The notes under the pieces: model-generated
The model's database searches: none
What the model saw: only the letters and a program-made list of their open reading frames with translations
What the model was told of the DNA's origin: nothing
Position numbers and translations under genes: made by a program
Source: Omnitrophica WOR_2 bacterium GWF2_43_52
GTDB lineage: Bacteria; Omnitrophota; Gorgyraeia; Gygaellales; UBA12090
Direction of reading: 5' to 3'
Length of the DNA stretch: 64,000 nucleotides
Assembly: GCA_001805445.1 (NCBI GenBank)
Contig: MHGF01000036.1
Span: 7,526 to 71,525, forward strand
Shown here: positions 1 through 64,000 of the stretch, piece after piece
Numbering within the stretch: the first letter of the stretch is position 1
How the letters are laid out: each line of letters begins with the position of its first letter

Positions 1-183
1 AAATCGATCCTGGTTTTTATAGGCCCTGAAGGCGACTTTAGCGAGGAAGAAATAGCCCTTGCCAAAGAAAACGGCTGTCATGGGATTTCTTTGGGTGAGC
101 TGACGCTTAAGGTTGATACCGCGGCAATTGCGGTGGTTGCATTTTTAAAGTTTTCATATTATCAGGCGCGAGAGTTCAGGTGA
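1..183 (+). CDS. rsmE: 16S rRNA (uracil1498-N3)-methyltransferase RsmE, C-terminal fragment (5' end lies upstream of window)
   Basis: Frame-1 translation KSILVFIGPEGDFSEEEIALAKENGCHGISLGELTLKVDTAAIAVVAFL... carries the RsmE C-terminal IGPEGGFS...E...G.....LG..ILR.ETA signature. Stop TGA at 181-183. Confidence 0.6.
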   Translation, partial: KSILVFIGPEGDFSEEEIALAKENGCHGISLGELTLKVDTAAIAVVAFLKFSYYQAREFR

Positions 184-231
184 GGTTAAAAGAAAAAACT
201 TCCTGAGTGGCTAGCCTGAAACGTTATCATT

Positions 232-1554
232 GTGCTTATGGAGGTAGTAACCAAGCGTATCACTATGAAGACATTTGAAGTAAGGACGTTAGGCTGTAAA
301 GTAAATCAGTATGAGAGTCAGGCATTGCGGGAACGCCTCCTGCGTTTAGGGCTGAAGGAGTCCCGGGGAGAGATTGCGGATGTTTATGTGATAAACACCT
401 GCTCGGTAACCCATAGGGCGGACAAGGAATCTCGTGATGCCATTCGCAAATTAAATTGTGTTAATCCCAAGGCGCAAATATTTGTTACCGGTTGTTCCGC
501 GGAAAACGCCCCGGAGAAATTAAAATCACTTGGCGGGGTTACGCGTATCGTGGGGAATATTCAGAAGGATAACCTGCCGCAGTTTATCGTATCCAGCAGC
601 GAAGGGATATCTGGTGGGCGATTGGGCATCAGCGGATTTGCTGGGCATACCAGGGCATTCTTGAAGATCCAGGACGGCTGTAATAACGGATGTTCGTATT
701 GTATTATTCCTACATTGCGCGGTAGCTCTCACAGCAGGAAGTTAGCGGAGATTATACAAGAGGCGCGGGATTTAGCCGCAAACGGTTATAAGGAGATCGT
801 GCTCTGCGGGATATGTGTCGGTGCCTATGGAAAAGATATCGCCCTTAGCGCGGGGTTGGTAAAGGTCATCGGGGAATTAGAAAAAATCGAGGGTTTGAGG
901 CGTATCCGGCTGAGTTCTATTGAGGCAACGGATGTAACTCCTGAGCTTATAGAGGCATTTGCTCATTCTAAGAAGCTTTGTTCCCACCTGCATATTCCCT
1001 TTCAAAGCGGGGATGATAAAATATTACGATTGATGAACCGTCCAATGAGCTCTGACGGTTATCGGAAGTTAATCCTTTCTTTGCGCGGGATTATGCCGCA
1101 GATAGGGATTACTACTGATATGATGGTGGGATTTCCCGGTGAGGATGAAAAAAGTTTCGCCGCGACGGTTCAGTTTTTGAAGGAAATCCATCCCTCAAGG
1201 ATGCATGTTTTTTCTTTTAGCCCCCGTAAAAATACCTTGGCATTTCGGCTCGGCTCGACAGTGAATCCCTTTATCAAAAAAGAGAGGGCGCGGCATTTGA
1301 AGTCTTTAGCCAAAGACTTTTTACTTGATTTTTCACGGGCACAGCTGGGAAGAACTATGGAGGTTTTAGTTGAAGCAAGCCCTTATAGAGATACTGGCTT
1401 ATATAAAGGCTATAGCAGTAATTATGTAAAAGTATTTATTAGAAGCGCAGAACCTGTTATAAATAAAGTAGTTACGTTAGAGGCAGTAAAAGTTTATGCT
1501 GATGGAATCCTTGCTGGAATGTCCCGAGAAAGCGCTTTCCTTGACACAACTTAG
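232..1554 (+). CDS. mtaB: MiaB-family radical SAM tRNA methylthiotransferase, MtaB-like
   Basis: N-terminal MTTase domain (TLGCKVNQYESQAL), CSYCIIP radical SAM cysteine triad, TRAM-like C-terminus; 440 aa. True start may be the internal MKTFEV at about 265. Confidence 0.8.
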   Translation: MLMEVVTKRITMKTFEVRTLGCKVNQYESQALRERLLRLGLKESRGEIADVYVINTCSVTHRADKESRDAIRKLNCVNPKAQIFVTGCSAENAPEKLKSLGGVTRIVGNIQKDNLPQFIVSSSEGISGGRLGISGFAGHTRAFLKIQDGCNNGCSYCIIPTLRGSSHSRKLAEIIQEARDLAANGYKEIVLCGICVGAYGKDIALSAGLVKVIGELEKIEGLRRIRLSSIEATDVTPELIEAFAHSKKLCSHLHIPFQSGDDKILRLMNRPMSSDGYRKLILSLRGIMPQIGITTDMMVGFPGEDEKSFAATVQFLKEIHPSRMHVFSFSPRKNTLAFRLGSTVNPFIKKERARHLKSLAKDFLLDFSRAQLGRTMEVLVEASPYRDTGLYKGYSSNYVKVFIRSAEPVINKVVTLEAVKVYADGILAGMSRESAFLDTT

Positions 1555-1674
1555 GTTATATGTTATACTTAAGAACGAAGTGGCCTGCCATTTTAAAGCA
1601 TTTTAGCCTTAGATTATTCGTCAGGATTATAATAGGAGATGCCCTCTAGTGGGGTTTAAACAAGGGGAGGTCGT

Positions 1675-2256
1675 ATGGCCATCCAGGAAACATTGGCTAA
1701 GTTTAATTGGATTGATTTATTGGCGCTTCTTTTATTGTTAAGAACCTGTTCGGTAGGTTTAAGAAGCGGACTGATTATAGGCTTGTTTAAGATAGTCGGC
1801 TGGATAGTATCGCTTTTAGTTTCTCTGCATTATTTTTCCGAAGCCGGCAGGTATCTGGTGCGCCTTATTCCTCCGTTTGGAGCTGATTTTTCAAATTTCG
1901 CCTGCTATATTATTTTGTCTATGTTAGCCTATATTGCTATAGCGTTCTTTAGGCAGGCAATTTTGCGCTTGGTCAAACCTGAGGCTACCAGCGCTGTGGA
2001 TCGGTGGGGAGGATTATTTTTGGGATTTTTTGTCGGAATTATGCTCTTGAGTGCTGTATTTATCGGTTTCCATTTATCCGGTATTACCTATGTAAAGGAA
2101 AGCCTGAAGCGCTCAGGTACGGGTACCGCGATAGCCTATACCAACGTTAAGGCCTATGAAGGTATTGTTAACGGTATTGTCTCCAAATTTAGCCCGGACA
2201 CAACAGTAAACCAGGATATCTATTCCGCGTTTGAATCCCCGGCGCTTGAGGAATAA
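1675..2256 (+). CDS. cvpA: CvpA-family (colicin V production) membrane protein
   Basis: 193 aa with several TM helices; N-terminus WIDLLALLLLL...GLRSGLI typical of CvpA. Confidence 0.6.
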   Translation: MAIQETLAKFNWIDLLALLLLLRTCSVGLRSGLIIGLFKIVGWIVSLLVSLHYFSEAGRYLVRLIPPFGADFSNFACYIILSMLAYIAIAFFRQAILRLVKPEATSAVDRWGGLFLGFFVGIMLLSAVFIGFHLSGITYVKESLKRSGTGTAIAYTNVKAYEGIVNGIVSKFSPDTTVNQDIYSAFESPALEE

Positions 2257-2258
2257 GC

Positions 2259-3206
2259 ATGACATTAAAGAAATTATATGAGTTGATTGTTAAGCTTGGT
2301 ATCAGCAGGGATCCCCGTGGCGTAGCCATGCGTGAATATTTTTCTGCTATCAGGAAAGAGTACCGCGGCCTGCGGGGGGTTGAACGGCGTTATTTTGATC
2401 GAGAGGCATTGACAAATCCGTTTTCCGATACCAGGATACTCTATGGCGATAGAGAGCATCGGGTAAAGAAAATCCTCGTCGGTATTGATATTGAGGCTCC
2501 GGAGATTTTACTCGCGGATAAAATCAGGGAAAAGGACGGCCTTGACTTAGTGATTGCGCATCATCCGGAAGGCATAGCCTACGCGGGTTTAGCGGAGGTA
2601 ATGCGGGTGCATAATTTTATTCTGCAAAAATTAGGCTTGCATAAAGAGGTTGTTGATGATTTTGTCAAGGAGCGTAGTAATGAGGTTGCGCGGCGGATAT
2701 CTTCTGCCAACCATTCTCGGGCAGTGGATGCCGCACGGCTTTTAAATATTCCCTTTTTATGCTGCCATACGCCTTCGGATAATTTTGTCGCGGGGTATCT
2801 CCAGGCATTGCTTGATAAAAGTAAGCCTAAAAAAGTAGGCGATATTATGAATATCCTCTATAAAATTCCGGAGTATACAGGGGCGCTTATCAGGAAGGCC
2901 GGGCCAAAGATTGTTTTGGGTAAGGCTGGAAAGAAGGCAGGAAAAGTTTTTGTAGATATGACCGGCGGCACTGAGGGGCCGAAGGAACTTTTTGCCAGGC
3001 TTTCACAGGCAGGAGTGGGGACTTTGGTATGCATGCATCTTTCCGAAGAGCATTTTGCCAAGGTAAAGCCGGAACATATCAATGTGGTGATAGCAGGCCA
3101 TATGGCCTCCGATAACTTAGGGCTGAATTTACTTTTTGATAAAATCGAGTCTGTGGAAAAGCTGGATATTGAATGTTGCTCCGGGTTTGAAAGAATACGG
3201 CGCTAA
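2259..3206 (+). CDS. Hypothetical protein, possibly NIF3/YbgI-like dinuclear metal-centre family
   Basis: DLVIAHHPEG and VVIAGHMASDNLG resemble NIF3 motifs (AD.VI.HH / AGHH.TE). N-terminal region not recognisable. Confidence 0.4.
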   Translation: MTLKKLYELIVKLGISRDPRGVAMREYFSAIRKEYRGLRGVERRYFDREALTNPFSDTRILYGDREHRVKKILVGIDIEAPEILLADKIREKDGLDLVIAHHPEGIAYAGLAEVMRVHNFILQKLGLHKEVVDDFVKERSNEVARRISSANHSRAVDAARLLNIPFLCCHTPSDNFVAGYLQALLDKSKPKKVGDIMNILYKIPEYTGALIRKAGPKIVLGKAGKKAGKVFVDMTGGTEGPKELFARLSQAGVGTLVCMHLSEEHFAKVKPEHINVVIAGHMASDNLGLNLLFDKIESVEKLDIECCSGFERIRR

Positions 3207-3363
3207 GCCTTGATTCTAGAGAAAGAAAGTTTTTTTAAAAGCGCCAAGGGGGGTTAATCACCCTATGCCGTTTTAGGTCCTTACAGCATGTTTCCAAAGA
3301 GCGCGCCGTATCTTTGAGTATCCATTGTGATAACCAGAAAAAACAACAGTTTTAAAAATTAGC

Positions 3364-5136
3364 ATGGCATTGATTCCCGAGAGCACTATTGAAGAAATCC
3401 TCTCGCGTATAGATATTATCGAGTTGATTTCAAGCTGTATCCCCTTAAAGCGTATAGGTAAAAGCTATAAGGCGCTGTGTCCTTTCCATAGCGAAAAAAC
3501 CCCTTCTTTTGTAGTAAGCCAGGACCGTCAGATTTTTCATTGTTTTGGTTGTTCAGCGGGTGGCAACGCGATAGGGTTTTTAATGCAGTATGAGCGCCTG
3601 CAATTCCCCGAGGCGGTTGAGGCTTTGGCTAAAAAGGCGGGAGTCATCCTGCCGCAGGCTTCTTCGAGCGCTCAGGAAACGCGCAATCGCGCGGTAACGC
3701 CGCAACTCTACGCAGTCAATGAACTAGCGGCTCAATTTTATAGTAAGTATCTTTGTTCTCCGGAAGGAAAAACAGCGCTTGCCTACCTTAAAAAAAGAGG
3801 TATCGGTTCGGAGTTGATTACAAGCTTTAAGATAGGCTATGCCCCCAGCCGATGGGATGGCTTGCTTACCTATGCAAGAGATAAAAATTATTCCTTAGGG
3901 CTTATTGAAAAGGCGGGTTTGGTTATTCCCAAGGATGGAGGGGGATACTATGACCGTTTTCGGGGCAGGCTTATGATTCCTATCGTTGATGCGAAAGATA
4001 GGGTCGTTGCCTTTGGGGCACGGGTTTTAGATCAGTCGTTTCCAAAATACATCAATTCCCCTGAAACCGCTGTCTATACCAAAGGTAAAATTCTCTTCGG
4101 ATTAATAACCGCGGCCCAGGAAATACGCGCGCAGGATACGGTGATCATTGTTGAGGGTTATTTCGACCTTATGATGCCTTACCAGGCAGGCATAAAGAAT
4201 ATCGTTGCCTCCTGCGGCACAGCGTTGACACTAGAGCAGATACGGCTCCTGAAGCGCTATACCCATAATGTCATTATGATTTACGATTCGGATAATGCCG
4301 GGCAGATGGCAACGATGCGCAGTTTACATACCTTAGTCCACGAGGGGATGGATGTGAAGGTAGTGTGCCTTCCTCAAGGCTATGACCCCGATGCGTATAT
4401 GCGCCATTTCGGCCCTGAGAAGTTTCGGGCGTTGGTAGCTCAGGCAAAAGATATCTTTGATTATGCCATTGATATGCTAAAAATAAAATACAACCCTTGC
4501 GAGGTAAGCGGTAAGGTGAAAATAGCATCTGAAATGCTTGTACTCATCGGCAGTTTTGATAATACAGTTATTGTATCCGCGTACATAAAGAAATTAGCGC
4601 AAGAGTTAACCCTTGATGAACATTCTCTTTTAGTAGAGTTTAAGAAAATAAAGCATGCCGCGCTCTCGCCTATGCATGAGAAAAAAACGCCCGTTTCCGT
4701 GAAACCGTTTTTAGCTTCGTTAGCGTCGGAGCGTTTGTTGGTGAAATTAATGTTGGAGGAGCAGGAGCTTATCGAGAATCTAAAAGGAAAAATTACTCCC
4801 GCGGATTTCCGGGACAGCCATTTAAGCCGGATAGTCGAGAGGATGTTTGATTTATTCTGTCAAGGAAAGAAAATCGACGCGAAAAGCTTAGTCAATGATT
4901 TCTCGGACTCCTCTCTTTCTGCTGTGATCTGTGAGCTTGCCGCAGGTGACGGCCCCCAGTCGCCAGACCGCGGAAAGGCTATGAATGACTGTATTAAACG
5001 GATGAAGGAAGACACGCGCAAACTAAAACAGCAGGAGATCTGCGAAAAGATGAAATTGGCTGAAGTGCAAAAAGATGAGCATAGGCTAAAAGAGCTATTG
5101 GAAGAATTTCAGTGTTTGTCTAAAAAGGGAGGATAA
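3364..5136 (+). CDS. dnaG: DNA primase DnaG
   Basis: CHC2 zinc finger [13 protein letters not shown]...[21 protein letters not shown] region EGYFDLM; immediately upstream of rpoD (classic dnaG-rpoD arrangement). Confidence 0.95.
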
Positions 5137-5138
5137 CG

Positions 5139-6701
5139 TTGGCTAAGGTGAATGTCAAGAGAGATTTAAAAAAGATTATTAGCTTGGGAAAGCAAAAGGG
5201 TTTTCTGACGTACGACGAACTCAATGACCTGCTTCCCGAAGATATTTCTTCTACCGAAGAGATTGACCAAATTTTTGAGCTTTTAGGCAGTGAGGACATC
5301 CGCATTATTAATCCTCTTGACCAGAAGGGGAAAGAGGCTGAAGAGCCGGAAGAGCAGGTAAAGGAGCTCTTGGATGAAAAGCTTATTCTTGAGAGCAGGT
5401 TTGTTCCACTCGACGATCCGGTAAAAATGTACCTCAAGCAGATGGGCTCTATCGCTCTTTTAACCCGGGAAGAGGAAATCACCCTGGCAAAAAAAATAGA
5501 AGCGACGGAAGTAGAGCTGTGCGAGGCGGTGTATTCCACGGCATATGCCAGGGCTGAAGTTTTAAAGGTTGTAAATAGTTTATTCCATAAGGAGGCTAAT
5601 CTAGAAGATATCCTTAAGGAGGAAATTAAAGTAAAAAAAGAGTCAATCATGCGGCGTTTTTCGCGCCTGGCGCATCGGCTAAGGCATTCACGGATGCAAT
5701 CGAATAATGTAAAGCTGCTTATGTCATTCGGTTTTACCACCTCTATTGTTGAGGACACCGCGAAGAACTTTATGGCTATGCTAAAAGAGCTTGATGAGGC
5801 AACCCGCAGGCTTGAGCAGTCTCCAAAGAAATCACCTAAGATACCGGACTATAGGGCCAAGAGAAGGGAGCTGTTAAAGCTCTTAGGCAGCCAGTCGCCA
5901 GAGACACTCAAGGAAAGTAGTAAAATAATAAGGATGCGGCTTTTCAGGTTCAATAAGGCAAAGAAAAAACTAGTTGAGGCAAATCTGAGGCTAGTAGTAA
6001 GTATTGCCAAGAAATATACCAATCGGGGGATGTCCTTTCTGGATTTGATTCAGGAGGGTAACATCGGGCTTATGCGCGCGGTTGAGAAGTTTGAATATAA
6101 GCGCGGGTATAAATTTTCAACCTATGCCACCTGGTGGATCCGCCAGGCGATTACCCGCTCCATAGCTGACCAGGCACGCACTATCCGCATCCCTGTGCAT
6201 ATGACAGAGGTAATCAACAAAATTTTACGGGTGAGCAGGATTTTTGTCCAGGAATATGGGCGCGACCCACAGTCTGAAGAGATAGCCAAAGAGATGAGAA
6301 TATCCCAGGATAAAGTAAAAGCGATCTTAAAGATTGCGCAGGAGCCGATTTCTTTGCAAACACCGATTGGCGATGAAGGTGATACCCATTTCGGAGACTT
6401 TATTGAAGATAAAAAGGCTATTTCTCCCGCTAATGCCACGGTGTATTCAATGCTCAAAGATAATATGAGCGAGGCTTTAGCGACGCTGACCGAAAGGGAA
6501 AGGAGAATATTGCTCTTACGTTTTGGCCTTCAGGATGGAACTGCCCGTACCCTGGAAGAGGTGGGTAAGGTTTTTAGGGTAACCCGCGAGAGGGTACGCC
6601 AGATTGAAGCCAAGGCGTTAAAGAAACTGAGGCACCCTACACGCAGCAGGAAACTGCGCACATTTCTTGATATGGCTATTGCAAGCGAGAGAGAGTATTA
6701 A
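5139..6701 (+). CDS. rpoD: RNA polymerase sigma-70 factor RpoD
   Basis: Region 2 ([63 protein letters not shown]) and regions 3-4 ([18 protein letters not shown]). Confidence 0.95.
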
Positions 6702-6773
6702 TAATTAGGGACAGACACTATTTATTAAAAATGGCGCGTCTAATATGGAAATAAATAGTGTCTGTCCCTAATT
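6702..6773. repeat. Perfect 23-bp inverted repeat (AATTAGGGACAGACACTATTTAT / ATAAATAGTGTCTGTCCCTAATT) around a 26-nt loop, between the rpoD stop and tRNA-Gly
   Basis: Read directly. No U-tract follows, so it is not a canonical intrinsic terminator. Could be a processing or regulatory hairpin or a mini-palindromic element. Confidence 0.7.
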
Positions 6774-6777
6774 AAGC

Positions 6778-6850
6778 GCGGGAGTAGTTCAGTGGTAGAA
6801 CAATAGCCTTCCAAGCTATATATGGGGGTTCGATTCCCCTCTCCCGCTTT
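6778..6850 (+). tRNA. tRNA-Gly (anticodon TCC)
   Basis: Cloverleaf parsed by eye: acceptor GCGGGAG/CTCCCGC, D-stem GTTC/GAAC, anticodon stem ATAGC/GCTAT with loop CTTCCAA (anticodon TCC), T-loop TTCGATT. CCA not encoded. Confidence 0.85.
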
Positions 6851-6856
6851 TAAAAA

Positions 6857-7276
6857 ATGAGATTCCTTACCGAACATCTTTGGTTTAACACCTCCACCAA
6901 GCGCGCCTATATAAATATTACCCCTCAGATTGAAGAATTAGTAAGAAAAAGCCAAGTCAAAGAAGGGCTATGTTTAGTCAATGCCATGCATATTACCGCA
7001 AGTGTCTTCATTAACGATGATGAAGATGGCTTGCTGAAAGATTTTGAAAAGTGGCTGGAACGCTTAGCCGCGCATGAGCCGGTTTCGGCGTACAGCCATA
7101 ATCTTACCGGCGAAGATAACGCTGATGCCCATTTAAAGAGGCAGATAATGGGCAGAGAAGTAGTGGTTGCTATTACCAACAGGAAGCTTGATTTTGGCCC
7201 GTGGGAACAGATTTTTTACGGAGAGTTTGATGGTATGCGTAAGAAAAGGGTAATGGTTAAGATTATTGGGGAATAA
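6857..7276 (+). CDS. yjbQ: YjbQ/UPF0047-family protein (secondary thiamine-phosphate synthase-like)
   Basis: 139 aa; motifs INIT..I......G...V...HTSASV.IN and H...GEDNADAH consistent with the YjbQ family. Confidence 0.65.
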
Positions 7277-7307
7277 CAATATAGCAATATAGTACTATGT
7301 TAAAAGC

Positions 7308-7460
7308 GGATATCAGGGAATCAGGATATTAGGCTTTGGGAATCAGGAGATCAGGAAAGTGGGATTTGTTTTTGTCCCTAATATCCTGATGCCCTGATTG
7401 CCAAATCCTGATACCCAGATTACCTCATTCCCGTATTACACATATTGTAGTTACTGCTGA
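7308..7460. repeat. Copy A of a ~150-nt palindromic element built from ATCAGG/ATTAGG hexamers on the left arm and CCTGAT/CCTAAT on the right arm
   Basis: GGATATCAGGGAATCAGGATATTAGG...CCTAATATCCTGATGCCCTGATTGCCAAATCCTGATACCCAG. Shares architecture and sequence with copies at 16537-16705 and 18641-18775. Confidence 0.8.
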
Positions 7461-7475
7461 AAAACCTTTATTTTG

Positions 7476-7568
7476 CACGAATAGGCACAAATTACACACA
7501 AATACACACGAATTAATTCGTCGCTGTATTCGTGATGATTAGTGTGTAATTCGTGGGAATTCGTGTTT
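7476..7568. promoter_or_regulatory. Cluster of CACGAAT/ATTCGTG motifs upstream of the thyA-like gene, including a perfect 14-bp palindrome ACGAATTAATTCGT at 7509-7522
   Basis: Six copies of the 7-mer in both orientations within about 95 bp directly upstream of the CDS. Operator-like. Confidence 0.4.
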
Positions 7569-7614
7569 AAAAGACGCTTTTTCAGTGATAACTATTGTAA
7601 GAAGGGGGGATGCT

Positions 7615-8391
7615 ATGGCAGAGGAATTCCTAAAACCGGTGTATCTGGAAGCGTTTGATCTTGATGACGCATGGTTTCAGTGCCTTAGTGCGATTATCGA
7701 AAATGGCCACATTTACTCTATTGACCGCGGCAGTTATCAGGGGCAGCGCCGCCTGGAGTTTGATTTTGTTACGGTGAGGGTAAAAAAACCGTCGCATCAG
7801 ATTATTCCTGTTATTCCCGAGGGGATGTCTATTCCCTCGCCCACGGATATGGAGTATGTGCAAGGGTATTTAAGTTACCTGCTTACCGGAACTAAGACGA
7901 ATACGGAAGATTATACCTATGGAGAGCGTTTGGTTGACGCGAAAGCCCGTGTGCGTAACGGCGATTTAGTCAAAGAAATGCCGCTTGAAGTAAACCAGAT
8001 AGAAGAAGTTATCAGGATGTATAAAACCCAGGGTTTTGGCACGAACCAGGCAACGATGGAAATCGGTATGCCTTCGGATATAAAGCTTGAAGACCCGCCT
8101 TGCCTAAGAATTATTGATACGCGCATCCGTTACGGGAAACTGCATTTTATACTTTACTTTCGTTCCTGGGATTTGTGGGGAGGGTTTCCTTCTAATTTGG
8201 GAGGGCTGCAGTTAGTTAAGCAGTATATGGCTTCAGAGATAGGTGTGGAAGACGGTGAGATTATTGCCTGCAGCAAGGGGCTGCATTTGTATGAGTATTC
8301 CTGGGAATTAGCCCAGATGCGTACGAAGAAAGTTATTAAAACAAACCCTACAAAGAGTAATCCCTTCGTAACTTCTTCCCGGTCGTGTTGA
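7615..8391 (+). CDS. Divergent thymidylate synthase (ThyA) superfamily protein, alternative or archaeal-like
   Basis: Aligns by eye to ThyA blocks: DRGSYQGQRRLEFDF (like DRTGTGTLSIFG), PPCLRIIDTRIRYGKLHFILYFRSWDLWGGFPSNLGGLQLV (like [38 protein letters not shown]). Preferred start ATG 7615 has SD AAGGGGGG; the longer ORF uses GTG 7585. Confidence 0.55.
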   Translation: MAEEFLKPVYLEAFDLDDAWFQCLSAIIENGHIYSIDRGSYQGQRRLEFDFVTVRVKKPSHQIIPVIPEGMSIPSPTDMEYVQGYLSYLLTGTKTNTEDYTYGERLVDAKARVRNGDLVKEMPLEVNQIEEVIRMYKTQGFGTNQATMEIGMPSDIKLEDPPCLRIIDTRIRYGKLHFILYFRSWDLWGGFPSNLGGLQLVKQYMASEIGVEDGEIIACSKGLHLYEYSWELAQMRTKKVIKTNPTKSNPFVTSSRSC

Positions 8392-8482
8392 TATGACAAA
8401 CGAAGCCTGTATCTTTGGGTGAGGTTACCTACTCAGGATGAAATCTGCCATAGGGTAGCTTCGAGCTACGCTTGAGCATAGT

Positions 8483-8529
8483 GCTACACTCTCGCGCGGT
8501 AATGAGCGCGAACGTGTAGCATTTTTTTC
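8483..8529 (+). terminator. Rho-independent terminator after the thyA-like gene
   Basis: GC-rich hairpin GCTACACTCTCGCGC...GCGCGAACGTGTAGC followed by a T7 tract. Confidence 0.7.
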
Positions 8530-8541
8530 GAAACGAAGATA

Positions 8542-8570
8542 TTGACAGTGAAGAGTTTCTTAGCTATTAT
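8542..8570 (+). promoter_or_regulatory. Sigma-70-type promoter for gpsA
   Basis: TTGACA (8542-8547), 17-nt spacer, TATTAT (8565-8570); about 30 nt upstream of the gpsA start. Confidence 0.55.
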
Positions 8571-8602
8571 AGATTGTTTCATTATATATACTATGGAGAG
8601 CG

Positions 8603-9601
8603 ATGCAAAAGGTTACAATTCTTGGGGATGGAGGCTGGGGGACGACACTTGCTATCCTGTTAGCCCATAAGGGTTTTCAGGTATGTCTTTGGGGAGCATT
8701 TGAGGAAAATATTAACCGTATACATAAGCGGGGGGTTAATGATAAATTCCTCCCGGGTATTCGCGTTCCTTCCTCAATAAAGCTTACTTCGGACTTATCA
8801 GCAGCCATTAGTGACGCGCAGGTAATTATTCTTGCTGTGCCTTCGCAATTTATCCGTCAGGTAGTAAGGCGTATCGCGCCCTTGAAGAAGGCGGGAGTAC
8901 CTTTGGTAAGCGTGATTAAGGGGATTGAAACCAAAACGCTTCGGCGTATGTCTGAGGTTATTTATCAAGAATTAGGCAGGCGCCTGAAACTGGCAGTACT
9001 TTCAGGCCCGACGATTGCCCTAGAAGTCGCTCAGGGTATTCCTACTACCGCGGTAGTAGCTGCTACGGACAAATCTCTGGCTCAGGCACTACAGCATATG
9101 TTTATCACCGATAGATTCAGGGTGTATACGAATTCAGATGTTATAGGGGTAGAATTAGGCGGGAGCCTTAAAAATATCATTGCTATCGCTTGCGGGATAT
9201 CCGATGGCTTAGGCTTTGGCACGAATACGAAAGCAGCGCTTTTGGCGAGGGGATTGGCAGAAATGAGCCGTTTGGGTATAGTGATGGGGGCTAAAAAAGA
9301 AACCTTTAGCGGAATAAGCGGCTTGGGTGATTTAGTGACTACCTGTATAAGCTTGCAGAGCCGTAATAGATTTGTCGGTGAGCAAATCGGGAAAGGTAAA
9401 AAACTAAAGGATATTTTATCGCATATGAATATGGTGGCAGAAGGCGTGCCTACCGCGAAAGCCGGGTATCTCTTGAGCAGAAAATACAAAGTCGCGATGC
9501 CCATTACCGAACAGGTCTACAATGTCCTCTATAAAAACAAGAACCCGCTTAAGGCGGTAAATGATTTGATGAGGCGGGAGAAGAAGGCGGAGATTAGTTA
9601 A
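8603..9601 (+). CDS. gpsA: NAD(P)H-dependent glycerol-3-phosphate dehydrogenase
   Basis: N-terminal Rossmann motif KVTILGDGGWGTTLAILLA, 332 aa, conserved GpsA core. Confidence 0.9.
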   Translation: MQKVTILGDGGWGTTLAILLAHKGFQVCLWGAFEENINRIHKRGVNDKFLPGIRVPSSIKLTSDLSAAISDAQVIILAVPSQFIRQVVRRIAPLKKAGVPLVSVIKGIETKTLRRMSEVIYQELGRRLKLAVLSGPTIALEVAQGIPTTAVVAATDKSLAQALQHMFITDRFRVYTNSDVIGVELGGSLKNIIAIACGISDGLGFGTNTKAALLARGLAEMSRLGIVMGAKKETFSGISGLGDLVTTCISLQSRNRFVGEQIGKGKKLKDILSHMNMVAEGVPTAKAGYLLSRKYKVAMPITEQVYNVLYKNKNPLKAVNDLMRREKKAEIS

Positions 9602-9602
9602 G

Positions 9603-9887
9603 GTGCAGTATGTCTATGTGTTACAAAGTTTGAAAGATGGTAATTTTTACACTGGGTATACAGGCGATTTAAAACGCCGAATAGAAGAACATAACAGCGG
9701 TTTGCAAGTTTCAACTAAAGCCAGAATGCCTTTTAAGCTTGTTTATTATGAATGGTGTATATCAAAAGAGGACGCGATTAATAGAGAGAAATATTTAAAA
9801 AGTGGCAGAGGTAAGGCGTATCTAAAAGAAAGAATCAGGCATTATTTACAGGAGTTTGACGGAGTGCTCCTCGAACAAAACCTGTAA
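9603..9887 (+). CDS. GIY-YIG nuclease-domain protein (YhbQ/UPF0213-like)
   Basis: VYVLQS..DGNFYTGYTGDLKRRIEEHNSG is the GIY-YIG signature; 94 aa. Confidence 0.75.
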   Translation: MQYVYVLQSLKDGNFYTGYTGDLKRRIEEHNSGLQVSTKARMPFKLVYYEWCISKEDAINREKYLKSGRGKAYLKERIRHYLQEFDGVLLEQNL

Positions 9888-10110
9888 TTAGAATAGCGTA
9901 GGTACAGGAAAGATGATGAGGGGGCGTGCCCCGTACAAAACCTGTAATTTACAGAGCAAAGTTTTGTTCGGGGCGTGCCCCGAACAAATTTTCTGTATAG
10001 GATGTTGATATAAATTAAATTTTATAAAATAGATACCTGGGTATAGTAATTGACTATGGGGGGGCGTGCCCCGTACAAAATTGCTATACTTAGATATAAC
10101 AATTTTGTAC
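9868..10110. repeat. Array of GGGGCGTGCCCCG palindromes, each followed by (T/A)ACAAAA(CCTGTAATT), between the GIY-YIG gene and tRNA-Pro
   Basis: Units at about 9921, 9969 and 10059. The 9-mer CGGGGCGTG is identical to the tRNA-Pro 5' end at 10110. TTTGTTCGGGGCGTGCCCCGAACAAA is itself a long palindrome. Spacing is irregular. Confidence 0.75.
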
Positions 10111-10184
10111 GGGGCGTGGCTCAGTTTGGCTAGAGCGCTTGAATGGGGTTCAAGAGGTCGACGGTTCAAGTCCGTCCGCCCCGA
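10110..10184 (+). tRNA. tRNA-Pro (anticodon GGG)
   Basis: Acceptor CGGGGCG/CGCCCCG, D-stem GCTC/GAGC, anticodon stem CTTGA/TCAAG with loop ATGGGGT (anticodon GGG), T-arm ACGG-TTCAAGT-CCGT, discriminator A. Confidence 0.75.
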
Positions 10185-10249
10185 CTACACTCTTTTAACG
10201 TTTACCCTATTACACCGTTAAATTAATTATTATTGGTTAACGGTGTAAT

Positions 10250-10375
10250 AAAGGGGGTGTGGGGGAGACCGTCACCCACGATTGGGGAGTGCTCAGCGAT
10301 CCGCCGTAGGCGGAGAGCGCCGAAGGGGGGCTTGCTCCCCTAGCGGAAGTGCGGAGGCAAATTCCGCTTACCCAT
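10250..10375. repeat. Copy 1 of a ~100-nt GC-rich conserved element (AAGGGGTGTGGGGGAGACCGTC.CCCACG.TTGGGG.GTGCTCAGCGATCCGCCGTAGGCGGAGAGCGCCGAAGGGGGGCTTGC.CCCCTAGCGGAAGTGCG)
   Basis: Near-identical second copy at 15402-15530. Contains nested hairpins (CCGCC-GTAG-GCGG; GGGGGG-CTTGC-CCCC). GC-rich island in AT-rich DNA, upstream of the GroES-like gene. Preceded by the inverted repeat TTACACCGTTAA...TTAACGGTGTAA. Confidence 0.75.
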
Positions 10376-10398
10376 AAGAATTAATTTGACGGAGCGCT

Positions 10399-10767
10399 AT
10401 GGCAGATAAAATTGATAAAAAATTGATCGTCGTAGGTGATCGGGTGCTGATTATCCCTGATGACGGCCAGAATCGCACCGATACAGGGTTATATCTACCG
10501 CAAGGAGTAAAAGAGAAGGAAAAGGTACAGAGTGGGACTATTGTCAAGATTGGCCCTGGGTATCCTGTGGTTGACCCTTCGGCGCTCGAGGTAGAGCCAT
10601 GGCAGGCGCCAAAGGTAGAGAATAGGTATTTCCCGCTTTTGGCAAAGGAAGGCGATTATTGTATTTTCTTAAGAAACGCCGGAGTAGAGATAGAATATGA
10701 GGGGAAAAAATATATCGTGGCTCCCCATTCCGCAATCCTTGTGCTTTTAAGAAATACGTTAGAATAG
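10399..10767 (+). CDS. GroES/Cpn10-like small protein
   Basis: 122 aa; N-terminal KKLIVVGDRVLIIPDD and overall beta-rich pattern resemble co-chaperonin GroES; longer than canonical. Confidence 0.45.
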   Translation: MADKIDKKLIVVGDRVLIIPDDGQNRTDTGLYLPQGVKEKEKVQSGTIVKIGPGYPVVDPSALEVEPWQAPKVENRYFPLLAKEGDYCIFLRNAGVEIEYEGKKYIVAPHSAILVLLRNTLE

Positions 10768-10908
10768 TTTTTTGTAATTGTAAGATAAATTGAGGCCAGC
10801 GCCATGGGTAGCCAAAAGCACCTTGGTAAAGAGATTGCGAAGCTAATGATAATTAATGTAAGCAAGAGCTAAAAAACATCCAGCTCTTCGGCAAAAGGGA
10901 GGACACGT

Positions 10909-11268
10909 ATGACAGTCTATACAGGGCCTGAGCGGAGGAAAAAACCTCGGATCGCGGGTAAATTTGTGGTTTCTTACCGTGTAAAAGTTGAGGTCAATAA
11001 CTATGATATTTCTCAGACACGTAATTTAAGCCTCGGGGGAATGTTACTTACCACCAATAGATTTTTTTCTCGAGGGACGGTTCTTGCCATTGATATCCGC
11101 CTGCCGTTTTTTATCGACGCGATAAAGCTTACGGGAATGGTAATAGAATCAAAGGAAGTGGTGAAAGACCTGATTTATGATACCCGTATCCAGTTCCTGG
11201 AAATAGACCCAAGGGCTGAAAGCATTGTGAATGATACGGTAGGATATTATTTAAGAACACAAAAATAA
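10909..11268 (+). CDS. PilZ-domain protein (c-di-GMP-binding type)
   Basis: PERRKKPR (RxxxR) and DIS.GG motifs characteristic of PilZ; 119 aa. Confidence 0.7.
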   Translation: MTVYTGPERRKKPRIAGKFVVSYRVKVEVNNYDISQTRNLSLGGMLLTTNRFFSRGTVLAIDIRLPFFIDAIKLTGMVIESKEVVKDLIYDTRIQFLEIDPRAESIVNDTVGYYLRTQK

Positions 11269-11280
11269 ATAAGGATACCT

Positions 11281-12576
11281 ATGATGGACAAAATTAATAT
11301 CGGGGTGATCGGCTTTGGTACCGTCGGAAGCGGAGTTATCCGCGCCTTACTGGCAAAACCACACTTTTTTGAGAAGAAAACAGGCGCACGGCTGGTAGTA
11401 AAAACTATTTGCGACAAAGATATCCGAACCAAGCGTGAGGTGAGTGTCGAAAAGAGTATCCTGACGACTGATGTCAACAGTATTCTACATGACGCTGACG
11501 TGTCTATTGTTGTTGAGCTTATCGGGGGGATACATCCGGCGAAAGAATTTATTTTAGAAGCATTGAGGCGCGGAAAGCATGTGGTTACCGCCAATAAAGC
11601 GCTCTTGGCAGAATGCGGGGAAGAAATTTTTCAGGCGGCGAAAAAAGCAAATGTGGATTTATATTTTGAGGCATCGGTGGGCGGAGGTATCCCAATTATT
11701 AAGGCGCTCAGGGAATCATTAGGAGGGAATCATATTGATACCCTCTTGGGGATTGTGAATGGAACATCGAATTATATCTTGACGTCTATGGATGAAGAGG
11801 GTTTGAGTTTTAATCAGGCGCTCATAGAAGCAAAAAAGAAAGGCTACGCGGAGAAGAATCCTGCCTTGGATATTAAGGGCATTGATTCGGCGCACAAACT
11901 GGCCATCTTGTCTTTACTGAGCTTTGGTAAAAGCATTGCCAGCAACGCGATCTATGTCGAAGGCATAGAAGATATTTCTTTGAGCGATATTCGTTATGCC
12001 CAGGATTTTGGCTATGTGATAAAACTTTTGGCAATCGCGAAAAATATCAACGGCCAGTTAGAGGCACGGGTTCATCCCACGCTTTTATCCAAGGAACATC
12101 TGCTTTCTAATGTCAAGGGTGTCTATAACGCGATTTATGTGCACGGGGATTTGGCGGGAGGCACATTGTTTTATGGCCGCGGCGCAGGCAGTAAGCCCGC
12201 GGCAAGTTCAGTCTTAGGTGATATTATAGATGTGGCGCGAAACATAAAACATAATTCCGTAAACCGGGTGCCTATCTATGTAGAAGATAAGACGATTAAG
12301 AAAGTCCGGGATATAGATGATATAGAAACCAGGTATTATCTGAGGCTCTCGGTTATCGATAAGCCCGGCGGGTTAGGAAAAATTGCCGCGATTTTAGGCC
12401 GGCACGGCATTTCTATTGCCTCAGTAGCGCAAAAAGAAAGAAAACAAGCAAAGATTGTCCCTGTTGTTATGATGACTCATGACGCAAAGGAAAGAAATAT
12501 GCGTTTGGCGTTAGAGGAAATCAGCAGGCTTGGCGGGATTAAGAAAAAAACTATAGCTATACGGGTTGAACGGTAA
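11281..12576 (+). CDS. hom: Homoserine dehydrogenase
   Basis: N-terminal NAD-binding INIGVIGFGTVGSGV, catalytic domain, C-terminal ACT domain; 431 aa. Confidence 0.9.
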   Translation: MMDKINIGVIGFGTVGSGVIRALLAKPHFFEKKTGARLVVKTICDKDIRTKREVSVEKSILTTDVNSILHDADVSIVVELIGGIHPAKEFILEALRRGKHVVTANKALLAECGEEIFQAAKKANVDLYFEASVGGGIPIIKALRESLGGNHIDTLLGIVNGTSNYILTSMDEEGLSFNQALIEAKKKGYAEKNPALDIKGIDSAHKLAILSLLSFGKSIASNAIYVEGIEDISLSDIRYAQDFGYVIKLLAIAKNINGQLEARVHPTLLSKEHLLSNVKGVYNAIYVHGDLAGGTLFYGRGAGSKPAASSVLGDIIDVARNIKHNSVNRVPIYVEDKTIKKVRDIDDIETRYYLRLSVIDKPGGLGKIAAILGRHGISIASVAQKERKQAKIVPVVMMTHDAKERNMRLALEEISRLGGIKKKTIAIRVER

Positions 12577-13652
12577 TGGGCTATCGAGGCTTAATCGAGA
12601 CATTTAGGAGATTCCTGCCTGTTACTGAAAAAACGCCCGTGGTTAGCCTCTTGGAAGGCAATACGCCCTTAATGCCTTCAGGCTATCTAAACAGCATTGT
12701 GGGAACTGGCTTTGAGGTGTATTTTAAGTTTGAAGGGTTAAATCCTACCGGCTCATTTAAGGACCGAGGGATGACCCTGGCGGTTTCCAAAGCCAAAGAA
12801 GCAGGCGCGAAGATTATTATGTGCGCCTCAACAGGAAATACCTCTGCTTCAGCTGCTGCCTATGCCGCTAAAGCCGGGCTTGGCTGTGTGGTGTTGATTC
12901 CTGAGGGAGCTATTGCCTTGGGTAAGCTTGCCCAGGCGCTTATTCATGGAGCGAAGGTTTTGGCGCTCCAAGGAAATTTTGACGAAGCCTTAAGCATTGT
13001 TAAAGAAATTACTGCCCGGTATCCCATTGTCTTGGTCAATTCTTTAAATCCTCATCGTTTAGAAGGGCAAAAGACCGCTGCCTTTGAGATTTGTGATACG
13101 TTAGAAGGCGCGCCTGATTACCAATGTATTCCTGTCGGTAACGCGGGAAATATCACTGCCTACTGGAAAGGTTACCAGGAATACAAAAAACAAGGCTTGG
13201 TTTCGTCACTGCCGAAATTATTAGGATTCCAGGCCGCGGGAGCCGCTCCTATCGTTAATGGCCGTCCCATAAAAAAGCCAAAAACCATTGCTACGGCAAT
13301 CAGAATCGGTAATCCTGCAAGCTGGAAGCAGGCAGAGGCTGCCCGCGATGAATCCGGAGGGTTGATTGATTCTGTAACGGACAAAGAGATTGTTGATGCG
13401 TATAAACTTTTAGCATCAAAAGAGGGTATTTTTGTTGAGCCCGCGTCAGCCGCGTCAGTTGCCGGTTTACTGAAGTTGGCAAGAAAAGGATATTTTCACC
13501 GCACATCACAAATCACAAATCGCAAATTGAAAATTGTTTGTATTTTGACCGGCCACGGCCTGAAAGACCCTGACCGGGCAATTAAAATAGTCCATAAGCC
13601 AAAGATTATAAAGGCAGATTTAAAGGCTGTGTTACGGGAGATTGGGTATTAG
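12576..13652 (+). CDS. thrC: Threonine synthase
   Basis: PLP-lysine motif FEGLNPTGSFKDRGM; 358 aa. Carries a short tandem-repeat-derived insertion near the C-terminus (13505-13528). Confidence 0.9.
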   Translation: MGYRGLIETFRRFLPVTEKTPVVSLLEGNTPLMPSGYLNSIVGTGFEVYFKFEGLNPTGSFKDRGMTLAVSKAKEAGAKIIMCASTGNTSASAAAYAAKAGLGCVVLIPEGAIALGKLAQALIHGAKVLALQGNFDEALSIVKEITARYPIVLVNSLNPHRLEGQKTAAFEICDTLEGAPDYQCIPVGNAGNITAYWKGYQEYKKQGLVSSLPKLLGFQAAGAAPIVNGRPIKKPKTIATAIRIGNPASWKQAEAARDESGGLIDSVTDKEIVDAYKLLASKEGIFVEPASAASVAGLLKLARKGYFHRTSQITNRKLKIVCILTGHGLKDPDRAIKIVHKPKIIKADLKAVLREIGY

Positions 13653-13726
13653 CAGCTGTCAGCTTTCGGCTGTCAGCTATCAGCTTTGAGCTGAAAGCCG
13701 GATGCTGATAGCTGAAGGCTGAAAAA

Positions 13727-14368
13727 ATGAATTTAAGAAATAAGCGAATTTTGATTACTGCCGGGCCTACGTGGGTTGCTATAGACAGCATGCGGATAAT
13801 TTCTAATAGCGCAACCGGTACGACCGGCATTTTGTTAGCCCGTGATTTAGCCCGTAAGGGTGCTAAAGTAACGCTTGTTTTGGGCCCTGTCTGCGGTGGC
13901 AGCGGGTATCAGTTGCCTAACATTAGGATAGTGAGGTTTAGTTTTTTTCATGAATTAAAACATGCCCTTATCCAAGAGTTACGTTGGCAAGCCTATGATG
14001 TGGTTATCCATTCTGCCGCGGTTTCAGATTTCGCGCCAGCCCACCATATCAGGGGAAAATTAAAATCCGATAGGCCGCATACTTTAAGGCTTAAGGTGCT
14101 GCCAAAACTTATTGCTACGATACAAAGGGTTTCTCCTCAATCGGCCTTGGTAATATTTAAATTGGAATCGGGGATATCTGACCTTGAACTCATACGGCGC
14201 GCGAGAAGGGCACTCTCAGATCAAGGCGCGGATATCATTGTGGCAAATAAAATAAAGCCAAAGTATCGGGCTTACCTGCTTGATAAAGAAAAAATATACG
14301 CGAAGGTTGATGCTAAAGAAACGTTAGTCAAGTCTCTTATTACTCTCATAGGTGATATATGGAATTAA
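13727..14368 (+). CDS. coaB: Phosphopantothenate--cysteine ligase domain protein (stand-alone CoaB)
   Basis: RILITAGPTWVAIDSMRIISNSATGTTG matches the CoaB motif ILVTAGPT.E.ID.VR.I.N.SSG; no CoaC flavoprotein domain. Confidence 0.75.
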   Translation: MNLRNKRILITAGPTWVAIDSMRIISNSATGTTGILLARDLARKGAKVTLVLGPVCGGSGYQLPNIRIVRFSFFHELKHALIQELRWQAYDVVIHSAAVSDFAPAHHIRGKLKSDRPHTLRLKVLPKLIATIQRVSPQSALVIFKLESGISDLELIRRARRALSDQGADIIVANKIKPKYRAYLLDKEKIYAKVDAKETLVKSLITLIGDIWN

Positions 14369-15090
14369 CGCAGGTAAACGCGGCTTTTAGGAAAGTGCTC
14401 CAGGATTTTACCGTATTGCTTAGAGTGAAGCTTCCGGAAAATTTAAAGGTAGTCATGCTCTATGGGAGCGCGGTAGGTGGTGATTATTCAAAGAAACATT
14501 CGGATATTAATATTTTGTTGATTGTTGAGCAGCTTGATACAGCGACGCTTAAAAGTATTGGTATTCTTAAACGACGGCGCGGCTTTGGCGCCATTGCGCC
14601 ATTGGTATTATCTAAAAAAGATATGGAAACATCAGTCGATACCTTCCCGATAGAGTTTTTAGATATAAAAGAAAACCATATTCTTATATGGGGAGAAGAT
14701 TATAGTAAAGATTTGGTTATTAATCTTACGCACTTAAGGCATCAGTGCGAAGTGGAACTCAAATCAAAGCTCATTCAGGCGCAGCAGGCCTATAGCGCGG
14801 CATGTACTGATAAACGCGCGCTTGAAAACTTTTTGGTTAAAAATTTACCGGCCTTTATTATTGTTTTTAAGAATATTTTGCGCCTTAAGGGGATTTCGGA
14901 AGACGCGAAGGATAAAATTCTTGAACGGATTGCTCTTGAGTTTGGTTTATCAGCGGCTCTTTTCAGGCAGCTATGGCAGCTACGCCAGGAAACGGTAAAA
15001 AGAGCTGAGGCTGGCGACATCTTTGAGAGGTTCTTGGAAGCTTTGTGGCAGCTTTCCGATAAGGTTGATGCCTTTATGGTAAAGGGATAG
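14359..15090 (+). CDS. Nucleotidyltransferase-domain protein (Pol-beta superfamily)
   Basis: LYGSAVGGDYSKKHSDINILLIV fits the GS....G....SD.D NTase motif; 243 aa. Confidence 0.5.
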   Translation: MELTQVNAAFRKVLQDFTVLLRVKLPENLKVVMLYGSAVGGDYSKKHSDINILLIVEQLDTATLKSIGILKRRRGFGAIAPLVLSKKDMETSVDTFPIEFLDIKENHILIWGEDYSKDLVINLTHLRHQCEVELKSKLIQAQQAYSAACTDKRALENFLVKNLPAFIIVFKNILRLKGISEDAKDKILERIALEFGLSAALFRQLWQLRQETVKRAEAGDIFERFLEALWQLSDKVDAFMVKG

Positions 15091-15573
15091 TTACTAGTGC
15101 GCTGTGACATTAGATTTTGACATTGCGCTATCATGTTTGAATATAGGGCGGAGGTCCTGTCAAGGTTATGTTTTCGCGGGGACGTTCGGCCTGCTCCTGC
15201 GGCAGACCTCACTCGGCGTAAATTTTCGCGCCCGCCACTAAAAGCGAGAGCGGGTCCAAGCCGCGAAAATTTCCGTACGCCCCGCTCAAACACAACCTTG
15301 CCACCCCCGCTGGCAAGTGAAGTGTTGCAGATAGCATGAATTTATGTCACGGAGCACTAGTACACTGTGAAATTAATTTTCAATAATTGACAGTGTAGTA
15401 AAAGGGGTGTGGGGGAGACCGTCCCCCACGCTTGGGGGGGTGCTCAGCGATCCGCCGTAGGCGGAGAGCGCCGAAGGGGGCTTGCCCCCCTAGCGCCTGC
15501 CTGCCTGCCGGCAGGGAAGTGCGCCCTCAAACCACCGTATATTATCAATAATTAAGTTCACAGCGCACTAGTT
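15091..15573. repeat. About 480-bp noncoding segment bounded by 13-bp inverted repeats (CTAGTGCGCTGTG / CACAGCGCACTAG, with a degenerate internal copy at 15346-15361) holding a GC-rich block and copy 2 of the GC-rich element
   Basis: Read directly. Internal inverted repeat GGCGTAAATTTTCGCGC / GCGAAAATTTCCGTACGCC. Strong GC skew relative to flanks. The 68-aa ORF at 15133-15339 is low-complexity (P/R/A-rich) and judged noncoding. Confidence 0.6.
15402..15530. repeat. Copy 2 of the GC-rich conserved element, carrying a nested insertion of the 22-bp CCTGCCTGCCGGCAGG palindrome between CTAGCG and GGAAGTGCG
   Basis: Copy 1 reads CTAGCGGAAGTGCG. Copy 2 reads CTAGCG-CCTGCCTGCCTGCCGGCAG-GGAAGTGCG. 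Confidence 0.75.
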
Positions 15574-16473
15574 ATGCTCAAGCACACAGCGATATGGTTG
15601 TTAGGTGTTATAGGTACTATAGCTTTATCGCCACAGGCCGTTGGCGATACTATCCCCCAGCCGGCAGGGTGGGTAAATGATTTTTCCAATTGCATCAGCG
15701 ATGAGTATAGGCAGAAGATTACTGAATTGATCACTGAAGTAGAGCTTAAGACTTCATCTGAAATAGCTGTAGTCACAGTCGCTTCAATGGCTCCTTATGA
15801 TGAGGCAGGCTACGCGCGATTGCTCTTTGATAGGTGGAAACCGGGTAAGAAAGGCAAAGATAACGGGGTTTTGGTATTATTGGCGATAAAGGAAAGGGCT
15901 TGGCGTATTGAAACCGGTTATGGTATGGAAGAGCTTTTGCCTGATGGGGTATGTGGTGAGATAGGCAGAGACTATATGGTGCCTTCTTTTAAGGAGGGTT
16001 TATACGGCAAGGGGCTTTATTACGGAGTCCTCGCGATAGCAGGGGCCATTGTGAAAAATTCAGGCGGCACTTTGGAGCATGCAGAAAGGCTCCCTCCTAA
16101 GAAAAGCGTTGATGCGCCGTTATTTCTATATTTTTTTGCCTTTATATTTTTTGCCATCTGGAATTTACCCTGGCCGATTTTTATAGGGTTGCCATTTACC
16201 GCATTCTTTGCCCTGTGTTTCTATCAAGTGTCCCCATGGGTGAGCTTATTGATTATTGCAGGATATTGCGTTTCTCTGATTATTAGATACAGGTATTGGT
16301 CAGAGCAATCACCTAAAAGGCGAAGAAGTTTTTTCGGGCCGCAGGATTATGGTGGAAGAGTGACAAGCGGAGGATGGGGAGGTGGATACAGCGGTGGTTT
16401 TGGCGGAGGGGGGAGTTTCGGTGGCTTTGGCGGCGGTGGCGGCGGTGGCGGCGGAGCCGGGGGCAGGTTCTAA
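15574..16473 (+). CDS. TPM-domain (YgcG/TLP18.3-like) membrane-anchored protein with Gly-rich C-terminal tail
   Basis: Signal/TM start, TPM core (KITELITEVELKTSSEIAVVTV...GVLVLLAIKERAWRIETGYG), TM helices, GGWGGGYSGGFGGGG tail. Classic partner of LemA. Confidence 0.75.
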   Translation: MLKHTAIWLLGVIGTIALSPQAVGDTIPQPAGWVNDFSNCISDEYRQKITELITEVELKTSSEIAVVTVASMAPYDEAGYARLLFDRWKPGKKGKDNGVLVLLAIKERAWRIETGYGMEELLPDGVCGEIGRDYMVPSFKEGLYGKGLYYGVLAIAGAIVKNSGGTLEHAERLPPKKSVDAPLFLYFFAFIFFAIWNLPWPIFIGLPFTAFFALCFYQVSPWVSLLIIAGYCVSLIIRYRYWSEQSPKRRRSFFGPQDYGGRVTSGGWGGGYSGGFGGGGSFGGFGGGGGGGGGAGGRF

Positions 16474-16536
16474 ATAGAGCTCAAAGCGTTCTCTAGTACA
16501 CCGTTATATTAATTATTGCCTGCCTGCCACGGGCAG

Positions 16537-16705
16537 GGATATCAGGGTATCAGGGAATTGGGATTTGGGGATCGGGCAATCGAAGGATTAGGGAAAAACC
16601 GATATTTTGTTCCCAATATCCTGATATCCTAATCACCAAATCCTAATCTCCCGATCACCTAATCTCCGCATTTAACATGGTTAATTACATATATTATACG
16701 AGGAG
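16537..16705. repeat. Copy B of the ATCAGG-hexamer palindromic element plus conserved tail CCGCATTTAACATGGTTAATTACATATATTATACG (promoter-like) upstream of lemA
   Basis: GGATATCAGGGTATCAGGGAATTGGGATTTGGGG...CCCAATATCCTGATATCCTAATCACCAAATCCTAATCTCCCGATCACCTAATCTCC. Immediately preceded by the GCCTGCCTGCCACGGGCAGGG palindrome (16518-16538). Confidence 0.8.
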
Positions 16706-16713
16706 GTTTTAAG

Positions 16714-17271
16714 ATGAAGAATTTTTTTATCGGTTTGTTGATTATCGTGGTTATCATAGGAGTGGGTTTTATCGGTATTTATAATACCTTAGTTTCAAAG
16801 AGTGAAAATGTCAAGGCTTCCTGGGCGCAAGTAGAGAATGTGTTGCAGAGAAGAGCGGATTTAATTCCGAATCTGGTAAATACGGTAAAAGGATATGCCG
16901 CCCATGAAAAGACGGTGTTTGAAGAAATAACCAAGGCGCGTTCTGCCTGGGCAAATGCCCCAACACAGGATGATAAAATTAAAGCGGCATCTTCTATGGA
17001 TTCGGCAATTTCCCGGCTTTTGATCGTCGCTGAGAATTATCCTACGTTAAAAGCAGACGGCACCTTTTTAAGGCTTCAGGATGAATTAGCAGGCACAGAA
17101 AACAGGATTTCTGTGGAGAGAATGCGTTATAATGAAGCCGTGCGCGGCTACGCTGTCCTTTTGAAGAGTTTTCCGTCTAATCTGCTTGCGCATTGGTTTG
17201 GGTTTACGCAATTCTCAGAATATTTCAAGGCTGAGGAAAAGGCAAGGGTAGTGCCAGAGGTGAAGTTTTAA
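16714..17271 (+). CDS. lemA: LemA-family protein
   Basis: N-terminal TM followed by YNTLV...E.V...W.QVEN.LQRRADLIPNLV, typical LemA; 185 aa; strong RBS GAGGAGG. Confidence 0.85.
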   Translation: MKNFFIGLLIIVVIIGVGFIGIYNTLVSKSENVKASWAQVENVLQRRADLIPNLVNTVKGYAAHEKTVFEEITKARSAWANAPTQDDKIKAASSMDSAISRLLIVAENYPTLKADGTFLRLQDELAGTENRISVERMRYNEAVRGYAVLLKSFPSNLLAHWFGFTQFSEYFKAEEKARVVPEVKF

Positions 17272-17389
17272 ACAATCCCTCGCGTAGACGCTTGAAAATT
17301 TCTTTCGAAATTTTCTTCGCACGCTTCGGGATAAATTCGGCCGGATACCTTACGTTCGCTGCCTTACTTCGTAAGGCGCTCCGTAAGGT

Positions 17390-18595
17390 ATGGCCTCATT
17401 TATGAAATACATTATCTTAGTCGGTGACGGGATGTGTGATTATCCTCTCGCGGAGCTGGGCAATAAAACGCCGCTTGAATATGCCAAAACTCCGCATATG
17501 GATTTTCTGGCTAAAAATGGCAAGATTGGCCTGGCTAAAACTATTCCCGAAGGGATGTCCGCGGCTTCTGATGTTGCTAATTTGGGCATCTTTGGCTATG
17601 ACCCCAAGGTTTACTATTGCGGCAGAGGGCCGCTTGAGGCAGCGAACTTGGGGATAGCGCTAAAGCCTGATGAGGTAGCTTTTCGCTGTAATTTGATTAC
17701 CGCATCTGATGATGTCTTGATTGACTATAGCGCCGGCCATATCTCAACCAAAGAGGCGGGCGTGTTGATAAAGTTTTTAGACCAGAAACTTGGCTCATCA
17801 GAGGTGCGGTTTTATCCCGGGGTAAGTTACCGGCATTTGGCAATTATAAAGAATAAAGCCTTGCAAGCGCGCTGCGTGCCTCCCCACGATATTACCGGAA
17901 GGGAATTTAAAAAATACCTGCCGCATGGCGAGGATGCCCAGTTTCTGATTCTTTTAATGCAGGAAGCGCGTAAGCTTTTGCTTGAACATGAAATAAACCA
18001 GGTGCGCCTTGACTTAAAAGAAAACCCCGCGAATATGATGTGGCTCTGGGGGCAAGGGAAAAAGCCGGCAATTGTTCCTTTTAAGGATAAATATGGGATT
18101 AGAGGTTCAGTAATCTCAGCGGTTGATTTGATTAATGGCATTGGCAGGCTTGCCGGTTTAGAGGTGATTAAGGTTGAAGGCGCTACAGGCTATTATGATA
18201 CCAATTATAAAGGTAAGGCAGAGGCAGCGCTTGCCTCGTTAAAAAATAAGGATTTTGTCTACGTGCATGTTGAGGCCGCGGATGAGGCATCCCACAACGG
18301 CCACCTTCAGGAAAAGCTTTTAGCAATTGAAAGGTTTGACCAGTCTGTGGTGGGAACCATTATGGAAGGTTTGAAAGGCAGAGAGGATTTTCGGATCCTG
18401 CTGATGCCTGACCATGCCACCCCGTTATCGCTGCGCACGCATACCGCAGATAGCGTATGTTTTGCGGTGTACGGAAAAGGAATTAGCGCATCCGGCGCGG
18501 AAGGTTTTAATGAGATAGAAGCAAAAAAGAGTGGTATAGCCTTAGATAAGGCCTTTGTGCTTATGGATAGGTTGATTAAGGAAGAAGAGATATAA
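17390..18595 (+). CDS. ApgM-type cofactor-independent phosphoglycerate mutase homolog (family also proposed as a non-orthologous homoserine kinase)
   Basis: MKYIILVGDGMCDYPL...KTPLEYAKTPHMD matches archaeal-type iPGM/ApgM; 401 aa. Embedded between hom-thrC and lysC. Confidence 0.75.
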   Translation: MASFMKYIILVGDGMCDYPLAELGNKTPLEYAKTPHMDFLAKNGKIGLAKTIPEGMSAASDVANLGIFGYDPKVYYCGRGPLEAANLGIALKPDEVAFRCNLITASDDVLIDYSAGHISTKEAGVLIKFLDQKLGSSEVRFYPGVSYRHLAIIKNKALQARCVPPHDITGREFKKYLPHGEDAQFLILLMQEARKLLLEHEINQVRLDLKENPANMMWLWGQGKKPAIVPFKDKYGIRGSVISAVDLINGIGRLAGLEVIKVEGATGYYDTNYKGKAEAALASLKNKDFVYVHVEAADEASHNGHLQEKLLAIERFDQSVVGTIMEGLKGREDFRILLMPDHATPLSLRTHTADSVCFAVYGKGISASGAEGFNEIEAKKSGIALDKAFVLMDRLIKEEEI

Positions 18596-18640
18596 GAGTA
18601 CAAAGTAAGCCGATAGATAGTGAAAAGTTGCTTTAAAAGT

Positions 18641-18775
18641 GGATATCAGGGTATCGGGAAATTAGGAAAAAAACTATTCTTTATTCCTACTATCCCGATA
18701 TCCTGATTACCAAATCCTAATCTTCCCGGCCACCTGATTTCCGTATTTAACATGGTTATTTACCTATAGTATGTG
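18641..18775. repeat. Copy C of the ATCAGG-hexamer palindromic element with conserved tail CCGTATTTAACATGGTTATTTACCTATAGTATG upstream of lysC
   Basis: GGATATCAGGGTATCGGGAAATTAGG...CCTACTATCCCGATATCCTGATTACCAAATCCTAATCTTCCCGGCCACCTGATTTCC. Confidence 0.8.
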
Positions 18776-18798
18776 AAGAGAAAGGCAAAAGTAGAGAA

Positions 18799-20019
18799 AT
18801 GAAAAAATTGATTGTGCAAAAATACGGTGGTTCTTCAGTAGCAAATCCGGAAAAGATAAAGAATGTTGCCAAGCGCGTTGTGCGTTACAAAAAAAAAGGC
18901 AATGATTTGGTGGTGGTGGTTTCAGCCTTAGGAGATACCACAGATGAATTGATAGAGCTTGCCTCGCAAATATCGGCGGAGCCTCCGGAGCGGGAGATGG
19001 ATATGCTGCTTTCAACCGGTGAGCAGATATCGGTAGCTCTTTTGGCAATGGCAATTCATGAGTTAGGGTATGAGGCGATATCCTTAACGGGTTCACAGGT
19101 AGGCATTATTACCGATACCGTTCATACAAGAGCGAGAATTGTAAAGATAGAGGCTAATAAAATTCATCAAGAGTTGAAAAAGGGTAAAGTAGTAATCGTG
19201 GCGGGCTTTCAGGGAATGACCCCGGATAAGGATATTACAACCTTAGGCAGAGGCGGCTCTGATTTGACCGCGGTTGCCCTTGCCAAGACGTTAGAGGCTA
19301 ATGAGTGCGAGATTTATACCGATGTGGAGGGGATTTTCACCACCGACCCCCGCATTGAGCCTAAGGCAAGAAAGATAGATGAGATAACCTACGATGAGAT
19401 GCTTGAGATGGCTTCTCTTGGGGCGCAGGTAATGCAGGCGCGCTCTATTGAAGTGGCCAAGAAATTTGATGTGCCGATACAGGTGCGTTCGTCATTTTCC
19501 GAGAACTGCGGTACCATGATTATTAAGGAGGTAAAAAATATGGAAGATGTGGCAGTGACGGGGATAACCCTCAATAAAAGTGAATCTAAGATTACCATTT
19601 GTAATGTTCCCGATAAGCCGGGGATCGCCGCTAAGATTTTTAATCAGCTTGCTCAAGGCGGGATTAACGTGGATATGATTGTGCAGAATGTATCGCATAC
19701 GCGCCAAACCGATATATCTTTTACCGTCCCGAAAGTGGATTCTCAAAAAGCGATAAAATTAACCCAGAGGGCGGCACAGGAAATAGGGGAATTAGAGGTT
19801 TTAGAGGATTTGGATATCGCGCGTGTTTCCATTGTGGGAGTAGGGATGAAGACTCATTCCGGGGTTGCGGCAGGGATGTTTGAGACACTCGCTAAGGAGA
19901 AGATAAATATCGAGATGATCTCAACCTCTGAAATCAGCATTTCCTGTATTATCAAGAAAAAATTCGCGGAGACAGCGGTAAAATCTTTGCATGAAAAGTT
20001 TGACTTAGCTAAGAGGTGA
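18799..20019 (+). CDS. lysC: Aspartate kinase (monofunctional, two ACT domains)
   Basis: KYGGSSVANPEKIKNVAKRV, conserved kinase core, tandem ACT domains at the C-terminus; 406 aa. Confidence 0.9.
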   Translation: MKKLIVQKYGGSSVANPEKIKNVAKRVVRYKKKGNDLVVVVSALGDTTDELIELASQISAEPPEREMDMLLSTGEQISVALLAMAIHELGYEAISLTGSQVGIITDTVHTRARIVKIEANKIHQELKKGKVVIVAGFQGMTPDKDITTLGRGGSDLTAVALAKTLEANECEIYTDVEGIFTTDPRIEPKARKIDEITYDEMLEMASLGAQVMQARSIEVAKKFDVPIQVRSSFSENCGTMIIKEVKNMEDVAVTGITLNKSESKITICNVPDKPGIAAKIFNQLAQGGINVDMIVQNVSHTRQTDISFTVPKVDSQKAIKLTQRAAQEIGELEVLEDLDIARVSIVGVGMKTHSGVAAGMFETLAKEKINIEMISTSEISISCIIKKKFAETAVKSLHEKFDLAKR

Positions 20020-21590
20020 GGAGAATGCTCAAAGTTGAATTATACGATACCACCTTGCGTGACGGCGCGCAGACCGAAGGGATTTCCTATTCGGTCCAGG
20101 ATAAGGTGCGCATTGCCCGTAAGCTTGATGAGATGGGGATTCATTTTATTGAAGCCGGCTGGCCGGCGAATCCCAAGGATCGGGAAGTCTTTAGGATATT
20201 GAAGGCCAAGCCTCTTAAGCAGGCCGCGTTAGTTGCTTTTGGTTCTACCCGCAGGATAGATAAAAAGGCAAGCCTTGACGCAAGCATAAAGAGTATCCTC
20301 GCGGCCGAGACTAGGGTTGTGACTATTTTTGGCAAAACCTGGGATCTCCATATTCAAGAGGTGTTGAAGATTTCCTTGGATGAAAACCTTGCGATAATTC
20401 ATGATACGGTTAAATATTTGGTCTCTCAAGGGAAAATGGTTATCTATGATTGCGAGCATTTCTTTGACGGCTATAAGAGTAACCCGGAGTACGCGCTTAA
20501 GACTGCCTTAATTGCCCAGGAAGCGGGGGCGGGCCGTATTGTCTTTTGCGATACTAACGGAGGGACCGTTACTTCTGAGATGATCAGGATTATCCATCAG
20601 GTTGCGCCTAAACTAAAATCAACCCTTGGCATCCATGCCCATAATGATTTGGGATTGGCTGTGGCCAATTCTATTTTCGCGGTTGAAAATGGGGTTACTC
20701 ACGTGCAAGGGACATTCAATGGTTATGGCGAGCGCTGCGGCAACGCTGACTTAACCACTATCATCGGAATTTTGAAAACCAAACTTACTATCGAGTGCAT
20801 TCCAGATAAGAATCTTAAGGAATTAACGAAGGTTTCCCATTTTGTAAGCGAAGTTTCTAATATGCGCCAGCAGCCGAACCAGCCTTTTGTGGGCAGTTCA
20901 GCTTTTGTGCATAAAGGAGGCGTGCATATTGACGCGATGCTGAAGAACCAAAAAACCTATGAGCATATTGATCCTCTTTGGGTAGGTAATCACCGCAGGT
21001 TACTAGCTTCTGAGCTTTCCGGGAAGATGCCTATTATCTTGAAAGCAAAGGAATTTGATCTTGATTTAGACAAAAAATCGCCCAAGACCCAAAAGATTCT
21101 CAAGCTTTTGCAGGATTTAGAACATAAGGGTTATCAGTTTGAGGCGGCTGATGGCTCATTTGAGATTCTCATTAAGCGCGCGCTAAAGCAGTACAAGAAC
21201 TTTTTTAGCCTGGAAAGTTTCAGGGTGGTGGTAGAGAAAAAGCCTGACGGAAGGATTACGTCTGAGGCGATCATCAAGGTGAAGGTAAAAGGGGTTCAGG
21301 AACATACCGCAGCAGACGGCGACGGCCCGGTGAACGCCTTGGATAACGCCCTGCGCAAAGCGCTTAAGTCTTTTTATCCGACGCTGACTAAAATGCATTT
21401 GTCTGATTTTAAGGTGCGGGTCTTGGATGAGAAAGCGGGGACCGCCTCAGGGGTGCGCGTGCTTATCCAGTCTCAGGATGAAACAGATTCCTGGGGCACA
21501 GTCGGGGTTTCGGAGAATATCATTGAGGCGTCATGGCAGGCTCTCGTGGATAGTGTTGAGTATAAATTGCTTAAGGATAAGGTTAGTTGA
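20016..21590 (+). CDS. cimA: Citramalate synthase / 2-isopropylmalate synthase family (CimA-like)
   Basis: LYDTTLRDGAQTEGISYSVQDKVRIARKLDEMGIHFIEAGWP, HxH metal site (IHAHNDLGLAVAN), LeuA-dimer C-terminal domain; length 524 aa fits CimA. Confidence 0.75.
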   Translation: MRRMLKVELYDTTLRDGAQTEGISYSVQDKVRIARKLDEMGIHFIEAGWPANPKDREVFRILKAKPLKQAALVAFGSTRRIDKKASLDASIKSILAAETRVVTIFGKTWDLHIQEVLKISLDENLAIIHDTVKYLVSQGKMVIYDCEHFFDGYKSNPEYALKTALIAQEAGAGRIVFCDTNGGTVTSEMIRIIHQVAPKLKSTLGIHAHNDLGLAVANSIFAVENGVTHVQGTFNGYGERCGNADLTTIIGILKTKLTIECIPDKNLKELTKVSHFVSEVSNMRQQPNQPFVGSSAFVHKGGVHIDAMLKNQKTYEHIDPLWVGNHRRLLASELSGKMPIILKAKEFDLDLDKKSPKTQKILKLLQDLEHKGYQFEAADGSFEILIKRALKQYKNFFSLESFRVVVEKKPDGRITSEAIIKVKVKGVQEHTAADGDGPVNALDNALRKALKSFYPTLTKMHLSDFKVRVLDEKAGTASGVRVLIQSQDETDSWGTVGVSENIIEASWQALVDSVEYKLLKDKVS

Positions 21591-21868
21591 AAATGTCTGA
21601 CGTAGATTTATATGAATATGCGTATCAAGTTATATCTGAAGCAATTGTCAAGAACAATCCTGGTATTTGGAAGAGTGATTTGCGCAGAATGACAATTGAA
21701 GAAATCAGGCGAAAACTTAAACACCGTATAGCCTTTGAAGATGTGGATTCTTGCGATTTTCGTAATTGGCCAGCAGAAAAGAAGCTGGATTGGCTGCAAG
21801 ATTTGAATGAATTTGTATATAAAACAATAGGCAAGAGTAAATATATGGAATTGAGAGGATTTAAATAA
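21587..21868 (+). CDS. Hypothetical small protein
   Basis: 93-aa ORF translationally coupled to cimA (ATGA overlap). No recognisable motifs. Confidence 0.35.
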   Translation: MKMSDVDLYEYAYQVISEAIVKNNPGIWKSDLRRMTIEEIRRKLKHRIAFEDVDSCDFRNWPAEKKLDWLQDLNEFVYKTIGKSKYMELRGFK

Positions 21869-22057
21869 ATGGTTCTGCGCATGAACCAAGTTGCTCGCGA
21901 TAAAGCGGATAAGAAGGCAAGGCGCGGTTGTTATTTAGAGATTCACATTGAAGAAGACGGGAAGATAAGGTTTATACCGCTCACCAGAAATACGGCTTTA
22001 GTGGTGAGGGCGCTTTCCGATAAGGCTTTCAAAAGCCTGAGTGTTTACTGCGGATAA
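21869..22057 (+). CDS. Hypothetical small protein
   Basis: 62-aa ORF abutting the previous ORF, upstream of the Ycf46-like ATPase. No recognisable motifs. Confidence 0.3.
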   Translation: MVLRMNQVARDKADKKARRGCYLEIHIEEDGKIRFIPLTRNTALVVRALSDKAFKSLSVYCG

Positions 22058-22095
22058 AGAAAAGTATCCTTTTTATAGAAAAGGAGTGCGTGAGC

Positions 22096-23640
22096 ATGGA
22101 AACCAAGTGCGATAAGGAAATTGATGTTTTGGTCAGGGCCAGGTATCCTCTGATTTATTTGGTAAGCTGGGAGGAAACTAGGATTATAGAGCGCTTAAGG
22201 GATATGGCGGAGCGCAGGCAAAAAAAGCTTTTTCTTTGGTCTATTACGCGGGGGATTTTTAAATTAGAGGATGTATCCTCAAAGGTTGACGAGGCGACCA
22301 GGGATCCTATAAACGCCCTTAGCTATATTGAGAAATACCCTGACCCCGCGCTTTTTGTGTTTCTTGACTTTCATTCCTTTTTAAATGACCAAACGATAAT
22401 CCGCAAGGCAAGGGACTTGGTAAGTAATCTGAAAGATACGTATGAAACTTTGATTATTATCTCTCCGGTCTTGACGGTGCCTGTAGAATTAGAGAAGGAA
22501 TTCGTGGTTGTGGATTATGATATGCCCTATTATGAGGAAATGACTGAATTGCTCGATGAGATAATTCAGGTGGTATCTAAAACGCCGGAAGTAACCATAG
22601 ACCTTACTCCCGATACTAAGGAAAGGTTAGCCAAGGCAGCGCTTGGCCTGACGCGTTCTGAAGCGGAGAATGCCTTTGCCCGGGCGATTGTGATTGATAA
22701 GAAGTTAGATGTTAATGATATTGATAAAATCCTCGATGAGAAAAAACAGGCGATTAGAAAGAGTAAGCTGTTAGAATATTATGAACTAAGGGAAGAATTT
22801 TCCAATGTCGGAGGCGTCGATTGTTTAAAAGATTGGCTTTCTAAACGCGGCATTGCCTTTACCCAAAAAGCCCAGGAGTTCGGCCTGCCTCAACCAAAAG
22901 GGATTATGCTCCTAGGCGTGCAGGGATGCGGCAAGAGCTTAACCGCTAAAGCTGTTTCGGGTTTGTGGAAATTGCCTCTTTTACGCCTGGATATTGGCGC
23001 GGTCTTTAGCGGTATCGTCGGCTCATCAGAAGAGAATATGCGCCGGGCAATAAAGCTGGCGGAAGCTTTGGCGCCGATAGTGTTATGGATTGATGAGATA
23101 GAAAAAGGCTTGTCAGGAGTGCAGAGTTCAACATTCTCTGACGCAGGGACCTCCGCGCGCGTCTTTAGCACATTCCTTACCTGGCTCCAGGAAAAGACTG
23201 CTGCTGTGTTTGTCATTGCTACTGCCAACAATATCCAGCAGCTTCCTCCGGAGTTGCTGCGAAAAGGGCGATTTGATGAAATATTCTTTGTGGATTTACC
23301 GACTCAGGATGAAAGAAAAGAGATATTTGGAATACATATAAAAAAGAGAAAACGAGATGCGGCGCGCTTTGACGTAGAGCTTTTGGCCAAGGAAAGCGAG
23401 GGTTTTTCAGGCGCGGAAATAGAACAAGCGGTGATTGCCGCTATGTATGATGCCTTTTTGGAAAAGAAGGATATTGACTCTGAAGGCATTATTCGCAGCA
23501 TAAAACAAAGCGTGCCTTTATCGGTAACGATGAAAGAGAATATTGAAGACCTCCGCGCGTGGGCCAAGTATAGGGCGCGCCCGGCAAGCAGCTCTCGAAA
23601 AGAAGTGTCCTCTAACAAGGAGAGAAAGTTAGAGTTTTAA
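22096..23640 (+). CDS. Ycf46-like AAA+ ATPase
   Basis: N-terminal LVRARYPLIYLVSWEETRIIERL resembles the cyanobacterial/plastid Ycf46 N-domain. Walker A GVQGCGKS, Walker B VLWIDEIEK, arginine finger region. ATG 22096 preferred (SD AAGGAG 9 nt upstream); the GTG at 22090 is too close to the SD. Confidence 0.7.
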   Translation: METKCDKEIDVLVRARYPLIYLVSWEETRIIERLRDMAERRQKKLFLWSITRGIFKLEDVSSKVDEATRDPINALSYIEKYPDPALFVFLDFHSFLNDQTIIRKARDLVSNLKDTYETLIIISPVLTVPVELEKEFVVVDYDMPYYEEMTELLDEIIQVVSKTPEVTIDLTPDTKERLAKAALGLTRSEAENAFARAIVIDKKLDVNDIDKILDEKKQAIRKSKLLEYYELREEFSNVGGVDCLKDWLSKRGIAFTQKAQEFGLPQPKGIMLLGVQGCGKSLTAKAVSGLWKLPLLRLDIGAVFSGIVGSSEENMRRAIKLAEALAPIVLWIDEIEKGLSGVQSSTFSDAGTSARVFSTFLTWLQEKTAAVFVIATANNIQQLPPELLRKGRFDEIFFVDLPTQDERKEIFGIHIKKRKRDAARFDVELLAKESEGFSGAEIEQAVIAAMYDAFLEKKDIDSEGIIRSIKQSVPLSVTMKENIEDLRAWAKYRARPASSSRKEVSSNKERKLEF

Positions 23641-23656
23641 TAGTGAATAAAATGAT

Positions 23657-24376
23657 ATGCTGAGAAAATTCATCAAGCGTTTTGAGAAATTAGAGCACGC
23701 GCCAAAAGATGGTCTGTGCAAAGGATGTATTAAGATTTCAAAACGTTTTGAGCGGCTTGAAATAGGAAACAGGAGAATAGAAGTTGTCATTACAGACACA
23801 ATAGGGCAAACTGAAGTTTATCAGGCGCCAGCCAACGCGAACGTTGATTACTCCGTTGTGTGTCCTTATTGCGGCAAGGAAAACCTCTCCAGCGCTATCC
23901 TCTGTATCTCCTGCCAGAATTCGCTGCAGACGCCTTTAACCGAAAACTATCAGAAAGCTGCCCGGTCAATTAAAAAATGCACCTGTGGGGCAATAAATCA
24001 AGGGGAGAGAAGGAATTGCTGGGTCTGTGGCAGGGATTTTTCCTTGGCAGGGGATAAGAATGTGGCAATTGATTCAGCCAATGAAATAATTCTTAATATT
24101 GATGGCGTAGAGTATAAATCCTCAGATAGAAATTTGCCTTTTGACATAGTGACGCTTATGGAAAGGATACGAAAATACGGCTATAGCAAAGAGTTGATTG
24201 ACGATTGGGTAAAGCGTAAAAAGGCGGAAAATGACTTGAAGCAACAGTCATTGCGCGAACGTATTGAGGAAATAAGATCGCAGCTCTCCGCGCGTCAGGT
24301 TCAGCTCATCATCGGTATTGTGGTTGTGGCACTTTACTATTTTTTTAGGTTTTTTATATTTAATCAATTGAGATAA
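23657..24376 (+). CDS. Multi-zinc-ribbon protein with C-terminal transmembrane helix
   Basis: Cys pairs CKGC, CPYCG...CISCQ, CTCG...CWVCG. C-terminal hydrophobic stretch LIIGIVVVALYYFFRFFIF. Confidence 0.5.
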   Translation: MLRKFIKRFEKLEHAPKDGLCKGCIKISKRFERLEIGNRRIEVVITDTIGQTEVYQAPANANVDYSVVCPYCGKENLSSAILCISCQNSLQTPLTENYQKAARSIKKCTCGAINQGERRNCWVCGRDFSLAGDKNVAIDSANEIILNIDGVEYKSSDRNLPFDIVTLMERIRKYGYSKELIDDWVKRKKAENDLKQQSLRERIEEIRSQLSARQVQLIIGIVVVALYYFFRFFIFNQLR

Positions 24377-24398
24377 TACGTAAAAAGGGAGGACTTGC

Positions 24399-24788
24399 AT
24401 GTCTTCAGAGGCTTGTTTGATTACTATGATTGGCGATTTAATTGCTTTAAAGAGAACCTTGTCCGATTTGCAGGTAGAATATGAAGAGACAAAGACTTTG
24501 ACTACTGCCGATGGATCCTCTCATAAAGTTGAAGTGGTAATTAAGGATCCTAACGGCCGTTTAATCGGCCTTGAGAAAACTAAAAAGGGAGAGTATCAGT
24601 TTGTGGCGGATACAAAAGGCTTAACCAAAGAGCAGTTGAAAAAACAGCAAGTGTTTATCAATAAAATTAAGCAGAAATACGCCTATAGTAAGGTTATTGC
24701 TGAGCTTAAAAAACAAGGCTATATGATTTCCGAGGAAGAGAGGGTTCAGAAAAATACCATTCGGCTGGTAGCGCGAAAATGGTCATAG
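24399..24788 (+). CDS. DUF1257 (Ycf35-like) protein
   Basis: 129 aa; C-terminal KIKQKYAYSKVIAELKKQGYMISEEERVQKNTIRLVARKW matches the remembered Ycf35 pattern (QRYAY...QGF...EE...IRLV.QRW). Confidence 0.55.
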   Translation: MSSEACLITMIGDLIALKRTLSDLQVEYEETKTLTTADGSSHKVEVVIKDPNGRLIGLEKTKKGEYQFVADTKGLTKEQLKKQQVFINKIKQKYAYSKVIAELKKQGYMISEEERVQKNTIRLVARKWS

Positions 24789-24940
24789 CAGCAGAGCTGA
24801 ACATGTTATAGAGGAAGATGATAATTGTTGCGTGTATCGTTAACCTTGCCTACCGGCAGGCAGGCGTGTACCGCTTGCCGTAACGGTAAACGGTTAGCGG
24901 TAAACGGTACACGAAACATAATTTTTAACATAGGAGAGAT

Positions 24941-25147
24941 ATGGCGGGAAAACAAGAGATTGAATTATTTATATCTGATGATGGTGAGCTTAAGGTGCAT
25001 ATTAAGGGCATGAAAGGGCCGGGGTGCCTGAAAGTATTAGAAACTTTGGCAAAGGAAATCGGCAGTGAAAAAGGAAGAACGCTTACCAGTGAGTACTACG
25101 AATCAACGAAAAATACGAATACGACGTCAACGAAGTTAAAAAAGTAG
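24941..25147 (+). CDS. DUF2997-like small protein (usual partner of DUF1257)
   Basis: 68 aa; IELFISDDGELKVHIKGMKGPGCLKVLETLAKEIG...TSEYYE fits the DUF2997 pattern (I..DG.V....G..G..C......L...LG...TSEY). Confidence 0.5.
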   Translation: MAGKQEIELFISDDGELKVHIKGMKGPGCLKVLETLAKEIGSEKGRTLTSEYYESTKNTNTTSTKLKK

Positions 25148-25157
25148 GAAGATTTTT

Positions 25158-28004
25158 ATGGAAGAATTAAACAGCCGTTACAATTCAAAAGAGGTGGAAG
25201 ACAGGATGTATGCCTTTTGGCAAAGTGAAAACCTGTTTGCCGCCAAAGTTAATCCTGATAAGAAGCCTTTTTGTATCGTTATCCCGCCGCCTAATGTAAC
25301 AGGAATATTACATATGGGCCACGCGCTCAATAACACCTATCAAGACATTTTAATCCGTCTTAGGCGTATGCAAGGCTTTGAGTCTTTGTGGATGCCCGGG
25401 ACCGATCACGCCGGTATTGCCACCCAGAATGTGGTAGAACGCCAACTTGCCAAGGAGGGCTTGAAGCGCCAGGATTTAGGCAGGGACAAGTTTTTGGAGA
25501 GAGTCTGGCAGTGGAAGGAGCAATACGGCTCAACGATTATACGGCAGTTAAAGAAATTGGGCGCGTCAAGTGACTGGCAGCGGGTGCGTTTTACTATGGA
25601 TGAGGAATACTCTCAGTCGGTAAAAGAGGTATTTGTTGCCTTGTGGAATAAAGGCCTGATTTATCAGGATGATAAGATCATCAACTGGTGCCCTCGCTGC
25701 CAAACGGCCTTATCGGATGAGGAAGCTGCTCATCGCGAAGTTCAGGGGAATTTGTATTATATACGGTATTCTCTTAAAGAAGAAATTCGAAATTCGAAAT
25801 TCGAAATTCGAGATAAATCTCAAATCGAAAATCACACATCGCAAAATTATATCGTGGTAGCAACCACACGGCCGGAGACGATGGTAGGGGATACGGCGGT
25901 TGCTCTGAATCCAAAAGATGAGCGCTATAAGCACTTAATTGGTAAAACGGTTATTGTGCCTCTAATAGAACGGGAAATTAAAATAATTGCCGATGAATTG
26001 ATTGATATGGAATTTGGAACCGGTTTGGTGAAGGTTACCCCGGCCCATGACTCCAATGATTATGAGATGGGCAAGCGCCATACACTAGAGTTTATCAACA
26101 TTATGCATCCTAACGCGGTTTTAAATACGAATGCCGGTGACTATAACGGCTTGGATAGGTTTGAGGCGCGAGAGGCAATTATTGAAGATTTAAAAGAAAG
26201 AAAACTCATTGAAAAGATTGAGCCGCATACCCATGCCGTGGGGCATTGTTATCGCTGCTCAACCGTGATAGAACCGTATTTGTCAAGGCAGTGGTTTGTG
26301 AAAATGGAGCCGTTGGCAAAACCGGCGATTGAAGCGGTAAAAGACGGGAGAATCAATTTTTATCCTAAACGCTGGGCCAAGGTTTATCTTAACTGGATGG
26401 AGAATATCAGGGATTGGTGTATCTCTCGCCAAATCTGGTGGGGGCATAGACTGCCGGTTTATTATTGCAAAGAATGCTTGAAAACCGGCAGTCAGTGTAA
26501 AGTTGAAAGTGTAAAGTGTAAAGAAAAAGGAATTATTGTGGCTAAAGTTAAGCCCCAGAAGTGTCCGGATTGCGGTGGAGGGGATATCTATCAGGATGAA
26601 GATGTTTTGGATACCTGGTTTTCTTCCTGGCTGTGGCCGTTTGCTACTTTTTATTGGCCGTTTAATACGAAGGATGAAGCCTGCCTGCCGGCAAGGCAGG
26701 GACGAAGGATGAAGGACGAAAAAGATTTAAACTATTTTTATCCTACGTCTGTCTTAGTGACCGCTCCTGAAATTATTTTTTTCTGGGTGGCGCGTATGAT
26801 TATGGCTGGTTTTGAATTCATGGGAAAAGAACCGTTTAAGGATGTCTATATCCACGGCACCGTGCGGGATGTAGAAGGTAAAAAGATGTCTAAGTCCTTA
26901 GGCAATATCATTGACCCTTTGGAAATTATTGAGAAATACGGCACTGATGCGCTTCGCTTCAGCCTTATTTCTATAACCGCAAGCGGGCAGGATGTCTTTT
27001 TATCCGAGCAGAAGTTCGAGGTGGGCAGGAATTTTGCCAATAAACTCTGGAATGCCTCGCGGTTTTCACTTATGAATTTGGATTTGAGTTTAGTAAATGT
27101 GGATTTATGCGTTTTATTTGAGAAGGAAGACCTTGAACTCCCTGAGCGATGGATCTTGAGCCGGTTTTATTCAATGCTTAGTGCCTTAAATAAGGCGTTA
27201 GATAACTACCGTTTTAATGACGCGGCTAATATCCTCTATGAATTTGTATGGCATGAGTTTTGTGATTGGTATATAGAGCTGGCAAAGCCTAATTTGGTGA
27301 GCGGGTTAGCGGGTGAGCGGGTGAGCGGGGAAAGCAAGAATACACAGATAGTATTGTATAAGGTTTTAGAAAAAACCTTAAGGTGTTTGCATCCGTTTAT
27401 GCCCTTTATTACCGAAGAAATCTGGCAGAAACTTTCTTTAACGTCCCTCGTCCCTCGTCCCCCGTCCTTCGTAAGTATTATGACCCAACCGTGGCCGCAT
27501 GTGCAAAAAAAGATAATCGATAAGAAGGCCGAAAGCCAAATGCAGCTGGCTATTGAGGTTATTACCGCGATCAGAAATTTAAAAGCTGAGGTAAAGATTG
27601 CTCCGGCGCAGGCGGTTAAAGTAATGCTCATAGCTAAGGATAAAGAAGTAAAAAGCGCCTTGGATACAGTAGCGAGCTATATCACGAATTTGGGAAGGGT
27701 AGAGGCTTTAACAATTCAAGGAGCGCCCGCAAAGCTGAAAAAAGGTATAAGTGCTATAGTACATGAGGTGCAGGTATTTTTAGAGCTTGAAGGATTGCTT
27801 GATATTGATCAGGAAATAGAACGGCTTACTAAGGAAGCCGATGCGCTTGCGGGATCTTTAAAGTCAAAGGAATCCCGGCTAAAAAATAAGGATTTCCTCA
27901 AAAAAGCACCCGAAGAAATTGTGGAAAAAGAGAAAGAGTCGCTGGCACAAGGCCAGGAAAAATTGGCAAGCCTGCAGAGGGTTATTAGTGAGCTTAAGAA
28001 ATAA
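25158..28004 (+). CDS. valS: Valine--tRNA ligase
   Basis: HIGH (PPNVTGILHMGHALN), KMSKS, editing domain, C-terminal coiled-coil; 948 aa. Carries five short repeat-derived in-frame insertions (25783-25810, 26494-26523, 26667-26714, 27298-27331, 27443-27472). Confidence 0.95.
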   Translation: MEELNSRYNSKEVEDRMYAFWQSENLFAAKVNPDKKPFCIVIPPPNVTGILHMGHALNNTYQDILIRLRRMQGFESLWMPGTDHAGIATQNVVERQLAKEGLKRQDLGRDKFLERVWQWKEQYGSTIIRQLKKLGASSDWQRVRFTMDEEYSQSVKEVFVALWNKGLIYQDDKIINWCPRCQTALSDEEAAHREVQGNLYYIRYSLKEEIRNSKFEIRDKSQIENHTSQNYIVVATTRPETMVGDTAVALNPKDERYKHLIGKTVIVPLIEREIKIIADELIDMEFGTGLVKVTPAHDSNDYEMGKRHTLEFINIMHPNAVLNTNAGDYNGLDRFEAREAIIEDLKERKLIEKIEPHTHAVGHCYRCSTVIEPYLSRQWFVKMEPLAKPAIEAVKDGRINFYPKRWAKVYLNWMENIRDWCISRQIWWGHRLPVYYCKECLKTGSQCKVESVKCKEKGIIVAKVKPQKCPDCGGGDIYQDEDVLDTWFSSWLWPFATFYWPFNTKDEACLPARQGRRMKDEKDLNYFYPTSVLVTAPEIIFFWVARMIMAGFEFMGKEPFKDVYIHGTVRDVEGKKMSKSLGNIIDPLEIIEKYGTDALRFSLISITASGQDVFLSEQKFEVGRNFANKLWNASRFSLMNLDLSLVNVDLCVLFEKEDLELPERWILSRFYSMLSALNKALDNYRFNDAANILYEFVWHEFCDWYIELAKPNLVSGLAGERVSGESKNTQIVLYKVLEKTLRCLHPFMPFITEEIWQKLSLTSLVPRPPSFVSIMTQPWPHVQKKIIDKKAESQMQLAIEVITAIRNLKAEVKIAPAQAVKVMLIAKDKEVKSALDTVASYITNLGRVEALTIQGAPAKLKKGISAIVHEVQVFLELEGLLDIDQEIERLTKEADALAGSLKSKESRLKNKDFLKKAPEEIVEKEKESLAQGQEKLASLQRVISELKK
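25783..25810 (+). repeat. Intragenic tandem repeat (GAAATTC)x4 within valS
   Basis: Read directly. Lies in a surface-loop region that is about 13 aa longer than E. coli ValRS. Confidence 0.8.
26667..26714 (+). repeat. 22-bp palindrome CCTGCCTGCCGGCAAGGCAGGG flanked by perfect 13-bp direct repeats ACGAAGGATGAAG, inserted in-frame inside valS
   Basis: Read directly. The same palindrome family occurs at 15496-15516, 16518-16538 and (reverse orientation) 24844-24866. Confidence 0.8.
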
Positions 28005-28112
28005 GTAATAATGCGTTGTTACATTAAATAATAGTAGTTCTTTAGCCCTTTAGCTGATTAGTCCCTTAGCTAATGAGCTGCTGCCAAAATATACTTTAAC
28101 AGAGTAATAGCT

Positions 28113-29012
28113 ATGAAGAAACAAATGTTGCATCGTGTCATCAAAGATGCGCTAACGGAGGATATCGGAGGCGGCGATATCACCAGCCGCATTCTGATAC
28201 CTAAGGGTAAGAAAATAAAGGCTGTGCTGTTTTTAAAAGAAAGAGGCGTGGTGGCGGGGCTGGCTGTCGCGCGGAACGTTTTTAAAATAGTAAACACGTC
28301 GGTTACTTTTAAAGCGCACTACGCTGAAGGCTCATGGCAAAACGCGGGGAAAATTCTTGCAACGGTAGAAGGTGATGCCCACGCTATACTGAAAGCGGAG
28401 CGGACGGCGTTAAATCTTTTAAGCCATCTTTGCGCAATAGCTACAGCTGCCAGGAAGTTTGTGGATAGAGTTAAGCCGTATAAAGTTAAGATTTTGGACA
28501 CTCGTAAGACTATTCCCGGGCTGCGTGACTTGCAAAAATACGCGGTGAGTCTTGGCGGCGGCTGTAATCACCGCATGGGCCTCTGGGATGGTATCTTGAT
28601 TAAGGATAATCATATTGCTATAGGGTGTAGGGGGCAGGGTTTAGGGTACATTGAAGAATTAATTGGGATGGCGAAAAAGAGAAGGCCAAAGGGCCTGAAA
28701 ATTGAAATAGAGGTAAAGAATTTACAGGAGTTTAGGCAAGCACTAAAGGCAGAGCCAGATATAATAATGTTGGATAATATGAAAATAGCTGATATTAGAA
28801 AGGCAGTTGAAATAAGACGCACGACACAAGGCGTCCGTCAAAGCAGTGTGGCGGGCGCACAACGCATGACGCAGATAGAAGCCTCCGGAGGCGTCCACCT
28901 AGATAATGTTAGGGCAATTGCCAAAACAGGCGTTGATAGTATTTCTATCGGTAGTCTCACCCATTCAGTGAAAGCCATTGATATTTCCTTAGAAGTAGCC
29001 CCTTCCCCTTGA
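28113..29012 (+). CDS. nadC: Nicotinate-nucleotide pyrophosphorylase (quinolinate phosphoribosyltransferase)
   Basis: ALTEDIGGGDITS N-terminus, ERTALNLLSHL, TRKT.PGLR, IMLDNM...IEASGG...TGVD.IS.GSLTHS. Contains a GC-rich ~14-aa insertion (28815-28872). Confidence 0.9.
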   Translation: MKKQMLHRVIKDALTEDIGGGDITSRILIPKGKKIKAVLFLKERGVVAGLAVARNVFKIVNTSVTFKAHYAEGSWQNAGKILATVEGDAHAILKAERTALNLLSHLCAIATAARKFVDRVKPYKVKILDTRKTIPGLRDLQKYAVSLGGGCNHRMGLWDGILIKDNHIAIGCRGQGLGYIEELIGMAKKRRPKGLKIEIEVKNLQEFRQALKAEPDIIMLDNMKIADIRKAVEIRRTTQGVRQSSVAGAQRMTQIEASGGVHLDNVRAIAKTGVDSISIGSLTHSVKAIDISLEVAPSP

Positions 29013-29027
29013 GTAGTACTTTTTGAG

Positions 29028-30989
29028 ATGAATAAATTCAAACTTGTGAGCTCTTATAATCCTGCGGGAGACCAGCCTCTGGCAATTGATGCTCTGGCTC
29101 AAGGTATTGGCTGTGGTGAAAAATACCAGACTCTTTTGGGAGTTACTGGTTCGGGAAAGACCTTTACCTTGGCCAATGTGATAGCCAAGATAAATAAACC
29201 AACCCTAGTTATTTCGCATAACAAAACCCTCGCAGCACAGCTTTACGGTGAATTTAAGGAATTCTTCCCCGAGAACGCGGTTGAATATTTTGTCAGCTAC
29301 TATGATTATTACCAGCCGGAAGCCTATATCCCCTCAACTGATATCTATATAGAAAAGGATTCTTCTATAAATGACCGCCTTGACCGTCTGCGCCTTTCAA
29401 GCACCAGTTCTCTTATGAGCAGGCGAGATTGCCTTATTGTGGCATCGGTTTCCTGTATTTATAATTTAGGCTCGCCTGAAGATTATAAAGAATCGCTGGT
29501 ATTTATTGAAAAAGGCCAAACCGTATCCAGGGATGGCCTGTTGCGTAAGCTTATTGAAATTCAATATGAGCGCAATGACTATGAATTTATCCGGGGAAGA
29601 ATCCGTGTCCGGGGGGATGTGGTTGAGGTCTTTCCCGCCTACACCAAAACCGCGCTTCGGGTGGAATTATCCGGCGATGAGGTAGAGAAAATCTTTGAGT
29701 GTAACCCTATAGACGGGAAAAAAATAACGGAGTTACAACGAGCAGCGATATATCCGGCAAAGCATTTTATTGTATCAAGTAAGCATCTTGAAGGAGCGCT
29801 TCTATCGATAGCCGAAGAATTGGAAGAAAGGCTTATTTTTTTGCGAACGCAAAATAAAATTTTAGAAGCCCAGCGCCTTGAATCCCGCACCAACTACGAT
29901 ATGGAGATGCTTAAGGAAATCGGCTATTGCCACGGGATTGAGAATTATTCGCGCCATTTATCAGGCAAGCCTCTAGGCTCAAGGCCGCATTGCCTGATTG
30001 ACTACTTTCCGGAAGATTTCCTTCTTATTATTGATGAAAGCCATGTGACTATTCCTCAGATTCGTGGGATGTATGAGGGTGATAAAGCGCGAAAAGAAAC
30101 ATTAGTGGAATTTGGTTTTCGTCTGCCCTCATGCCTCGATAACCGCCCTTTAAAGTTTGATGAATTTGAAAGTTTAATCCCTCTGGCTCTCTTTGTTTCG
30201 GCAACGCCAGCGGATTATGAGATAAAAAAGTCAAAGAGCACAATAATTGAGCAGATAATCCGGCCTACAGGCTTGGTTGACCCTGAAATTATCGTTAAGC
30301 CAAGCGCGGGGCAAGTTGAGGATTTGATTAAAGAGGTGAAAAAACGCGCTCAAAGAAATGAGCGGGTTTTGGTAACCGCGCTTACCAAGAGGATGTCTGA
30401 GGACCTGTCGCAGTATTTAAAGGAAGAAGGGCTCAAGGTAAAATACCTGCATTCGGAAATCCTGACCATTGAACGCACTAAGATATTGAAAGAATTGCGG
30501 CAGAAAAAGTTTGATTGTTTGGTAGGAGTGAACCTTTTACGTGAGGGATTGGATTTGCCTGAAGTTTCGCTCGTGGCTATTTTAGACGCGGATAAGGAAG
30601 GTTTTTTGCGTTCGGCAACTTCGCTTATCCAGGTTTCCGGAAGAGCTGCCCGTAACATTAATGGCCAGGTTATCATGTATGCCGATACAATTACCGGTTC
30701 AATGCAAAAGGCAATTTCTGAAAGCAGCCGCCGCCGTAAAATTCAGCTGGAATTTAATGCCAAGCACAAAATAACTCCCCGGGGTATCCAAAAGGCAATT
30801 CGCGAGGGGATTGAAGCCTTAGAAGATGCCGAAGATCTTACCCAGGATATCGTTGAGCTTTCCAAAGAAGAATATGAATTGAAGTCTTATATCGGGGAAT
30901 TAGAATATCAGATGGAGCTTGCCTCAAGAAACCTTCAATTTGAGGAAGCCGCCCGAATTCGGGATAAGATAAAGGAATTTAAAGGGTAG
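29028..30989 (+). CDS. uvrB: Excinuclease ABC subunit B
   Basis: Walker A GVTGSGKT, beta-hairpin [21 protein letters not shown], helicase motifs, C-terminal UVR domain; 653 aa. Confidence 0.95.
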
Positions 30990-31022
30990 GGACATGCCTC
31001 TGTGCTGTACTCAACAAATTGA

Positions 31023-31058
31023 GGGCAACCACAAGGGTTGCCCCTACTTTGGGGATTT
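31023..31058 (+). terminator. Putative intrinsic terminator after uvrB
   Basis: Hairpin GGGCAACC-ACAA-GGGTTGCCC then CCCC-TACTTT-GGGG and ATTTTA; the U-tract is weak. Confidence 0.4.
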
Positions 31059-31061
31059 TAG

Positions 31062-31838
31062 ATGGATGACGGGATCCTAAGAGTTTTTCGCGGCAAAGAA
31101 TTAGATACGCGTGTCATTGGCAAAAAGATTTACAAGTATGATACGGTTGGCTCAACCAATGACTCAGCGTTTATGTACGCGCTTAAAGGAGAGAAGGAAG
31201 GCGCTGTCTTTTGGGCAAGGTCTCAAACCAAAGGACGGGGAAGGCTGGGGAGGCAATGGATTTCTCATAAGGATAAAGGGCTTTATTTTTCCTTAATTTT
31301 ACGCCCGGATATCGTAGTGAATGACGCTCCAAAGATCACCCTCCTGGTTGCTTTAAGTATTTGTAAGGCGCTTGGAGGCTATACTCATTGCCAATTCCTT
31401 ATTAAATGGCCTAATGATATCTTTGTTGATGATAAGAAGATAGGCGGCATCCTCACGGAAATGGATGCCGAAATACAGAAAGTAAGGTTTCTTGTGGTAG
31501 GTATTGGCATTAACACTAATTTAAGGCAGAATGAATTACCCCTACGAGGCATAACTTCATTGAGAGTATTGCTTCAAAAAGATATCCACAACGAAAACCT
31601 TTTAGGGGCTTGCCTGAAAGAAATAGACCGTCATTATTTTCAATTCAAAAAAGAAGGAATTTCAGATATAATAGAGGATGCGCGCCATTTCTCAAGCCTC
31701 TGGGGCAAACAGGTGAAGGTTAACGGCAAGCCTGAAGGAACAGCGGTAGATTTTGATAATGAGGGAGCCTTGGTAGTGCGGCAAAACAATGGTTTTATGA
31801 AACATATTTTCGCGGGAGATGTAGAGCTGTTGAGGTAA
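31062..31838 (+). CDS. birA: Biotin--[acetyl-CoA-carboxylase] ligase, group I (no HTH domain)
   Basis: GRGRLGRQW motif, KWPNDIF; 258 aa. Confidence 0.85.
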   Translation: MDDGILRVFRGKELDTRVIGKKIYKYDTVGSTNDSAFMYALKGEKEGAVFWARSQTKGRGRLGRQWISHKDKGLYFSLILRPDIVVNDAPKITLLVALSICKALGGYTHCQFLIKWPNDIFVDDKKIGGILTEMDAEIQKVRFLVVGIGINTNLRQNELPLRGITSLRVLLQKDIHNENLLGACLKEIDRHYFQFKKEGISDIIEDARHFSSLWGKQVKVNGKPEGTAVDFDNEGALVVRQNNGFMKHIFAGDVELLR

Positions 31839-31840
31839 TA

Positions 31841-32608
31841 ATGATTTTAGCCGTAGATATAGGAAATACCACTATAACCATAGGCATATTCCGAAGAAAG
31901 AAGCTTATTCTTAAATCCAGCCTCGCGGCTCAAAAATATCGGAAGTTTAAAACCTTTTTAGAAGAAAATTTGAAAAAAAGCCATAACGCGTTGTCAGCCA
32001 TAGAGTGTGCGGTTATCTGTAGCGTAGTCCCTGGGGTTACGCCCACAATAGAAAAAGCAATAGGATCAAAGGGGAATATCCCTGTTTATGTCTTGGGGAA
32101 GAACCTTAAAGTTCCCATAAAGAATCTCTACGCGAAACCAAAACAAGTTGGCCAAGATCGCCTGTTGTGCGCCTATATGGCAATGAAGCTTTATGGCGCG
32201 CCGGTTATCTCCATAGATTTAGGAACTGCCCTTACGTTTGATGTGGTTTCTAAGAATAAAGAATATTTAGGGGGAATTATTTTTCCAGGATTAACGCTTT
32301 CATTAGCTGTACTCCATCGTTATACCGCTTTATTGCCTGAGGTAGAATTAAAGCAATCCAAAGCATTGATTGGGAAAAATGCGCAGGGGAGCATGCTCTC
32401 AGGAATCACGTATGGTTATGGAAGTTTGATTGATGGATTAGTGGAAAAGTTGAAGAAGGAAATTCACGGTAAGCCAAAGATAATTGCTACTGGCGGGGAT
32501 AGCCTATTCGTAAAACGATATTGTGCCAGTATAGATTTCTTTGAGCCAGGCCTAATTTTAAAAGGAATGGCAGAATTGTTTGAAGAAACAGCATATGATA
32601 CGCGATAA
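31841..32608 (+). CDS. coaX: Type III pantothenate kinase
   Basis: MILAVDIGNTTITIGIF, ...GTA.TFD...GG.I.PG; 255 aa; birA-coaX adjacency is common. Confidence 0.9.
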   Translation: MILAVDIGNTTITIGIFRRKKLILKSSLAAQKYRKFKTFLEENLKKSHNALSAIECAVICSVVPGVTPTIEKAIGSKGNIPVYVLGKNLKVPIKNLYAKPKQVGQDRLLCAYMAMKLYGAPVISIDLGTALTFDVVSKNKEYLGGIIFPGLTLSLAVLHRYTALLPEVELKQSKALIGKNAQGSMLSGITYGYGSLIDGLVEKLKKEIHGKPKIIATGGDSLFVKRYCASIDFFEPGLILKGMAELFEETAYDTR

Positions 32609-33761
32609 GAATATTCTCTTTGTGATTACAAAATTAGAATTAGGAGGCGCCCAAAAACAATTATTAAACCTGATAAAACATTTAGATAGGGAAAACAATA
32701 ATATTTTCTTGTTTACCGCTAAAAGTGGTTTATTACATGCTGAAACATTATCAATGGCAGGGCTCAAGGTAAAAAAATCAGGATTCCTGGAACGCTCTCC
32801 GCATCCCTTAAAGGATTTATTGGCGTTATGCGAGCTATATTTTTTTATTAAAAGAAATAATATTGATATTGTGCATACCCATAGCTCTAAAGCGGGCATT
32901 CTTGGGCGCATAGCAGCATGGTTAGCAAAAGCAAAAGGTGTGGTGCACACCGTTCATGGCTGGTCATTTAATGATTACCAGCCATTTTTTGTGCGCGAGC
33001 TTTATATTTTCTTGGAAAGATTGGTTGCGCGAGTTACTGATATACTGGTAGTCGTTTCTTGCCATGATCGCACTAAGGGTATAGCCAATCATATCGGGAC
33101 TATTGGAAAGTATGTTCTTATTCGTTACGGTATTAATTATTCGGAATTTGCTGGGACAGATAACGGAAATGTAAGGAAAGAATTAGGGCTAACAGCGGAT
33201 GATTTGGTTGTTGGGATGGTGGCATGTTTTAAGCCGCAAAAGGCTCCGCAGGATTTTATTAAGATGGCATCTTTGGTTAACGAGGTTCTGCCCGAAGTGA
33301 AGTTTATTTTAATCGGTGATGGGATTTTACGTAAAAAGATAGAATACCTTATTAGGCAGCTTAAATTACAAAAACAGATAGTATTATTGGGCTGGCGCCG
33401 GGATATCCCAAGAATTTTATCGGCACTTGATATTTTTGTGCTTACTTCCTTATGGGAGGGATTACCGATATCGGTATTGGAGGCGATGGCTTCCTCTAAG
33501 TCTGTAGTAGTTACTGATACTGGTGGAGTTCGGGAGGTAGTACGTGAGAACGAGACAGGCTTTTTAACCGCGCCAAAAGATATTCCCGCAATGGCGCAAA
33601 GGCTTGAGATTTTGTTAAAGGATAAAGGCTTGAGAGAGGCTTATGGGGGCAATAGTAGAGAGAGCCTCTCTCTGGATTTTCATCTTGATACTATGCTCTT
33701 TTGTACTCAGCATTGCTACAGAATTTTATTAGAAGGAAGAAAAGTTGCAGATATTTATTAA
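32580..33761 (+). CDS. Glycosyltransferase family 4
   Basis: N-terminal KILFVITKLELGGAQKQLLNL; C-terminal GT4 nucleotide-sugar-binding region (EGLPISVLEAMASSKSVVVTDTGG). Confidence 0.85.
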   Translation: MKKQHMIRDKNILFVITKLELGGAQKQLLNLIKHLDRENNNIFLFTAKSGLLHAETLSMAGLKVKKSGFLERSPHPLKDLLALCELYFFIKRNNIDIVHTHSSKAGILGRIAAWLAKAKGVVHTVHGWSFNDYQPFFVRELYIFLERLVARVTDILVVVSCHDRTKGIANHIGTIGKYVLIRYGINYSEFAGTDNGNVRKELGLTADDLVVGMVACFKPQKAPQDFIKMASLVNEVLPEVKFILIGDGILRKKIEYLIRQLKLQKQIVLLGWRRDIPRILSALDIFVLTSLWEGLPISVLEAMASSKSVVVTDTGGVREVVRENETGFLTAPKDIPAMAQRLEILLKDKGLREAYGGNSRESLSLDFHLDTMLFCTQHCYRILLEGRKVADIY

Positions 33762-34719
33762 ACCTGTTCTTACTATCCTCATTTCTTTTGCCTTGTGTTC
33801 CGTTTTTTTATGCTTTTTAAAGAAACAATTTTTACAGAGAGCGCCGCAGTGTATCCCTTCAGTCGGTGGGATTAGCATAGGGATAGTATCGCTTATAGTC
33901 TGTTTTTTAGTGCTTTTTATAGGTAAGGGGCTATCCCACAATATGATAGGGATTTTAGCCTCTTCTTTTATAATGTTGCTGTTTGGTATCATTGATGATA
34001 TCTTTGAATTGTCAATAGTGGCTAAATTCATCGCCCAGATTTTCTCACTATCAGTCTTGATTGCTTGGGGTATAAGGGCTAATATCGTTGGTATTGGTGT
34101 TTTACTGAATTTAGTGGTAACGTTTCTATGGGTTTTGGGGGTTTCTAATGCTTTTAACCATTTAGATGTAATGGATGGCCTGGCAGGAATGGTTGCAATG
34201 ATGGTGAGTTTTGGTTTGCTATGGGTAAGCATTGGAACCTTCGATATCCAGGCAATTATTTTACTCTGCGCGCTCATAGGGGCCTTATGGAGTTTTTTAA
34301 TTTACAACTTTCCCCCAGCAAAGGTTTATTTAGGCAATGCTGGGAGCCATTTCTTGGGATTTATTATAGCATCGCTTGCTTTATTAGCACACTATGCGCC
34401 TTTAGAAAGAAAGATTGCCCTGCTTTCACCTTTAGCTATTCTTGGTTTTCCTGTTTTCGATACGGCATTCGTAATAGTAATGCGTTTGCGTAAGCATCAA
34501 TCTCCTTTTAAGAAAAGTGACGACCATCTTGCATTACGATTGCTAAAAAATGGATATACAAAAAAAGGGGCGCTGATTTTTATGGCTTCCTTATGCATCT
34601 TTTTTGTGGTGAGCGGGATAGTTTTAAGCAGCGTTTCTAATATAATCGGCCTTAGAGTTATTATAACTGTTGTTTTAGTGAGTTTATGCGTAGTTGTCCA
34701 ATGTAGTAAAATAGGATAA
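33745..34719 (+). CDS. Polyprenyl-phosphate sugar-1-phosphate transferase (WecA/MraY family); likely initiating enzyme
   Basis: About 10 TM helices; NAFNHLDVMDGLAG corresponds to the MraY/WecA NxxNxxDGIDGL motif. Confidence 0.75.
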   Translation: MQIFIKPVLTILISFALCSVFLCFLKKQFLQRAPQCIPSVGGISIGIVSLIVCFLVLFIGKGLSHNMIGILASSFIMLLFGIIDDIFELSIVAKFIAQIFSLSVLIAWGIRANIVGIGVLLNLVVTFLWVLGVSNAFNHLDVMDGLAGMVAMMVSFGLLWVSIGTFDIQAIILLCALIGALWSFLIYNFPPAKVYLGNAGSHFLGFIIASLALLAHYAPLERKIALLSPLAILGFPVFDTAFVIVMRLRKHQSPFKKSDDHLALRLLKNGYTKKGALIFMASLCIFFVVSGIVLSSVSNIIGLRVIITVVLVSLCVVVQCSKIG

Positions 34720-36032
34720 TGGCGAAGAAGAAAAGGATCATCATTGTAGGTGCAGGATTGTCAGGATTAAGTGCTGCATGGCATCTTCAGAAAAGAGGGA
34801 TAGAATGTCTAGTCTTTGAGAAAGAACCCGAGGTAGGAGGACTATGTCGTTCTAAAAAAATAAACGGCTTTACTTTTGATTACGCAGGGCATCTTTTACA
34901 TTTTAGGCATCGTTACGCTTTTAATCTTGTTAAGCGTTTACTAAGCGATAATCTACACCCATATAAACGGAGTGCTTGGGTTTATTCTCATGAGCGGTAT
35001 ATACCGTATCCTTTTCAGGCAAATCTTTTTGGTTTACCTCCTAAAGTTGTTAAAGACTGCCTCATGGGTTTTATTCAGGCGCATCATAATAAGCGTTTCC
35101 TCAAAAAAAGAAATATGAGTTTTCATGATTGGATATACGATACTTTTGGCAAAGGGATAGCGGCCCATTTTATGGTTCCTTATAACAGGAAATTTTGGAC
35201 AGTTCCCCTTACTGAATTAACCTGTGAATGGTTGAATGGTTTTATCCCTTTACCCTCTTTAGCTGAGGTAGTTGAAGGAGCTGTGCAAAAGACAAAAAAA
35301 GATGGTTGGGGATACAATAGCCGCTTTTGGTACCCCGAGAAAGGGGGTATTGCTTCGCTTCCTTTGGCGTTAGCAAGGCAGATTAGAAATATATATACCC
35401 ATTGCGAAATTGTAGAGGTAAACTCCAAGGAAAAAGAAATCAGAATGAAGTCAGGAAGCAAAGAAAAATTCGATTGCCTTATTTCTACAATTCCTTTGCC
35501 TGAGTTCGGCTGTTTATTTAAAAGTCTCCCACAGTCGATACATAGTTTATTGCATAAATTAAAATGGAATTCTATTTTTAATCTTAATTTAGGCCTCCAA
35601 AAGAGAAAGAATGCGCACTGCCACTGGGTATATTTCCCGCAAAAAGAAATCAATTTTTTTCGCATAGGGTTCCCTTCGTGTTTTTCTCCATACACAGTAC
35701 CATCGCGGGGGAGTTCCTTATATGCAGAGGTGGCATATTCCAAGGATCAACCCATCGACAAAAGCTCGATAGTCTCCTCTATCAAGAAGGATTTGCAAAA
35801 GATAGGAATCATAGGAGGCGAAGGTGATGTGTGTGCCCAGGATGTTAACGATATAAGATACGGATATCCTATTTATGACAAAAACTATCGAGGAGCAAGA
35901 AAAGGCATAGTGCGCTTCCTCTTGCAAAAACAAATTATTCCCTGCGGCCGTTTTGGCTCATGGCGGTATATGAGTATGGAAGATGTGCTATTAAATGGCA
36001 TGGAATTAGCAAAGAGCATAGCTCATTATTAA
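34719..36032 (+). CDS. FAD-dependent oxidoreductase, UDP-galactopyranose mutase-like
   Basis: Rossmann IIIVGAGLSGLSAA...FEKEPEVGG; internal FWYPEKGGI; C-terminal CGRFGSWRYMSMEDV resembles the Glf C-terminus (GRLG.Y.Y..MD). Confidence 0.55.
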   Translation: MAKKKRIIIVGAGLSGLSAAWHLQKRGIECLVFEKEPEVGGLCRSKKINGFTFDYAGHLLHFRHRYAFNLVKRLLSDNLHPYKRSAWVYSHERYIPYPFQANLFGLPPKVVKDCLMGFIQAHHNKRFLKKRNMSFHDWIYDTFGKGIAAHFMVPYNRKFWTVPLTELTCEWLNGFIPLPSLAEVVEGAVQKTKKDGWGYNSRFWYPEKGGIASLPLALARQIRNIYTHCEIVEVNSKEKEIRMKSGSKEKFDCLISTIPLPEFGCLFKSLPQSIHSLLHKLKWNSIFNLNLGLQKRKNAHCHWVYFPQKEINFFRIGFPSCFSPYTVPSRGSSLYAEVAYSKDQPIDKSSIVSSIKKDLQKIGIIGGEGDVCAQDVNDIRYGYPIYDKNYRGARKGIVRFLLQKQIIPCGRFGSWRYMSMEDVLLNGMELAKSIAHY

Positions 36033-36033
36033 A

Positions 36034-36855
36034 ATGGTTGCTATTTTACAAGAAATATTTTCCAGAAGAAATTTATTATATGAGCTTGTTATGAGAGATT
36101 TAAAGATTCGTTATGCAAGGAAATCAATGGGGTTTCTTTGGACTTTTTTAATGCCTTTTGCAACAGTTATAACTTTCTACGTAATTTTTTGCCAAATATT
36201 AAAGGTCAAAATAGGGGAAGCACCTTTTTTCTTATATTTAATGAGCGGGGTATTCAGTTGGAGGTTTTTTCACGATTCTGTTGCTGCTGCTACTACGTGT
36301 TTAACGGATAATAAGAAGTTGGTTCAAGAACCGGCCTTCCCCCATTATTTTATTCCTCTCGCGATTACCCTTGCCAATGTAATTAATTTTCTCCCTTCTT
36401 TATTTATTACGGTAGTTATTTCTTTGTTCGTCTCACGCGGAAATGTTATTTTTATTTTTTCTTTACCTTTTATTATATGTATCCATGTTTGTTTAACCGC
36501 AGGCGTTGCAGTTATTTTCTCTATTCTTTATGTGCGATGGAGGAATGTTAAATATGTTGTAGAATTATTTCTATTCGAAGCCTTCTATGCAACTCCTGTC
36601 TTTTATTCGATATATTTAATCAAAGCCACATTCCCCGATATATTCTTTAAGATATTTCTTTGTAACCCATTTACGGGTATTTTGAATTTGTATCGTATCG
36701 CTTTATTGCGGGGCTTTTATGACATGACCAAAAATGACCTTAGCATTTTTAGTTTAATCATTGGTCCTCTCGTCTTTACAATCGGGATTCTTATTCTTGG
36801 ATATATGCTTTACGAGAGGCATAAAACTATAATTAATGATTATTTGTCAGGATAA
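36034..36855 (+). CDS. wzm: ABC-2 type polysaccharide export permease (Wzm/KpsM/TagG-like)
   Basis: MRDLKIRYARKSMGFLWTFLMPF signature; 6 TM helices; 273 aa. Confidence 0.85.
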   Translation: MVAILQEIFSRRNLLYELVMRDLKIRYARKSMGFLWTFLMPFATVITFYVIFCQILKVKIGEAPFFLYLMSGVFSWRFFHDSVAAATTCLTDNKKLVQEPAFPHYFIPLAITLANVINFLPSLFITVVISLFVSRGNVIFIFSLPFIICIHVCLTAGVAVIFSILYVRWRNVKYVVELFLFEAFYATPVFYSIYLIKATFPDIFFKIFLCNPFTGILNLYRIALLRGFYDMTKNDLSIFSLIIGPLVFTIGILILGYMLYERHKTIINDYLSG

Positions 36856-36858
36856 AAT

Positions 36859-38595
36859 ATGATTCCGTTACTTTTAAACGATACCGCTATGGCTGTTTCT
36901 TTGGGCGCGTTAAGCAAGAAATATCCGCTTCAGGCAGTATCCGGGAGCCACACGCGCTATCTGGGTGGCGAATTTTGGGCATTAAAGGATATCTCTTTAA
37001 GTATTCCTCAGGGACATATTTTAGGTATCCTTGGCCGGAATGGCTCAGGCAAGACAACACTTTTAAATGTCGTTGCAGGAATCGTACCTCCTACCAAGGG
37101 AAAGGTTGTGACCAAGGGGAAGGTGCTTGGCTTGTTTAACTTGGGAATAGGGTTTCAAGATGAACTCAGCGGGAGAGAAAATATTTTTCTTAATGGGTCG
37201 ATTATTGGAGCAGGAAAGACGGAGCTTGAAAATGCATTATCGGCAATTATAGACTTTTCAGAGTTGGGAGATTTTATTGATATGCCCTTAGGCAGCTATT
37301 CGCAAGGCATGCGTTTGCGTTTAGGTTTTAGTATTATTGCCCATTTGGATTTTGAGGTATTGGTGATTGATGAAATTTTAACTGTAGGAGACATCCTATT
37401 TCAAAATAAGTGCTTTCAGCGTTTGATAGAGTTTAAACATTCAGGAAAAACATTGCTGATAACTACGCAAAGCATGGATTTGCTTGAGAGGCTTTGTGAT
37501 ACAGTTGCCCTTTTGGAGCATGGATGCTTATTGTTTCATGGTGAAGCAGAAAAAGCTGTTAACCACTATTATGCCCTATTAAATGCAAAGAAGTTCTTTG
37601 TAGGGTTACCGAAAGAGAACGTGCGTATGGTTGAGACTACCAAGAAATGGGCGGATAATAGATCGGAGTGGGGTTTACGGCTTGGGACAAAGGAAGCGGA
37701 AATACATTCCCTTAGCCTTTATAATAAATTCGGATTGCTCTGTAAGCGTATTAGAAGTGGCCAACCATTAAAACTAAGAGTTAATTTTAGTGTTAATACT
37801 ATTATTAAGGATCCGCATTTTGGAATAGCAATATTCAGAAAAGATGGGGTCTATTGCTACGGGCCTAATACTCTCTTTGATGGGCACAAAATCCCAGAGC
37901 TCAAAAAAGGGAAAGGGTGGTTTTCTCTTCATTATAAGAAATTATGGTTAGCTCCCGGAGAGTATGTGCTCTCAGTAGCTATTTGGGATAAATATGAGAC
38001 CGTGGCGTTTGATTACCATTGTGGTTATTATACGTTATTAGTAACAGGAGCTGATAATAGAGATAACAAGCTTTTAGATGTCAAAGCCAAGTATAAGCTT
38101 TCAAGGAAAAAATATCGCCCATATACTTTTATAAAAAAAAGTGATGCCAGAGCCATTATGCCATTTCTTAGCGATGCGAGCGTCCATAAGCAGCAGTATG
38201 CCGGCATAGAAATACAATCATTTTTACTCTCCCACCCCTCTGGGCAAAAAAAAGGTATTTTTATCACTAATCAGCCGGTTATGTTTCGTATCACTATAAG
38301 TACTCATTTGCTTGAGGAAAAAGGTAGAGATATATGGTTTGGCATCTTTAGGGAAGATGGTATTTATTGCCACGGAATATCGTTCGCGATAGAAAACGAT
38401 ACCAGGATTACTCTTGTGTACCCTCAACTGCCGTTATTACCGGGAAAATACGGGGTTTCGATTGGACTCTCGAATAAAAAAACGCGTAGGCCATTTCTGC
38501 ACTTCCCCGGGATACATTCGTTTTGTATGACATTTGATAAACATGATCATGGAACAGTTTATCTAGAGCATTCTTGGGCATGGAAAATGGCCTAA
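36859..38595 (+). CDS. wzt: Polysaccharide ABC transporter ATP-binding protein (Wzt/TagH-like) with about 330-aa C-terminal extension (likely glycan-binding domains)
   Basis: Walker A GRNGSGKTT, signature SYSQGMRLRLGF, Walker B VLVIDE; long beta-rich C-terminal extension, possibly duplicated. Confidence 0.85.
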   Translation: MIPLLLNDTAMAVSLGALSKKYPLQAVSGSHTRYLGGEFWALKDISLSIPQGHILGILGRNGSGKTTLLNVVAGIVPPTKGKVVTKGKVLGLFNLGIGFQDELSGRENIFLNGSIIGAGKTELENALSAIIDFSELGDFIDMPLGSYSQGMRLRLGFSIIAHLDFEVLVIDEILTVGDILFQNKCFQRLIEFKHSGKTLLITTQSMDLLERLCDTVALLEHGCLLFHGEAEKAVNHYYALLNAKKFFVGLPKENVRMVETTKKWADNRSEWGLRLGTKEAEIHSLSLYNKFGLLCKRIRSGQPLKLRVNFSVNTIIKDPHFGIAIFRKDGVYCYGPNTLFDGHKIPELKKGKGWFSLHYKKLWLAPGEYVLSVAIWDKYETVAFDYHCGYYTLLVTGADNRDNKLLDVKAKYKLSRKKYRPYTFIKKSDARAIMPFLSDASVHKQQYAGIEIQSFLLSHPSGQKKGIFITNQPVMFRITISTHLLEEKGRDIWFGIFREDGIYCHGISFAIENDTRITLVYPQLPLLPGKYGVSIGLSNKKTRRPFLHFPGIHSFCMTFDKHDHGTVYLEHSWAWKMA

Positions 38596-38859
38596 GTATA
38601 GGTTTTTTCTATGGTATTTTCTAGGGATACCATAACTTTGTTACTGCTGGCAAGGAATGGATTTTACGGCAAGGGGCGTTTATAATCAAAACACATAAGC
38701 GACAGAAATTATTTCAGCGAAGAAAACCAGAATTATCAAGCCTTCTTCCTGTCGAGCATTCCATACATTAAATTGAAAAGGCGAAAGCCCTGTAATCCTT
38801 TAGGCCTTATCTTGAGTTAGCGCGAGCCTGTAACACAAAGGAAATCCAGAGACTAAAGC

Positions 38860-40719
38860 ATGAATGATAAGATCCCGCTCATAAGCATTATTGTCGTTAA
38901 TCATAATGGGAAGCAATTCTTGGAACCTTGTTTCGGCACGTTATTAAATCTTGCTTATCCGAAAGATAAAGTAGAGCTCATTATGGTAGATAATTGTTCT
39001 ACAGACAATTCTGTAAATTTCGTTAGAGAAAGATATCCAGAAGTTATCGTTCTTAAGAATGATGTCAATAATTACTGCCGTGCTAACAATGTGGGCATAG
39101 AGCACGCGAAAGGTGAATTTGTGGCTGTGCTCAATAATGACACAAAAGTGGAGCAGAATTGGCTTCGTGGGCTTGTGAATCTAATGATAGAATATCACGA
39201 TGTTGCCGCGGTAGGAAGTAAAATCTTATTTATGGATGGTAAAATAAATAGTGTAGGGCATAGGGAATTGCCTGATTTTTATTGGACAGACCTGGGATAT
39301 AAGGAAACTGATGGTGGCCAGTATGATACTGTTTGTCAGGCCAGTAGTGTATGCGCAGGCGCAGCACTATTTAGAAAAACAGCCATAAAGCAAATAGGCC
39401 TGTTCGACGAAGACTTCGAGATGTATGTCGAAGATGTTGATGTAGCGATACGCCTTAAGAAAAGTGGATGGAGGATAATGTATTCTCCTTTTGGTATTGT
39501 TCATCATCAATTTCATGGGACATCAAATGATGCGTTGGCAAGATTCTATGTGGAAAGAAACCGGTTGTTACTTATTGCAAAACATTATCCGGAAAAATTG
39601 AGCGCTGCATTTTTAGGGAGAGGTTATTTTACCGTGACGCACGATAGTAATAACCTTACCGACGTGTATGCCATCCTGCCGTTAGTATTTTCAAAATTGT
39701 TACGCCACCATGGTATTGAAACAATTAATGCCCTCTTGCCAGATCTATTTGATAATTTAAAAAAAATTCTTAATTTTGAGAAAGATTATTTAATCCAGGC
39801 TTTAGATGGCGAAAGAGTAAAGCTTCAGCTTAAAGATAAAGAGTTAACCCAAATAGATATCGAAAAAAAGGAACAGTTGCAAGATGCTTCGCAACAGCTC
39901 CAACAAAGGCTTGCTGAGCTTCAGTTAAAGGGTAAAGATTTGCTTCAAAAAGACGCCATTATACGAGAAAAGAATGATCTGTTAAAGCAGGTTTCCGAGC
40001 AGCTTCAACAAAAGCTTTCCGAAGCAGATGTTCTTAAAAGACAAATTGACGCTTTTTATTCTTCAGAGACATTTAGGTATGTGGTTCGTCCGTTATGGGC
40101 AATGCTTGAGTATATAAAGAAAACTCGGAATGGGCATAAGGGAAGAGAGGCTGAAAAGCGCGTTTTGTTTATCAAGCCCCAACAAGTATCTGTTCGGGAT
40201 ACTGAGAAGATATTAGAAGAATTCCAAGAGCAATATCCCTGCGCACGAATTTCCTTAATTGGTAATTTGCTGGTAGATGATTATGGGCGATTATCTCGAA
40301 ATGCTACGATCAACGAGGGGTTGTTGTATTGTCCCGATGCCAGAAGCTTTAGCATTTTAGAAAAAGTGCGGTTGACCTTACAGTTGCCAAGAAAGAAATA
40401 TGCTGTGGCGATAGTGCTGGCAGGGCAACGGTTTTATCTAGGGTATACTCTTGCGAGAATGTTGGCTCTTTTAAGCGGCGCAAGAGAAGTTAAACAAATA
40501 CTGGTTGACAGAGGGAGCGGAGCGGAAAATCGCCTGGAGTCCATGCCTCTTAAGAAAATAGCGATAGTGAGGGATATGGTTGTGCAGAGTATAGTGCACT
40601 TGCTTAATGGCTTTTTTGTGTTAGGGGTCATGCTTCTTTTTTTCATCTTTATAATCATTGATTTAAAGATCAGAAAATTAATATATAAACTGAAAATCTA
40701 CTTCTTCGCTAAGATATGA
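38860..40719 (+). CDS. Family 2 glycosyltransferase with C-terminal coiled-coil region and C-terminal TM helix
   Basis: ISIIVVNHNG...MVDNCSTDNS...DED GT2-A motifs. About 100-aa heptad-like segment (LQLKDKELTQIDIEKKEQLQDASQQLQQRLAELQLKGKDLLQKD...). Terminal hydrophobic helix. Confidence 0.8.
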   Translation: MNDKIPLISIIVVNHNGKQFLEPCFGTLLNLAYPKDKVELIMVDNCSTDNSVNFVRERYPEVIVLKNDVNNYCRANNVGIEHAKGEFVAVLNNDTKVEQNWLRGLVNLMIEYHDVAAVGSKILFMDGKINSVGHRELPDFYWTDLGYKETDGGQYDTVCQASSVCAGAALFRKTAIKQIGLFDEDFEMYVEDVDVAIRLKKSGWRIMYSPFGIVHHQFHGTSNDALARFYVERNRLLLIAKHYPEKLSAAFLGRGYFTVTHDSNNLTDVYAILPLVFSKLLRHHGIETINALLPDLFDNLKKILNFEKDYLIQALDGERVKLQLKDKELTQIDIEKKEQLQDASQQLQQRLAELQLKGKDLLQKDAIIREKNDLLKQVSEQLQQKLSEADVLKRQIDAFYSSETFRYVVRPLWAMLEYIKKTRNGHKGREAEKRVLFIKPQQVSVRDTEKILEEFQEQYPCARISLIGNLLVDDYGRLSRNATINEGLLYCPDARSFSILEKVRLTLQLPRKKYAVAIVLAGQRFYLGYTLARMLALLSGAREVKQILVDRGSGAENRLESMPLKKIAIVRDMVVQSIVHLLNGFFVLGVMLLFFIFIIIDLKIRKLIYKLKIYFFAKI

Positions 40720-41912
40720 ATATATGTTTCCTATCCAGAGAGTATCCTCCTAAGATTATTGGTGGCGTTGGTACCTATACCTATGAAATGGCCCAGGCAT
40801 TACGCGCGTTAGGCCATGGAGTGTACATCATTACAGAGGCTATCGGTGAGGAAAGGGAATTGTATGAGGATGGCATTTATGTAATGAGAATCGCCTGCCG
40901 GGATATTCCCTTATTTGCTCCTTTTAGAAATGTGCTCAAGATGACCATTGATCGTTTAGAATACAGTTATGCCGTATCAAAAAAGTTGAGCCGCATAGTT
41001 GAAAAATATAAAATAGATATCGTTGAGAGCTGTGAAGCTCGGGCTGAAGGATTTTGGTATTATCTGTTTCATCGTAAGCCGCCTTTAATCATTAAATTGC
41101 ATACACCAGAAAAGATAGCATTTAGGCTTGACCGCATAACTGAGAGCTTAGATGTAAAAATAAGAAATTTATTAGAAGAATGGTGGATTCTTCGGGCAGA
41201 TAAGATAGTCGCGGTAACAAAGGCCATAGCGGGATTAGTATCGCACTATTACCATATTGAGTTAAAAGATTTATCTCCAGTATATTATCCTCTCAACGCG
41301 GAACTGTTTAAGCCAAATGGTCACCTATCAAAGAATACGAATCCGGTAGTTTTATATGCGGGAAGGCTAGAGGTAAGAAAAGGTGTGCTCATATTATTGG
41401 AGGCAATCCCTTTGGTTATTGCAGAATTTCCCAATGTTCAATTCTATTTTGTTGGTGCCGATGCAGGCATTAAATATCGCATGGATAAAATGATTGATAG
41501 GCTTGGATGTGCAAAAAATATCACTTTTGTTAGTCAAGTAAGTAGAGAGGAAATGGTCTCTTATTATCGGTCTTCCGATATATGCGTGTTCCCCTCACTA
41601 TGGGAAAATTTTGCTTTTACTGCGCTTGAAGCTATGGCATGCGCTAAGACAGTGATCGTTAGCCGTACAGGAGGATTCCTTGAAATGATTGATGACGGGG
41701 TAACTGGTATTTTTTGTGACCCCGAGGATCCCTGCGATGTAGCGGAAAAGATGCGATGCGCTCTAAGAGATGCCTCATTTAGAGCGTCTATAGGGGAGCA
41801 AGCAAGGGCCAGAGTATTACAGAGGTATGCCCCAAGAAAAAAGGCAAAGGAGATGGCTGAAATTTATCAAAAAATGCTTAGCAGAAATAATCATGATAAA
41901 AAGGGAGAGTAG
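40716..41912 (+). CDS. Glycosyltransferase family 4
   Basis: REYPPKIIGGVGTYTYEMAQAL N-terminus; C-terminal E..FAFTALEAMACAKTVIVSRTGG. Confidence 0.85.
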   Translation: MNICFLSREYPPKIIGGVGTYTYEMAQALRALGHGVYIITEAIGEERELYEDGIYVMRIACRDIPLFAPFRNVLKMTIDRLEYSYAVSKKLSRIVEKYKIDIVESCEARAEGFWYYLFHRKPPLIIKLHTPEKIAFRLDRITESLDVKIRNLLEEWWILRADKIVAVTKAIAGLVSHYYHIELKDLSPVYYPLNAELFKPNGHLSKNTNPVVLYAGRLEVRKGVLILLEAIPLVIAEFPNVQFYFVGADAGIKYRMDKMIDRLGCAKNITFVSQVSREEMVSYYRSSDICVFPSLWENFAFTALEAMACAKTVIVSRTGGFLEMIDDGVTGIFCDPEDPCDVAEKMRCALRDASFRASIGEQARARVLQRYAPRKKAKEMAEIYQKMLSRNNHDKKGE

Positions 41913-42170
41913 TTAATGAAGTGTTTATTACAGGTGCCAGGGCCATGGTATCGCTCTCTTGTTGAGATTTGCATGAGACGGCCAAGATAAGAAGTACAGC
42001 CTTGTGGGTAAAAGGTATTCGAAGTGTTATTAATCCCTAGCATTAAATCAAATCCAGCTAAGCATAGTATATGCTCATCAACCATATTCTCAGAGATGGA
42101 AAAACAGGGTATTGCGGGCATCCCTGTAAGGAGAGGTAACTATTGCCTTATGTTTGGATCATAAGGAAAA

Positions 42171-44609
42171 ATGGTTAGATGTAGAAAAATGGGAAAAACA
42201 GCCCTGAGAGATATTTATTTGTTAAATGAGTTTACCGATATATGTAATTTGAAGTGCATTATGTGCGACCATGGGCGCGGTAAGAAGATCCATGGAGAAT
42301 ATCCTCTTGGTATCCTGCCAGACGAACAGTTCCAGCGTATCCTTAATCATATCAAGTATCAGGGAGTGCATATCAAGTGTTTTCACGCAGGATGGCTCGG
42401 CGAACCTCTTTGTCACCCCGCATCTTCCATCCTGCTTGCGCAATTATTTAGGGAAAACGCATTGTATAATTATTTTGACGGTTTTAGCATGAATACAAAC
42501 GGTATATTGTTGCATAAGGAAATAAGTAATGTTTTTTTAGACTATGCTCAGTTTCTAGAAGAAAAAAAATCAGGGTTTGTTAGGATTCATATGTCGCTTC
42601 ATGCAGCAACAAAAAAAATATATGAAACAATTACCGGTAAGCAGGGGGAAAATATTGGAAAGGTGTTGGATAATATTGATTATCTTATGGCAGAAAGAAA
42701 AAAGAGAAACCTTCAGTTGCCAAACCTAACGTTTCTTTTTGTTGTGACTGAGAGTAACAAAGACGAGGCTAAGGCATTTCTTCGTTTTTGGCAGAAAAAA
42801 CTCAAAGAATACAACAGAAAATTTGAAATTATATTTGATTGGCCAAAAGATGCTCCAGGGATTGATACCGATGCGATATATTTCAGGAGAGAAATTGCCT
42901 ATGAACAATATAAGGCAGAACAATTGCACAAGCAGGTAGCCTGCCGGCTTGGACTGATACCTAAGCCCATGATGAAGGAACGGATTATTAAATCAAACGA
43001 AGTGTTGCGGAAAACTGTAGAGGAAAACTACAATTATCAGAGACGACCATGTCCTGCCCTCTTTCGTACTCTCGTGGTTCATAACACAGGAATCGCAGTC
43101 CCTTGTTGCAGCGATTTACGCTTGGAATTGAAGGTAGGGGATTTGACAAAACAATCCTTAGACGTAATCTGGCATGGTGAGGCGATTACGGAAATGAGAT
43201 TGGCGCATATACGGGGTGATTTCGCAAAATATAACCGTTGTTGTTATTGTAACAATATTGATTCATTTGTAATTTCAGATGATGAAATAGTGCAGTATCT
43301 CGATGATATTGGCAGAAAAGATGAAATTATGCCTTTCTTAAGGCGTATGCGTAAGATGGAGGCAGTGTTACCGCTGCGCCTTCGGGAAAGATTAAACATC
43401 TGTTTGGTTTCTCGTGAGTATCCCCAAGAAACAGGGTGGGGGGGGATAGGAACGTATACTTATCAGTTAGCCACGGGATTAGAAAAGAAGGGGCATACAG
43501 TGCATGTGGTTGCTTTGAGTTTAAATGGGAATAAAGAATATACGCAGGATCATATTTATGTCCATCGCATAGCTGCTTCCGGCCTATTTTGCTTTAAGGG
43601 TTTTTTCCCCGAGTTTCTTACTCGGTTAGAATATAGTTATCATCTCTACAAAACATTGCAGCAGCTTATTCGTAAGTACAGTATTGATATAGTAGAGGCT
43701 CCTAACTTCTTCGCGGAGGCCTTTATTTATTCTTTATTCGGGAACGTCCCTCTGGTGATACGGTTACATTCATCCTTTAAAGAAATAATCAAGGCATACG
43801 GATGGCCGTTTACCTTAGACCGGAAGCTAAGTTGTTTTATGGAAGATAGTGCTATTATCCGTAGCGATTTAATAACGTGTTCAACGAAAATATGCGCTCA
43901 GTCTATGGCGGAAGAAGCGGGGATTGATGTTCGCAGGATTGCCGTGATTCCTTTAGGTGTAATGCTTCCTGATATCCAGGAGGAAAGGCTTGGAGATAAT
44001 TATGAAGATGATGAAACGTTGCGGGTACTTTTTGTTGGAAGATTGGAGCGAAGAAAAGGCGTGCATATTTTAATGCAGGCTATTCCCAGAATCTTAGAGG
44101 AAATGCCTCATGCGCATTTTACCTTTATCGGCAGGGATACCTTTATCAATGCCAAAAATTCCGCTTTCACAGGCTCAAAGAAGGAATCATTCAGAGAGTT
44201 TCTTTTAAAAGATTTTCCTCAGCGCATGAAGGGTAATCTTCATTTTCTAGGATTTGCTGAGGAAGCAGAATTGCGGCATTATTTAAGAAACTGCCATTTT
44301 CTCGTTGCGCCTTCCTTATATGAAACATTTGGATTTATTTACATAGAAGCTATGTCTTATGGAAAGCCTGTAATTGGTTGCAAGGTCGGAGGTGTGTCAG
44401 AAGTCATTATTGATCAAAAAACAGGAATAGTGGTGCCTCCTGCAGATTCAAATGCCCTCGCGCAGGCAATAGCATATTTGCTTAAAAATAAACAGGTGCG
44501 GGTTAAGATGGGTCAGGCAGCGTTTGAGCATGTTAAGAATAATTTTATTTGCGATACAATGATTGAGAGGACGCTCAATGCTTATAAAGAAGTCTTGCGC
44601 AGAAAATAA
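42171..44609 (+). CDS. Fusion protein: N-terminal radical SAM/SPASM domain (~400 aa) plus C-terminal GT4 glycosyltransferase (~400 aa)
   Basis: CNLKCIMC (CxxxCxxC) at residues about 25-32; Cys-rich SPASM-like region CPALF...PCCSDL...NRCCYCNN. GT4 then restarts with LNICLVSREYPQETGWGGIGTYTYQLATGL and ends with the E..FGFIYIEAMSYGKPVIG motif. Confidence 0.8.
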   Translation: MVRCRKMGKTALRDIYLLNEFTDICNLKCIMCDHGRGKKIHGEYPLGILPDEQFQRILNHIKYQGVHIKCFHAGWLGEPLCHPASSILLAQLFRENALYNYFDGFSMNTNGILLHKEISNVFLDYAQFLEEKKSGFVRIHMSLHAATKKIYETITGKQGENIGKVLDNIDYLMAERKKRNLQLPNLTFLFVVTESNKDEAKAFLRFWQKKLKEYNRKFEIIFDWPKDAPGIDTDAIYFRREIAYEQYKAEQLHKQVACRLGLIPKPMMKERIIKSNEVLRKTVEENYNYQRRPCPALFRTLVVHNTGIAVPCCSDLRLELKVGDLTKQSLDVIWHGEAITEMRLAHIRGDFAKYNRCCYCNNIDSFVISDDEIVQYLDDIGRKDEIMPFLRRMRKMEAVLPLRLRERLNICLVSREYPQETGWGGIGTYTYQLATGLEKKGHTVHVVALSLNGNKEYTQDHIYVHRIAASGLFCFKGFFPEFLTRLEYSYHLYKTLQQLIRKYSIDIVEAPNFFAEAFIYSLFGNVPLVIRLHSSFKEIIKAYGWPFTLDRKLSCFMEDSAIIRSDLITCSTKICAQSMAEEAGIDVRRIAVIPLGVMLPDIQEERLGDNYEDDETLRVLFVGRLERRKGVHILMQAIPRILEEMPHAHFTFIGRDTFINAKNSAFTGSKKESFREFLLKDFPQRMKGNLHFLGFAEEAELRHYLRNCHFLVAPSLYETFGFIYIEAMSYGKPVIGCKVGGVSEVIIDQKTGIVVPPADSNALAQAIAYLLKNKQVRVKMGQAAFEHVKNNFICDTMIERTLNAYKEVLRRK

Positions 44610-44697
44610 GCAGGAACCTTTACTTATGTATAATCCAAAAGACCAAATCACCCGTCATCTATTTTCTTAAAGCCCGAATGGTTATGATGTCCACAGA

Positions 44698-46053
44698 ATG
44701 AAAATCATGCAAGTAACGCACAGTTTCCCGCCGTATACCTTTGCCGGAACTGAGGTATATGCATATGCCTTAGCAGTAGAGTTGTCTAAAAGGCATAGGG
44801 TTTCAGTAGTGTTCAGGGTCAATCAGCCTCATGAAAAAGAATATGCGCTATCTGTTAATAATCGCGGAGATTTTGCAACGTACAGTATTAATAGAACATT
44901 TAATACGTGCGATTCTTTCGGCCAGACATATGATGACCACATAGTATCTGCTATAGGAGGGAGGCTTTTAGACGAAGTTAATCCCGATGTGGTGCATATC
45001 CAACATCTTTTATTCCTTTCTATAGGGATTATTAAGGAAGCTTGGAAAAGGAGGATACCTGTAGTTTTTACTCTCAATGATTACTGGTTAATGTGCCATA
45101 AGGGGCAGTTAATCAAAAACGATTTTAAGGTTTGTCAAGGATATACGATAGATGGCTGTAGAGTGTGTTTGGAAGCGCAGTTGAGTATAACAAAATATAG
45201 CATTTTCTTTTATAATCTTCTAAGGAGGCATTTGCCCGTTCAGCTAACACAGTTTGTAAAGAGCCTTTATATACTATTTGCCAGAAAAACATTTTTGAGC
45301 CAGAGGAAATCCTCCACGTTAATTTTAAAGCGTTATGCGTCTATGCAGGCAATAACTTCACGTATCGACTATTTTGTCGCGCCATCTCAGTTCATCAAAA
45401 AGAAATTCATCGCATTCGGGTTCCCTCAGGAAAAGATATTTTTCTTTTCCTATGGAATAAAACACCGAAGCGTAAGCCCTGGGGATAAAACTTATTCCCC
45501 TAATTTAAGAATAGGCTATATCGGGACGTTAATCCCGACGAAGGGGGTTAGTATTCTGATTTCCGCCTTTAGAAAGATTATTAAAAAGAATATCAGGCTC
45601 AGTATCTATGGGAAATTAGCCCCGTATGCTGGCTATGAAGCATATTATAGGCAGATTATTAAAAGTGCGCGCGATGAGAGAATTGCCTTCATGGGCCAAT
45701 TCGACAATAGCAAAATTTTTGATATATTAAGAAGTATCGATATTTTAGTTGTTCCTTCTCTGTGGCTAGAAAATTCCCCTTTGGTTATACATGAAGCCTT
45801 TATATCAAAAACGCCTGTTATCGCATCGCGAATCGGGGGGATCCCTGAGCTCATCTGTGATGGCATGAACGGTTTGCTTTTTAACCCCGGCGATGCCGAT
45901 GATTTAAGTGAGAAAATAAAGCAGGTTATGGAAAATCCTGAAATACTCGCGTGCATGAGAAGAAACATGCCGGCTATTAAAAGTATAGAAGAAAACGCTA
46001 TGGAAATGTTAGAGGTGTATAAGAAAGCATCTATGAATTGTGGCACGGTATGA
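44698..46053 (+). CDS. Glycosyltransferase family 4
   Basis: KIMQVTHSFPPYTFAGTEVYAYAL N-terminus; C-terminal E.SPLVIHEAFISKTPVIASRIGG. Confidence 0.8.
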   Translation: MKIMQVTHSFPPYTFAGTEVYAYALAVELSKRHRVSVVFRVNQPHEKEYALSVNNRGDFATYSINRTFNTCDSFGQTYDDHIVSAIGGRLLDEVNPDVVHIQHLLFLSIGIIKEAWKRRIPVVFTLNDYWLMCHKGQLIKNDFKVCQGYTIDGCRVCLEAQLSITKYSIFFYNLLRRHLPVQLTQFVKSLYILFARKTFLSQRKSSTLILKRYASMQAITSRIDYFVAPSQFIKKKFIAFGFPQEKIFFFSYGIKHRSVSPGDKTYSPNLRIGYIGTLIPTKGVSILISAFRKIIKKNIRLSIYGKLAPYAGYEAYYRQIIKSARDERIAFMGQFDNSKIFDILRSIDILVVPSLWLENSPLVIHEAFISKTPVIASRIGGIPELICDGMNGLLFNPGDADDLSEKIKQVMENPEILACMRRNMPAIKSIEENAMEMLEVYKKASMNCGTV

Positions 46054-46084
46054 TAGTAAATCCTGTGTAATGTTCTGGCAGCCT

Positions 46085-47995
46085 ATGATGAGCGTAGCTT
46101 TCTTTTTCTTTTTTTTGACTTCTTCGGCCTTGGCAGATACGCTTGAGAGTACGCGCGTCGTGAAGGAGGTTGTAATAAAGAATGTCGTAAGGCCGCTTGA
46201 AGAAGTCTCTATAGAGATTAAAGTCGATATTTCTTTAAAGCAGCTAGAATTCAAAATTCAAGACGCAGCGGGGAGCGTGTATGATAGGCAAAAAGTTGCG
46301 GTTCACGGGGGCGTAGCGAAAACGACCACTTTTGTCGGCGGCGCTATCGGGGTGCATACGTTATCAATATTCTTAAATCAGGAAAAAATAGGTGTAGCGA
46401 ATTTCATGCTTGATCCGGAGACTTTGATACAGACAAAAGGCGGGAGGATTGATTCTTTTCTGGAAGGGTTAAAGTCGCAAGTAGAAAAGGATAGAACTAT
46501 ACATATGGTTAATAATGAGCCGGTTAACCTGTATGCCGTATGGCTTCGAGATCATATTTATGAGATGAAAGGGTACAAGTATTGGGAGAATGATGTTGCC
46601 TCAGGATTCGGCTTTTTTTTAAAAAGGCAGCATCCCAGGGGTTTCTTTTATGAGATAAAAGTCCCCCCCGAAGATCCTCATGTGGCATGTGTTTCTCCTG
46701 AATGGATTAGCCCTGATAAAAAGAATAACTTTATTTTAGTGAGATTAGAAATAGAGGCGGATATTGAGTATTTGATGGTGGAGGCTTTATATACCATATG
46801 GCAGGCAACCGGCAATAGTGTTTTGTTAGAGCCATATTTATTAAAGGTGGAAAAGGGATTGCTGTATCTCATGAGCGACCCTGACAGATGGTCATCTCGG
46901 CATGGTTTGGTCAAGAGGGCATTTACCATAGATACATGGGATTTTACCTATGCTGCCGATACTTGGGATAGAAACATAACAGAAGATACTCCTATGGCAA
47001 TTATGCATGGGGATAACAGCGGAGTTTACTATGCCTGCAGAAAGTTATCGGAACTTTATAGGCTTTGCGGGAATATTCGTAAGTCAAGATACTGGAGAAG
47101 AAAGGCAGAACAGTTTAAAAGAAATACTAACAGGGTTTGCTGGAACGGAAAATTTTATACGCATCAGATTCATTTGGGCAAGATTCCCGATACAGGGCTC
47201 AAAGAAGAAGTGATCTTGAGTTTTAGCAATGTGTATGATATTAATCGCGGCTTGGCAGATCATCAGAAAGCAGTCAGCATCATTAAGGAGTATATTAAAA
47301 GATACAGAGAGCAAAGGAGTGAATATTTTGCGGAATGGTTTAGCATTAGCCCATCGTATGCTGAATTCCCGGGGAATTCTTTCCCGGGGTATACAGCAGG
47401 TAGTTATATTAATGGTGGCATAGCGTCTTTTGTAGCCGGTGAGCTGGCAAAAGCATCCTTTAACCATGGATTTGAGACGTATGGGCTTGATATTATCAAT
47501 CGCCTTTATAGCCTGTGGCAAAAGGATGGAAGAATATATTTTCTCTATACACGAGAGGGTAATGATCAGGGGGGAGGGCCTGAGGCATGGGGAGCTTCAG
47601 CGATTATTTCCGCTTTGATTGAAGGTCTGGCAGGTTTATATGATAAATCTTGTCTATTTAAAAATGTAGAAATATCTCCTCGTTGGGCAGTAAGTAACGA
47701 TAGGTATGCTTGGGTAATAGCGAGCTACGGCGCTTCAAAGGCATATTGCAGTTATATTTATACAATTTCTCCCCAAGGAAATAGTATTACCTTAAAATGC
47801 ACAAAATCAACCCGCGGGGAATATTCTTTTCATATCCTTTTGCCAAGCGGTAAGTTAGCGAATGCGGTTATGTGTAATTCTAGGAAGATTCCTTTTCGGA
47901 TTATAGATATGGAAGGCTCAAAGTATGCTGATTTTAAACTTAACTCTGAAGCGGTTATCCAGGAAATAGTCATATATTTGAAGGATGAGTTCTAA
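46085..47995 (+). CDS. Secreted hypothetical protein, possible (alpha/alpha)6-barrel glycoside-hydrolase-like fold
   Basis: Signal peptide MMSVAFFFFFLTSSALA; W.RD and aromatic-rich motifs weakly reminiscent of GH63/GH15-type toroids. Functional call is weak. The ORF could start at 46040. Confidence 0.35.
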   Translation: MMSVAFFFFFLTSSALADTLESTRVVKEVVIKNVVRPLEEVSIEIKVDISLKQLEFKIQDAAGSVYDRQKVAVHGGVAKTTTFVGGAIGVHTLSIFLNQEKIGVANFMLDPETLIQTKGGRIDSFLEGLKSQVEKDRTIHMVNNEPVNLYAVWLRDHIYEMKGYKYWENDVASGFGFFLKRQHPRGFFYEIKVPPEDPHVACVSPEWISPDKKNNFILVRLEIEADIEYLMVEALYTIWQATGNSVLLEPYLLKVEKGLLYLMSDPDRWSSRHGLVKRAFTIDTWDFTYAADTWDRNITEDTPMAIMHGDNSGVYYACRKLSELYRLCGNIRKSRYWRRKAEQFKRNTNRVCWNGKFYTHQIHLGKIPDTGLKEEVILSFSNVYDINRGLADHQKAVSIIKEYIKRYREQRSEYFAEWFSISPSYAEFPGNSFPGYTAGSYINGGIASFVAGELAKASFNHGFETYGLDIINRLYSLWQKDGRIYFLYTREGNDQGGGPEAWGASAIISALIEGLAGLYDKSCLFKNVEISPRWAVSNDRYAWVIASYGASKAYCSYIYTISPQGNSITLKCTKSTRGEYSFHILLPSGKLANAVMCNSRKIPFRIIDMEGSKYADFKLNSEAVIQEIVIYLKDEF

Positions 47996-47998
47996 CGA

Positions 47999-49303
47999 AT
48001 GAAAGTCCTACTTCTAAAACCATGTTGGCCGTATCCTGTCGGAGATGATTTTATCTATAACCGAATATGGCCTCCTTTATGCTTAGCCAACTGCGCTGCC
48101 TTGTTGCTACGAGAGGGACATACGGTAAGAATATTCGACGCGCATGCAGAGAGGACTCCCGCGGATAAAATTAAAGAACATGTATATGGTTTTGATAAAA
48201 TATTTATAACTTCTTCAGCGTTAGACAGATGGCAGTGCCCAAATCTAAACATAGAGCCTTTTTTACGCGCAGCCCGTCTGATAAGAAAAGAAAACGACGA
48301 ACTCTATGTGATGGGTTATCATGGGACTGTAAATCCTGATGAAATCTTATCGCTGACAGGGGCGAAGGCGATTATTAGGGGGCAGCCAGAAATAGGCGTT
48401 TTAGAGATATGCCAGAATCAAAGTTTATCCCGTATAAAAGGTATCAGTTATAGAAGCAGCGGTAAAATAATATCTACTGCCGAGAGAGCTGTGATAGACT
48501 TGGATACTCTCCCTGTGCCCGCCTTTCACTTGGTTAATTTTAAGTATTATTTTTATGAAATATTAGGGAGCAACTTTGCGTTGTTTGAAGGCTCGCGAGG
48601 TTGTACGCATGGGTGTACATTTTGTTCTAAGGTAATGTTTGGAGTTACCTTTAGGCAGAAATCACCCATGAGGTTAATGGAAGAGATTGATAGAGCAGTC
48701 AGAGAATGTAAGATAAAAACAGGCTATTTTATAGATCTTGATTTTACGCTTAACAAGAAGTGGGTTGAAGAAGTCTGTAGCCTTCTTATAGAAAGAAACT
48801 ATGATTTTGAATGGTGCTGCCAGGCAAGGTTAGATGAAGTTGATGCGCCGCTGCTAAAGAAGATGAAACAGGCAAAGTGCCGGTTAATTCATTATGGCGT
48901 GGAAACAGCCTCTGATAAGATGTTGAGGCTGGCGCATAAAGGCTTAACTACTGAGAGAATAACAGAGGGGATACGATTGACGCAGGAAGCAGGGATTAAA
49001 ACATTGTGCTTCTTTATGATAGGGTTATCATCTGATAGTAGGGAAGAAATGAGGCAGAATATGGCGTTTGCCCATAGATTAAATCCTACGTACCTGCATT
49101 ATCATCTTGCCGTTTCTTATGGCGCATCCTGTATTCAGGAGAATAGCCTTAATCTTCCATGCGATGTGAGCAGGCGAATGATTAAGCACGCCATTATGAA
49201 ATTCTATCTTCGCCCAAGGTATATAATCCAGCGTCTGAAGCAGAAGGAAGATAGAAAAGCCATGCTCAGGCAGTTGAAACTATTATATGCATATATACGA
49301 TGA
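47999..49303 (+). CDS. B12-binding domain radical SAM protein (class B radical SAM)
   Basis: N-terminal cobalamin-binding Rossmann-like domain; radical SAM triad GCTHGCTFC; 434 aa. Confidence 0.8.
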   Translation: MKVLLLKPCWPYPVGDDFIYNRIWPPLCLANCAALLLREGHTVRIFDAHAERTPADKIKEHVYGFDKIFITSSALDRWQCPNLNIEPFLRAARLIRKENDELYVMGYHGTVNPDEILSLTGAKAIIRGQPEIGVLEICQNQSLSRIKGISYRSSGKIISTAERAVIDLDTLPVPAFHLVNFKYYFYEILGSNFALFEGSRGCTHGCTFCSKVMFGVTFRQKSPMRLMEEIDRAVRECKIKTGYFIDLDFTLNKKWVEEVCSLLIERNYDFEWCCQARLDEVDAPLLKKMKQAKCRLIHYGVETASDKMLRLAHKGLTTERITEGIRLTQEAGIKTLCFFMIGLSSDSREEMRQNMAFAHRLNPTYLHYHLAVSYGASCIQENSLNLPCDVSRRMIKHAIMKFYLRPRYIIQRLKQKEDRKAMLRQLKLLYAYIR

Positions 49304-51084
49304 ACATAAAGAGCGGCTTGTTGGAAAAGAAAAGCATGGCATTGAGTATTTTTAGTATTGCAGCCATTATCTTTTGTTCCCCTATTTTTCATAACTTTAG
49401 CTATTTAGGGCAGATGGATTGGGACCAGTTTACCTTTTGGAATGCGGTTCCCAGAAAAACGGTCCTGACGTATCATCAATTTCCTCTTTGGAATCCTTAT
49501 GGTAACGGCGGAAATGTTCTCTTAGCCCATCCCCACTCCTCATTTTTATCTCCCTTTTACCTTTTCGTATTATTTTTTGGCCCGGTAACCGGGATAAAAT
49601 TGGAAATTATAGTTCTTTTAATTATCGGAATGCTTGGGATGTTTTTATTGTCTAACCATATGGGGGGGAAAGGAATATCCTCATATGCGCCATCTTTTGT
49701 TTTTATGTTAAGCTCTATTTATCCGCTGCATTTAACTGAAGGCCATGTGGAGTGGTTAGGGATGGCATTTGTCCCATGGTTATTTTTATCTTATCTAAAG
49801 AGTATAGATAATAAGAACTATGTATATGTGGCACTATTACTTTTTGCGGTAATGGTATTAGGGGGTGGCGTTTATATCTCAGTAATAATGGCTGCATTTC
49901 TTACGCTCTATTCATTTGTTATGATTGTGCGAGAAAAAAGAATCGTGTGGCTTAGAAATATAGCTATTATCTTCGCGGGCGTTTTCCTGCTCTCTTCGAT
50001 TAAATTGTTCCCTATGCTTGAGTTTCTAACTCATTCCCCCAGAACTATTGAATCTACGGAAAATATAAGCCCGTTGTTACTTCCTACTATTTTGTTAGAT
50101 AGAAATCAAGGTGGTTTATATGCTCAGACTAAATGGAGTGCTCCTGATAAGAAGGCTTTTGTCGGGAACAATGTAGTGATAGATTACGGTTGGCATGAAT
50201 ATGGCGCATATATAGGAATTATCCCCCTGCTGTTATTTGCCGGGGGCATATTTTTTAGCTTTAAAAAACAATGGCCATTCCTCTTGATTGGAATTATTTT
50301 TCTGATACTGAGCTTGGGGCGAGGTTTTCCCATTGATCTATGGCGGATACTGCATTTTTTACCAATCTATGATTCCCTCCATGTACCTTCAAGATTAATC
50401 CTTATTTTTATTTTCGTTCTTTCCATCTTTTCCGGTTTATGTTTATCAAAAATTGAAGAAAACATGAAAAAAATGAATACAGGCAGGGCAGGAGTATTTC
50501 TGATAGTTTTGTTCATTTTTTTAGATTTATATTTAGTGAATGGCTTTATTTTAAAGCAGGCATTTGTAATTGCACCAATAAGAGTTGAATATAACGCAGA
50601 ATTTAAGCAAAGGTATGATTCCGTTAATTTTTATCCCGCTATTAGCCGCAGCGCTATGTATCCCATCTTTTTAAGCAATAGCGGGATACTTGACGCGTAT
50701 GAAGTGATAAATGTTAAAAAGGGAAATGTTCTTGCAGTTAAGGATCCTGGGTATAGAGGGGAGGTTTATTTAGCTGACGGCAAAGGTAGCGCAACGATTA
50801 CTTCTTTTTCTCCCAATAGAATAGTTGTAAATGTTAACGCTCATGACGTGGATACTTTAGTTTTGAACCAGAATTATTATAAAGGTTGGAGGCTAAAAGG
50901 TTGTCATGATCCCAGAGTAAGATCTTTTAATGGCCTTATTGCAGCACATGTTGATTCTTCGGATAAGAAAGCAATATTTTTTTATATGCCAAAGAGTTTC
51001 ATCATAGGGTGCCTTGTGACCGGTGCAAGCATAATAACAATATTTTTATTTTTGTTAAAGAGTAAACTGGCAAGCAATGATTAA
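49300..51084 (+). CDS. Polytopic membrane protein, GT-C-like (YfhO-like) candidate glycosyltransferase or polymerase
   Basis: About 12 TM helices; conserved FPLWNPYGNGG loop; C-terminal soluble beta-rich domain; 594 aa. Confidence 0.45.
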   Translation: MNIKSGLLEKKSMALSIFSIAAIIFCSPIFHNFSYLGQMDWDQFTFWNAVPRKTVLTYHQFPLWNPYGNGGNVLLAHPHSSFLSPFYLFVLFFGPVTGIKLEIIVLLIIGMLGMFLLSNHMGGKGISSYAPSFVFMLSSIYPLHLTEGHVEWLGMAFVPWLFLSYLKSIDNKNYVYVALLLFAVMVLGGGVYISVIMAAFLTLYSFVMIVREKRIVWLRNIAIIFAGVFLLSSIKLFPMLEFLTHSPRTIESTENISPLLLPTILLDRNQGGLYAQTKWSAPDKKAFVGNNVVIDYGWHEYGAYIGIIPLLLFAGGIFFSFKKQWPFLLIGIIFLILSLGRGFPIDLWRILHFLPIYDSLHVPSRLILIFIFVLSIFSGLCLSKIEENMKKMNTGRAGVFLIVLFIFLDLYLVNGFILKQAFVIAPIRVEYNAEFKQRYDSVNFYPAISRSAMYPIFLSNSGILDAYEVINVKKGNVLAVKDPGYRGEVYLADGKGSATITSFSPNRIVVNVNAHDVDTLVLNQNYYKGWRLKGCHDPRVRSFNGLIAAHVDSSDKKAIFFYMPKSFIIGCLVTGASIITIFLFLLKSKLASND

Positions 51085-52594
51085 CAAAAAATTCAATAAA
51101 ATATGCCTTATAAGGATGGATTCGCGTATTTTAAAGATAACAGCAGGACATCCTAAACATTTTTCTCCGCCTTTTACGCTAAAATATATACAGGCATTAT
51201 TGGCTAAAAATGAAAATTTCCAGGTTAAGCTGATTGATTGCATAGTTACTTCGGTAGATTTGAAAAATCTTCTTGATCGTTCCCTGGACTGGGGCACAGA
51301 GGTAATGGTTGTTTCTAGCACTACGCATAGCAGGGAACTGGCAATGCAATTCTGTTCGTTGGTTAAGATGAAAAAGGATGTTTTTGTTGTAGCTGTTGGG
51401 CAAGGAGCAACCGCTCATTCTTTTGATTATTGCTTTCCATCGTCTCCTTTTGATGTTGTGTTGCGAGGTGAATCTGAGCAAGAGGTAATTTCTTTGCTTG
51501 AATCTTTGAATAGTGGGGAAAACCAGCAGCAGATCAGAGAAACATACCGTAAGAAGTTGAATGCAAAGGAAGTTACTCTAATTTGGGATTTGGATTCTTT
51601 GCCGTTTCCAGATTATGAGGATAGAGAAATAGAAGCCTACCGCTTTTTTTATCCTATAAGGACATGGAAAAGGCTTCGTTGGGGCCATATTCTTTCGTCC
51701 CGCGGATGCCATCACGGCTGCATATTCTGTTCTCAAATAATCAGGGAAACGTACGGGAATAAAATGAGATTAAGGGACCCTGTGAAGGTAGTTGATGAAA
51801 TTGAATATTTAATGGGCAAGGGCATTAACATTATTGCATTTGATGATGATAATTTTACTGCTTCAGCGCAGCATGTTGTTGCAATATCCTCGGAATTAAT
51901 AAAAAGAAAATTGAAAATTCGGTGGATTGCTCATGCGCGGGCAGATGAACTCAGTATTCCTCTCATGCATCTTATGAAAAAAGCGGGCTGCGTTTTATTG
52001 CGTTTTGGTATTGAATCGGCTTCAGCTCGAATTATCAGGATTCTTAAGAAAAATACCCGGGATACCAATTGGATAGAGACAATTGAAAATATCCTAAGGC
52101 ATTGCAGAAAAACTGGAATCGCAACGCATGCCTTATTTATGGTTGGGAACCCTACTGAGACGTCGGAAGAAATAAAAGCAACGATACAATTAGCTGAAAT
52201 ATTGAAGCCGGATTTAATACAGGTGCATTTTTTTACTCCTTATCCCGGTTCAGTTATATATGAAAATGTCTGTAATCACGTAATCAGAAACCATCAATTG
52301 TCGCAGATGCATCATTATGCTTTCCCAAAGGTAAATTTAGCGTATGTTGATAGTGATGATTTAATGATGTTGCGTGCTCTATTCTATAGAAGGTTTCTAT
52401 TGAGGCCGTCTTTTTTGCTCAAGCATTTTTCCCGATATTTTTTGTATTACCTTGCCAATGGCAGATGTAGATATGCGTTATTAAAGGTTTTTAAAATTTT
52501 ATTTCAACGCAGAGCTGGAAAGCGGTCCCAATTCTGCAGGAAAAGAGACGGTGGTTTTTTGGCGCTCGATGCGCTTAATAACGGGATTATATGA
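51077..52594 (+). CDS. B12-binding domain radical SAM protein
   Basis: Triad GCHHGCIFC, B12-binding N-domain; 505 aa. Confidence 0.8.
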   Translation: MINKKFNKICLIRMDSRILKITAGHPKHFSPPFTLKYIQALLAKNENFQVKLIDCIVTSVDLKNLLDRSLDWGTEVMVVSSTTHSRELAMQFCSLVKMKKDVFVVAVGQGATAHSFDYCFPSSPFDVVLRGESEQEVISLLESLNSGENQQQIRETYRKKLNAKEVTLIWDLDSLPFPDYEDREIEAYRFFYPIRTWKRLRWGHILSSRGCHHGCIFCSQIIRETYGNKMRLRDPVKVVDEIEYLMGKGINIIAFDDDNFTASAQHVVAISSELIKRKLKIRWIAHARADELSIPLMHLMKKAGCVLLRFGIESASARIIRILKKNTRDTNWIETIENILRHCRKTGIATHALFMVGNPTETSEEIKATIQLAEILKPDLIQVHFFTPYPGSVIYENVCNHVIRNHQLSQMHHYAFPKVNLAYVDSDDLMMLRALFYRRFLLRPSFLLKHFSRYFLYYLANGRCRYALLKVFKILFQRRAGKRSQFCRKRDGGFLALDALNNGII

Positions 52595-54039
52595 AAGTTG
52601 CATTAATTTTTCCGACATATGCCCATAAAATATTTACTGAAAATTTGAGCACTGTTGATGAGGAATTTTGTGTCGCTCCGCCGATAATACTGGCCTATGT
52701 GGCTGCGATTCTTGAAAAGCATGGTCACGCGGTAATGTTACTTGATGCAAAAGCATTGACTCTTTCAAAAGAGGAGGCGTTGAAAAGGTTTGTGGCGTTT
52801 GAGCCGGATATATTAGGTTTTAGGGCCGAAACATACTATTTCCATGAAGCATTAGACTGGATCCGCTATCTTAAGGCTCATCTTGGAGTTCCGGTAATAG
52901 CAGGAGGAATTAATTTGACCTTGTATCCTCTCGAAGTTCTTTCTCACCCGGAGATTGATTATGGAATTATTGGTGAGGCTTTTGAGTCTCTCCCGCGGTT
53001 TCTTTCCGCTTTAGAAAATGGCGATGACTATTCGCGCCTGTCCGGCGTCGCCTATAAGGATGATGAAAATAAAGTAGTGATAAATCCTCCTGAGCATAAG
53101 GTGTACGATTTTGATTTATACCCCTATCCTGCACGGCATCTCCTGCCAAACGATAAATATTATTCTTTTGTGTCGCAGCGGAAAAATTTTACCATAATGC
53201 TCACGAGCACGGGGTGCCCTTATGGATGTTTATTTTGCGCGATTCCTTTTTCTTATAGGGTAAGGACTCCTGAAAATGTTGTTGATGAGATTGAAGTTTG
53301 TTATCAAGATTTCGGAGTGCGGGAAATCGATTTTTTTGATGCGGTATTGTTTATGCCCAGAGAGCGCATACGGGAGATTTTTCGCTTAATTCAAAGACGC
53401 AAATTAGATATAGAGTGGTCAGCCCGCTCAAGGATTGATGTAGTCGATGAGCAACTGCTCAAAGAGGCTGCACGGGCAGGATGCAGGCAAATATACTACG
53501 GCATAGAATCTGCAGATCAGCAAATTCTTGATAGTGTGAAAAAGGGGATACAGCCAAAAGCCGTAATTGAAACGATAAAAATTTCTAAGAAGTTTGGTAT
53601 ACGGACTATGGGTTTTTTTATGGTGGGTAACCCCGGCGAAACCAAGGAAAGCGTGCGTAAAACTATAGAATTCTCAAAAACCTTAGGTTTAGATTTCATC
53701 CAGGTTTCGCGGACAATCCCAAAGCCAGGGACAGAACTTGATAATGCGATGATGAAGGTGAGCATGCGTGATTATTGGAGAATGCATGTGCAAGGTGAAG
53801 AAATAGCGCATAGATTGCCAACCCCATGGGTTAATTTAACTGAACAAGAAAAGGAGTCTTTGGCAAAGGAGTTCTATATAAAATTTTATTTTCGCCCAAG
53901 AATTATAGCGCAAAGGATACTGCAGTTGCGATCATGGGAGGAATTTATAAGGTACATCAGAGTTGCGTTGAAAATCATATTCCAGAAATCAGAATTAAGC
54001 TTGAGGCGTACGGGGAGCGAAATAAAAAACTATGAATAA
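52591..54039 (+). CDS. B12-binding domain radical SAM protein
   Basis: Triad GCPYGCLFC; 482 aa. Confidence 0.8.
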   Translation: MKVALIFPTYAHKIFTENLSTVDEEFCVAPPIILAYVAAILEKHGHAVMLLDAKALTLSKEEALKRFVAFEPDILGFRAETYYFHEALDWIRYLKAHLGVPVIAGGINLTLYPLEVLSHPEIDYGIIGEAFESLPRFLSALENGDDYSRLSGVAYKDDENKVVINPPEHKVYDFDLYPYPARHLLPNDKYYSFVSQRKNFTIMLTSTGCPYGCLFCAIPFSYRVRTPENVVDEIEVCYQDFGVREIDFFDAVLFMPRERIREIFRLIQRRKLDIEWSARSRIDVVDEQLLKEAARAGCRQIYYGIESADQQILDSVKKGIQPKAVIETIKISKKFGIRTMGFFMVGNPGETKESVRKTIEFSKTLGLDFIQVSRTIPKPGTELDNAMMKVSMRDYWRMHVQGEEIAHRLPTPWVNLTEQEKESLAKEFYIKFYFRPRIIAQRILQLRSWEEFIRYIRVALKIIFQKSELSLRRTGSEIKNYE

Positions 54040-54174
54040 AAGGAGTTTAAAGAACAGAAGCGCAATAGTGCCTTGTCAAATAATAAAAACCAAAACAGTG
54101 TAGCGGGGTGCGCGAGCTTTTTTTATGACGCTACTATGAGTCAACGCAGGGCGCTTGCGCTTTAAAAGGACAGA

Positions 54175-55626
54175 ATGCATAAACCGAATAAGGTTGTTTT
54201 TATCAGGTTCCCAAAAAACTTACAAAAAAAATCCCATCCGACTGAAACGGTTTGGCCTTTTTCCATAGGCATCGCAGGGACTATACTAAAGAGATTGGGC
54301 TTTTCCATAAAGATAATTGACCTTCAGGTTGAAGAAAATCAGAGATATGACAATGCCATGCAAGCTATTCTGAGCCTTGATATGGATATGCTTTTTGTCC
54401 AATATGAAACGCTTTCACTTTGTTTGGCTTCGTCTTTTTGCGCCCAGTTAAGAAAGGTAAAAGAAAATATTATTGTCATTGGCTTTGGACAGCATGCTTC
54501 TGCTCTTCCTCGTGAACTTATTGAGAGCCATGGGGCAGATATCTGTATCACTACTGACCTTGAGTTTGTTATAGAGGAATTAGTTCATGCTATTCAAAAT
54601 GATAGTCTCGTAAAACTTAAAAATATCGCTTACAAGGATTGCGAGAAGGTTATTATTAAAGAAAGCGCTGTGCCTGATTTTCATCCGGATTCTCTTCCAT
54701 TTGTTGATCCATCCCTTTTTCAGCTTACTCGATACAGGCGAAAAAAGTTTCCCAAGCCATTCTTTTGGGGAAAGGACTGGGGTTTCGTCAGAACAAGCTT
54801 AGGGTGTCCCTACCATTGTATATTCTGTTCGCCTCTTCTAAGGCATTCCATAGAGAAGGCATACAGGGCCCATTCAATAGGGTATATTTATAGGCAAATT
54901 AAATATTACAAAGAAGAGTTTGGGTTAAGGACTTTTTCTATGGAAGACGATATATTCTCCATTGATGAAGACAGGACCCTGCGTCTTTGCGATGCGCTCA
55001 GAAGCCTAAGAATAAGATGGGTTGTTGATGGGGCCAGGGCCGATAGGTTATCCGCGGCGTTATTAAAAATGATGAAGCAGGCCGGATGTTATGGAATAGG
55101 TATTGGTATCGAGTCAGGAAGTCAGAATATTTTGGATAGTTTAGGAAAGCAGCAAAACAGGGAAAAGATAAAAGAATGCGCCCTTACTATAAAAAAAACA
55201 GGCATGCTGTTGGTCGGGTACGTTATGGTGGGAGCTCCCCGTGAGACCGAGCATGAGGTAGAAGAAACCTTTCGCTTGATACGTGAAATAGCTCCCCATG
55301 TCCTCTACGCGCACTATTTTATCCCTTACCCAGGCTCACAGGCATATGAACTATTTAAAGAAAAGCTTTTTCTTGCGCATATGACGCATTATAGATACCC
55401 TCGAGTGAATTTTAGCAATATGGATGCTATAGTATTAAGGAATTGCATGAAAACGCTCTATGCCCGCTATTATTTATCTTTTAGCTACCTAAAAGAATAT
55501 ATAACAGGGAGATTGAAATATGCGCTCTTTGATATACATGAGGTAATGTTACTTAAAGATGCGATTGTATTTATTATGCGTGGAAATCAAAAAGATGAGA
55601 CTATCGAAAAAATTGAAAGCTTGTAA
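54175..55626 (+). CDS. B12-binding domain radical SAM protein
   Basis: Triad GCPYHCIFC; 483 aa. Confidence 0.8.
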   Translation: MHKPNKVVFIRFPKNLQKKSHPTETVWPFSIGIAGTILKRLGFSIKIIDLQVEENQRYDNAMQAILSLDMDMLFVQYETLSLCLASSFCAQLRKVKENIIVIGFGQHASALPRELIESHGADICITTDLEFVIEELVHAIQNDSLVKLKNIAYKDCEKVIIKESAVPDFHPDSLPFVDPSLFQLTRYRRKKFPKPFFWGKDWGFVRTSLGCPYHCIFCSPLLRHSIEKAYRAHSIGYIYRQIKYYKEEFGLRTFSMEDDIFSIDEDRTLRLCDALRSLRIRWVVDGARADRLSAALLKMMKQAGCYGIGIGIESGSQNILDSLGKQQNREKIKECALTIKKTGMLLVGYVMVGAPRETEHEVEETFRLIREIAPHVLYAHYFIPYPGSQAYELFKEKLFLAHMTHYRYPRVNFSNMDAIVLRNCMKTLYARYYLSFSYLKEYITGRLKYALFDIHEVMLLKDAIVFIMRGNQKDETIEKIESL

Positions 55627-56629
55627 GGAGATTTTTAAGATAAAGATGTTCGGGAAGAGAATGCCTTTAGCAGTGACCTGGAGTATTACCGATAGATGTA
55701 ATTTTCAGTGTTACTATTGCGGCAGGTGGAAGATGAGTACGCAGGAGCTCTCAACAGATGATGCGATGGCGCTTATATCGGGTCTTGCAAACGCGCGGTG
55801 CCTGAGAATAGTCTTTGGGGGAGGGGAACCGTTATTGAGAAAGGACATAGGGCTATTAATTGATTTCTGTAAGAAAAAGGGGATTTCTACCGGCCTGATC
55901 TCAAACGGTTATTTTCTCGCAGAAAGGATAGACGAAATAAGGAATATTGATACGTTGGCATTGAGCATTGACGGAATTGGAGGAGTGTGCGATTTTATAA
56001 GGGGTACGTCAGGAGCCTATGAAAATGTCGTGGCGGCCATTAAAATAGCGAGGAAGAAAAAAATAAGAGTAATCCTGAATACTGTTTTAACAAGGTATAA
56101 TCTGGATCAGGTAGATTTGATTATAGAGTTTGCCACGAAACATGGTGCAGGGGTGATGTTTGGCCCTGTGAGCTCTATTCACTTCGGAGGCAGCGCAATA
56201 GATTCCCTAGTACCCGGCAAATCGGAATTTCGAAATATCATTGATACATTAGTTGGATACAAAAAAGATAAAAAACCTATACTTAATTCTCTTGCCGCGT
56301 TACATTATATGCATGATTGGCCATATTATAAGCAGATACCTTGTTATGCGGGAAGGGTTTTTTGTCATATTTCAGCAAACGGCAGTTTTTATCCCTGCGT
56401 GGCGCTGGAGGGCAGCGTTACGGCATCTTGCCTGCGTCATGATTTTAGTGAAGTTCTGGAGGCAGTTTCGCATAAGACAAGGCATTGTAATGGATGTTGG
56501 TGCACAGGGACATTAGAGTTTAACCAAATGTTATCCCTCAAACTAACGGCATTGATGAGTATTTTACATTTCGCTACATCTCCGCCAAAAATTAGGAACC
56601 GAAGAATTCATGAGCCATGTAAGATTTAA
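55595..56629 (+). CDS. Radical SAM/SPASM-domain protein, paralog 1 of 5
   Basis: PLAVTWSITDRCNFQCYYCG; GGGEPLL; C-terminal Cys cluster CYAGRVFCH...YPC...CNGCWCTGTLEFN. Start chosen at MRLSKKL by alignment with paralogs. Confidence 0.75.
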   Translation: MRLSKKLKACKEIFKIKMFGKRMPLAVTWSITDRCNFQCYYCGRWKMSTQELSTDDAMALISGLANARCLRIVFGGGEPLLRKDIGLLIDFCKKKGISTGLISNGYFLAERIDEIRNIDTLALSIDGIGGVCDFIRGTSGAYENVVAAIKIARKKKIRVILNTVLTRYNLDQVDLIIEFATKHGAGVMFGPVSSIHFGGSAIDSLVPGKSEFRNIIDTLVGYKKDKKPILNSLAALHYMHDWPYYKQIPCYAGRVFCHISANGSFYPCVALEGSVTASCLRHDFSEVLEAVSHKTRHCNGCWCTGTLEFNQMLSLKLTALMSILHFATSPPKIRNRRIHEPCKI

Positions 56630-56695
56630 TGATTTCTGCGGAAGAGGCATGATAGGTAATGAGGAAAGGATGAGGCAGGCCTTTATCGGGTAGTT

Positions 56696-58276
56696 ATGGT
56701 AAAACGTGATACGGTGAAATTTAATGGTGGTTATCAAAGAATATCTGTTTATGCCATTCTTTTCTTGGGGATAGGTGGGTATACTGTGTTCTTTACCGCT
56801 TTGCAAGTAATAAAATACAGGACCTTGTTTACTCTTAATCCAATTAGTTTAGCAGGCTTCAACCAAGTGGCAATTAATACCGCCAGAGGAATCCCTTTTT
56901 ATTGTAGCTTTAGTAATGATGTCTTTGCCAATAATCATTTCCATCTCATTTTTATTCTCCTTGCATTAGCGTATAAAATATATCCCCATATCTATACTTT
57001 ATTTTTTTGCGTAAGTTTTGCTTTAGGAATAGGAGGAGTTGGTATCTATTTGATAACAAAGAAGCTCTTTTCTAGTATTCGGATGGGTGTATTCTTCTTT
57101 ATCGTATATTTACTCTCGCCCGTTTTGCATTTTATAAATTTTGTTGATTTTAGGCCAATTGTATTGAGCATACCTTTTTTTATCTTTATGGTTTACTTCT
57201 ATATGGAAGAAAAATTTATTCCTTTCTTTGTTTTTTCATCATTATTTCTTATGTGCCAGGAACATTTGGCATTTTGCTTGATGATGTTCGGAATATCTTC
57301 TATTTTCCGGAGAAAAAGCCTTCAATGGATACTTATGCCAATTATCTATGGGGGAGCATGGTTCATAGTCACGGCAACAATTATTTTGCCTTCTCTCGGG
57401 TATGAAATCTATAGGCCCCTTGAGGATTACTTCCGCGGGGAAAGAAACAGTTTGGCGCACGGCTGCCTTTGGATACTGGAAAATCCTCTGGCAGCATTGA
57501 AAATTATGTTTTCTTCAAGCCATATTTCTTATTTGGCAATGATAGTTAATCCCGCTATTTTTTCCATGGCAATCTTCTCCCCCGAAATATTGGTTTTCGC
57601 CTTTCCAACTTTCTTGGAGTTGTTGTTGCGTACTGATGCGTACCAGTTTACTCCTGATTTAGCAACTACCAGTATTTCTCCTATTTTTGTTTGCCTATTT
57701 CTGGCGCTTGTCCATAGTTATAAGAAAATATTCACAGCCGTTAATTCTTTGAAGTTACCAAGTGCTATACAAATAGGTTTTAAGAAAATAATATTATTAG
57801 CTTTAGTTTCATGGACATGTACAGGAAATCTTGGAAATAATTTAATCTTTGATAAGAATAGCAGGGAGAAAGGAGTGGATATTGCGGAAAAATTCAAAAG
57901 AGCCACCAATATGTTTGACCCAGTTTTTTATACCATCGAGGAGGATGATTATCTGGCATGGCGTTTGATTTCAGCAATCCCTGTTGAGGCTTCAGTCGCT
58001 ACAAGAGGCGATTTGTTGCCTGCTTTGTCGAATCGTGCCAGGCTCTATGAGTTTGGCAGAGTCGGTTTTCAGAAAAAAGAAAAAGAGGTGGGAGTAGGAA
58101 GTTACCTTTTACCTGACTATATAATTTTTAGAAGGAAAACGTGTTTTTACGGAGCATATAACGATGAGATCGATGACGCAATGGCGCTTGATTTTGCTCA
58201 TAGGCTCATAAACGAGCATACGTATAACAGTGTTGTTGAAAATGATACCTTTGTGTTTTTGAAAAGAAATCCTTAG
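56696..58276 (+). CDS. Polytopic membrane protein (DUF2079-like), paralog of the partial ORF at 62489
   Basis: About 12 TM helices; C-terminal conserved block MFDPVFYTIEEDDYLAWRLISAIPVEASVATRGDLLPALSNRARLYEFG shared with the downstream paralog. Confidence 0.5.
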   Translation: MVKRDTVKFNGGYQRISVYAILFLGIGGYTVFFTALQVIKYRTLFTLNPISLAGFNQVAINTARGIPFYCSFSNDVFANNHFHLIFILLALAYKIYPHIYTLFFCVSFALGIGGVGIYLITKKLFSSIRMGVFFFIVYLLSPVLHFINFVDFRPIVLSIPFFIFMVYFYMEEKFIPFFVFSSLFLMCQEHLAFCLMMFGISSIFRRKSLQWILMPIIYGGAWFIVTATIILPSLGYEIYRPLEDYFRGERNSLAHGCLWILENPLAALKIMFSSSHISYLAMIVNPAIFSMAIFSPEILVFAFPTFLELLLRTDAYQFTPDLATTSISPIFVCLFLALVHSYKKIFTAVNSLKLPSAIQIGFKKIILLALVSWTCTGNLGNNLIFDKNSREKGVDIAEKFKRATNMFDPVFYTIEEDDYLAWRLISAIPVEASVATRGDLLPALSNRARLYEFGRVGFQKKEKEVGVGSYLLPDYIIFRRKTCFYGAYNDEIDDAMALDFAHRLINEHTYNSVVENDTFVFLKRNP

Positions 58277-58311
58277 GGTTTTTCTTTAGCGTAGCACGTT
58301 GCTAAATAAAA

Positions 58312-59364
58312 ATGTTTTATTCTGCGAGCATGGATGTAAAGGGATTGGCCAACCTGAAGGATAAGATGCGGCGTATTGTATCCTTTTCTTTGCCTATTTT
58401 GAAAGCGCGGTTTCTTAAGCGGAAAATACCGTTATTTGTAGGCTGGGAATTGACTAATCGTTGTAATCTGAAATGTAGATATTGCGGTGTCGCTCACGCG
58501 GTAAGGGGAGGGGAATTAGACACGCAACGCATTTTGTTAATGGTAGATGGATTAAAACTGTTAGGTACACGGTTTATCAGTTTTACCGGCGGCGAGCCTT
58601 TGTTACGGCCTGATATAGGTTTAATTATAGATTATTGCAGGCAAAAGAATGTTTTTACTTCTCTCAATTCAAATGGAATTCTGGTGAAACAAAAGATTTC
58701 TGAAATTAAGAATGTTAATTGCGTCTGTCTTAGTTTAGATGGAGCAGAGGAAATCCATGATTCTATACGAGGAGCGGGGGTCTTTAAAGCGGTAATAGAG
58801 GCTGCCAGGATTATACAAAGAACAAACATCCCGTTAAAATTTTTTGTCACATTAACAGGTATTAATGTAAATCAAATTGATTTCCTAATAAACATAGCTA
58901 TGGAATATAATGCGGTTTTAGTCTTCCAGCCATCGGTACAAAATAAGCTTTATTCTAACGAGGTTAATGAGATATGCCTCTCGCGCGCAGAGAACGAAAT
59001 GGTTTTTAGACAATTGATATGCCGCAAGAGAAGACTAAGGAAAATGGTGATAGCGAATTCATACATGAATTTAGCGCATCTTAGCCATTGGCCTCATCCT
59101 CGATATATCCGTTGCGCGTCAGGGCATATCACGGGCCGTATCAAGAGTAACGGCGATTTTGCCCCATGCAACCGTTATGCGCTTCAAACAGCCGCAGGCG
59201 CGTCTCTGAGCCCGATGGATTTGAAGAGAAAATACCTTGCTCTTCAGAATATTTCCTGCGAAGAATGTTGGTGCGCTAATCGGGTAGAATTAAACTTGCT
59301 CTTTGCCCTGCAGTTAGAGCCAATTATTAATAGCATTAGGTATTTAGCGAGCAATAAAAAATAG
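58312..59364 (+). CDS. Radical SAM/SPASM-domain protein, paralog 2
   Basis: IPLFVGWELTNRCNLKCRYCG; FTGGEPLL; C-terminal CxxCWC. Confidence 0.75.
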   Translation: MFYSASMDVKGLANLKDKMRRIVSFSLPILKARFLKRKIPLFVGWELTNRCNLKCRYCGVAHAVRGGELDTQRILLMVDGLKLLGTRFISFTGGEPLLRPDIGLIIDYCRQKNVFTSLNSNGILVKQKISEIKNVNCVCLSLDGAEEIHDSIRGAGVFKAVIEAARIIQRTNIPLKFFVTLTGINVNQIDFLINIAMEYNAVLVFQPSVQNKLYSNEVNEICLSRAENEMVFRQLICRKRRLRKMVIANSYMNLAHLSHWPHPRYIRCASGHITGRIKSNGDFAPCNRYALQTAAGASLSPMDLKRKYLALQNISCEECWCANRVELNLLFALQLEPIINSIRYLASNKK

Positions 59365-59435
59365 AATGAAAAAGCAGCTATGCAATGAATGCTGGCAGAC
59401 AATAGCAGGGGTGAATCCTGCTAAGGAGGCTGTGC

Positions 59436-60440
59436 GTGAAATTGCGGAATAAGTTGAAGATCGCCAAAGAAACCTTAGAAGTAAAATTTCTTAAAAAGAA
59501 AATTCCTATAGCGGTGACATGGGCGATTACCAATACCTGTAATTTGCAATGTAGATATTGCGGAAGGTGGAAAACAAATTCTGATGAGCTGTCAACGCAG
59601 GAGGCGAAGATAATTATCGAACAGCTTGCTCATGCTGGGTGCATGAGAATATCTTTTTTAGGAGGAGAACCTTTATTGAGAAAGGATATTGGAGATTTAA
59701 TTAATTTCTGTAAGGCGAAAGGTATTTCTATCAGTTTGATTTCGAATGGATATTTTGTTGCAGAAAAAATAAGCAAAATAAGCAATATTGATTTGCTGGA
59801 ATTAAGCATCGATGGAATTAATGATGAGGCAAATTTCTTAAGAGGCAAGGGTCTGTATGAAAGAGTGCTCACCGCGTTTAACTATGCTCGCGGAGCTGGG
59901 GTAAAAACGGTATTCAAGACGGTGTTGACAAAATATAATTTACATCACATAGGATCTATCCTGGAATTTGCCGTTAAGTGCGAAACGGGGGTTATGTTTG
60001 GCCCTGTAAGTTCTCTTCATTTCGCGAATGAAGAAATAAAGGAATTATTCCCCGATAGGGGAGAATTCAGAAGGGCTATAGAAATGCTTATGTGTGAAAA
60101 GAAACGAGGCAAGCCTATAATTAATTCAATGTATGCCTTACGGTATATGAGGGATTGGCCATATCCGCATCAGTGCCCTTGTTTTGCCGGCAGGGCGTTT
60201 TGCCATATAGCGCCGAATGGCATGGTGTATCCTTGTGCTGCTTTGGAAGGCAAAATAGAACCTTTCGTTTTTAAGGAATATGATTTTAAGAATATACTTC
60301 GTATTCTTTCCCGCGCTGATTTTAAGTGTGATGGCTGCTGGTGCAAGGGGACATTAGAATTTAATTACCTCCTTGCGTTGAAGCCATCTGCGCTACTATC
60401 GCTCTCAGATTGGATGGTAGTCTATAAAGAATTGATGTAG
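59436..60440 (+). CDS. Radical SAM/SPASM-domain protein, paralog 3
   Basis: IPIAVTWAITNTCNLQCRYCG; LGGEPLL; CPCFAGRAFCH...YPC...CDGCWCKGTLEFN. Confidence 0.75.
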   Translation: MKLRNKLKIAKETLEVKFLKKKIPIAVTWAITNTCNLQCRYCGRWKTNSDELSTQEAKIIIEQLAHAGCMRISFLGGEPLLRKDIGDLINFCKAKGISISLISNGYFVAEKISKISNIDLLELSIDGINDEANFLRGKGLYERVLTAFNYARGAGVKTVFKTVLTKYNLHHIGSILEFAVKCETGVMFGPVSSLHFANEEIKELFPDRGEFRRAIEMLMCEKKRGKPIINSMYALRYMRDWPYPHQCPCFAGRAFCHIAPNGMVYPCAALEGKIEPFVFKEYDFKNILRILSRADFKCDGCWCKGTLEFNYLLALKPSALLSLSDWMVVYKELM

Positions 60441-60445
60441 AAATT

Positions 60446-61441
60446 ATGGTGATGACATTAAGGAAGAAGATTGGGTTCGCGATCCCATTGTTAAATTTTC
60501 TTTTATTTAAGAAGAAAATCCCTTTTTTCATCGGATGGATGTTAACGGCACGGTGCAATAAGCAATGTAAATATTGCAGTATTTGGGATAGACGGGAGGC
60601 CGAATTGGATACCGGCACTATTATAGCTGTCGTTAGACAATTATCGCGGTTAGGAACCAAGTTTATTTCATTTTCAGGCGGCGAACCATTGTTAAGAGAT
60701 GATATAGGGGAAATAATCGATTGTGTTTCGCACCATAAAATGTATGTAAAAATCAATTCAAACGGGGCGTTGTTTGCCCAAAAGATACACAGGCTCAGGA
60801 AATTGAACGAAATAAAGCTCAGCCTTGATGGCCCAGAGGAAATACAGGATGAATTACGAGGAAAGGGTTCTTACCGGGAAGCTATAGCTGCGGCTACTGA
60901 CGCTAAAAGAAATATGATCAAGGTCAGTTTTAACACAGTTCTCTCAGCGCATAATCTTACCTGCCTTGGTTTTATATTGGATATCGCTAGGAAATTTGAG
61001 GCAAAAGTCACTTTTCAACCAGCAACTCCTTTTTTACTGGGAGGCGATAAAGTGAATCCCGTTACGCCTTTGCAGAATGACTACAGACGGGCAATAGCCA
61101 TACTCATCAATACCAAGAAAATGAATAAGCATATAGCTAATTCATTTTCAGGGTTAGCGTATCTTTATCGCTGGCCCTATGCGGTAAGAAAAATGCATTG
61201 TTACGGAGGGCGCTTTGGCTGCCGCATAGAGGTTAATGGTGCTCTTTCCCATTGCGGCGTATATCGTCATAAGGAAGATAGTGGTAATTTACAGAATTGC
61301 AAGCACTCAGATTTTAAACTCGCGTTCCAGAGGCTCGCGGAGATTTATTGTAATGAGTGCTGGTGCGCTCCGGATATCGAGATAAATTCTCTAATTTCGT
61401 TGCAACCGGAAGTTTTATGGAATAGTTTATTTTCTGGTTAG
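60446..61441 (+). CDS. Radical SAM/SPASM-domain protein, paralog 4
   Basis: IPFFIGWMLTARCNKQCKYCS; SGGEPLL; CYGGRFGC...CNECWC. Confidence 0.75.
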   Translation: MVMTLRKKIGFAIPLLNFLLFKKKIPFFIGWMLTARCNKQCKYCSIWDRREAELDTGTIIAVVRQLSRLGTKFISFSGGEPLLRDDIGEIIDCVSHHKMYVKINSNGALFAQKIHRLRKLNEIKLSLDGPEEIQDELRGKGSYREAIAAATDAKRNMIKVSFNTVLSAHNLTCLGFILDIARKFEAKVTFQPATPFLLGGDKVNPVTPLQNDYRRAIAILINTKKMNKHIANSFSGLAYLYRWPYAVRKMHCYGGRFGCRIEVNGALSHCGVYRHKEDSGNLQNCKHSDFKLAFQRLAEIYCNECWCAPDIEINSLISLQPEVLWNSLFSG

Positions 61442-61453
61442 GAATACTGCGCT

Positions 61454-62461
61454 ATGAGATTTCAGGACACTATGAGCTATTTAATCAGGTTATTGAAGAT
61501 CAAATTCTTTAATAATGGATTTCCCTTTGTTGTAAGATGGGATATTACGGCGCGTTGCCCCATGCAATGCAGATATTGCGATATATGGAAGCTAAAGATA
61601 AAAGAGTTAAATACCGCCACAATCCTGAGAATTATAGATGAAATGGCGCAGGAGGGAGTAAAAAAAATTTCTTTTTCCGGAGGGGAACCTTTGCTGAGGG
61701 AAGATATCTGCGAGATCGTGCATTATACCAAGGCAAAAGGAATATCCGCAGAGATTAATTCTACAGGGTATTCATTTGCCGATAAGGCGGAAAGATTGAA
61801 ATCTCTGGATTTAATAAAACTAAGCCTTGATGGCCCAAAAGAAATACATGATGTAGTACGAGGCAGGGAAGGGGCGTATGATTCTGTTATTGATGCTGCT
61901 TTGGCTGCGAAGAAACAAAGGATACCATTTAGGTTTTGCGTTACCCTGTCAGGGTATAATATCCAGTATGTTGGCTTTTTACTGCAGTTAGCCAGAGATT
62001 GTGAAGCGAAGATTGTTTTTCAGCCGTTAAAAGATATCAGGTATTTGAAGCATTGCAGTTTTATCTTTAAAACGGAGGAACAGCTTTTCCCTGCTCCTGA
62101 GCAGTTTCAGAAAGCGATACATATGCTTTTAAAATGTTGTAAAGAAGAAAGGCGCCTGATAAGCAATAGCCCTCAAACTTTGAGGCATATATATTATTGG
62201 CCAAAGTATGCAAAGCTGAAATGTTGGGCAGGCAAGATTTTTTGCATGATAAGTCCATCCGGCGAGATTTCGCCCTGTGATCGTCTTTTTTATGATGTGC
62301 AACTGCCTAACTGCGCGCAGACATCCTTTCGTCAAGCAGTTACAATGATGCCGCGTTTGCCTTTTTGTGAAGGGTGTGGTTTTTGGGGGTCATTGGTATT
62401 GAATTACGCTGCCAATTTTAAAGCTGATTTGGAATTGCTGAGAAAGGCAGCTCAATGCTGA
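61454..62461 (+). CDS. Radical SAM/SPASM-domain protein, paralog 5
   Basis: FPFVVRWDITARCPMQCRYCD; SGGEPLL; CWAGKIFC...CEGCGFWG. Confidence 0.75.
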   Translation: MRFQDTMSYLIRLLKIKFFNNGFPFVVRWDITARCPMQCRYCDIWKLKIKELNTATILRIIDEMAQEGVKKISFSGGEPLLREDICEIVHYTKAKGISAEINSTGYSFADKAERLKSLDLIKLSLDGPKEIHDVVRGREGAYDSVIDAALAAKKQRIPFRFCVTLSGYNIQYVGFLLQLARDCEAKIVFQPLKDIRYLKHCSFIFKTEEQLFPAPEQFQKAIHMLLKCCKEERRLISNSPQTLRHIYYWPKYAKLKCWAGKIFCMISPSGEISPCDRLFYDVQLPNCAQTSFRQAVTMMPRLPFCEGCGFWGSLVLNYAANFKADLELLRKAAQC

Positions 62462-62488
62462 AAGACAGAGTGAACTATAAAAACTAAT

Positions 62489-64000
62489 ATGGCAAGGGTA
62501 AAATCTGTTAATGGTAGCTTTCATTATTCGGTGTTTATGCTTGTTTTTTTTATTGCTGCCTATACAGGTTTTTTTTCCTATTTATCGGTTTTAAAGTATA
62601 AAGCGTTTTTTTCCCTCGCGGGAGATGATCTGGCCATAAGTAATAATATTCTTTGGCATAGCGCGAAAGGTAATTTCTTTTACCAGAGTATAGGAGAGCA
62701 CCTTTTAGATTTTCACGCGGGGTTTTTTTATTTTTTCCTTTCCGCAGCGTATAGGCTCTATCCGCACATCCCTACCCTTTTTGTATTTGAACATTTCGCA
62801 TTGGCATTGGGAAGCATCCCTCTGTACCATATTGGGAAGAAATTATTTAATTCAAGGCGCATTGCTTTCGTATCTGCTGTAGCGTATCTTTTTTCTAATC
62901 ATCTCCATCAACTCAGTTTTGCGGATCAGAATCCTATGGTAGCATTTTCAGTAACATTTTTCCTATGCGCCTTTTATTTCTTTTACAAAAGAAATTTAGC
63001 AGGATTTGTTATCTTTGCTTTATTAACGATGGCATGCCGTGAGGATGCCGCTTTCACAATTGCCGCCTTTAGCCTCTATGCTTTCCTGAAAAGAACTGAT
63101 TTAAGATGGAAAGTTATCCCTGGATTGCTTGGGGGAGGGTATTTTTTGGTTTTTTGGCATTTTCTATCCCCTTTTTTGAATTACAGCCCGCACAATCATC
63201 CATATATATGGAATTTTTTTGGTGAAAATCAAAACAAGTATACCTTGAGTCAGCTGGTATTAAATAATTTTACTCATTTTATTCAGCGTATTATTCGTAT
63301 TGATTCTTTCAGAACGATAGTAAATTTTTTTATTCACCCGGTATATTGCGTGTTTTTTTTGTTTTCGCCTCTCATTTTTGTGTTAAGCTTGCCAACGTTG
63401 CTCGCAATTCAGCTGTCTGCCCAAAAGTATTTTGTCAGTCTCGAGTCAGTACACCATTTTGCCTTAGGGGTGCCGGTATTCTTTTTGGCCAGTTTATCCG
63501 GGATTTATAACATCGCTGCATTATTACAGAAGAATGGGATTCTCCGCAGCCATTCAGCTAAAAACAAAATGCTTTGGTTGTTGGTTATCTTGTTTTCTCT
63601 ATTTCAGGTATCTTCCAATTTCGGGAGGAATATCCGTTTACCCTATGGAGGATTGTACCGTGAGGATTTAGATATAGCCGACCATCGTTTTGTTGCAGCA
63701 AAAAATATGTATGACCCCGTCTTTTACCGACAAGATGAGCACGACAAGAAGGCATGGGATCTTATCACAATGATACCAACAGAGGCATCGGTTTCTACAT
63801 CTAAGACTTATCTCGCAGCATTATCTTCAAGGGATAAAATTTTTTATTTTGGCACAAAAAGAGAGAGCAACGACTCTGAGGGGCATGATTTTGACGTTGA
63901 CTATATTTTTTTGAATAAAAATAATGATTATTCAGGGTTTGGCGGAATAGAAATAGGCCATTCGGTTGTTGCTCAAAAAATGCCTATACTGCGTCAGAGA
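62489..64000 (+). CDS. Polytopic membrane protein (DUF2079-like), 3'-truncated by the window end; paralog of 56696-58276
   Basis: Open frame from ATG 62489 to the window end. Shares VLKYKAFFSLAGDDLAI (like VIKYRTLFTLNPISLAGF) and NMYDPVFYRQDEHDKKAWDLITMIPTEASVSTSKTYLAALSSRDKIFYFG blocks with the paralog. Confidence 0.6.
   Translation, partial: MARVKSVNGSFHYSVFMLVFFIAAYTGFFSYLSVLKYKAFFSLAGDDLAISNNILWHSAKGNFFYQSIGEHLLDFHAGFFYFFLSAAYRLYPHIPTLFVFEHFALALGSIPLYHIGKKLFNSRRIAFVSAVAYLFSNHLHQLSFADQNPMVAFSVTFFLCAFYFFYKRNLAGFVIFALLTMACREDAAFTIAAFSLYAFLKRTDLRWKVIPGLLGGGYFLVFWHFLSPFLNYSPHNHPYIWNFFGENQNKYTLSQLVLNNFTHFIQRIIRIDSFRTIVNFFIHPVYCVFFLFSPLIFVLSLPTLLAIQLSAQKYFVSLESVHHFALGVPVFFLASLSGIYNIAALLQKNGILRSHSAKNKMLWLLVILFSLFQVSSNFGRNIRLPYGGLYREDLDIADHRFVAAKNMYDPVFYRQDEHDKKAWDLITMIPTEASVSTSKTYLAALSSRDKIFYFGTKRESNDSEGHDFDVDYIFLNKNNDYSGFGGIEIGHSVVAQKMPILRQR

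Follow-up and report, generated by a model that had tools for sequence, protein, structure and literature searches.

The 21-nt sequence CCTGCCTGCCGGCAAGGCAGG at 26680–26700, inside the valine-tRNA ligase gene valS of Omnitrophica WOR_2 bacterium GWF2_43_52, is one copy of an insertional element of very small size (hereafter P) that encodes nothing and forms a hairpin; it is inserted exactly, with target bases neither duplicated nor lost. All coordinates (Table 1) refer to the window, i.e. the whole stretch of 64,000 nucleotides that was analyzed. Taking the evidence as a whole, P is probably best explained as a tiny hairpin insertional element that would be supplied in trans by a replication-linked route. 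The valS copy matches the family pattern CCTGCCTGCCGGC(N0-2)AGGCAGG, and the family consensus is (CCTG)2CC.GG(CAGG)2 with 0–2 additional central bases, a centre of GCCGGC, and a total length of 20–22 nt. As predicted DNA hairpins, perfect P forms an 8-bp stem of −8.0 kcal/mol and the valS copy reaches −6.8 kcal/mol.

Table 1. Positions of P, its variants and associated features in the window.
Feature	Position	Strand	Remarks
Host gene valS (valine-tRNA ligase, 948 aa)	25158..28004	+	insert loop aa 500-523
P element, 21-nt form CCTGCCTGCCGGCAAGGCAGG	26680..26700	+	exact sequence, deletion test, hairpin fold, pattern match
Left part of heptamer array (ACGAAGG ATGAAG)	26667..26679	+	equals left 13-bp repeat
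Right part of heptamer array (G ACGAAGG ATGAAGG ACGAAAA)	26701..26722	+	includes right repeat 26702-26714
P variant CCTGCCTGCCTGCCGGCAGG, 20 nt	15496..15515	+	filled site within one copy of ~150-bp GC-rich repeat
Paralogous empty site CTAGCG/GAAG (break at slash)	10345..10346	+	other ~150-bp repeat copy
P variant CCTGCCTGCCACGGGCAGG	16519..16537	+	intergenic
P variant CCTGCCTGCCGGTAGGCAAGG	24844..24864	-	intergenic; adjoins heptamer-array hairpin 24865-24913

The preliminary description of this DNA had proposed a 22-bp palindrome inserted in frame into valS and bracketed by 13-bp direct repeats resembling a target-site duplication. The 22-mer CCTGCCTGCCGGCAAGGCAGGG (26680–26701) is exact, with 0 matches in shuffled sequences, as are the 13-bp repeats ACGAAGGATGAAG at 26667–26679 and 26702–26714 (mean of 0.05 in shuffles), and both lie far above chance. 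The site falls within the gene, the reading frame runs through it uninterrupted, and its residues are translated. The insertion is thus in frame as proposed, but its size was not as proposed, since the unit that preserves the frame is 21 nt. Removal of 21 nt from valS left a 941-aa reading frame that was still open, whereas removal of 22 nt, or of 35 nt (palindrome plus one repeat), produced premature stops. Because the unit is the 21-nt form, it adds seven codons (ACLPARQ) and valS stays open.

Excision of the 21 nt yields a phase-perfect array, ACGAAGG ATGAAGG ACGAAGG ATGAAGG ACGAAAA, with a junction periodicity score of 0.81 at period 7. TRF calls a heptamer tandem array at 26700–26720, and further heptamer units continue in phase downstream of the 13-bp repeats. 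These “direct repeats” are two periods of an array that P has split. A 22-bp transposable palindrome of MITE-like or RPE-like type, with a 13-bp target-site duplication in valS, could draw on the perfect repeats directly adjoining the palindrome and on the related copies elsewhere in the window, and yet we regard it as very improbable. The repeat-to-repeat period of 35 nt (22 + 13) is not a multiple of 3 and would frameshift an essential gene, in line with the premature stop of the 35-nt deletion; the repeats keep heptamer phase with the downstream units; and the array is rejoined in phase when 21 nt are removed, likewise at loci in other phyla. At the family level, no flanking duplication above chance was seen in 182 non-redundant copies of P (flanking repeats of 2–5 nt occurred at or near the chance rate), and none was seen in three clean comparisons of empty and filled sites.

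These three comparisons (a repeat pair in the window, a phage tRNA-Met gene, and tandem arrays) all showed exact insertion without duplication. The two copies of the ~150-bp repeat in the window align with a clean 20-nt gap and zero duplication. In the phage tRNA-Met gene P is present at loci L163 and L130, and the site is empty at L269 and L270; the insertion lies in the variable loop, and ARAGORN predicted a tRNA of 92 nt in which P forms an extra arm and, where P is missing, a canonical tRNA of 72 nt. Many tandem arrays are split in phase by P. The only bias in the flank profile of P was that T is under-represented at −1 and A at +1. Phase-continuous tandem arrays were found at 12/123 P junctions compared to 0.13% of 2345 control positions, a preference for short-period arrays of ~75-fold; the window and loci L271, L121, L040, and L111 provide examples, and the majority of copies lie outside arrays. 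Two other target preferences were considered and rejected. Targeting of hairpin loops in general was not supported, as the junction left by deletion of P fell in a predicted loop in 28% of cases vs. 27% of controls, with equal folding energy. Apparent insertions into tRNA D-loops in CPR and Bacteroidota turned out to lie in tRNA-like 5' fragments that ARAGORN did not call with or without P, and the phage tRNA-Met is the only clean case of P in a tRNA.

P sits in a different valS loop in each of three Omnitrophota lineages, represented by the window, by L001 (CCTGCCTGCCGGCGAGGCAGG), and by L271, where a perfect 20-mer splits TTACGAG CTACGAG TTA/CGAG at the slash. The valS insertions are independent across lineages. 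For the window valS itself, the predicted pre-insertion sequence gave 0 exact metagenome matches, a protein-guided metagenome scan yielded no relative closer than 71%, and the same-species contigs (99.95–99.99% identical) were every one filled at this site. As no empty valS allele was found, the order of events is inferred from the other loci, and the heptamer array could instead have grown after the arrival of P.

The loop that received P, flanked by WPF and DLNYFYPTS, had been described as about 17 aa longer than in E. coli ValRS; this extension was confirmed against Thermus ValRS (PDB 1GAX), with the extra residues falling between 473 and 474, the loop being placed by sequence alignment to 1GAX alone. 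An AlphaFold2 prediction had low confidence (mean pLDDT of 64.8, with residues 479–540 below 50) and was left unused. Among 120 Omnitrophota ValRS sequences this loop is hypervariable, with lengths of 16–47 aa around a basal length of 19 that is seen in many orthologues and also occurs in other phyla. In an alignment of orthologues (n = 60) the palindrome residues were found solely in the same-species sequence P0001 (100% identical), and all cluster members covering the loop carry them as well; the nearest other orthologue (P0002, 81% identity) holds an unrelated insert there. With orthologous loops either basal or differently filled, the palindrome is a lineage-specific insertion and not an ancient loop. 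The heptamer array is itself a lineage-specific expansion within a length-tolerant loop, and several ValRS loops are filled by 7–8-nt arrays. The 17-aa extension is a recent, repeat-derived addition and no functional domain.

A scan of genome stretches identified more than 120 carriers of P, which is a lower bound, in Bacteroidota (cultured isolates included, among them Flavobacteriia and Cytophagia), Patescibacteria, Omnitrophota, Planctomycetota, and other phyla; there were no cyanobacterial carriers among the first 120 matches listed. The cultured carriers include Aquiflexum lacus, Winogradskyella echinorum, Flagellimonas spp., and Gracilimonas amylolytica. Many copies are intergenic; others lie in loops of coding sequences, within further repeats, in a phage tRNA gene or on viral contigs, and P is found nested inside P and inside the 150-bp repeat. 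Most 8-kb blocks hold a single copy, and some genomes may therefore carry very few. In three other Omnitrophota, ~69 kb of syntenic DNA lacks P altogether, and the distribution is patchy among related genomes with shared gene order. The empty and filled pairs, the independent valS insertions, and the cross-phylum copies bear out the earlier proposal that the palindrome is a member of a dispersed family with the behaviour of an insertional element. An Rfam search of the window returned two tRNAs only, and the P sequence was not found in the literature searched.

Carriers are mostly metagenome-assembled genomes and library chimeras can create palindromes, so that an assembly, sequencing or contamination artefact had to be weighed; it is extremely improbable. 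The flanks are all different (GC 0.28 to 0.72), cultured isolates carry P, and so do 17 independent contigs of the window species (NCBI, JGI, ENA), of which the three examined are 99.95–99.99% identical to the window. Variants with 0–2 central bases exist, and coding copies show biases in reading frame and length. Local origin without mobility, in which a CCTG run grows by slippage and an inverted copy arises by template switching, would fit the composition of P, (CCTG)n + (CAGG)n, the variants that change by whole 4-nt units or central bases, and the presence in the same genomes of heptamer arrays that run on into their own reverse complement. We consider it unlikely, because P matched 56 viral stretches, compared to counts of 1, 0, 2, and 0 for its four matched controls: matched palindromes, including the arm-swapped GGCAGGCAGG/CCTGCCTGCC, were found 0–1 times and a half-scrambled non-palindromic control 2 times. 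Moreover, P stands as an exact GC-rich 20-mer within AT-rich arrays and a tRNA gene, and the empty sites have no CCTG seed.

Coding copies are translated and under selection. Long ORFs hold 22/127 copies, three reading frames through P are in use (LPAGRQ, PACRQAG, ACLPAGR), and the Cys-free frame LPAGRQ accounts for 13/21 (p = 0.007); the 21-nt form is enriched within coding DNA (p = 0.034). Besides the three valS loops, one pantothenate kinase gene carries P. If the family is confirmed, such inserts, which annotation pipelines now silently render as odd peptides (LPAGRQ, for example), would come to be seen as one origin of variation in protein loops and RNA arms. Placement inside coding loops, a tRNA variable loop, tandem arrays, and other copies of P also argues against P being a selected functional DNA or RNA motif (a protein-binding site, terminator stem or recombination site) whose valS copy is incidental or useful. 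A stable predicted hairpin, the GCCGGC centre, numerous intergenic copies, and an exact sequence kept across phyla would all suit a motif of this kind. We nonetheless find it quite improbable, as P is patchy among related genomes of equal gene order and has no consistent downstream T-run and no consistent association with a gene or position.

P encodes nothing and has no common neighbour gene, and we infer that its copying or movement must depend on functions acting in trans. The ~75-fold array preference suggests that insertion would occur during replication, where DNA slips or turns single-stranded, by a route that might resemble that of hairpin-dependent single-strand elements (IS200/IS605, REP/RAYT). 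Clustering all-against-all of 3996 ORFs from P loci gave no recurrent protein family near P, with sharing confined to the phage structural genes of a single phage group, and no transposase turned up among the window genes examined. Housekeeping and polysaccharide genes were all that emerged when 20 window ORFs were scanned with Pfam and precomputed domains of the central 23 kb were consulted. The candidate explanation that P represents the collapsed ends of a longer element was rejected, as no element bounded by CTGCCTGCC...GGCAGGCAG was found in ~1 Mb of P-bearing DNA.

The small dispersed repeats (SDRs) of cyanobacteria are the closest analogue of P. Elhai et al. 2008 (Genome Res 18:1484) are said to have found SDRs nested in other repeats and within tandem heptamer arrays, and reportedly took them to be possibly mobile, with an enzyme not known. 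P resembles SDRs so described in lying within phase-continuous heptamer arrays and in being nested in P and in the 150-bp repeat. With SDR4–6 of Nostocaceae it shares the ~20–27 nt size class, hairpin formation, lack of coding capacity, and precise insertion, which in SDRs is likewise reported to leave no duplication. SDR5 is placed exactly between nucleotides 3 and 4 of HIP1 (PMC4390886), and SDRs have been reported only from Nostocaceae (PMC5861425). Unlike the SDRs as described, P occurs in Bacteroidota, Patescibacteria, Omnitrophota, Planctomycetota, other phyla, and viral contigs, and its sites also include genes for essential proteins and one for a tRNA. The carriers listed are not cyanobacteria, which argues against P belonging to SDR4, SDR5 or SDR6.

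REPs are extragenic and usually number hundreds per genome, and single-strand HUH chemistry is not expected to duplicate its target. IS200/IS605 elements insert without duplication 3' of a fixed tetra- or pentanucleotide by means of TnpA (Y1 HUH). P shares with them the absence of duplication, but no fixed target motif was seen at its flanks. Among the window genes and P loci covered, neither a TnpA gene nor a RAYT-like gene was detected. REPs are short GC-rich imperfect palindromes of 21–65 bp (PMC3184786). One of their ends is marked by a conserved tetranucleotide, GTAG or CGTC (PMC3733652), and they are accompanied by a RAYT gene (PMC3116915). Like REP/REPIN, P is a short GC-rich palindrome, dispersed and non-autonomous; unlike REPs, it has no GTAG/CGTC tag and is found within genes, with many copies intragenic.

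The parallel drawn earlier with Rickettsia palindromic elements (RPEs) holds for the outcome, since in both cases a housekeeping protein gains an insert in frame, and fails for the size of 20–22 nt and the lack of a conserved peptide. RPEs, described in Rickettsia genomes, are ~150 bp long, carry a conserved peptide ORF, form ten families, and are inserted in frame into unrelated housekeeping genes, where the protein tolerates them (PMC10969869). P, unlike RPEs, is found across phyla, and any of its three frames may be read. MITEs, too, are sometimes fused in frame to genes. Their terminal inverted repeats match those of an IS, and direct repeats of the target flank them (PMC3184786, PMC10969869). 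The bacterial examples listed measure ~100 to 435 bp. P is likewise non-autonomous with inverted-repeat ends, its arms being readable as 10-bp ends with nothing between, but it has no target-site duplication, parent IS ends or nearby transposase and measures only 20–22 nt.

Polymerase slippage is the accepted origin of long simple-sequence repeats. The ACGAAGG/ATGAAGG array and the other valS arrays belong to such repeats with 7-nt units, and slippage accounts for the heptamer array but not for the P palindrome. Long simple-sequence repeats with 7-nt units figure in surveys by Mrazek and colleagues, which PMC4679880 and PMC4692102 summarise. For coding regions, PMC4679880 states that repeats were noted mainly where the unit length is a multiple of 3. 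The arrays observed here, with units of 7–8 nt, occupy several loops of one essential enzyme.

Mobile DNA is usually thought to require its own transposase gene or else recognisable ends of at least ~100 bp. P, by contrast, is a 20-nt hairpin inserted base-exactly in genomes from Bacteroidota to the candidate phyla radiation, and may be among the smallest insertional DNA elements and also among the most widespread. If this is confirmed, the Nostocaceae case, the one earlier report of such elements, becomes a general bacterial phenomenon, and the presence of P in cultured Flavobacteriia and Cytophagia would make the insertion mechanism experimentally testable. A broader reading, which we put forward only tentatively, is that P is an undescribed, cross-phylum, virus-borne insertional element of 20–22 nt, of the smallest class known, mobilised in trans by some widespread function of host or phage and entering its targets, often slippage-prone heptamer arrays, without duplicating them, and that together with those arrays and sister mini-hairpins it continually remodels permissive protein and RNA loops. 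The loops concerned would be those of essential proteins and RNAs of Omnitrophota, Patescibacteria, and Bacteroidota. The sister mini-hairpins include TCCGCC...GGCGGA and GGGACTGTCCC....

Four copies of the palindrome had been counted in the window. Related sequences do exist at three other loci, but they are variants and not copies of the 22-mer, which is matched elsewhere in the window only at 15500–15521 and with 3 mismatches. The relaxed pattern CTGCC-N2-10-GGCAG picked out three loci compared to 0.3 expected by chance, and exact CCTGCCTGCC is common to all three variants. The variant CCTGCCTGCCACGGGCAGG is followed directly by a G-rich 7–8-mer array and then by the reverse complement of the same array, and the variant type of CCTGCCTGCCGGTAGGCAAGG was seen again at loci L027 and L050.

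The 22-mer CCTGCCTGCCGGCAAGGCAGGG lies within the valine-tRNA ligase gene valS, bracketed by perfect 13-bp repeats ACGAAGGATGAAG as reported in the preliminary description; in shuffled sequence the palindrome had 0 matches and the repeats averaged 0.05. By sequence alignment with the Thermus ValRS structure 1GAX, the encoded loop, bounded by WPE.T and DL..FYP, has 17 extra residues. The repeats had been read as a target-site duplication, and this reading fails. They are spaced 35 nt apart and read in different frames (T-K-D-E in copy one, R-R-M-K in copy two), and removal of 35 nt (palindrome plus one repeat) or of the 22-mer alone introduced premature stops. Removal of 21 nt (26680-26700) left an open frame of 941 aa reading ...WPFNTKDEGRRMKDEKDLNYFYPTS. 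The remaining DNA is ACGAAGG ATGAAGG ACGAAGG ATGAAGG ACGAAAA, a heptamer array in perfect phase, part of which Tandem Repeats Finder detects despite the insert. Since deleting the palindrome restores this array, the palindrome splits a tandem repeat with a 14-nt unit (2 x 7), and the 13-bp repeats are two of its periods. Alternatively, the array may have expanded after the palindrome arrived. Heptamer arrays as such are an established class ascribed to polymerase slippage (PMC4679880, PMC4692102).

Comparison with orthologues supports the reading of the palindrome as an insertion. The DTWFSS-to-FYPT segment varied between 16 and 47 residues across 120 Omnitrophota ValRS, with a basal length of 19, the usual length also in more distant ValRS genes from metagenomes. 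Among 60 aligned orthologues the loop residues of the window occur in the same-species protein only, and all same-species cluster members covering the loop keep them; the next closest orthologue, at 81% identity, carries an insert there that is unrelated. The window ValRS is identical or almost so to those of Omnitrophica WOR_2 bacterium GWF2_43_52 and GCA_003499645.1, and the near-identical cluster member P0121 is encoded on 17 independent contigs, which rules out an assembly artefact. Three of the 17 overlap the window at 99.95-99.99% identity; the P0121-encoding contigs showed no usable polymorphism. The valS event is a nested, two-layer, repeat-derived lengthening of a permissive loop.

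Positions of the palindrome family P and of neighbouring features (window coordinates unless a locus is named)
Feature	Position	Detail
22-mer in valS	26680-26701	CCTGCCTGCCGGCAAGGCAGGG
13-bp repeats	26667-26679, 26702-26714	ACGAAGGATGAAG
valS	25158-28004	948 aa
P variant	15496-15515	CCTGCCTGCCTGCCGGCAGG
P variant	16519-16537	CCTGCCTGCCACGGGCAGG
P variant	24844-24864, minus strand	CCTGCCTGCCGGTAGGCAAGG
valS array	25782-25811	GAAATTC
valS array	25815-25847	AAATCGC
valS array	26494-26523	AGTGTAA
valS array	27296-27329	GGTGAGCG
valS array	27442-27472	CGTCCCT
P in valS, window	aa 508	
P in valS, L001/P0014	aa 797	CCTGCCTGCCGGCGAGGCAGG
P in valS, L271/P0012	aa 751	perfect 20-mer splitting TTACGAG CTACGAG TTACGAG after the last TTA
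27-nt repeat, valS of L124	~11548-11574 (loop 3)	GGGACTGTCCCCGAAGGGGACTGTCCC
27-nt repeat, valS of L188	~1023-1049	GGGACTGTCCCCGAAGGGGACTGTCCC
P-in-P sites	L024 1070; L055 467; L027 2815; L036 463; L161 7303; L134/L165	
P in tRNA-like D-loop	L019 4041; L049 2127; L038 3628	Patescibacteria
P in tRNA-like D-loop	L116 67	Agriterribacter humi, contig end
P in tRNA-like D-loop	L175 515	viral
Composite repeat, empty	10207-10355	
Composite repeat, filled	15357-15525	
tRNA-Pro	10110-10185	
Array hairpins	13653-13724, 16538-16665, 24865-24913	
TCCGCC-loop-GGCGGA	10300-10314, 15451-15465; L101 354; L013, L019, L021, L042, L052	
GroES (Cpn10) ORF	10399-10767	122 aa
Inverted repeat	6702-6726 / 6750-6774	TAATTAGGGACAGACACTATTTATT, spacer 23 nt
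tRNA-Gly	6778-6848	

The family to which the palindrome belongs, here P, spans phyla and is defined as CCTGCCTGCCGGC(N0-2)AGGCAGG. P was present in at least 120 stretches when one genome per species was scanned. The matches listed include Omnitrophota, Planctomycetota, many Patescibacteria, uncultured Gammaproteobacteria, Bdellovibrionales, Thermodesulfovibrio-type lineages and Chloroflexi, and also Bacteroidota, the last with cultured isolates (Winogradskyella echinorum, Flagellimonas spp., Gracilimonas amylolytica, Aquiflexum lacus at two loci, Longitalea luteola, Flavivirga and Agriterribacter humi). In a viral collection P occurred in 56 stretches, against 1, 0, 2 and 0 for four controls (two palindromes built to the same design, one sequence pairing the left arm with a scrambled right arm, and the palindrome with its arms swapped, GGCAGGCAGG/CCTGCCTGCC). 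Flanks differed at almost all loci, with local GC of 0.28-0.72. The three other window copies proposed earlier are present and related, but they are variants and not copies of the 22-mer; they share exact CCTGCCTGCC, and the relaxed pattern CTGCC-N2-10-GGCAG matches three window loci against 0.3 expected by chance.

P behaves like an exact insertion without duplication. Of the two copies of a GC-rich window repeat of ~150 bp, one reads CTAGCG-GAAG uninterrupted and the other holds an additional 20 nt (15496-15515) there, and nothing is duplicated. On viral contigs L163 and L130, P interrupts a tRNA-Met gene in its variable loop; L269 and L270, from related phages with ~77% identity over 1.7-2 kb, have the gene uninterrupted, and the difference is exactly the 20 nt of P. 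ARAGORN called a 92-nt tRNA with P as an extra arm; with P removed, the call was a canonical tRNA of 72 nt. Removing P gave a phase-continuous tandem array (period 5-9 nt, mostly 7-8) at 12 of 123 loci, compared with 0.13% of control positions (n=2345); the arrays split include GATATTG (L121), AAGGTCA (L040), TCTAAAA (L111) and that of the window. Flanking 2-5-nt repeats at 182 non-redundant copies were at or near the chance rate, and the sole flank signal was that T is avoided at -1 and A at +1. P also lies where D-loop meets D-stem in tRNA-like sequences, e.g. between GTAGCTCAGTTGGTA and GAGC. These are fragments and not intact tRNA genes, and ARAGORN made no call there with or without P; the L038 site is a partial 5' duplicate shortly upstream of an intact tRNA-Val.

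P was found in three different valS loops in three Omnitrophota lineages, and valS has been struck independently in each. The L001 locus has two more copies within 22.7 kb, one inside a pantothenate kinase gene, where it lies in a larger lineage-specific insert. P was absent from ~69 kb of three other Omnitrophota sharing gene order; this absence and the differing valS loops indicate patchy presence at non-orthologous sites. The DTWFSS-FYPT loop is a hot spot for insertion: in it, L122 carries different GC hairpins (CATCCGCCTG...CAGGCGGATG and CGCCTACGGCG), L123 a heptamer array and then the reverse complement of that array, and L124 GTCCCCGAAGGGGAC, while L001 has no repeat-derived insert. 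Five further 7-8-nt arrays in window valS each coincide with a loop of variable length among orthologues. This essential enzyme has at least six repeat-derived loop extensions in the window. The identical 27-nt GGGACTGTCCCCGAAGGGGACTGTCCC occurs in different loops of two Omnitrophota valS genes, encodes GLSPKGTVP, a peptide recurring in several ValRS orthologues, and looks like a third insertional mini-hairpin family.

P is translated and under selection: long ORFs contain 22 of 127 copies. The cysteine-free frame LPAGRQ was used in 13 of 21 coding copies (binomial p = 0.007), and the frame-neutral 21-nt form made up 8/22 coding vs. 16/105 non-coding copies (Fisher p = 0.034).

P favours short-period arrays roughly 75-fold and nests inside other repeats and inside P itself. 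Copies lie at or near the centre of other P or P-like hairpins (e.g. P flanked by CCTGCCTGCCG and GCAGGCAG), which suggests repeated strikes on one structure. The idea that P enters hairpin loops failed (28% vs. 27% in controls). No gene was found to recur beside P, and no transposase among the window genes examined. Movement of P would be in trans and probably coupled to replication through DNA prone to slippage; hairpin-dependent single-strand chemistry, like that of IS200/IS605 or REP/RAYT, may be involved. The viral contig IMGVR_UViG_3300037242_000417 (29.5 kb; L159, L167, L168) has at least six copies, most of them central to two larger repeated units, P+GGGCGGCACAA and CCCATCCTCGCGG...P...CGAGGGTGGG.

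The suggested parallel with Rickettsia palindromic elements did not hold beyond a shared outcome, as these are ~150 bp with their own ORF (PMC10969869). MITEs need target duplications and IS-like ends (PMC3184786); tests of P for both were negative. REPs lie outside genes, bear a GTAG or CGTC tag and are accompanied by RAYT genes (PMC3733652, PMC3116915); P resembles them in size and hairpin form but is without the tag. P would belong with the "very small mobile repeats", and its closest analogue is the small dispersed repeats of Nostocaceae. These are ~20 nt and possibly mobile (PMC2884548), SDR5 is precisely inserted into HIP1 (PMC4390886), and no lineage besides Nostocaceae is known to have them (PMC5861425). 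The literature searched contained neither the P sequence nor any description of such a hairpin, 20-22 nt long and inserted exactly and without duplication in various phyla and in viruses.

The window and other loci hold further repeats. The ~150-bp composite repeat (two copies, 87% identity; the empty one just 3' of tRNA-Pro) is made of mini-hairpins GGGGGAGACCGTCCCCC, TCCGCCGTAGGCGGA and GGGGGCTTGCCCCC, and an AT-rich inverted repeat (TATTACACCGTTAA / TTAACGGTGTAATA) precedes both copies. It had no match in Rfam and may represent a structured RNA or mini-elements stacked within one another. TCCGCC-loop-GGCGGA, a second family of mini-hairpins, has 20 copies in 13 of the loci examined (four same-composition controls: 0, 1, 4, 10). 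Its form TCCGCCAGCTGGCGGA occurs at five loci in several phyla, and the family co-occurs with P, directly adjoining it in L101. Intergenic array hairpins consist of 7-8-nt tandem units followed by their reverse complement (e.g. CAGCTGT... / ...GCTGAAA). The CAGC[TC]GT type also occurs in the valS loop of other Omnitrophota, including L123, and encodes the QPSA...KAESRKLKAE peptides of ValRS orthologues P0007, P0037, P0048 and P0055. Immediately after the GC-rich repeat, the GroES ORF matches Pfam over residues 9-56 only (profile positions 2-47 of 93); this gene, too, may have an insert, or it may be disrupted. A perfect 25-nt inverted repeat ends 4 nt ahead of tRNA-Gly.

Follow-up and report, generated by a model that had tools for sequence, protein, structure and literature searches.

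Why should a gene that is, to our knowledge, essential in all known bacteria carry a whole series of short tandem repeats within its coding sequence? This question is raised by the valS gene of an Omnitrophota bacterium, which lies in a 64,000-nt stretch of DNA referred to here as the window. Small selfish or mutational repeats are usually thought to be excluded from essential bacterial genes, and units of 7 nt are those least expected in coding DNA. The arrays in valS are real, stable and in frame, they occupy loops that are hypervariable among relatives, and where elements have two arms, these co-vary. With moderate confidence, the repeats can be read as copies or remnants of very small, lineage-specific dispersed repeats that have been kept in permissive loops.

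The product of the host gene scores 1225.7 bits against the NCBIfam valS equivalog profile NF004349 (cut-off 704), matches the valyl-tRNA synthetase (ValRS) of T. thermophilus (1GAX) with an E value of 1.9e-220, and retains both HMGH (the HIGH motif) and KMSKS. Its AlphaFold (AF2) model, built with 111 sequences, superposes on 1GAX with TM scores of 0.74/0.80 at a mean pLDDT of 83; an earlier run with 24 sequences (mean pLDDT 57) was discarded as too poor. Score, motifs and fold all identify the gene as encoding a valine-tRNA ligase. All valS arrays are confined to five loops, which the model presents as low-confidence coil linking regular secondary-structure elements, with pLDDT below 50 or dipping at all five. 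About 7% of the protein is repeat-derived. Some 70 additional, mostly hydrophilic residues would protrude from an otherwise canonical fold; these inserts probably have no enzymatic role. Two predicted peptides, EEIRNSKFEIR and VSGLAGERVSGESK, span inserts. Table 1 collects the features discussed below.

Table 1. Repeat-related features of the window, numbered from its first nucleotide.
Feature	Position	Strand	Description or basis
thrC in-frame array	13505-13527	+	(ATCACAA)x3.3; unit family of the second half of valS site 1
Hairpin 3' of the thrC stop codon	13653-13724	+	Intergenic; heptamer-array arms (CAGCTNT)x5 and (GCTGANA)x5
Palindrome adjoining heptamer-array hairpin	24844-24864; 24865-24913		Intergenic; upstream of DUF2997 and valS
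valS, valine-tRNA ligase, 948 aa	25158-28004	+	Intact ORF; host of all five insert sites
Site 1 insert, ~19-21 codons	25779-25850	+	TRF; gap relative to 1GAX and insert-free orthologues
Site 2 hairpin	26448-26497	+	Conserved coding GACTGCCGGTTT (26449-26460) pairs with insert start AAACCGGCAGTC (26482-26493)
Site 2 insert, ~15 codons	26482-26529	+	TRF, orthologue alignments
Site 3 insert, ~17 codons	26667-26724	+	Direct reading, TRF, codon alignment
21-nt palindrome CCTGCCTGCCGGCAAGGCAGG	26680-26700	+	In frame within site 3; peptide ACLPARQG
Site 4 insert, ~11 codons	27296-27329	+	TRF; period-8 array (GGTGAGCG)x4.2
Site 5 insert, ~8 codons	27442-27472	+	(CGTCCCT)x4.4; TRF, codon alignment
nadC in-frame array	28621-28647	+	(TAGGGTG)x3.9

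A sequence-only reading of this DNA had listed four repeats in valS, and all four are present within 1 nt of where it placed them. As a full list it was two arrays short (25815-25847 and 26667-26724), and the repeat it gave as (GTGAGCGGG)x3 at 27298-27331 is the period-8 array of site 4, 8 nt by four rather than 9 nt by three. Its remark that the repeats coincide with lengthened segments holds throughout: alignment with 1GAX, and with 60 ValRS from other phyla, opens a gap at each of them, and anchor-to-anchor lengths at sites 1 to 5 are 28, 23, 25, 18 and 15 aa in the window against other-phyla medians of 9, 7, 8, 14 and 7 aa, with an Omnitrophota baseline of 7 aa at the fourth site.

Site 1 caps a beta-hairpin of the CP1/editing region, where residues 212-227 (pLDDT <50) are flanked by strands 197-206 and 231-236. 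TRF detects (GAAATTC)x4.3 with 100% matches at 25782-25811 and, directly 3' of it, a degenerate period-7 array, (AAATCNC)x4.4, at 25815-25847; the insert encodes EEIRNSKFEIRDKSQIENHTSQN. RNA folding against shuffles gave no significant hairpin for these arrays on either strand, and a two-arm hairpin at this site was rejected, a single long direct array, degenerate in part, being the more convincing reading of the insert. Site 2, within the Cys4 zinc-knuckle loop (residues 445-454, pLDDT <50), consists of (AGTGTAA)x4.3 at 26494-26523 followed by AAAAAG, and its second unit reads GTTGAAA instead of GTGTAAA, which removes an in-frame TAA. In the window it is half of an element, the same arm being joined in L089 by a complementary (ATTACAC)x4 arm. 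The start of this insert pairs with conserved coding sequence upstream over 12 of 12 positions, and the resulting RNA hairpin (-24.4 kcal/mol, z -5.35) was equalled by 0 of 200 shuffles.

At site 3, five heptamers (ACGAAGG/ATGAAGG) are split by the 21-nt palindrome, the removal of which leaves a regular array with a 14-nt period; on direct reading, a C is present in the unit where TGA would fall in frame. Site 4 occupies the turn joining two long helices of the anticodon-binding bundle, and its four GGG tracts form a G-quadruplex-type motif. Site 5 lies in coil after helix 749-761, where pLDDT dips to 67; neither its array nor that of site 4 folds better than shuffles on either strand. The site 5 variant CGTCCTT is, as a separate observation, the reverse complement of the site 3 unit GGACGAA.

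When genomes and metagenomes were scanned with the ValRS protein, the relatives among the matches listed were mostly at most 62% identical. Across 111 Omnitrophota ValRS the five loops are the main length-variable sites, with 13-29 distinct lengths each, and they vary in length in other phyla too. Orthologues hold arrays of other units, usually in about four copies, in the same loops, often with two arms that are complementary in part and pair as a hairpin; other orthologues lack an insert. At site 1, for example, (GAAATTC)4 of the window is replaced by (GTCCACA)4/(TATGGAC)4 in L081, (GGCCTCA)4/(GCATGCG)4 in L083 and (GTCACCA)4/(ACAGGCG)4 in L085. Since relatives hold different repeats in the same loops, a lineage-wide repeat process appears to be writing new peptide segments. 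No insert peptide is conserved except that of site 4, which is near-identical in sequence and equal in length in L086, L083 and L081; in orthologues with about 70% protein identity the period-8 array is unchanged in length, with a nucleotide identity of 92.9% against 71.5% for the gene core.

The pattern extends to other genes, since the in-frame arrays of thrC and nadC likewise sit in one place and have other units in relatives. Different units occupy exactly the position of the thrC array in L081, L083 and L086, and the array of the window adds 21 nt relative to L084. In nadC, L083 has (CTGCGTC)x4.9 at the same position, and a perfect (TAGGGTG) array would hold an in-frame TAG. In-frame insertion is found in three unrelated genes (valS, thrC and nadC) at structurally tolerant positions. 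The palindrome of site 3 recurs in the window at 15496-15515, 16519-16537 and 24844-24864 (minus strand), where 0 copies are expected by chance, and coding copies occur in relatives, in the C-terminal region of L084 valS and at the N-terminus of L083 nadC. The hairpin downstream of thrC (-42.3 kcal/mol, z -5.7) is conserved in L081 and L084, and its family (CAGCTGT), intergenic in the window, occupies valS site 2 in L167 and L168. The palindrome and hairpin at 24844-24913 fold with -37.2 kcal/mol (z -3.8).

Whole elements recur as well. Site 3 of L086 valS, site 2 of L094 valS and an intergenic copy in L094 share 69-75 nt at 86-94% identity within unrelated flanks, and a (GTCCACA) element is present at sites 1 and 2 of L081 and at site 2 of L004. 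Near-identical elements of about 70 nt are therefore found at unrelated coding and intergenic sites of different genomes, a dispersal over several unrelated loci like that of RPE-like (Rickettsia palindromic element) or MITE-like repeats. Among the valS inserts of the window itself, second copies were found only for site 2 (in L089), for the palindrome and for the unit family that site 1 has in common with thrC; within the 64 kb, (GAAATTC)4 and the arrays of sites 4 and 5 each occur once.

Counts of arrays with at least 2.8 copies, with chance estimated from 40 dinucleotide shuffles (maximum 2), gave 9 period-7 arrays in the window against 0.28 expected, about 30-fold over chance; other periods showed no comparable excess, with at most two arrays each. 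By their 7-nt unit and this over-representation, the arrays belong to the class of heptameric long simple-sequence repeats. valS makes up 4.4% of the window, yet it holds five of the nine period-7 arrays and the sole period-8 array. Per 100 kb, the density of period-7 arrays is 14 in Omnitrophota-type loci and 2.8 (first set) or 4.8 (larger set) in other phyla. Of 81 arrays, 55 lie within open frames of at least 150 aa, and because coding DNA makes up about 90% of the sequence, arrays are some four-fold denser per base in spacers and are not excluded from genes. valS accounts for 24 of 46 coding elements in 14% of the sequence (p=2e-8), a figure that carries some ascertainment bias, the loci having been gathered through valS similarity. 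In 13 of the 55 coding arrays, perfect repetition would place a stop codon in frame, and it is precisely the unit concerned that departs from the repeat; because stops are avoided in this way, translation of the arrays is probable.

These observations are consistent with two kinds of element populating the intergenic spacers. One would comprise about 30-75 nt with some four tandem heptamers, its full form consisting of two partly complementary arms that fold as a hairpin (two-arm elements gave z values of -4 to -10); the other would be the 21-nt palindromes. Copies may survive in genes only where they are in frame, stop-free and placed in a residue-tolerant loop, and ValRS would accumulate repeats because it has five such loops. 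The inserts would be translated, with selection acting as a filter for permissive loops. Spread would proceed by copying, through either a trans-acting enzyme or template switching between arrays, and homogenization within arrays and between arms could result from slippage or quasipalindrome-type template switching. Several points weigh against this reading. No transposase (Y1-transposase type included), reverse transcriptase or REP-associated transposase (RAYT) was matched among the 20 window ORFs scanned, and the Rfam 15 covariance models found only tRNAs at gathering score in the window and four loci. The arms of the elements are inverted repeats, and three copies of one family showed neither a target-site duplication nor a shared terminal motif. 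Internally periodic arms are not a property of classical mobile elements, nor is a unit sequence that changes from almost every locus to the next.

What the sequence-only reading had proposed about origin is supported in part, and both of its alternatives receive support. Relaxed constraint on surface loops agrees with sites that are indel-tolerant, length-variable and modeled as low-confidence coil, and an active repeat process with the finding of one element at unrelated sites; the comparison of orthologues that it suggested revealed different arrays of varying length in the same loops, some of these lacking an insert. Its link to the palindrome family is upheld by the copy lying cleanly inside the heptamer array of site 3, with other copies intergenic or, in relatives, coding. 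Its description of the repeats as slippage-prone is not supported, given that a one-unit change of 7 nt would shift the frame of an essential gene, no length variants occur among near-identical genomes, and site 4 is equally long in its orthologues.

An alternative, unlikely but with a real chance of being correct, is that the arrays arise purely in place, by slippage or duplication of a local heptamer (with net in-frame changes of 21 nt), fold-back template switching and concerted evolution, and that no element moves. It would explain the perfect array at 25782-25811 and the uniform gain of 21 nt in the thrC arrays of four genomes, whose units all differ. At site 2, different families occupy exactly the same position inside a conserved prefix and suffix (KQANE ... 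KKGIIVS), the first 12 nt of the insert are the reverse complement of conserved sequence lying 21 nt upstream, and L089 has one compensatory change, G-C to A-U. The fixed position of site 2 and the constant gain in thrC look more like in-place turnover than independent insertion. Co-variation of the two arms, which also fits dispersed two-arm elements, points the same way: their complementarity averages 5.55/7 within elements and 3.64/7 between elements (permutation p<5e-5). In bacteria, heptamers are the commonest unit of long simple-sequence repeats, for which polymerase slippage has been proposed (Mrazek 2007, via PMC4679880). Against a purely local origin stand the near-identical elements, spacer included, at unrelated coding and intergenic sites and in different genomes. 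Seeding from local ancestral sequence (TGTAAAG versus TGCAAAG at CxxC, GCCAGGC versus GCCCGGC in thrC) was rejected, because comparison of array units with insert-free orthologues at a match of at least 6/7 gave 8 arrays against 7.2 expected (Fisher p ~1). Copy number, moreover, is tightly centered near four (median 4.4, sd 0.9 across 81 arrays) rather than broadly spread as expected under slippage. Homogenization of an array in an essential ORF is also hard to achieve by slippage alone, since slippage of a single unit would be lethal in frame.

More speculatively, and with rather lower odds, Omnitrophota and probably other uncultivated phyla (as suggested by the WOR-3 genome L044) may possess dedicated rewriting in a 7-nt register, whereby arrays of about four units and their complementary arms are regenerated time and again in place at fixed sites. 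Apparent mobility would then reflect ectopic template switching between arrays, not transposition, and a few loops of essential proteins would behave as hypervariable cassettes, with DNA turnover outpacing that of the gene around them.

It is improbable that the inserts are maintained for a function, whether as hairpins or G-quadruplexes tuning translation, pausing, mRNA stability or replication, or as appendages of ValRS. Such a role would suit the four GGG tracts of site 4, where third codon positions are 85.7% identical against 48.5% in the gene core, the strong stem of site 2 with its compensatory change, the complementarity that arms retain despite sequence change, and the conservation of the thrC-downstream hairpin in three genomes; a preference for four units has been described in G4-forming heptamer repeats (PMC4692102). 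Against it, the arrays of sites 1, 4 and 5 do not fold more stably than shuffles, and most units are not G-rich. The closest relative, P0002 (81% protein identity), has other contents in each of the five loops, L084 is empty at sites 1-3, only at site 4 is an insert peptide conserved, and the repeats are common to unrelated genes and spacers. Of the 13 coding inserts folded on both strands, 12 are more stable as antisense, owing to A.C mismatches of the sense strand that turn into G.U there; this asymmetry was rejected as a functional signal, since an intergenic copy of the one family compared by sequence has the same mismatch and the families are not independent.

The lengths of the arrays are constant among close relatives. 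An independent scaffold, L082, differs by three SNPs in 22.6 kb with no change in length, and the alignment of seven sequences of a 90% cluster, which come from five or more assemblies or MAGs, is free of gaps, so the assembly artefact contemplated by the sequence-only reading is contradicted. The copy-number polymorphism by slippage that accompanies long simple-sequence repeats was not seen in L082 or the seven cluster members. Since at least five independently assembled, near-identical genomes show no length polymorphism, the repeats are neither phase-variable nor artefactual. A phase-variable contingency locus, or an error of assembly or sequencing, is thus extremely improbable, even with a unit length that is not a multiple of three and data drawn from metagenome assemblies: valS is essential rather than dispensable, its ORF is intact, no on/off length variants were found, arrays of 28-34 nt are shorter than one sequencing read, and orthologues from many unrelated projects have the same architecture.

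The same five loops, refilled with different repeats across the clade, map out naturally where ValRS tolerates insertions and provide a case of de novo peptide segments derived from non-coding repeats. Their regular architecture (four units per arm, one mismatch per unit, co-varying arms) offers a handle on the mechanism by which repeats are generated or spread in a phylum without a cultured model. In practical terms, such inserts inflate protein length, confuse marker-gene alignments and phylogenies built from metagenome-assembled genomes, and can pass for errors of assembly.

A search of the literature found no paper on such ValRS inserts in Omnitrophota, and comparison must be made with systems known from other bacteria. 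In Rickettsia, palindromic elements are inserted in numerous genes without loss of the reading frame (Ogata et al. 2000, via PMC10969869 and PMC3184786). They too are small, hairpin-capable dispersed repeats of non-coding origin that lie in frame in housekeeping genes as well as between genes, occupy fold-compatible positions, are lineage-specific and form several families. They differ in measuring about 100-150 bp and in having a conserved family sequence and encoded peptide, whereas the elements described here span 21-75 nt, have arms of about four tandem heptamers whose unit differs at most loci, and fill a given loop with families that vary from genome to genome.

Short tandemly repeated repetitive (STRR) sequences with 7-nt units are known from Calothrix and Nostoc. 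The TAACTGA repeats of Beggiatoaceae are also heptameric (PMC4679880), and the preference for about four units in G-rich heptamers of Xanthomonas and Nostoc has been attributed to G-quadruplex formation (PMC4692102). The arrays of the window share with these repeats the 7-nt unit, over-representation, many copies per genome and patchy distribution across phyla. The known heptamers are reported to be mainly intergenic and under-represented in coding DNA, whereas more than half of the arrays found here lie in open frames, several in one essential gene; most units here are not G-rich, and hairpin pairing is present.

Repetitive extragenic palindromes (REP) and REPIN, their paired form, are extragenic by definition and dependent for mobility on a RAYT gene, and their arms are not tandem heptamers. 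The likeness lies in short palindromes (here the 21-nt CCTGCCTGCC..GGCAGG family), hairpins of inverted halves, many copies and the lack of target-site duplication; the elements described here differ in having copies inside genes and in the absence of RAYT from the scanned ORFs. Another comparison is offered by the small dispersed repeats (SDR) of cyanobacteria (Elhai et al. 2008, a study cited in PMC5861425). These measure 21-27 nt and are reportedly mobile-looking and nested inside other repeats. The palindrome set cleanly within the site 3 array resembles such nesting, in a different phylum and with a different sequence. Finally, quasipalindrome template-switch mutagenesis, studied by Ripley and by Lovett, is known for point mutations and short patches rather than for whole heptamer-array elements; a mechanism of this kind would account both for the co-variation of the arms and for the reverse-complement start of the site 2 insert.

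The valS gene encodes a 948-aa valine-tRNA ligase: its score on the valS equivalog model of NCBIfam is 1225 bits (cut-off 704), and it matches the T. thermophilus ValRS structure 1GAX with an E-value of 1.9e-220. By the source names of its nearest database proteins, the organism belongs to Candidatus Omnitrophota, and the 90% cluster of the ValRS takes in 'Omnitrophica WOR_2 bacterium GWF2_43_52'. Arrays were called with Tandem Repeats Finder. The four in-frame simple-sequence repeats that a sequence-only reading had placed in this gene are all present, with coordinates at most 1 nt off, and two more arrays had been missed. The inserts occupy five surface loops, numbered here as sites 1 to 5 from the N- to the C-terminus. 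At site 4, the repeat previously described as three copies of a 9-nt unit has a period of 8 and 4.2 copies, while the site 3 array becomes regular again once the 21-nt palindrome splitting it is deleted.

Coordinates of the valS arrays and associated features
Feature	Locus	Coordinates	Strand	Remark
valS ORF	window	25158-28004	+	
Site 1 array (GAAATTC)x4.3	window	25782-25811	+	Tandem Repeats Finder
Degenerate period-7 array	window	25815-25847	+	Tandem Repeats Finder; newly found
Site 2 array (AGTGTAA)x4.3	window	26494-26523	+	Tandem Repeats Finder
Site 3 array (ACGAAGG/ATGAAGG)x5	window	26667-26724	+	Tandem Repeats Finder; newly found
21-nt palindrome CCTGCCTGCCGGCAAGGCAGG	window	26680-26700	+	splits site 3 array
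Site 4 array (GGTGAGCG)x4.2	window	27296-27329	+	Tandem Repeats Finder; period 8
Site 5 array (CGTCCCT)x4.4	window	27442-27472	+	Tandem Repeats Finder
12-nt perfect inverted repeat	window	26449-26460 / 26482-26493		conserved valS (RLPVYYC codons) / site 2 insert start
thrC in-frame heptamer array	window	13505-13527		
Hairpin (CAGCTGT)/(GCTGAAA)	window	13653-13724		intergenic after thrC; -42.3 kcal/mol, z -5.7
nadC in-frame heptamer array	window	28621-28647		
Second nadC insert	window	28800-28870		peptide TTQGVRQSSVAGAQR
Intergenic ~140-nt segments	window	10207-10345; 15357-15495		87% identical
Compound intergenic element	window	16519-16665		palindrome copy (CCTGCCTGCCACGGGCAGG), then large hairpin
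Intergenic inverted repeat	window	7486-7570		~10-nt units (CACAAATTACA / TGTAATTCGTG)
Site 1 element (GTCCACA)4-AAAAGAACAAAAAG-(TATGGAC)4	L081			
Site 1 element (GGCCTCA)4-...-(GCATGCG)4	L083			
Site 1 element (GTCACCA)4-...-(ACAGGCG)4	L085			
valS arrays, sites 2 and 5	L044	11203-11233; 12033-12070		
(GAAATTC)/(GAAATAC) arrays	L098	9851-9990		
(GAAATTC)/(GAAATAC) arrays	L066	9811-9945		
(GAAATTC)/(GAAATAC) arrays	L159	13135-13155; 18641-18672		

These arrays exceed chance and are stable. With a minimum of 2.8 copies per array, nine period-7 arrays were counted in the window, whereas 40 dinucleotide shuffles gave an expectation of 0.28, and no other period reaches a comparable excess (at most two arrays each); valS makes up 4.4% of the window yet contains five of the nine, plus the sole period-8 array. 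The near-identical scaffold L082, an independent scaffolded assembly from the same population, differs by 3 SNPs in 22.6 kb and by no length change at any repeat, and no gap appears in an alignment of seven sequences of the ValRS 90% cluster, which derive from five or more assemblies or MAGs. Therefore, the valS repeats are neither assembly artefacts, as the sequence-only reading had allowed, nor length-polymorphic. Copy number is narrowly distributed over 81 arrays (median 4.4, sd 0.9), with 4-5 copies in 62 of them.

Every array corresponds to a gap against 1GAX. Between fixed anchors, sites 1-5 measure 28, 23, 25, 18 and 15 aa in the window, against medians of 9, 7, 8, 14 and 7 aa in 60 ValRS of other phyla (the Omnitrophota baseline at site 4 being 7 aa), which amounts to about 70 extra residues. 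In a set of 111 Omnitrophota sequences of ValRS (identity 60% or more), the same sites are the main indel hot spots, site 1 alone taking 26 different lengths between 8 and 75 aa; outside them, the protein has three hot spots that are rarer. An AlphaFold model built on these 111 sequences (mean pLDDT 83, pTM 0.79) has 1GAX as its top PDB match (TM 0.74/0.80). Confidence falls below 50 at site 1 (residues 212-227, a beta-hairpin tip) and site 2 (residues 445-454, the zinc-knuckle loop), and dips to 62, 72 and 67 at sites 3, 4 and 5, which lie between regular helices.

The valS ORF remains intact despite the inserts, and the gene is essential. Of 55 coding arrays, 13 would, if perfect, place a stop codon in frame, and in each of these the actual sequence departs from the repeat precisely in the unit concerned: unit 2 of window site 2 reads GTTGAAA, not GTGTAAA, and site 3 carries a C in the unit where TGA would fall in frame. 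The arrays are therefore probably translated.

Codon alignments of valS DNA from orthologues at 61-73% protein identity and from further Omnitrophota-type loci revealed the same loops filled by tandem heptamers of other units, with no array at site 1 in the loci L084 and L086. The full element consists of two arms of about four units around an A-rich spacer. Arm complementarity is 5.55/7 within elements versus 3.64/7 between them (permutation p<5e-5), typically with exactly one mismatch per heptamer, and folding of two-arm elements gives z values from -4 to -10. In 5 of 11 unit pairs, from L081, L085, L086, L087, L089, L094 and L004, this mismatch is a transition, giving A.C in the sense and G.U in the antisense strand; because of this, of the 13 coding inserts for which both strands were folded, 12 are more stable on the antisense strand. 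The window valS inserts are mostly degenerate or partial elements. Folding gave no significant hairpin at site 1, and site 2 is a left arm whose right arm, (ATTACAC)4, is retained in the related locus L089, the window being exactly 36 nt shorter there.

Other genes are also affected. The positions orthologous to the thrC and nadC arrays carry arrays of other units in L081, L083 and L086. Coding elements are concentrated in valS (24 of 46, in 14% of the sequence; p=2e-8), with some ascertainment bias, as the loci were found through valS. The second nadC insert adds about 14 codons relative to L084 and has no detectable periodicity; at this site L083 has (AGACGCA)x4.9, the reverse complement of its own nadC array 200 nt upstream. 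Arrays also occur in valS of L044, a candidate division WOR-3 MAG. At site 5 its unit is similar to the one in L083, and its site 2 array is (AAATGCA)x4.4, in which one unit yields an in-frame TGC codon that may replace the second Cys in the CxxC motif of the zinc knuckle. Period 7 is overrepresented in the loci of other phyla as well: its arrays reach 4.8 per 100 kb, while those of period 6, 8 or 9 reach 1.5-2.0.

An all-versus-all comparison of 69 elements, drawn from 596 kb of sequence in 31 Omnitrophota-type loci, uncovered dispersed families. One ~70-nt element recurs at L086 valS site 3, L094 valS site 2 and an L094 intergenic site with 86-94% identity, unrelated flanks and no target-site duplication at these copies. 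The (GTCCACA) element is found at sites 1 and 2 of L081 and site 2 of L004. The hairpin downstream of thrC, kept in L081 and L084, constitutes the valS site 2 content of L167 and L168. The 21-nt palindrome has window copies at 15496, 16519, 24844(-) and 26680, with 0 expected by chance, and lies in frame in the C-terminal region of L084 valS and at the N-terminus of L083 nadC. How many elements occur depends on the genome as a whole: where valS has arrays, other parts of the genome have them too, and many relatives lack them altogether. The arrays sharing the unit of window site 1 in L098, L066 and L159 are arms of a ~150-nt inverted repeat, located directly upstream of valS in one Omnitrophota-type contig and one Syntrophaceae MAG; thus, this family crosses phyla.

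The window contains further intergenic repeats. Small GC-rich hairpins (ccgccgtaggcgg, gggggcttgcccc) occur several times in each ~140-nt segment; one segment adjoins a tRNA gene (10110-10184) and the other is followed by a palindrome copy. The hairpin of the compound element has arms of 7-8-nt repeats (GGGATNN... / ...NNATCCC), and the sequence around 16617-16649 matches 18691-18723 over 33 nt at 91% identity. The inverted repeat at 7486-7570 precedes a thymidylate-synthase-like ORF. Nearly all ORFs of 90 aa or more lie on the + strand (50 of 51). Between a leuA-like gene and valS there is a four-gene block (AAA ATPase, unknown gene, DUF1257, DUF2997; 22090-25147); it is there in the window, L081 and P0002, the closest relative by ValRS protein, whereas L083, L084 and L086 lack it at this position. 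A GroES-like ORF (10399-10767, 122 aa), with no repeat involved, matches only the first half of Pfam Cpn10 through residues 9-56, so the protein is unusually long and divergent. The glycosyltransferase and radical-SAM/B12-binding gene cluster at 38-62 kb has no period-7 array.

The best-supported explanation is that the arrays are small dispersed repeats filtered by tolerant loops, in which a copy would persist only if in frame and free of stops. The window ORFs scanned include no transposase or reverse transcriptase, and the repeats had no Rfam match. An in-place component, through slippage or template switching, is suggested by several features: the constant prefix and suffix that flank the variable site 2 array, the co-varying arms, and the thrC arrays, each of which adds exactly 21 nt over L084. 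Furthermore, the site 2 insert begins with a 12-nt perfect reverse complement of conserved coding sequence 21 nt upstream (-24.4 kcal/mol, z -5.35), a stem kept in L089 (about 11250-11300) via a compensatory G-C to A-U change. Some arrays may have a functional role, notably this stem and the site 4 array with its four GGG tracts. The latter is common to the window, L081, L083 and L086 at equal length, with 92.9% nucleotide identity versus 71.5% for the gene core, and 85.7% versus 48.5% at third codon positions. A function for the whole set is unlikely, because content turns over even in P0002, 81% identical in protein. One specific form of the in-place idea, seeding of each array from adjacent conserved codons, failed a systematic test.

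Rickettsia palindromic elements (RPEs) are the known precedent for dispersed repeats in frame within genes, and in-frame colonization by small repeats has been described for RPEs and a few other families (PMC10969869, PMC3184786). According to the summary of Mrazek 2007 in PMC4679880, the commonest unit among long simple-sequence repeats of bacteria is the heptamer. For G-rich heptamers of Xanthomonas and Nostoc a four-unit preference has been described, these repeats being reported as mainly non-coding (PMC4692102). The literature searched gave no account of hairpin elements with arms of about four heptamers, of several such elements inside one essential gene, or of the same loops being recurrently occupied by different families across a phylum.

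Follow-up and report, generated by a model that had tools for sequence, protein, structure and literature searches.

Organization of the locus

The window, a stretch of 64,000 nucleotides, comes from Omnitrophica WOR_2 bacterium GWF2_43_52, an uncultivated groundwater bacterium of the phylum Omnitrophota. ORF listing combined with Pfam and NCBIfam scans gave 22 genes between positions 32580 and 64000 (Table 1), all on the + strand, with a coding share of 96.9% and 16 of 21 junctions overlapping or separated by at most 35 nt; the widest intergenic gaps were 264, 258, and 135 nt. The co-directional array of more than 31 kb in the preliminary description was thus reproduced, but its boundary at position 64000 was not, as the source contig continues the cluster for at least 8 kb with the rest of a DUF2079 gene, a 616-aa protein with 15 transmembrane (TM) segments, a PMT_2 GT-C glycosyltransferase, a DegT aminotransferase, and two other large proteins. 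In total, the cell-surface glycan cluster exceeds 40 kb and contains ten radical SAM enzymes or domains. At the cluster boundary GC content, 0.443 upstream, drops to 0.394, and the upstream 32.5 kb contains a single radical SAM gene, a MiaB/RimO-type methylthiotransferase at 232-1554. Given that single gene and the drop in GC, the density of radical SAM genes in the cluster is not due to chance.

Table 1. Genes of the radical SAM-rich glycan cluster within the window
Feature	Position	Strand	Evidence
GT4_a glycosyltransferase	32580..33761	+	Pfam Glycos_transf_1 3.9e-39, Glyco_transf_4; best NCBIfam TIGR03088, below cut-off
WecA/MraY-family polyprenyl-phosphate HexNAc-1-P transferase (initiating)	33745..34719	+	Pfam Glycos_transf_4 PF00953 2.1e-28
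UDP-galactopyranose-mutase-like flavoenzyme (eukaryote-type UGM relatives)	34719..36032	+	Pfam Amino_oxidase, NAD_binding_8
Wzm-type ABC-2 permease	36034..36855	+	NCBIfam galactan export permease Wzm/RfbD 2.3e-14, below cut-off
Wzt ABC ATPase with C-terminal glycan-binding-type domain, two Wzt_C stretches	36859..38595	+	Pfam ABC_tran 1e-16, Wzt_C 2.3e-31
Long GT2	38860..40719	+	Pfam Glycos_transf_2 1.3e-23; sequence inspection; syntenic in Omnitrophota loci
GT4_b glycosyltransferase, conserved-core member	40716..41912	+	Pfam Glycos_transf_1 1.5e-38; syntenic in mapped relative loci
Radical SAM (twitch/SPASM) + GT4 fusion, 812 aa	42171..44609	+	Pfam Radical_SAM, SPASM, GT4 domains
GT4_c glycosyltransferase, conserved-core member	44698..46053	+	Pfam Glyco_trans_1_4 7.6e-29; synteny
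651-aa protein, N-terminal signal/anchor and large soluble domain	46040..47995	+	One N-terminal hydrophobic segment
B12-domain radical SAM B12_1	47999..49303	+	Pfam Radical_SAM 1.5e-20, B12-binding sub-threshold; NCBIfam BchE/HpnJ ~145 bits, below cut-off
12-TM GT-C-like membrane protein	49300..51084	+	Pfam GT-C_AftD 4.1e-5, below gathering (weak AftD N-domain); ~12 hydrophobic segments
B12-domain radical SAM B12_2	51077..52594	+	Pfam Radical_SAM 4e-17, B12-binding 3.9e-7; NCBIfam HpnJ 152 bits, below cut-off
B12-domain radical SAM B12_3	52591..54039	+	Pfam B12-binding 1.3e-16, Radical_SAM 5.7e-24; PDB AprD4 2.7e-25
B12-domain radical SAM B12_4	54175..55626	+	Pfam Radical_SAM 5.2e-17, B12-binding sub-threshold; NCBIfam HpnJ 131 bits
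Small twitch-like radical SAM rS_1	55559..56629	+	Pfam Radical_SAM 2.8e-23; paralogue family
DUF2079_1 GT-C-like membrane protein	56696..58276	+	Pfam DUF2079 1.4e-33
Small twitch-like radical SAM rS_2	58312..59364	+	Pfam Radical_SAM 1e-23; paralogue alignment
Small twitch-like radical SAM rS_3	59436..60440	+	Pfam Radical_SAM 6.6e-26; AF2 pLDDT 91.9
Small twitch-like radical SAM rS_4	60446..61441	+	Pfam Radical_SAM 4e-22; paralogue alignment
Small twitch-like radical SAM rS_5	61454..62461	+	Pfam Radical_SAM 3.2e-23, SPASM 0.003; paralogue alignment
DUF2079_2 GT-C-like membrane protein, cut by window end	62489..64000	+	Pfam DUF2079 3.3e-36

Glycan assembly genes and membrane proteins

The array begins with GT4_a, which overlaps coaX by 29 nt. 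The WecA-family protein scored 87.7 bits against the NCBIfam ECA_wecA model, below the cut-off, and has about 11 hydrophobic segments, while the UGM-like enzyme matched the A. fumigatus and T. cruzi UGMs in a PDB phmmer search (E 3e-47). About five hydrophobic segments were found in Wzm by a crude hydropathy count, and its orthologues in relatives carry the Pfam ABC2_membrane domain; Wzt scored approximately 165-175 bits against the NCBIfam TagH and galactan Wzt models. Sequence inspection of the long GT2 revealed an N-terminal GT-A domain, a coiled coil at about residues 300-400, a C-terminal domain, and a TM anchor. The scans, which covered ORFs of 100 aa or longer, detected no Wzx- or Wzy-type family. 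Pfam, NCBIfam, and PDB searches therefore bore out the components first listed for this locus (WecA-type transferase, GT2, Glf-like enzyme, Wzm/Wzt with a Wzt C-terminal domain, and three GT-C-like proteins) and support its reading as an ABC-transporter-dependent glycan locus, with the refinement that the four GT4s are three stand-alone enzymes and one fused to a radical SAM domain.

Among the membrane proteins, the 12-TM GT-C-like protein (594 aa) has an orthologue in locus L060, and DUF2079_2, which is 31% identical to DUF2079_1, is 524 aa long on the source contig and occurs at full length in L007. The AF2 model of DUF2079_1 was of low confidence (pLDDT 59.6), and its significant Foldseek matches were to GT-C enzymes only (DPY19, ALG12, STT3, and PglB). 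Neither a small GtrB/ArnC-like GT2, a flippase, nor a WaaL-type ligase was found in the window or the 8 kb beyond, so the donor route for the GT-C proteins is incomplete as seen, and the readable part of the locus contained no oligosaccharyltransferase or WaaL. The 651-aa protein had no Pfam, NCBIfam, or PDB match, and its homologues were seen in the same species only.

Radical SAM enzymes

The ten radical SAM domains comprise four B12-domain proteins, five small paralogues, and one GT4 fusion, and the CxxxCxxC motif is intact in every one, in agreement with the initial count. None reached the cut-off of an NCBIfam named family or equivalog (MoaA, HemW, MiaB, etc.), and they are not housekeeping enzymes. 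All four B12-domain proteins aligned over their full length to class-B NCBIfam models, as their original assignment implied, although the Pfam B12-binding gathering score was passed in only one and missed in three. Three of these proteins had HpnJ as their best NCBIfam match, and the nearest solved structures for the family in a PDB search were AprD4 (E 5e-39) followed by OxsB (E 1e-19). AprD4 is a sugar diol-dehydratase and OxsB carries out a sugar ring contraction, and neither these two nor HpnJ are methylases; the poly-C-methylated product proposed in the preliminary description is thus not established and represents one option only. B12_1 has an orthologue in L097 (47% identical). For B12_3, an archaeon and L094 both have orthologues (44-49% identical), which adjoin small radical SAM and DegT genes.

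The five small enzymes are approximately 335 aa each, share 31-54% pairwise identity, and have four conserved C-terminal cysteines (C-x17-C...C-x2-C). This auxiliary motif looks twitch-like, with no clear seven-cysteine SPASM, and the Pfam SPASM domain was significant in the GT4 fusion only, so that of the five SPASM enzymes originally claimed the number stands and the label does not. By sequence their nearest solved relatives are the peptide-modifying SkfB, PqqE, and CteB (E ~1e-24). Foldseek matches to the rS_3 model were PqqE, BlsE, SkfB, SuiB, viperin, and DesII, with anSME also returned, and BlsE had the best TM-score (0.70/0.72) among the top E-value matches. The true start of rS_1 is probably later than listed, at 55595 or beyond; other assemblies call different start positions.

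In the fusion protein, the CNLKCIMC motif lies at residue 25 and the profile of the N-terminal domain had BtrN as its best PDB match (E 2.9e-16). The full radical SAM-GT4 architecture was found in about ten clusters among 1.84e9 representatives.

Recurrence in related genomes

The radical SAM-GT4 fusion recurs at 34-62% identity. Among relatives, L012 encodes a triple fusion of B12-radical SAM, twitch-radical SAM, and GT4 domains, L011 a GT2-radical SAM fusion, and L022, L025, and L060 the same domains as adjacent separate genes. The mapped Omnitrophota loci contain all or part of the block Wzm-Wzt-long GT2-GT4_b-radical SAM-(radical SAM)GT4-GT4_c. At least one radical SAM gene lay within 10 kb of the GT4 in 14 of 15 Omnitrophota loci and three of four Planctomycetes-labelled loci; for GT4-only homologues in other phyla, 57 of 60 loci had none within that distance. 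A preprint on Omnitrophota independently groups radical SAM with GT group 1 and starch-synthase in a single Pfam co-occurrence module of the phylum's giant proteins (10.64898/2026.06.07.730766).

A cassette of radical SAM, B12-radical SAM, DegT aminotransferase, and GT-C genes is found again in other lineages, an archaeon among them, with orthologue identities of 42-57%. Members of the small and B12 subfamilies adjoin DegT, small GT2, LPG_synthase_TM, and GT-C (PMT_2, YfhO, DUF2079) genes in unrelated contigs, again including an archaeon, and L012, L094, and the P0087 contig have Wzy_C ligase-type genes alongside. In six independent loci, most genes flanking the small enzymes belong to sugar pathways (DegT, GT2, GT4, PMT_2, YfhO, Wzy_C). 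The archaeal cassette (L093) also includes a PEP-utilising-domain protein. The neighbourhood comparison thus found the co-occurrence in related Omnitrophota and beyond. That the radical SAM enzymes belong functionally to the glycan pathway is supported by the fusions, the Omnitrophota synteny, and the recurring cassette, and on this comparative evidence the link to glycan synthesis is not coincidental.

Proposed pathway and alternatives

The account we consider likeliest, and hold with some confidence, is that the locus directs ABC-transporter-dependent synthesis of a polyprenol-linked surface glycan, similar to an O-antigen or S-layer glycan, whose sugars are remodelled by radical SAM enzymes. 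By homology, a WecA-type enzyme would prime the lipid carrier, the UGM-like flavoenzyme would supply a furanose donor, and chain assembly at the cytoplasmic face would fall to the long coiled-coil GT2 together with the GT4s, including the one that has a BtrN-like twitch radical SAM domain. Export would follow through Wzm/Wzt, the Wzt C-domain implying recognition of a defined chain terminus. We infer the individual radical SAM reactions, which homology does not assign: the B12-domain and five twitch-like enzymes may abstract hydrogen at the carbons of sugar intermediates linked to nucleotides or lipids, with oxidation to keto sugars, deoxygenation or dehydration, epimerisation, ring rearrangement, or C-methylation as likely outcomes. 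Keto sugars could serve as substrates of the DegT aminotransferase whose gene lies just downstream, and the whole would amount to an anaerobic tailoring toolbox like those of the aminoglycoside and nucleoside-antibiotic pathways. The 594-aa protein, the two DUF2079 proteins, and the downstream PMT_2 protein may then use the tailored lipid-linked sugars to decorate the glycan in the periplasm after its export, by a logic resembling the three-component Arn/Gtr systems or mycobacterial arabinogalactan decoration. The fusions of radical SAM domains to sugar-transferring enzymes in relatives point to an undescribed, radical-based tailoring of surface sugars. In the searchable literature we found no characterised counterpart or published description, consistent with the first impression that the combination matched no characterised system.

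Two other roles are conceivable, and we regard both as unlikely. The enzymes might build a non-carbohydrate appendage (methylated, phosphonate-type, aminoacyl, or cyclitol) on an ordinary glycan, perhaps a cap read by the Wzt C-domain. Such a domain, present here, implies a defined terminal modification, as established for E. coli O8/O9a, and the locus contained no classical SAM methyltransferase or kinase terminator; moderate NCBIfam scores for PhpK-type P-methyltransferases and BzaD, and the PEP-utilising-domain protein of L093, would also fit. However, nine or ten radical SAM enzymes far exceed the need of one cap, no phosphonate genes (PEP mutase, etc.) were seen in the window, and the GT4 fusions speak for radical chemistry on the donor or acceptor sugar of the transferase itself. 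About equally unlikely is action on a lipid, either the polyprenol carrier or the lipid portion of some glycolipid, by methylation, cyclisation, or C-C coupling as in hopanoid, ladderane, and GDGT pathways. The best NCBIfam models include HpnJ, HpnR, and a ladderane-type lipid B12-radical SAM for the B12-domain proteins and HpnH and Tes for the small enzymes, GDGT-MAS is among the PDB matches, and some papers name Omnitrophota in connection with organisms that make tetraether lipids. All of these NCBIfam matches are nevertheless far below family cut-offs, the substrate of HpnJ is itself the sugar part of a hopanoid, the locus has no prenyl synthases, squalene/hopene cyclase, or acyl/ether lipid enzymes, and the fusion partners are glycosyltransferase catalytic domains.

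It is less probable still that the radical SAM enzymes mature a ribosomal peptide or protein (RiPP-like or a glycopeptide) that the glycosyltransferases then glycosylate. The peptide maturases nearest to the small enzymes by sequence, the Foldseek matches to SuiB and anSME, and top NCBIfam models that include mycofactocin, PqqE, and sactipeptide maturases all lean this way. Against it, none of the six gaps of at least 50 nt held a convincing precursor ORF, and neither an RRE/PqqD domain nor a leader peptidase or exporter of RiPP type was detected in Pfam and NCBIfam scans of the locus, so that the glycosylated RiPP raised earlier is not supported; only about 30 residues precede CxxxCxxC in the small enzymes, leaving no space for a fused RRE, their neighbours in the six loci are mostly sugar-pathway genes, and the fusions are to GT4 or GT2 rather than peptide-binding domains. 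Finally, coincidental adjacency of unrelated housekeeping or orphan enzymes, to be considered because surface-polysaccharide loci, as hot spots of recombination, tend to accumulate cargo genes and because here GC falls at the boundary and the 3' end varies between strains, is effectively refuted by the fusions and the recurrence, with synteny conserved across species and phyla, start and stop codons that overlap or nearly abut along the array, and no enzyme of the ten reaching a housekeeping equivalog cut-off.

Comparison with known systems

Like E. coli O8/O9a (WecA-WbdABC-WbdD-Wzm/Wzt), the Klebsiella galactans, and Geobacillus slg, the locus combines a WecA-family start and cytoplasmic GT2/GT4 assembly with Wzm/Wzt export, a Wzt C-terminal domain, and no Wzx/Wzy, and its coiled-coil multidomain glycosyltransferase is reminiscent of the molecular rulers WbdD and WbbB. 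In contrast to its ten radical SAM domains and several GT-C proteins, ABC-dependent O-antigen and S-layer systems are known to have at most one radical SAM enzyme and lack multiple GT-C proteins, and their chain terminators are classical methyltransferases/kinases or Kdo-transferases.

With mycobacterial arabinogalactan synthesis the locus shares WecA, a UGM-like (Glf/UGM) enzyme, and Wzm/Wzt, the galactan-exporter permease being the best NCBIfam model for Wzm and galactan Wzt the second-best for Wzt. It also has several GT-C proteins, of which one weakly matches AftD, recalling the Aft/Emb arabinosyltransferases. The common logic would be a lipid-linked sugar modified in the cytoplasm and then added outside by GT-C enzymes. 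All of these matches are, however, below family cut-offs, radical SAM enzymes replace the flavin/NADH pair DprE1/E2, whose substrate is lipid-linked ribose, and the host is an anaerobic PVC-group bacterium. The Arn (ArnB/ArnC/ArnT) and Gtr systems are resembled by the DegT, small GT2, flippase-like protein, and PMT_2/YfhO/DUF2079 GT-C of L094, L097, and the P0087 contig; in the source locus PMT_2 and DegT lie just past the window, but the small GT2 and flippase were not found in its readable part. The NAD-dependent ArnA step has no counterpart, and the cassette carries two to four radical SAM enzymes instead.

The hopanoid side-chain pathway (HpnH, HpnI GT2, HpnK, HpnJ) likewise sets a GT2 beside a B12-domain radical SAM enzyme, HpnJ, which rearranges a lipid-bound sugar. 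The B12 proteins here nonetheless scored 131-175 bits against a family cut-off of 578, and the locus has no squalene-hopene cyclase or other hpn gene, its context being Wzm/Wzt and GT-C. Among the sugar enzymes of antibiotic pathways, namely BtrN (butirosin), AprD4 (apramycin), GenK/GenD1 (gentamicin), OxsB (oxetanocin), BlsE (blasticidin S), and DesII (desosamine), BtrN, AprD4, OxsB, and BlsE are among the closest solved relatives and act on sugars or sugar-like rings. The similarity does not go beyond the superfamily or domain, with 14-24% identity in structural alignments. The antibiotic enzymes act on small soluble secondary-metabolite substrates rather than polyprenol-linked surface polymers, and none is known to be fused to a glycosyltransferase. 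The partner of BtrN is a DegT-family aminotransferase, and this gene pairing is also seen at the locus.

Layout and extent of the cluster

The 22 genes of positions 32580-64000, whose order is given in the table, lie on the + strand without exception and account for 96.9% of the segment, with an overlap or a gap of at most 35 nt at 16 of the 21 junctions and widest gaps of 264, 258 and 135 nt. ORF listing and Pfam/NCBIfam scans reproduced the gene list and coordinates of the preliminary description and bore out the unusual density of radical SAM (rSAM) enzymes that it had claimed: ten rSAM domains, each with CxxxCxxC intact, occur in the cluster, against one, of MiaB/RimO type, in the 32.5 kb upstream. 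This upstream DNA carries housekeeping genes (DnaG, RpoD, GpsA, threonine and leucine genes, ValRS, NadC, UvrB, BirA, CoaX) and has a GC content of 0.443, which drops to 0.394 where the cluster begins, so that the density is both real and local. Past the window, the source DNA continues with the remainder of DUF2079_2, a 616-aa protein with 15 TM segments, a PMT_2-type GT-C protein with TPR repeats, a DegT/DnrJ/EryC1 aminotransferase, a 618-aa anchored protein and a 640-aa multi-TM protein, and the cluster therefore spans at least ~40 kb.

An Rfam scan of the window for cobalamin or other riboswitches and RNAs returned only tRNA-Gly and tRNA-Pro, far upstream of the cluster. In a consensus scan, promoter-like sites were no commoner than in shuffles, and terminator-like sites were slightly above them (24 versus a shuffle mean of 15.8, sd 3.9), which is uninformative. 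The position of the locus beside coaX is not kept in other species.

Cluster genes in order, with the downstream and compared segments for which positions were recorded
Feature	Sequence	Position	Description
coaX/first GT4	window	31841-33761	29-nt overlap
Initiating transferase	window		WecA family
Flavoenzyme	window		418 aa
Wzm	window
Wzt	window		with Wzt_C
Long GT2	window	38860-40719
GT4	window
Fusion	window	42171-44609 (+)	812 aa, rSAM (twitch/SPASM) + GT4
GT4	window
651-aa protein	window	46040-47995	exported
B12_1	window	47999	B12-domain rSAM
594-aa protein	window		12 TM segments
B12_2	window	51077	B12-domain rSAM
B12_3	window	52591	B12-domain rSAM
B12_4	window	54175	B12-domain rSAM
rS_1	window	55559	small rSAM
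DUF2079_1	window		GT-C-like membrane protein
rS_2	window	58312	small rSAM
28-codon ORF	window	59365-59452 (+)	in gap before rS_3
rS_3	window	59436	small rSAM
rS_4	window	60446	small rSAM
rS_5	window	61454	small rSAM
DUF2079_2	window		GT-C-like, cut by window end
618-aa protein	L007	17360-19216	source DNA past window
B12_4 to rS_5	window	54175-62461	seven genes
Same seven genes	L010	1003-9289	ENA ERZ27254745
Segment beyond rS_5	L007	11036-21008
Segment beyond rS_5	L010	9317-19289	ENA ERZ27254745
coaX-GT4 ORF	L004	1-1591	single 594-aa ORF, MAG GCA_003516535.1
Inserted AbiEii and DUF3800 genes	L011	1159-4242	Omnitrophota
GT2 + rSAM fusion	L011	14629-16680	683 aa
Triple fusion	L012	10001-13738	B12-rSAM + twitch-rSAM + GT4, ~1245 aa
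Archaeal cassette	L093	3718-12440	MAG GCA_041661245.1; GT2-rSAM-B12rSAM-DegT-rSAM-(PEP-utilising domain)-unknown-B12rSAM

Export and assembly genes

The initiating transferase matched PF00953 at 2.1e-28 and aligned over its full length with ECA_wecA at a score below the cut-off. Wzt combines ABC_tran with Wzt_C (2.3e-31, Pfam), and Wzm gave a weak NCBIfam match (2.3e-14), with Pfam ABC2_membrane found in its orthologues. Scans of the cluster ORFs of 100 aa or more gave no member of a Wzx- or Wzy-type family, and the 616-aa and 640-aa multi-TM proteins past the window are unassigned. The cluster has both the WecA-type initiation and the Wzm and Wzt pair of an ABC-transporter-dependent glycan pathway, and the scanned ORFs show no Wzx/Wzy route. 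A ligase or oligosaccharyltransferase for transfer to lipid A-core or protein was not found in the window or the next 8 kb; Wzy_C-family genes adjoin the related loci L012 and L094 and the P0087 contig.

The flavoenzyme aligned with eukaryote-type UGM structures at E 3e-47 over aa 7-334 and scored 50 bits against the bacterial Glf model TIGR00031 (cut-off 304), and it is by sequence a clear relative of the eukaryote-type UDP-galactopyranose mutases and a putative UGM. In the long GT2, a Q- and L-rich coiled coil (~aa 300-400) separates the GT-A domain from an unassigned C-terminal domain with a TM anchor, an arrangement that resembles the molecular-ruler architecture of WbdD and WbbB, the chain-length regulators in Wzt-CBM systems. 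The 651-aa and 618-aa proteins, each with one hydrophobic segment at the N-terminus, could be assigned to no family; for the former there was also no PDB relative, and its trehalase-like match was insignificant (E 0.11). Both may process glycans in the periplasm or serve as acceptor proteins.

The two DUF2079 proteins of the window matched this Pfam family at 1e-33 and 3e-36. An AF2 model of DUF2079 (pLDDT 59.6), shallow and of low confidence because the homologue search gave only three proteins, retrieved at Foldseek E < 0.05 only DPY19, ALG12, STT3 and PglB (TM 0.38-0.46). Together with the 594-aa protein (GT-C_AftD at 4e-5, below gathering) and the downstream PMT_2 protein, they give at least four putative proteins of GT-C type. 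GT-C enzymes take lipid-phosphate-linked sugars as donors at the outward face of the membrane, which suggests polyprenyl-phosphate sugars as the form in which some products of rSAM tailoring are supplied, for addition to the glycan once it has been exported. The same logic of a lipid-linked sugar added after export is seen in mycobacterial arabinogalactan, Arn and Gtr, and mycobacterial galactan Wzm/Wzt models were the best NCBIfam match for the window Wzm and the second-best for Wzt. The readable part of the locus yielded neither a small GT2 nor a flippase for such a route; both are present in the L094 and L097 cassettes.

The radical SAM enzymes

The rSAM portion of the 812-aa fusion matched Pfam SPASM at 6.4e-11, and a profile of this GT4-fused domain retrieved BtrN among solved structures (E 2.9e-16) via its twitch domain. 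BtrN, an rSAM dehydrogenase, catalyses the oxidation of a secondary alcohol on an aminocyclitol, and its partner is a DegT-family aminotransferase. The rSAM-GT4 architecture occurs elsewhere in Omnitrophota at 34-62% identity, a triple fusion and a GT2 + rSAM fusion were found in two further loci (table), and in L022, L025 and L060 the equivalent domains are encoded by separate adjoining genes. When 1.84 billion representatives were searched exhaustively with phmmer, only about ten 50%-identity clusters had the full fusion, which is rare yet has been made repeatedly. By tblastn, the 258-nt gap before the fusion held no remnant of the 320-aa rSAM found in the core of related loci.

The four B12-domain rSAMs share 25-29% mutual identity, and in all four an N-terminal, Rossmann-like B12-binding domain precedes the rSAM core, whose CxxxCxxC lies at aa 202-211; this is a class-B architecture with predicted cobalamin binding. 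Their description as four B12-rSAMs agrees with end-to-end alignments of all four to class-B NCBIfam models (HpnJ, BchE, BzaD, PhpK), but the Pfam B12-binding match passed gathering in one only and was sub-threshold in the other three. No NCBIfam cut-off of the characterised methyltransferase subfamilies (GenK, Fom3, PhpK, TsrM, TokK, HpnR and others) was reached by any of them. Among solved structures, the B12-family profile retrieved AprD4 (E 5e-39), an uncharacterised protein (9CCB) and OxsB (E 1e-19), with TsrM, TokK and CysS weaker. The nearest characterised structures, AprD4 and OxsB, are non-methylases: AprD4 dehydrates an aminoglycoside sugar and illustrates that a B12 domain can exist without cobalamin use, and OxsB contracts a deoxyribose ring. 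C-methylation by the cluster rSAMs is possible, but the poly-C-methylated product first envisaged for the locus has no specific support.

The small rSAMs rS_1-rS_5 (~335 aa) are paralogues with 31-54% mutual identity. Four C-terminal Cys (C-x17-C-x30-C-x2-C, rS_3 numbering) are invariant in the five and invariant or nearly so in 37 family members, and two extra Cys occur in three to four of the five. This pattern suggests a single, twitch-like auxiliary cluster and gives no clear 7-Cys SPASM motif, which would hold two such clusters; of the earlier classification as SPASM-rSAMs, the Cys-rich C-terminal auxiliary domain stands, but the Pfam SPASM match was not significant (best 0.003). An AF2 model of rS_3 (pLDDT 91.9) resembled PqqE and BlsE (TM 0.70/0.72), SkfB, SuiB, viperins and DesII. 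The 28-codon ORF just ahead of rS_3, with the sequence MKKQLCNECWQT..., echoes the C(N/E)(E/G)CWC auxiliary-cluster motif of the small-rSAM C-termini; it may be a duplication relic, or chance.

Conservation of the core and of an rSAM/GT-C cassette

One genome per GTDB species was scanned with the fusion alignment, and the loci were annotated by HMMs of the window's own proteins. The loci mapped in detail contained all or part of a conserved core, (GT4-WecA-UGM-like)-Wzm-Wzt-long GT2-GT4-(320-aa rSAM)-(B12/other rSAM)-(rSAM)GT4-GT4. At least one rSAM lay within 10 kb of the GT4 in 14 of 15 Omnitrophota loci and in three of four loci of Planctomycetes-labelled MAGs; 57 of the 60 loci of other phyla (Obscuribacterales, Solirubrobacterales, Chloroflexota and others), with GT4-only homologues, had no rSAM in that range. 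Elsewhere the rSAMs number 2-5 per ~22 kb, and the window is extreme with ten in 20 kb. Fusion and synteny show that rSAM activity is coupled to glycosyltransfer.

A profile built from rS_1-rS_5 revealed members of the family outside Omnitrophota, and in six independent contexts their neighbours included a B12-domain rSAM (5/6), a GT-C protein (PMT_2, YfhO or DUF2079; 4/6) and DegT (3/6). Small GT2s, LPG_synthase_TM proteins, ABC-2 transporters and Wzy_C ligase-type genes were other frequent neighbours. These cassettes contain orthologues of window genes, namely of B12_3 (44-49% identity), B12_1 (47%), DUF2079_1 (50%) and DegT (57%), and since the paralogues have distinct orthologues in other cassettes they are old, functionally separate lineages and not recent tandem copies. 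One cassette is archaeal, with a 44% identical B12_3 orthologue, indicating that the tailoring module crosses domains of life. The co-occurrence of rSAMs noted in this window therefore recurs both in Omnitrophota core loci and in cassettes that include an archaeon.

Role of the rSAMs and proposed pathway

A rival to a role in glycan synthesis, namely that the rSAMs mature a peptide, is still alive, as a profile of the small rSAMs retrieved SkfB, PqqE and CteB (E ~1e-24), all peptide maturases. The glycosylated RiPP-like molecule that the preliminary description offered as an alternative was pursued by a precursor scan, but six-frame translation of the six gaps of at least 50 nt yielded only ORFs of 24-28 codons without leader or core character, leaving no plausible precursor in any gap. 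Against a peptide product also stand the absence of any RRE/PqqD, leader protease or RiPP exporter among the cluster proteins (Pfam, NCBIfam), the lack of space for an RRE ahead of the rSAM motif in the small rSAMs, and the neighbours of the small-rSAM family, which are mainly sugar-pathway genes. An explanation as housekeeping rSAMs was rejected, as none of the ten reached an NCBIfam equivalog cut-off.

Three independent lines (the fusions, the synteny and the recurring cassette) place the rSAMs in the predicted glycan pathway. Their reactions are not assignable by homology, given that no equivalog cut-off was reached, but their nearest solved relatives, together with the aminotransferase, make the toolbox resemble the radical sugar-tailoring of aminoglycoside and nucleoside antibiotic pathways. 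Homology shows a WecA-primed glycan, built in the cytoplasm with a UGM-like furanose supply and exported by Wzm/Wzt with the Wzt C-domain. The rSAMs would abstract H from sugar carbons, leading to oxidation that feeds transamination, deoxygenation, epimerisation, rearrangement or methylation, and the tailored sugars would be attached in the periplasm by the GT-C enzymes. The acceptor may be LPS or protein, Wzy_C ligase-type genes being found beside related loci.

With more doubt than confidence, we propose more broadly that Omnitrophota and, sporadically, other anaerobes including archaea possess an unrecognised class of glycan tailoring by dedicated rSAMs, in part fused to glycosyltransferases. 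These enzymes would rewrite surface sugars, whether lipid-linked or polymeric, at unactivated C-H positions, through C-methylation, deoxygenation, epimerisation, ring rearrangement or oxidation-amination, and what RiPP maturation is for peptides this would be for polysaccharides, with sugars new to characterised glycans as the outcome. Both the pathway and this wider proposal are drawn entirely from the sequences of uncultivated organisms.

Surface-polysaccharide loci are thought to depend on nucleotide-sugar enzymes using NAD, PLP or classical SAM methyl transfer, and to our knowledge nearly all examples of rSAM chemistry on carbohydrates come from pathways for small-molecule antibiotics. If true, a surface-glycan pathway that is conserved and has ten rSAMs would represent a new tier of enzymology for glycobiology, and would provide compact enzymes (~330-480 aa) for O2-independent C-H functionalisation of sugars. 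It predicts unusual (branched, deoxy, amino and rearranged) sugars on the envelopes of a ubiquitous, uncultivated, ultra-small and possibly host-dependent phylum. The locus should surprise specialists in rSAM enzymology and bacterial glycobiology alike, and it can be tested directly via the rSAM-GT4 fusion protein, the substrate of which is constrained by the attached transferase. A tie between the radical and the glycosyltransfer step is indicated by the fusions of rSAMs to glycosyltransferases.

As a chassis, the pathway is of a familiar type. What is undescribed is the layer of radical tailoring, along with the fusions between rSAMs and glycosyltransferases and the cassette of rSAM and GT-C genes. 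No account of such an rSAM-rich surface-glycan locus was found in the full-text literature on Omnitrophota, on rSAMs with surface glycans (Kuenenia S-layer glycosylation included) or on DUF2079. What comes closest is a preprint from 2026 that deals with complete genomes of Omnitrophota: in the giant proteins of the phylum it groups GT group 1, starch synthase and radical SAM into one Pfam co-occurrence module, and it places LPS/capsule glycosyltransferases in hypervariable loci, neither observation being interpreted (10.64898/2026.06.07.730766).

Variation among strains and other observations

The L010 sequence is nucleotide-identical to the window over the seven genes from B12_4 to rS_5. Beyond rS_5 it diverges from the source DNA: PMT_2 and DegT are just 86% identical, the 616-aa 15-TM gene is missing and a YfhO-type GT-C gene is added. 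This identity through rS_5, followed by divergence and gene loss and gain, indicates that the 3' end of the locus has been swapped between strains.

One Planctomycetales-labelled MAG carries the whole core twice, on two contigs (L022 and L023), in diverged form (5184 differences in 23531 aligned positions), reflecting either paralogous duplication or a two-strain bin mix. In L011, the run of flavoenzyme, Wzm and Wzt genes is interrupted by insertions of a DUF3800 gene and of AbiEii, a gene of toxin/abortive-infection type. The coaX and first GT4 genes, which overlap in the window, form a single ORF in another MAG (table), which is either a true fusion or frameshift variant or an artefact of assembly or gene calling. 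All family-assigned ORFs of the 64-kb window share the + strand, and every 2-kb bin has a positive GC skew (0.06-0.24). So strong a bias towards one strand would fit a long segment of leading strand.
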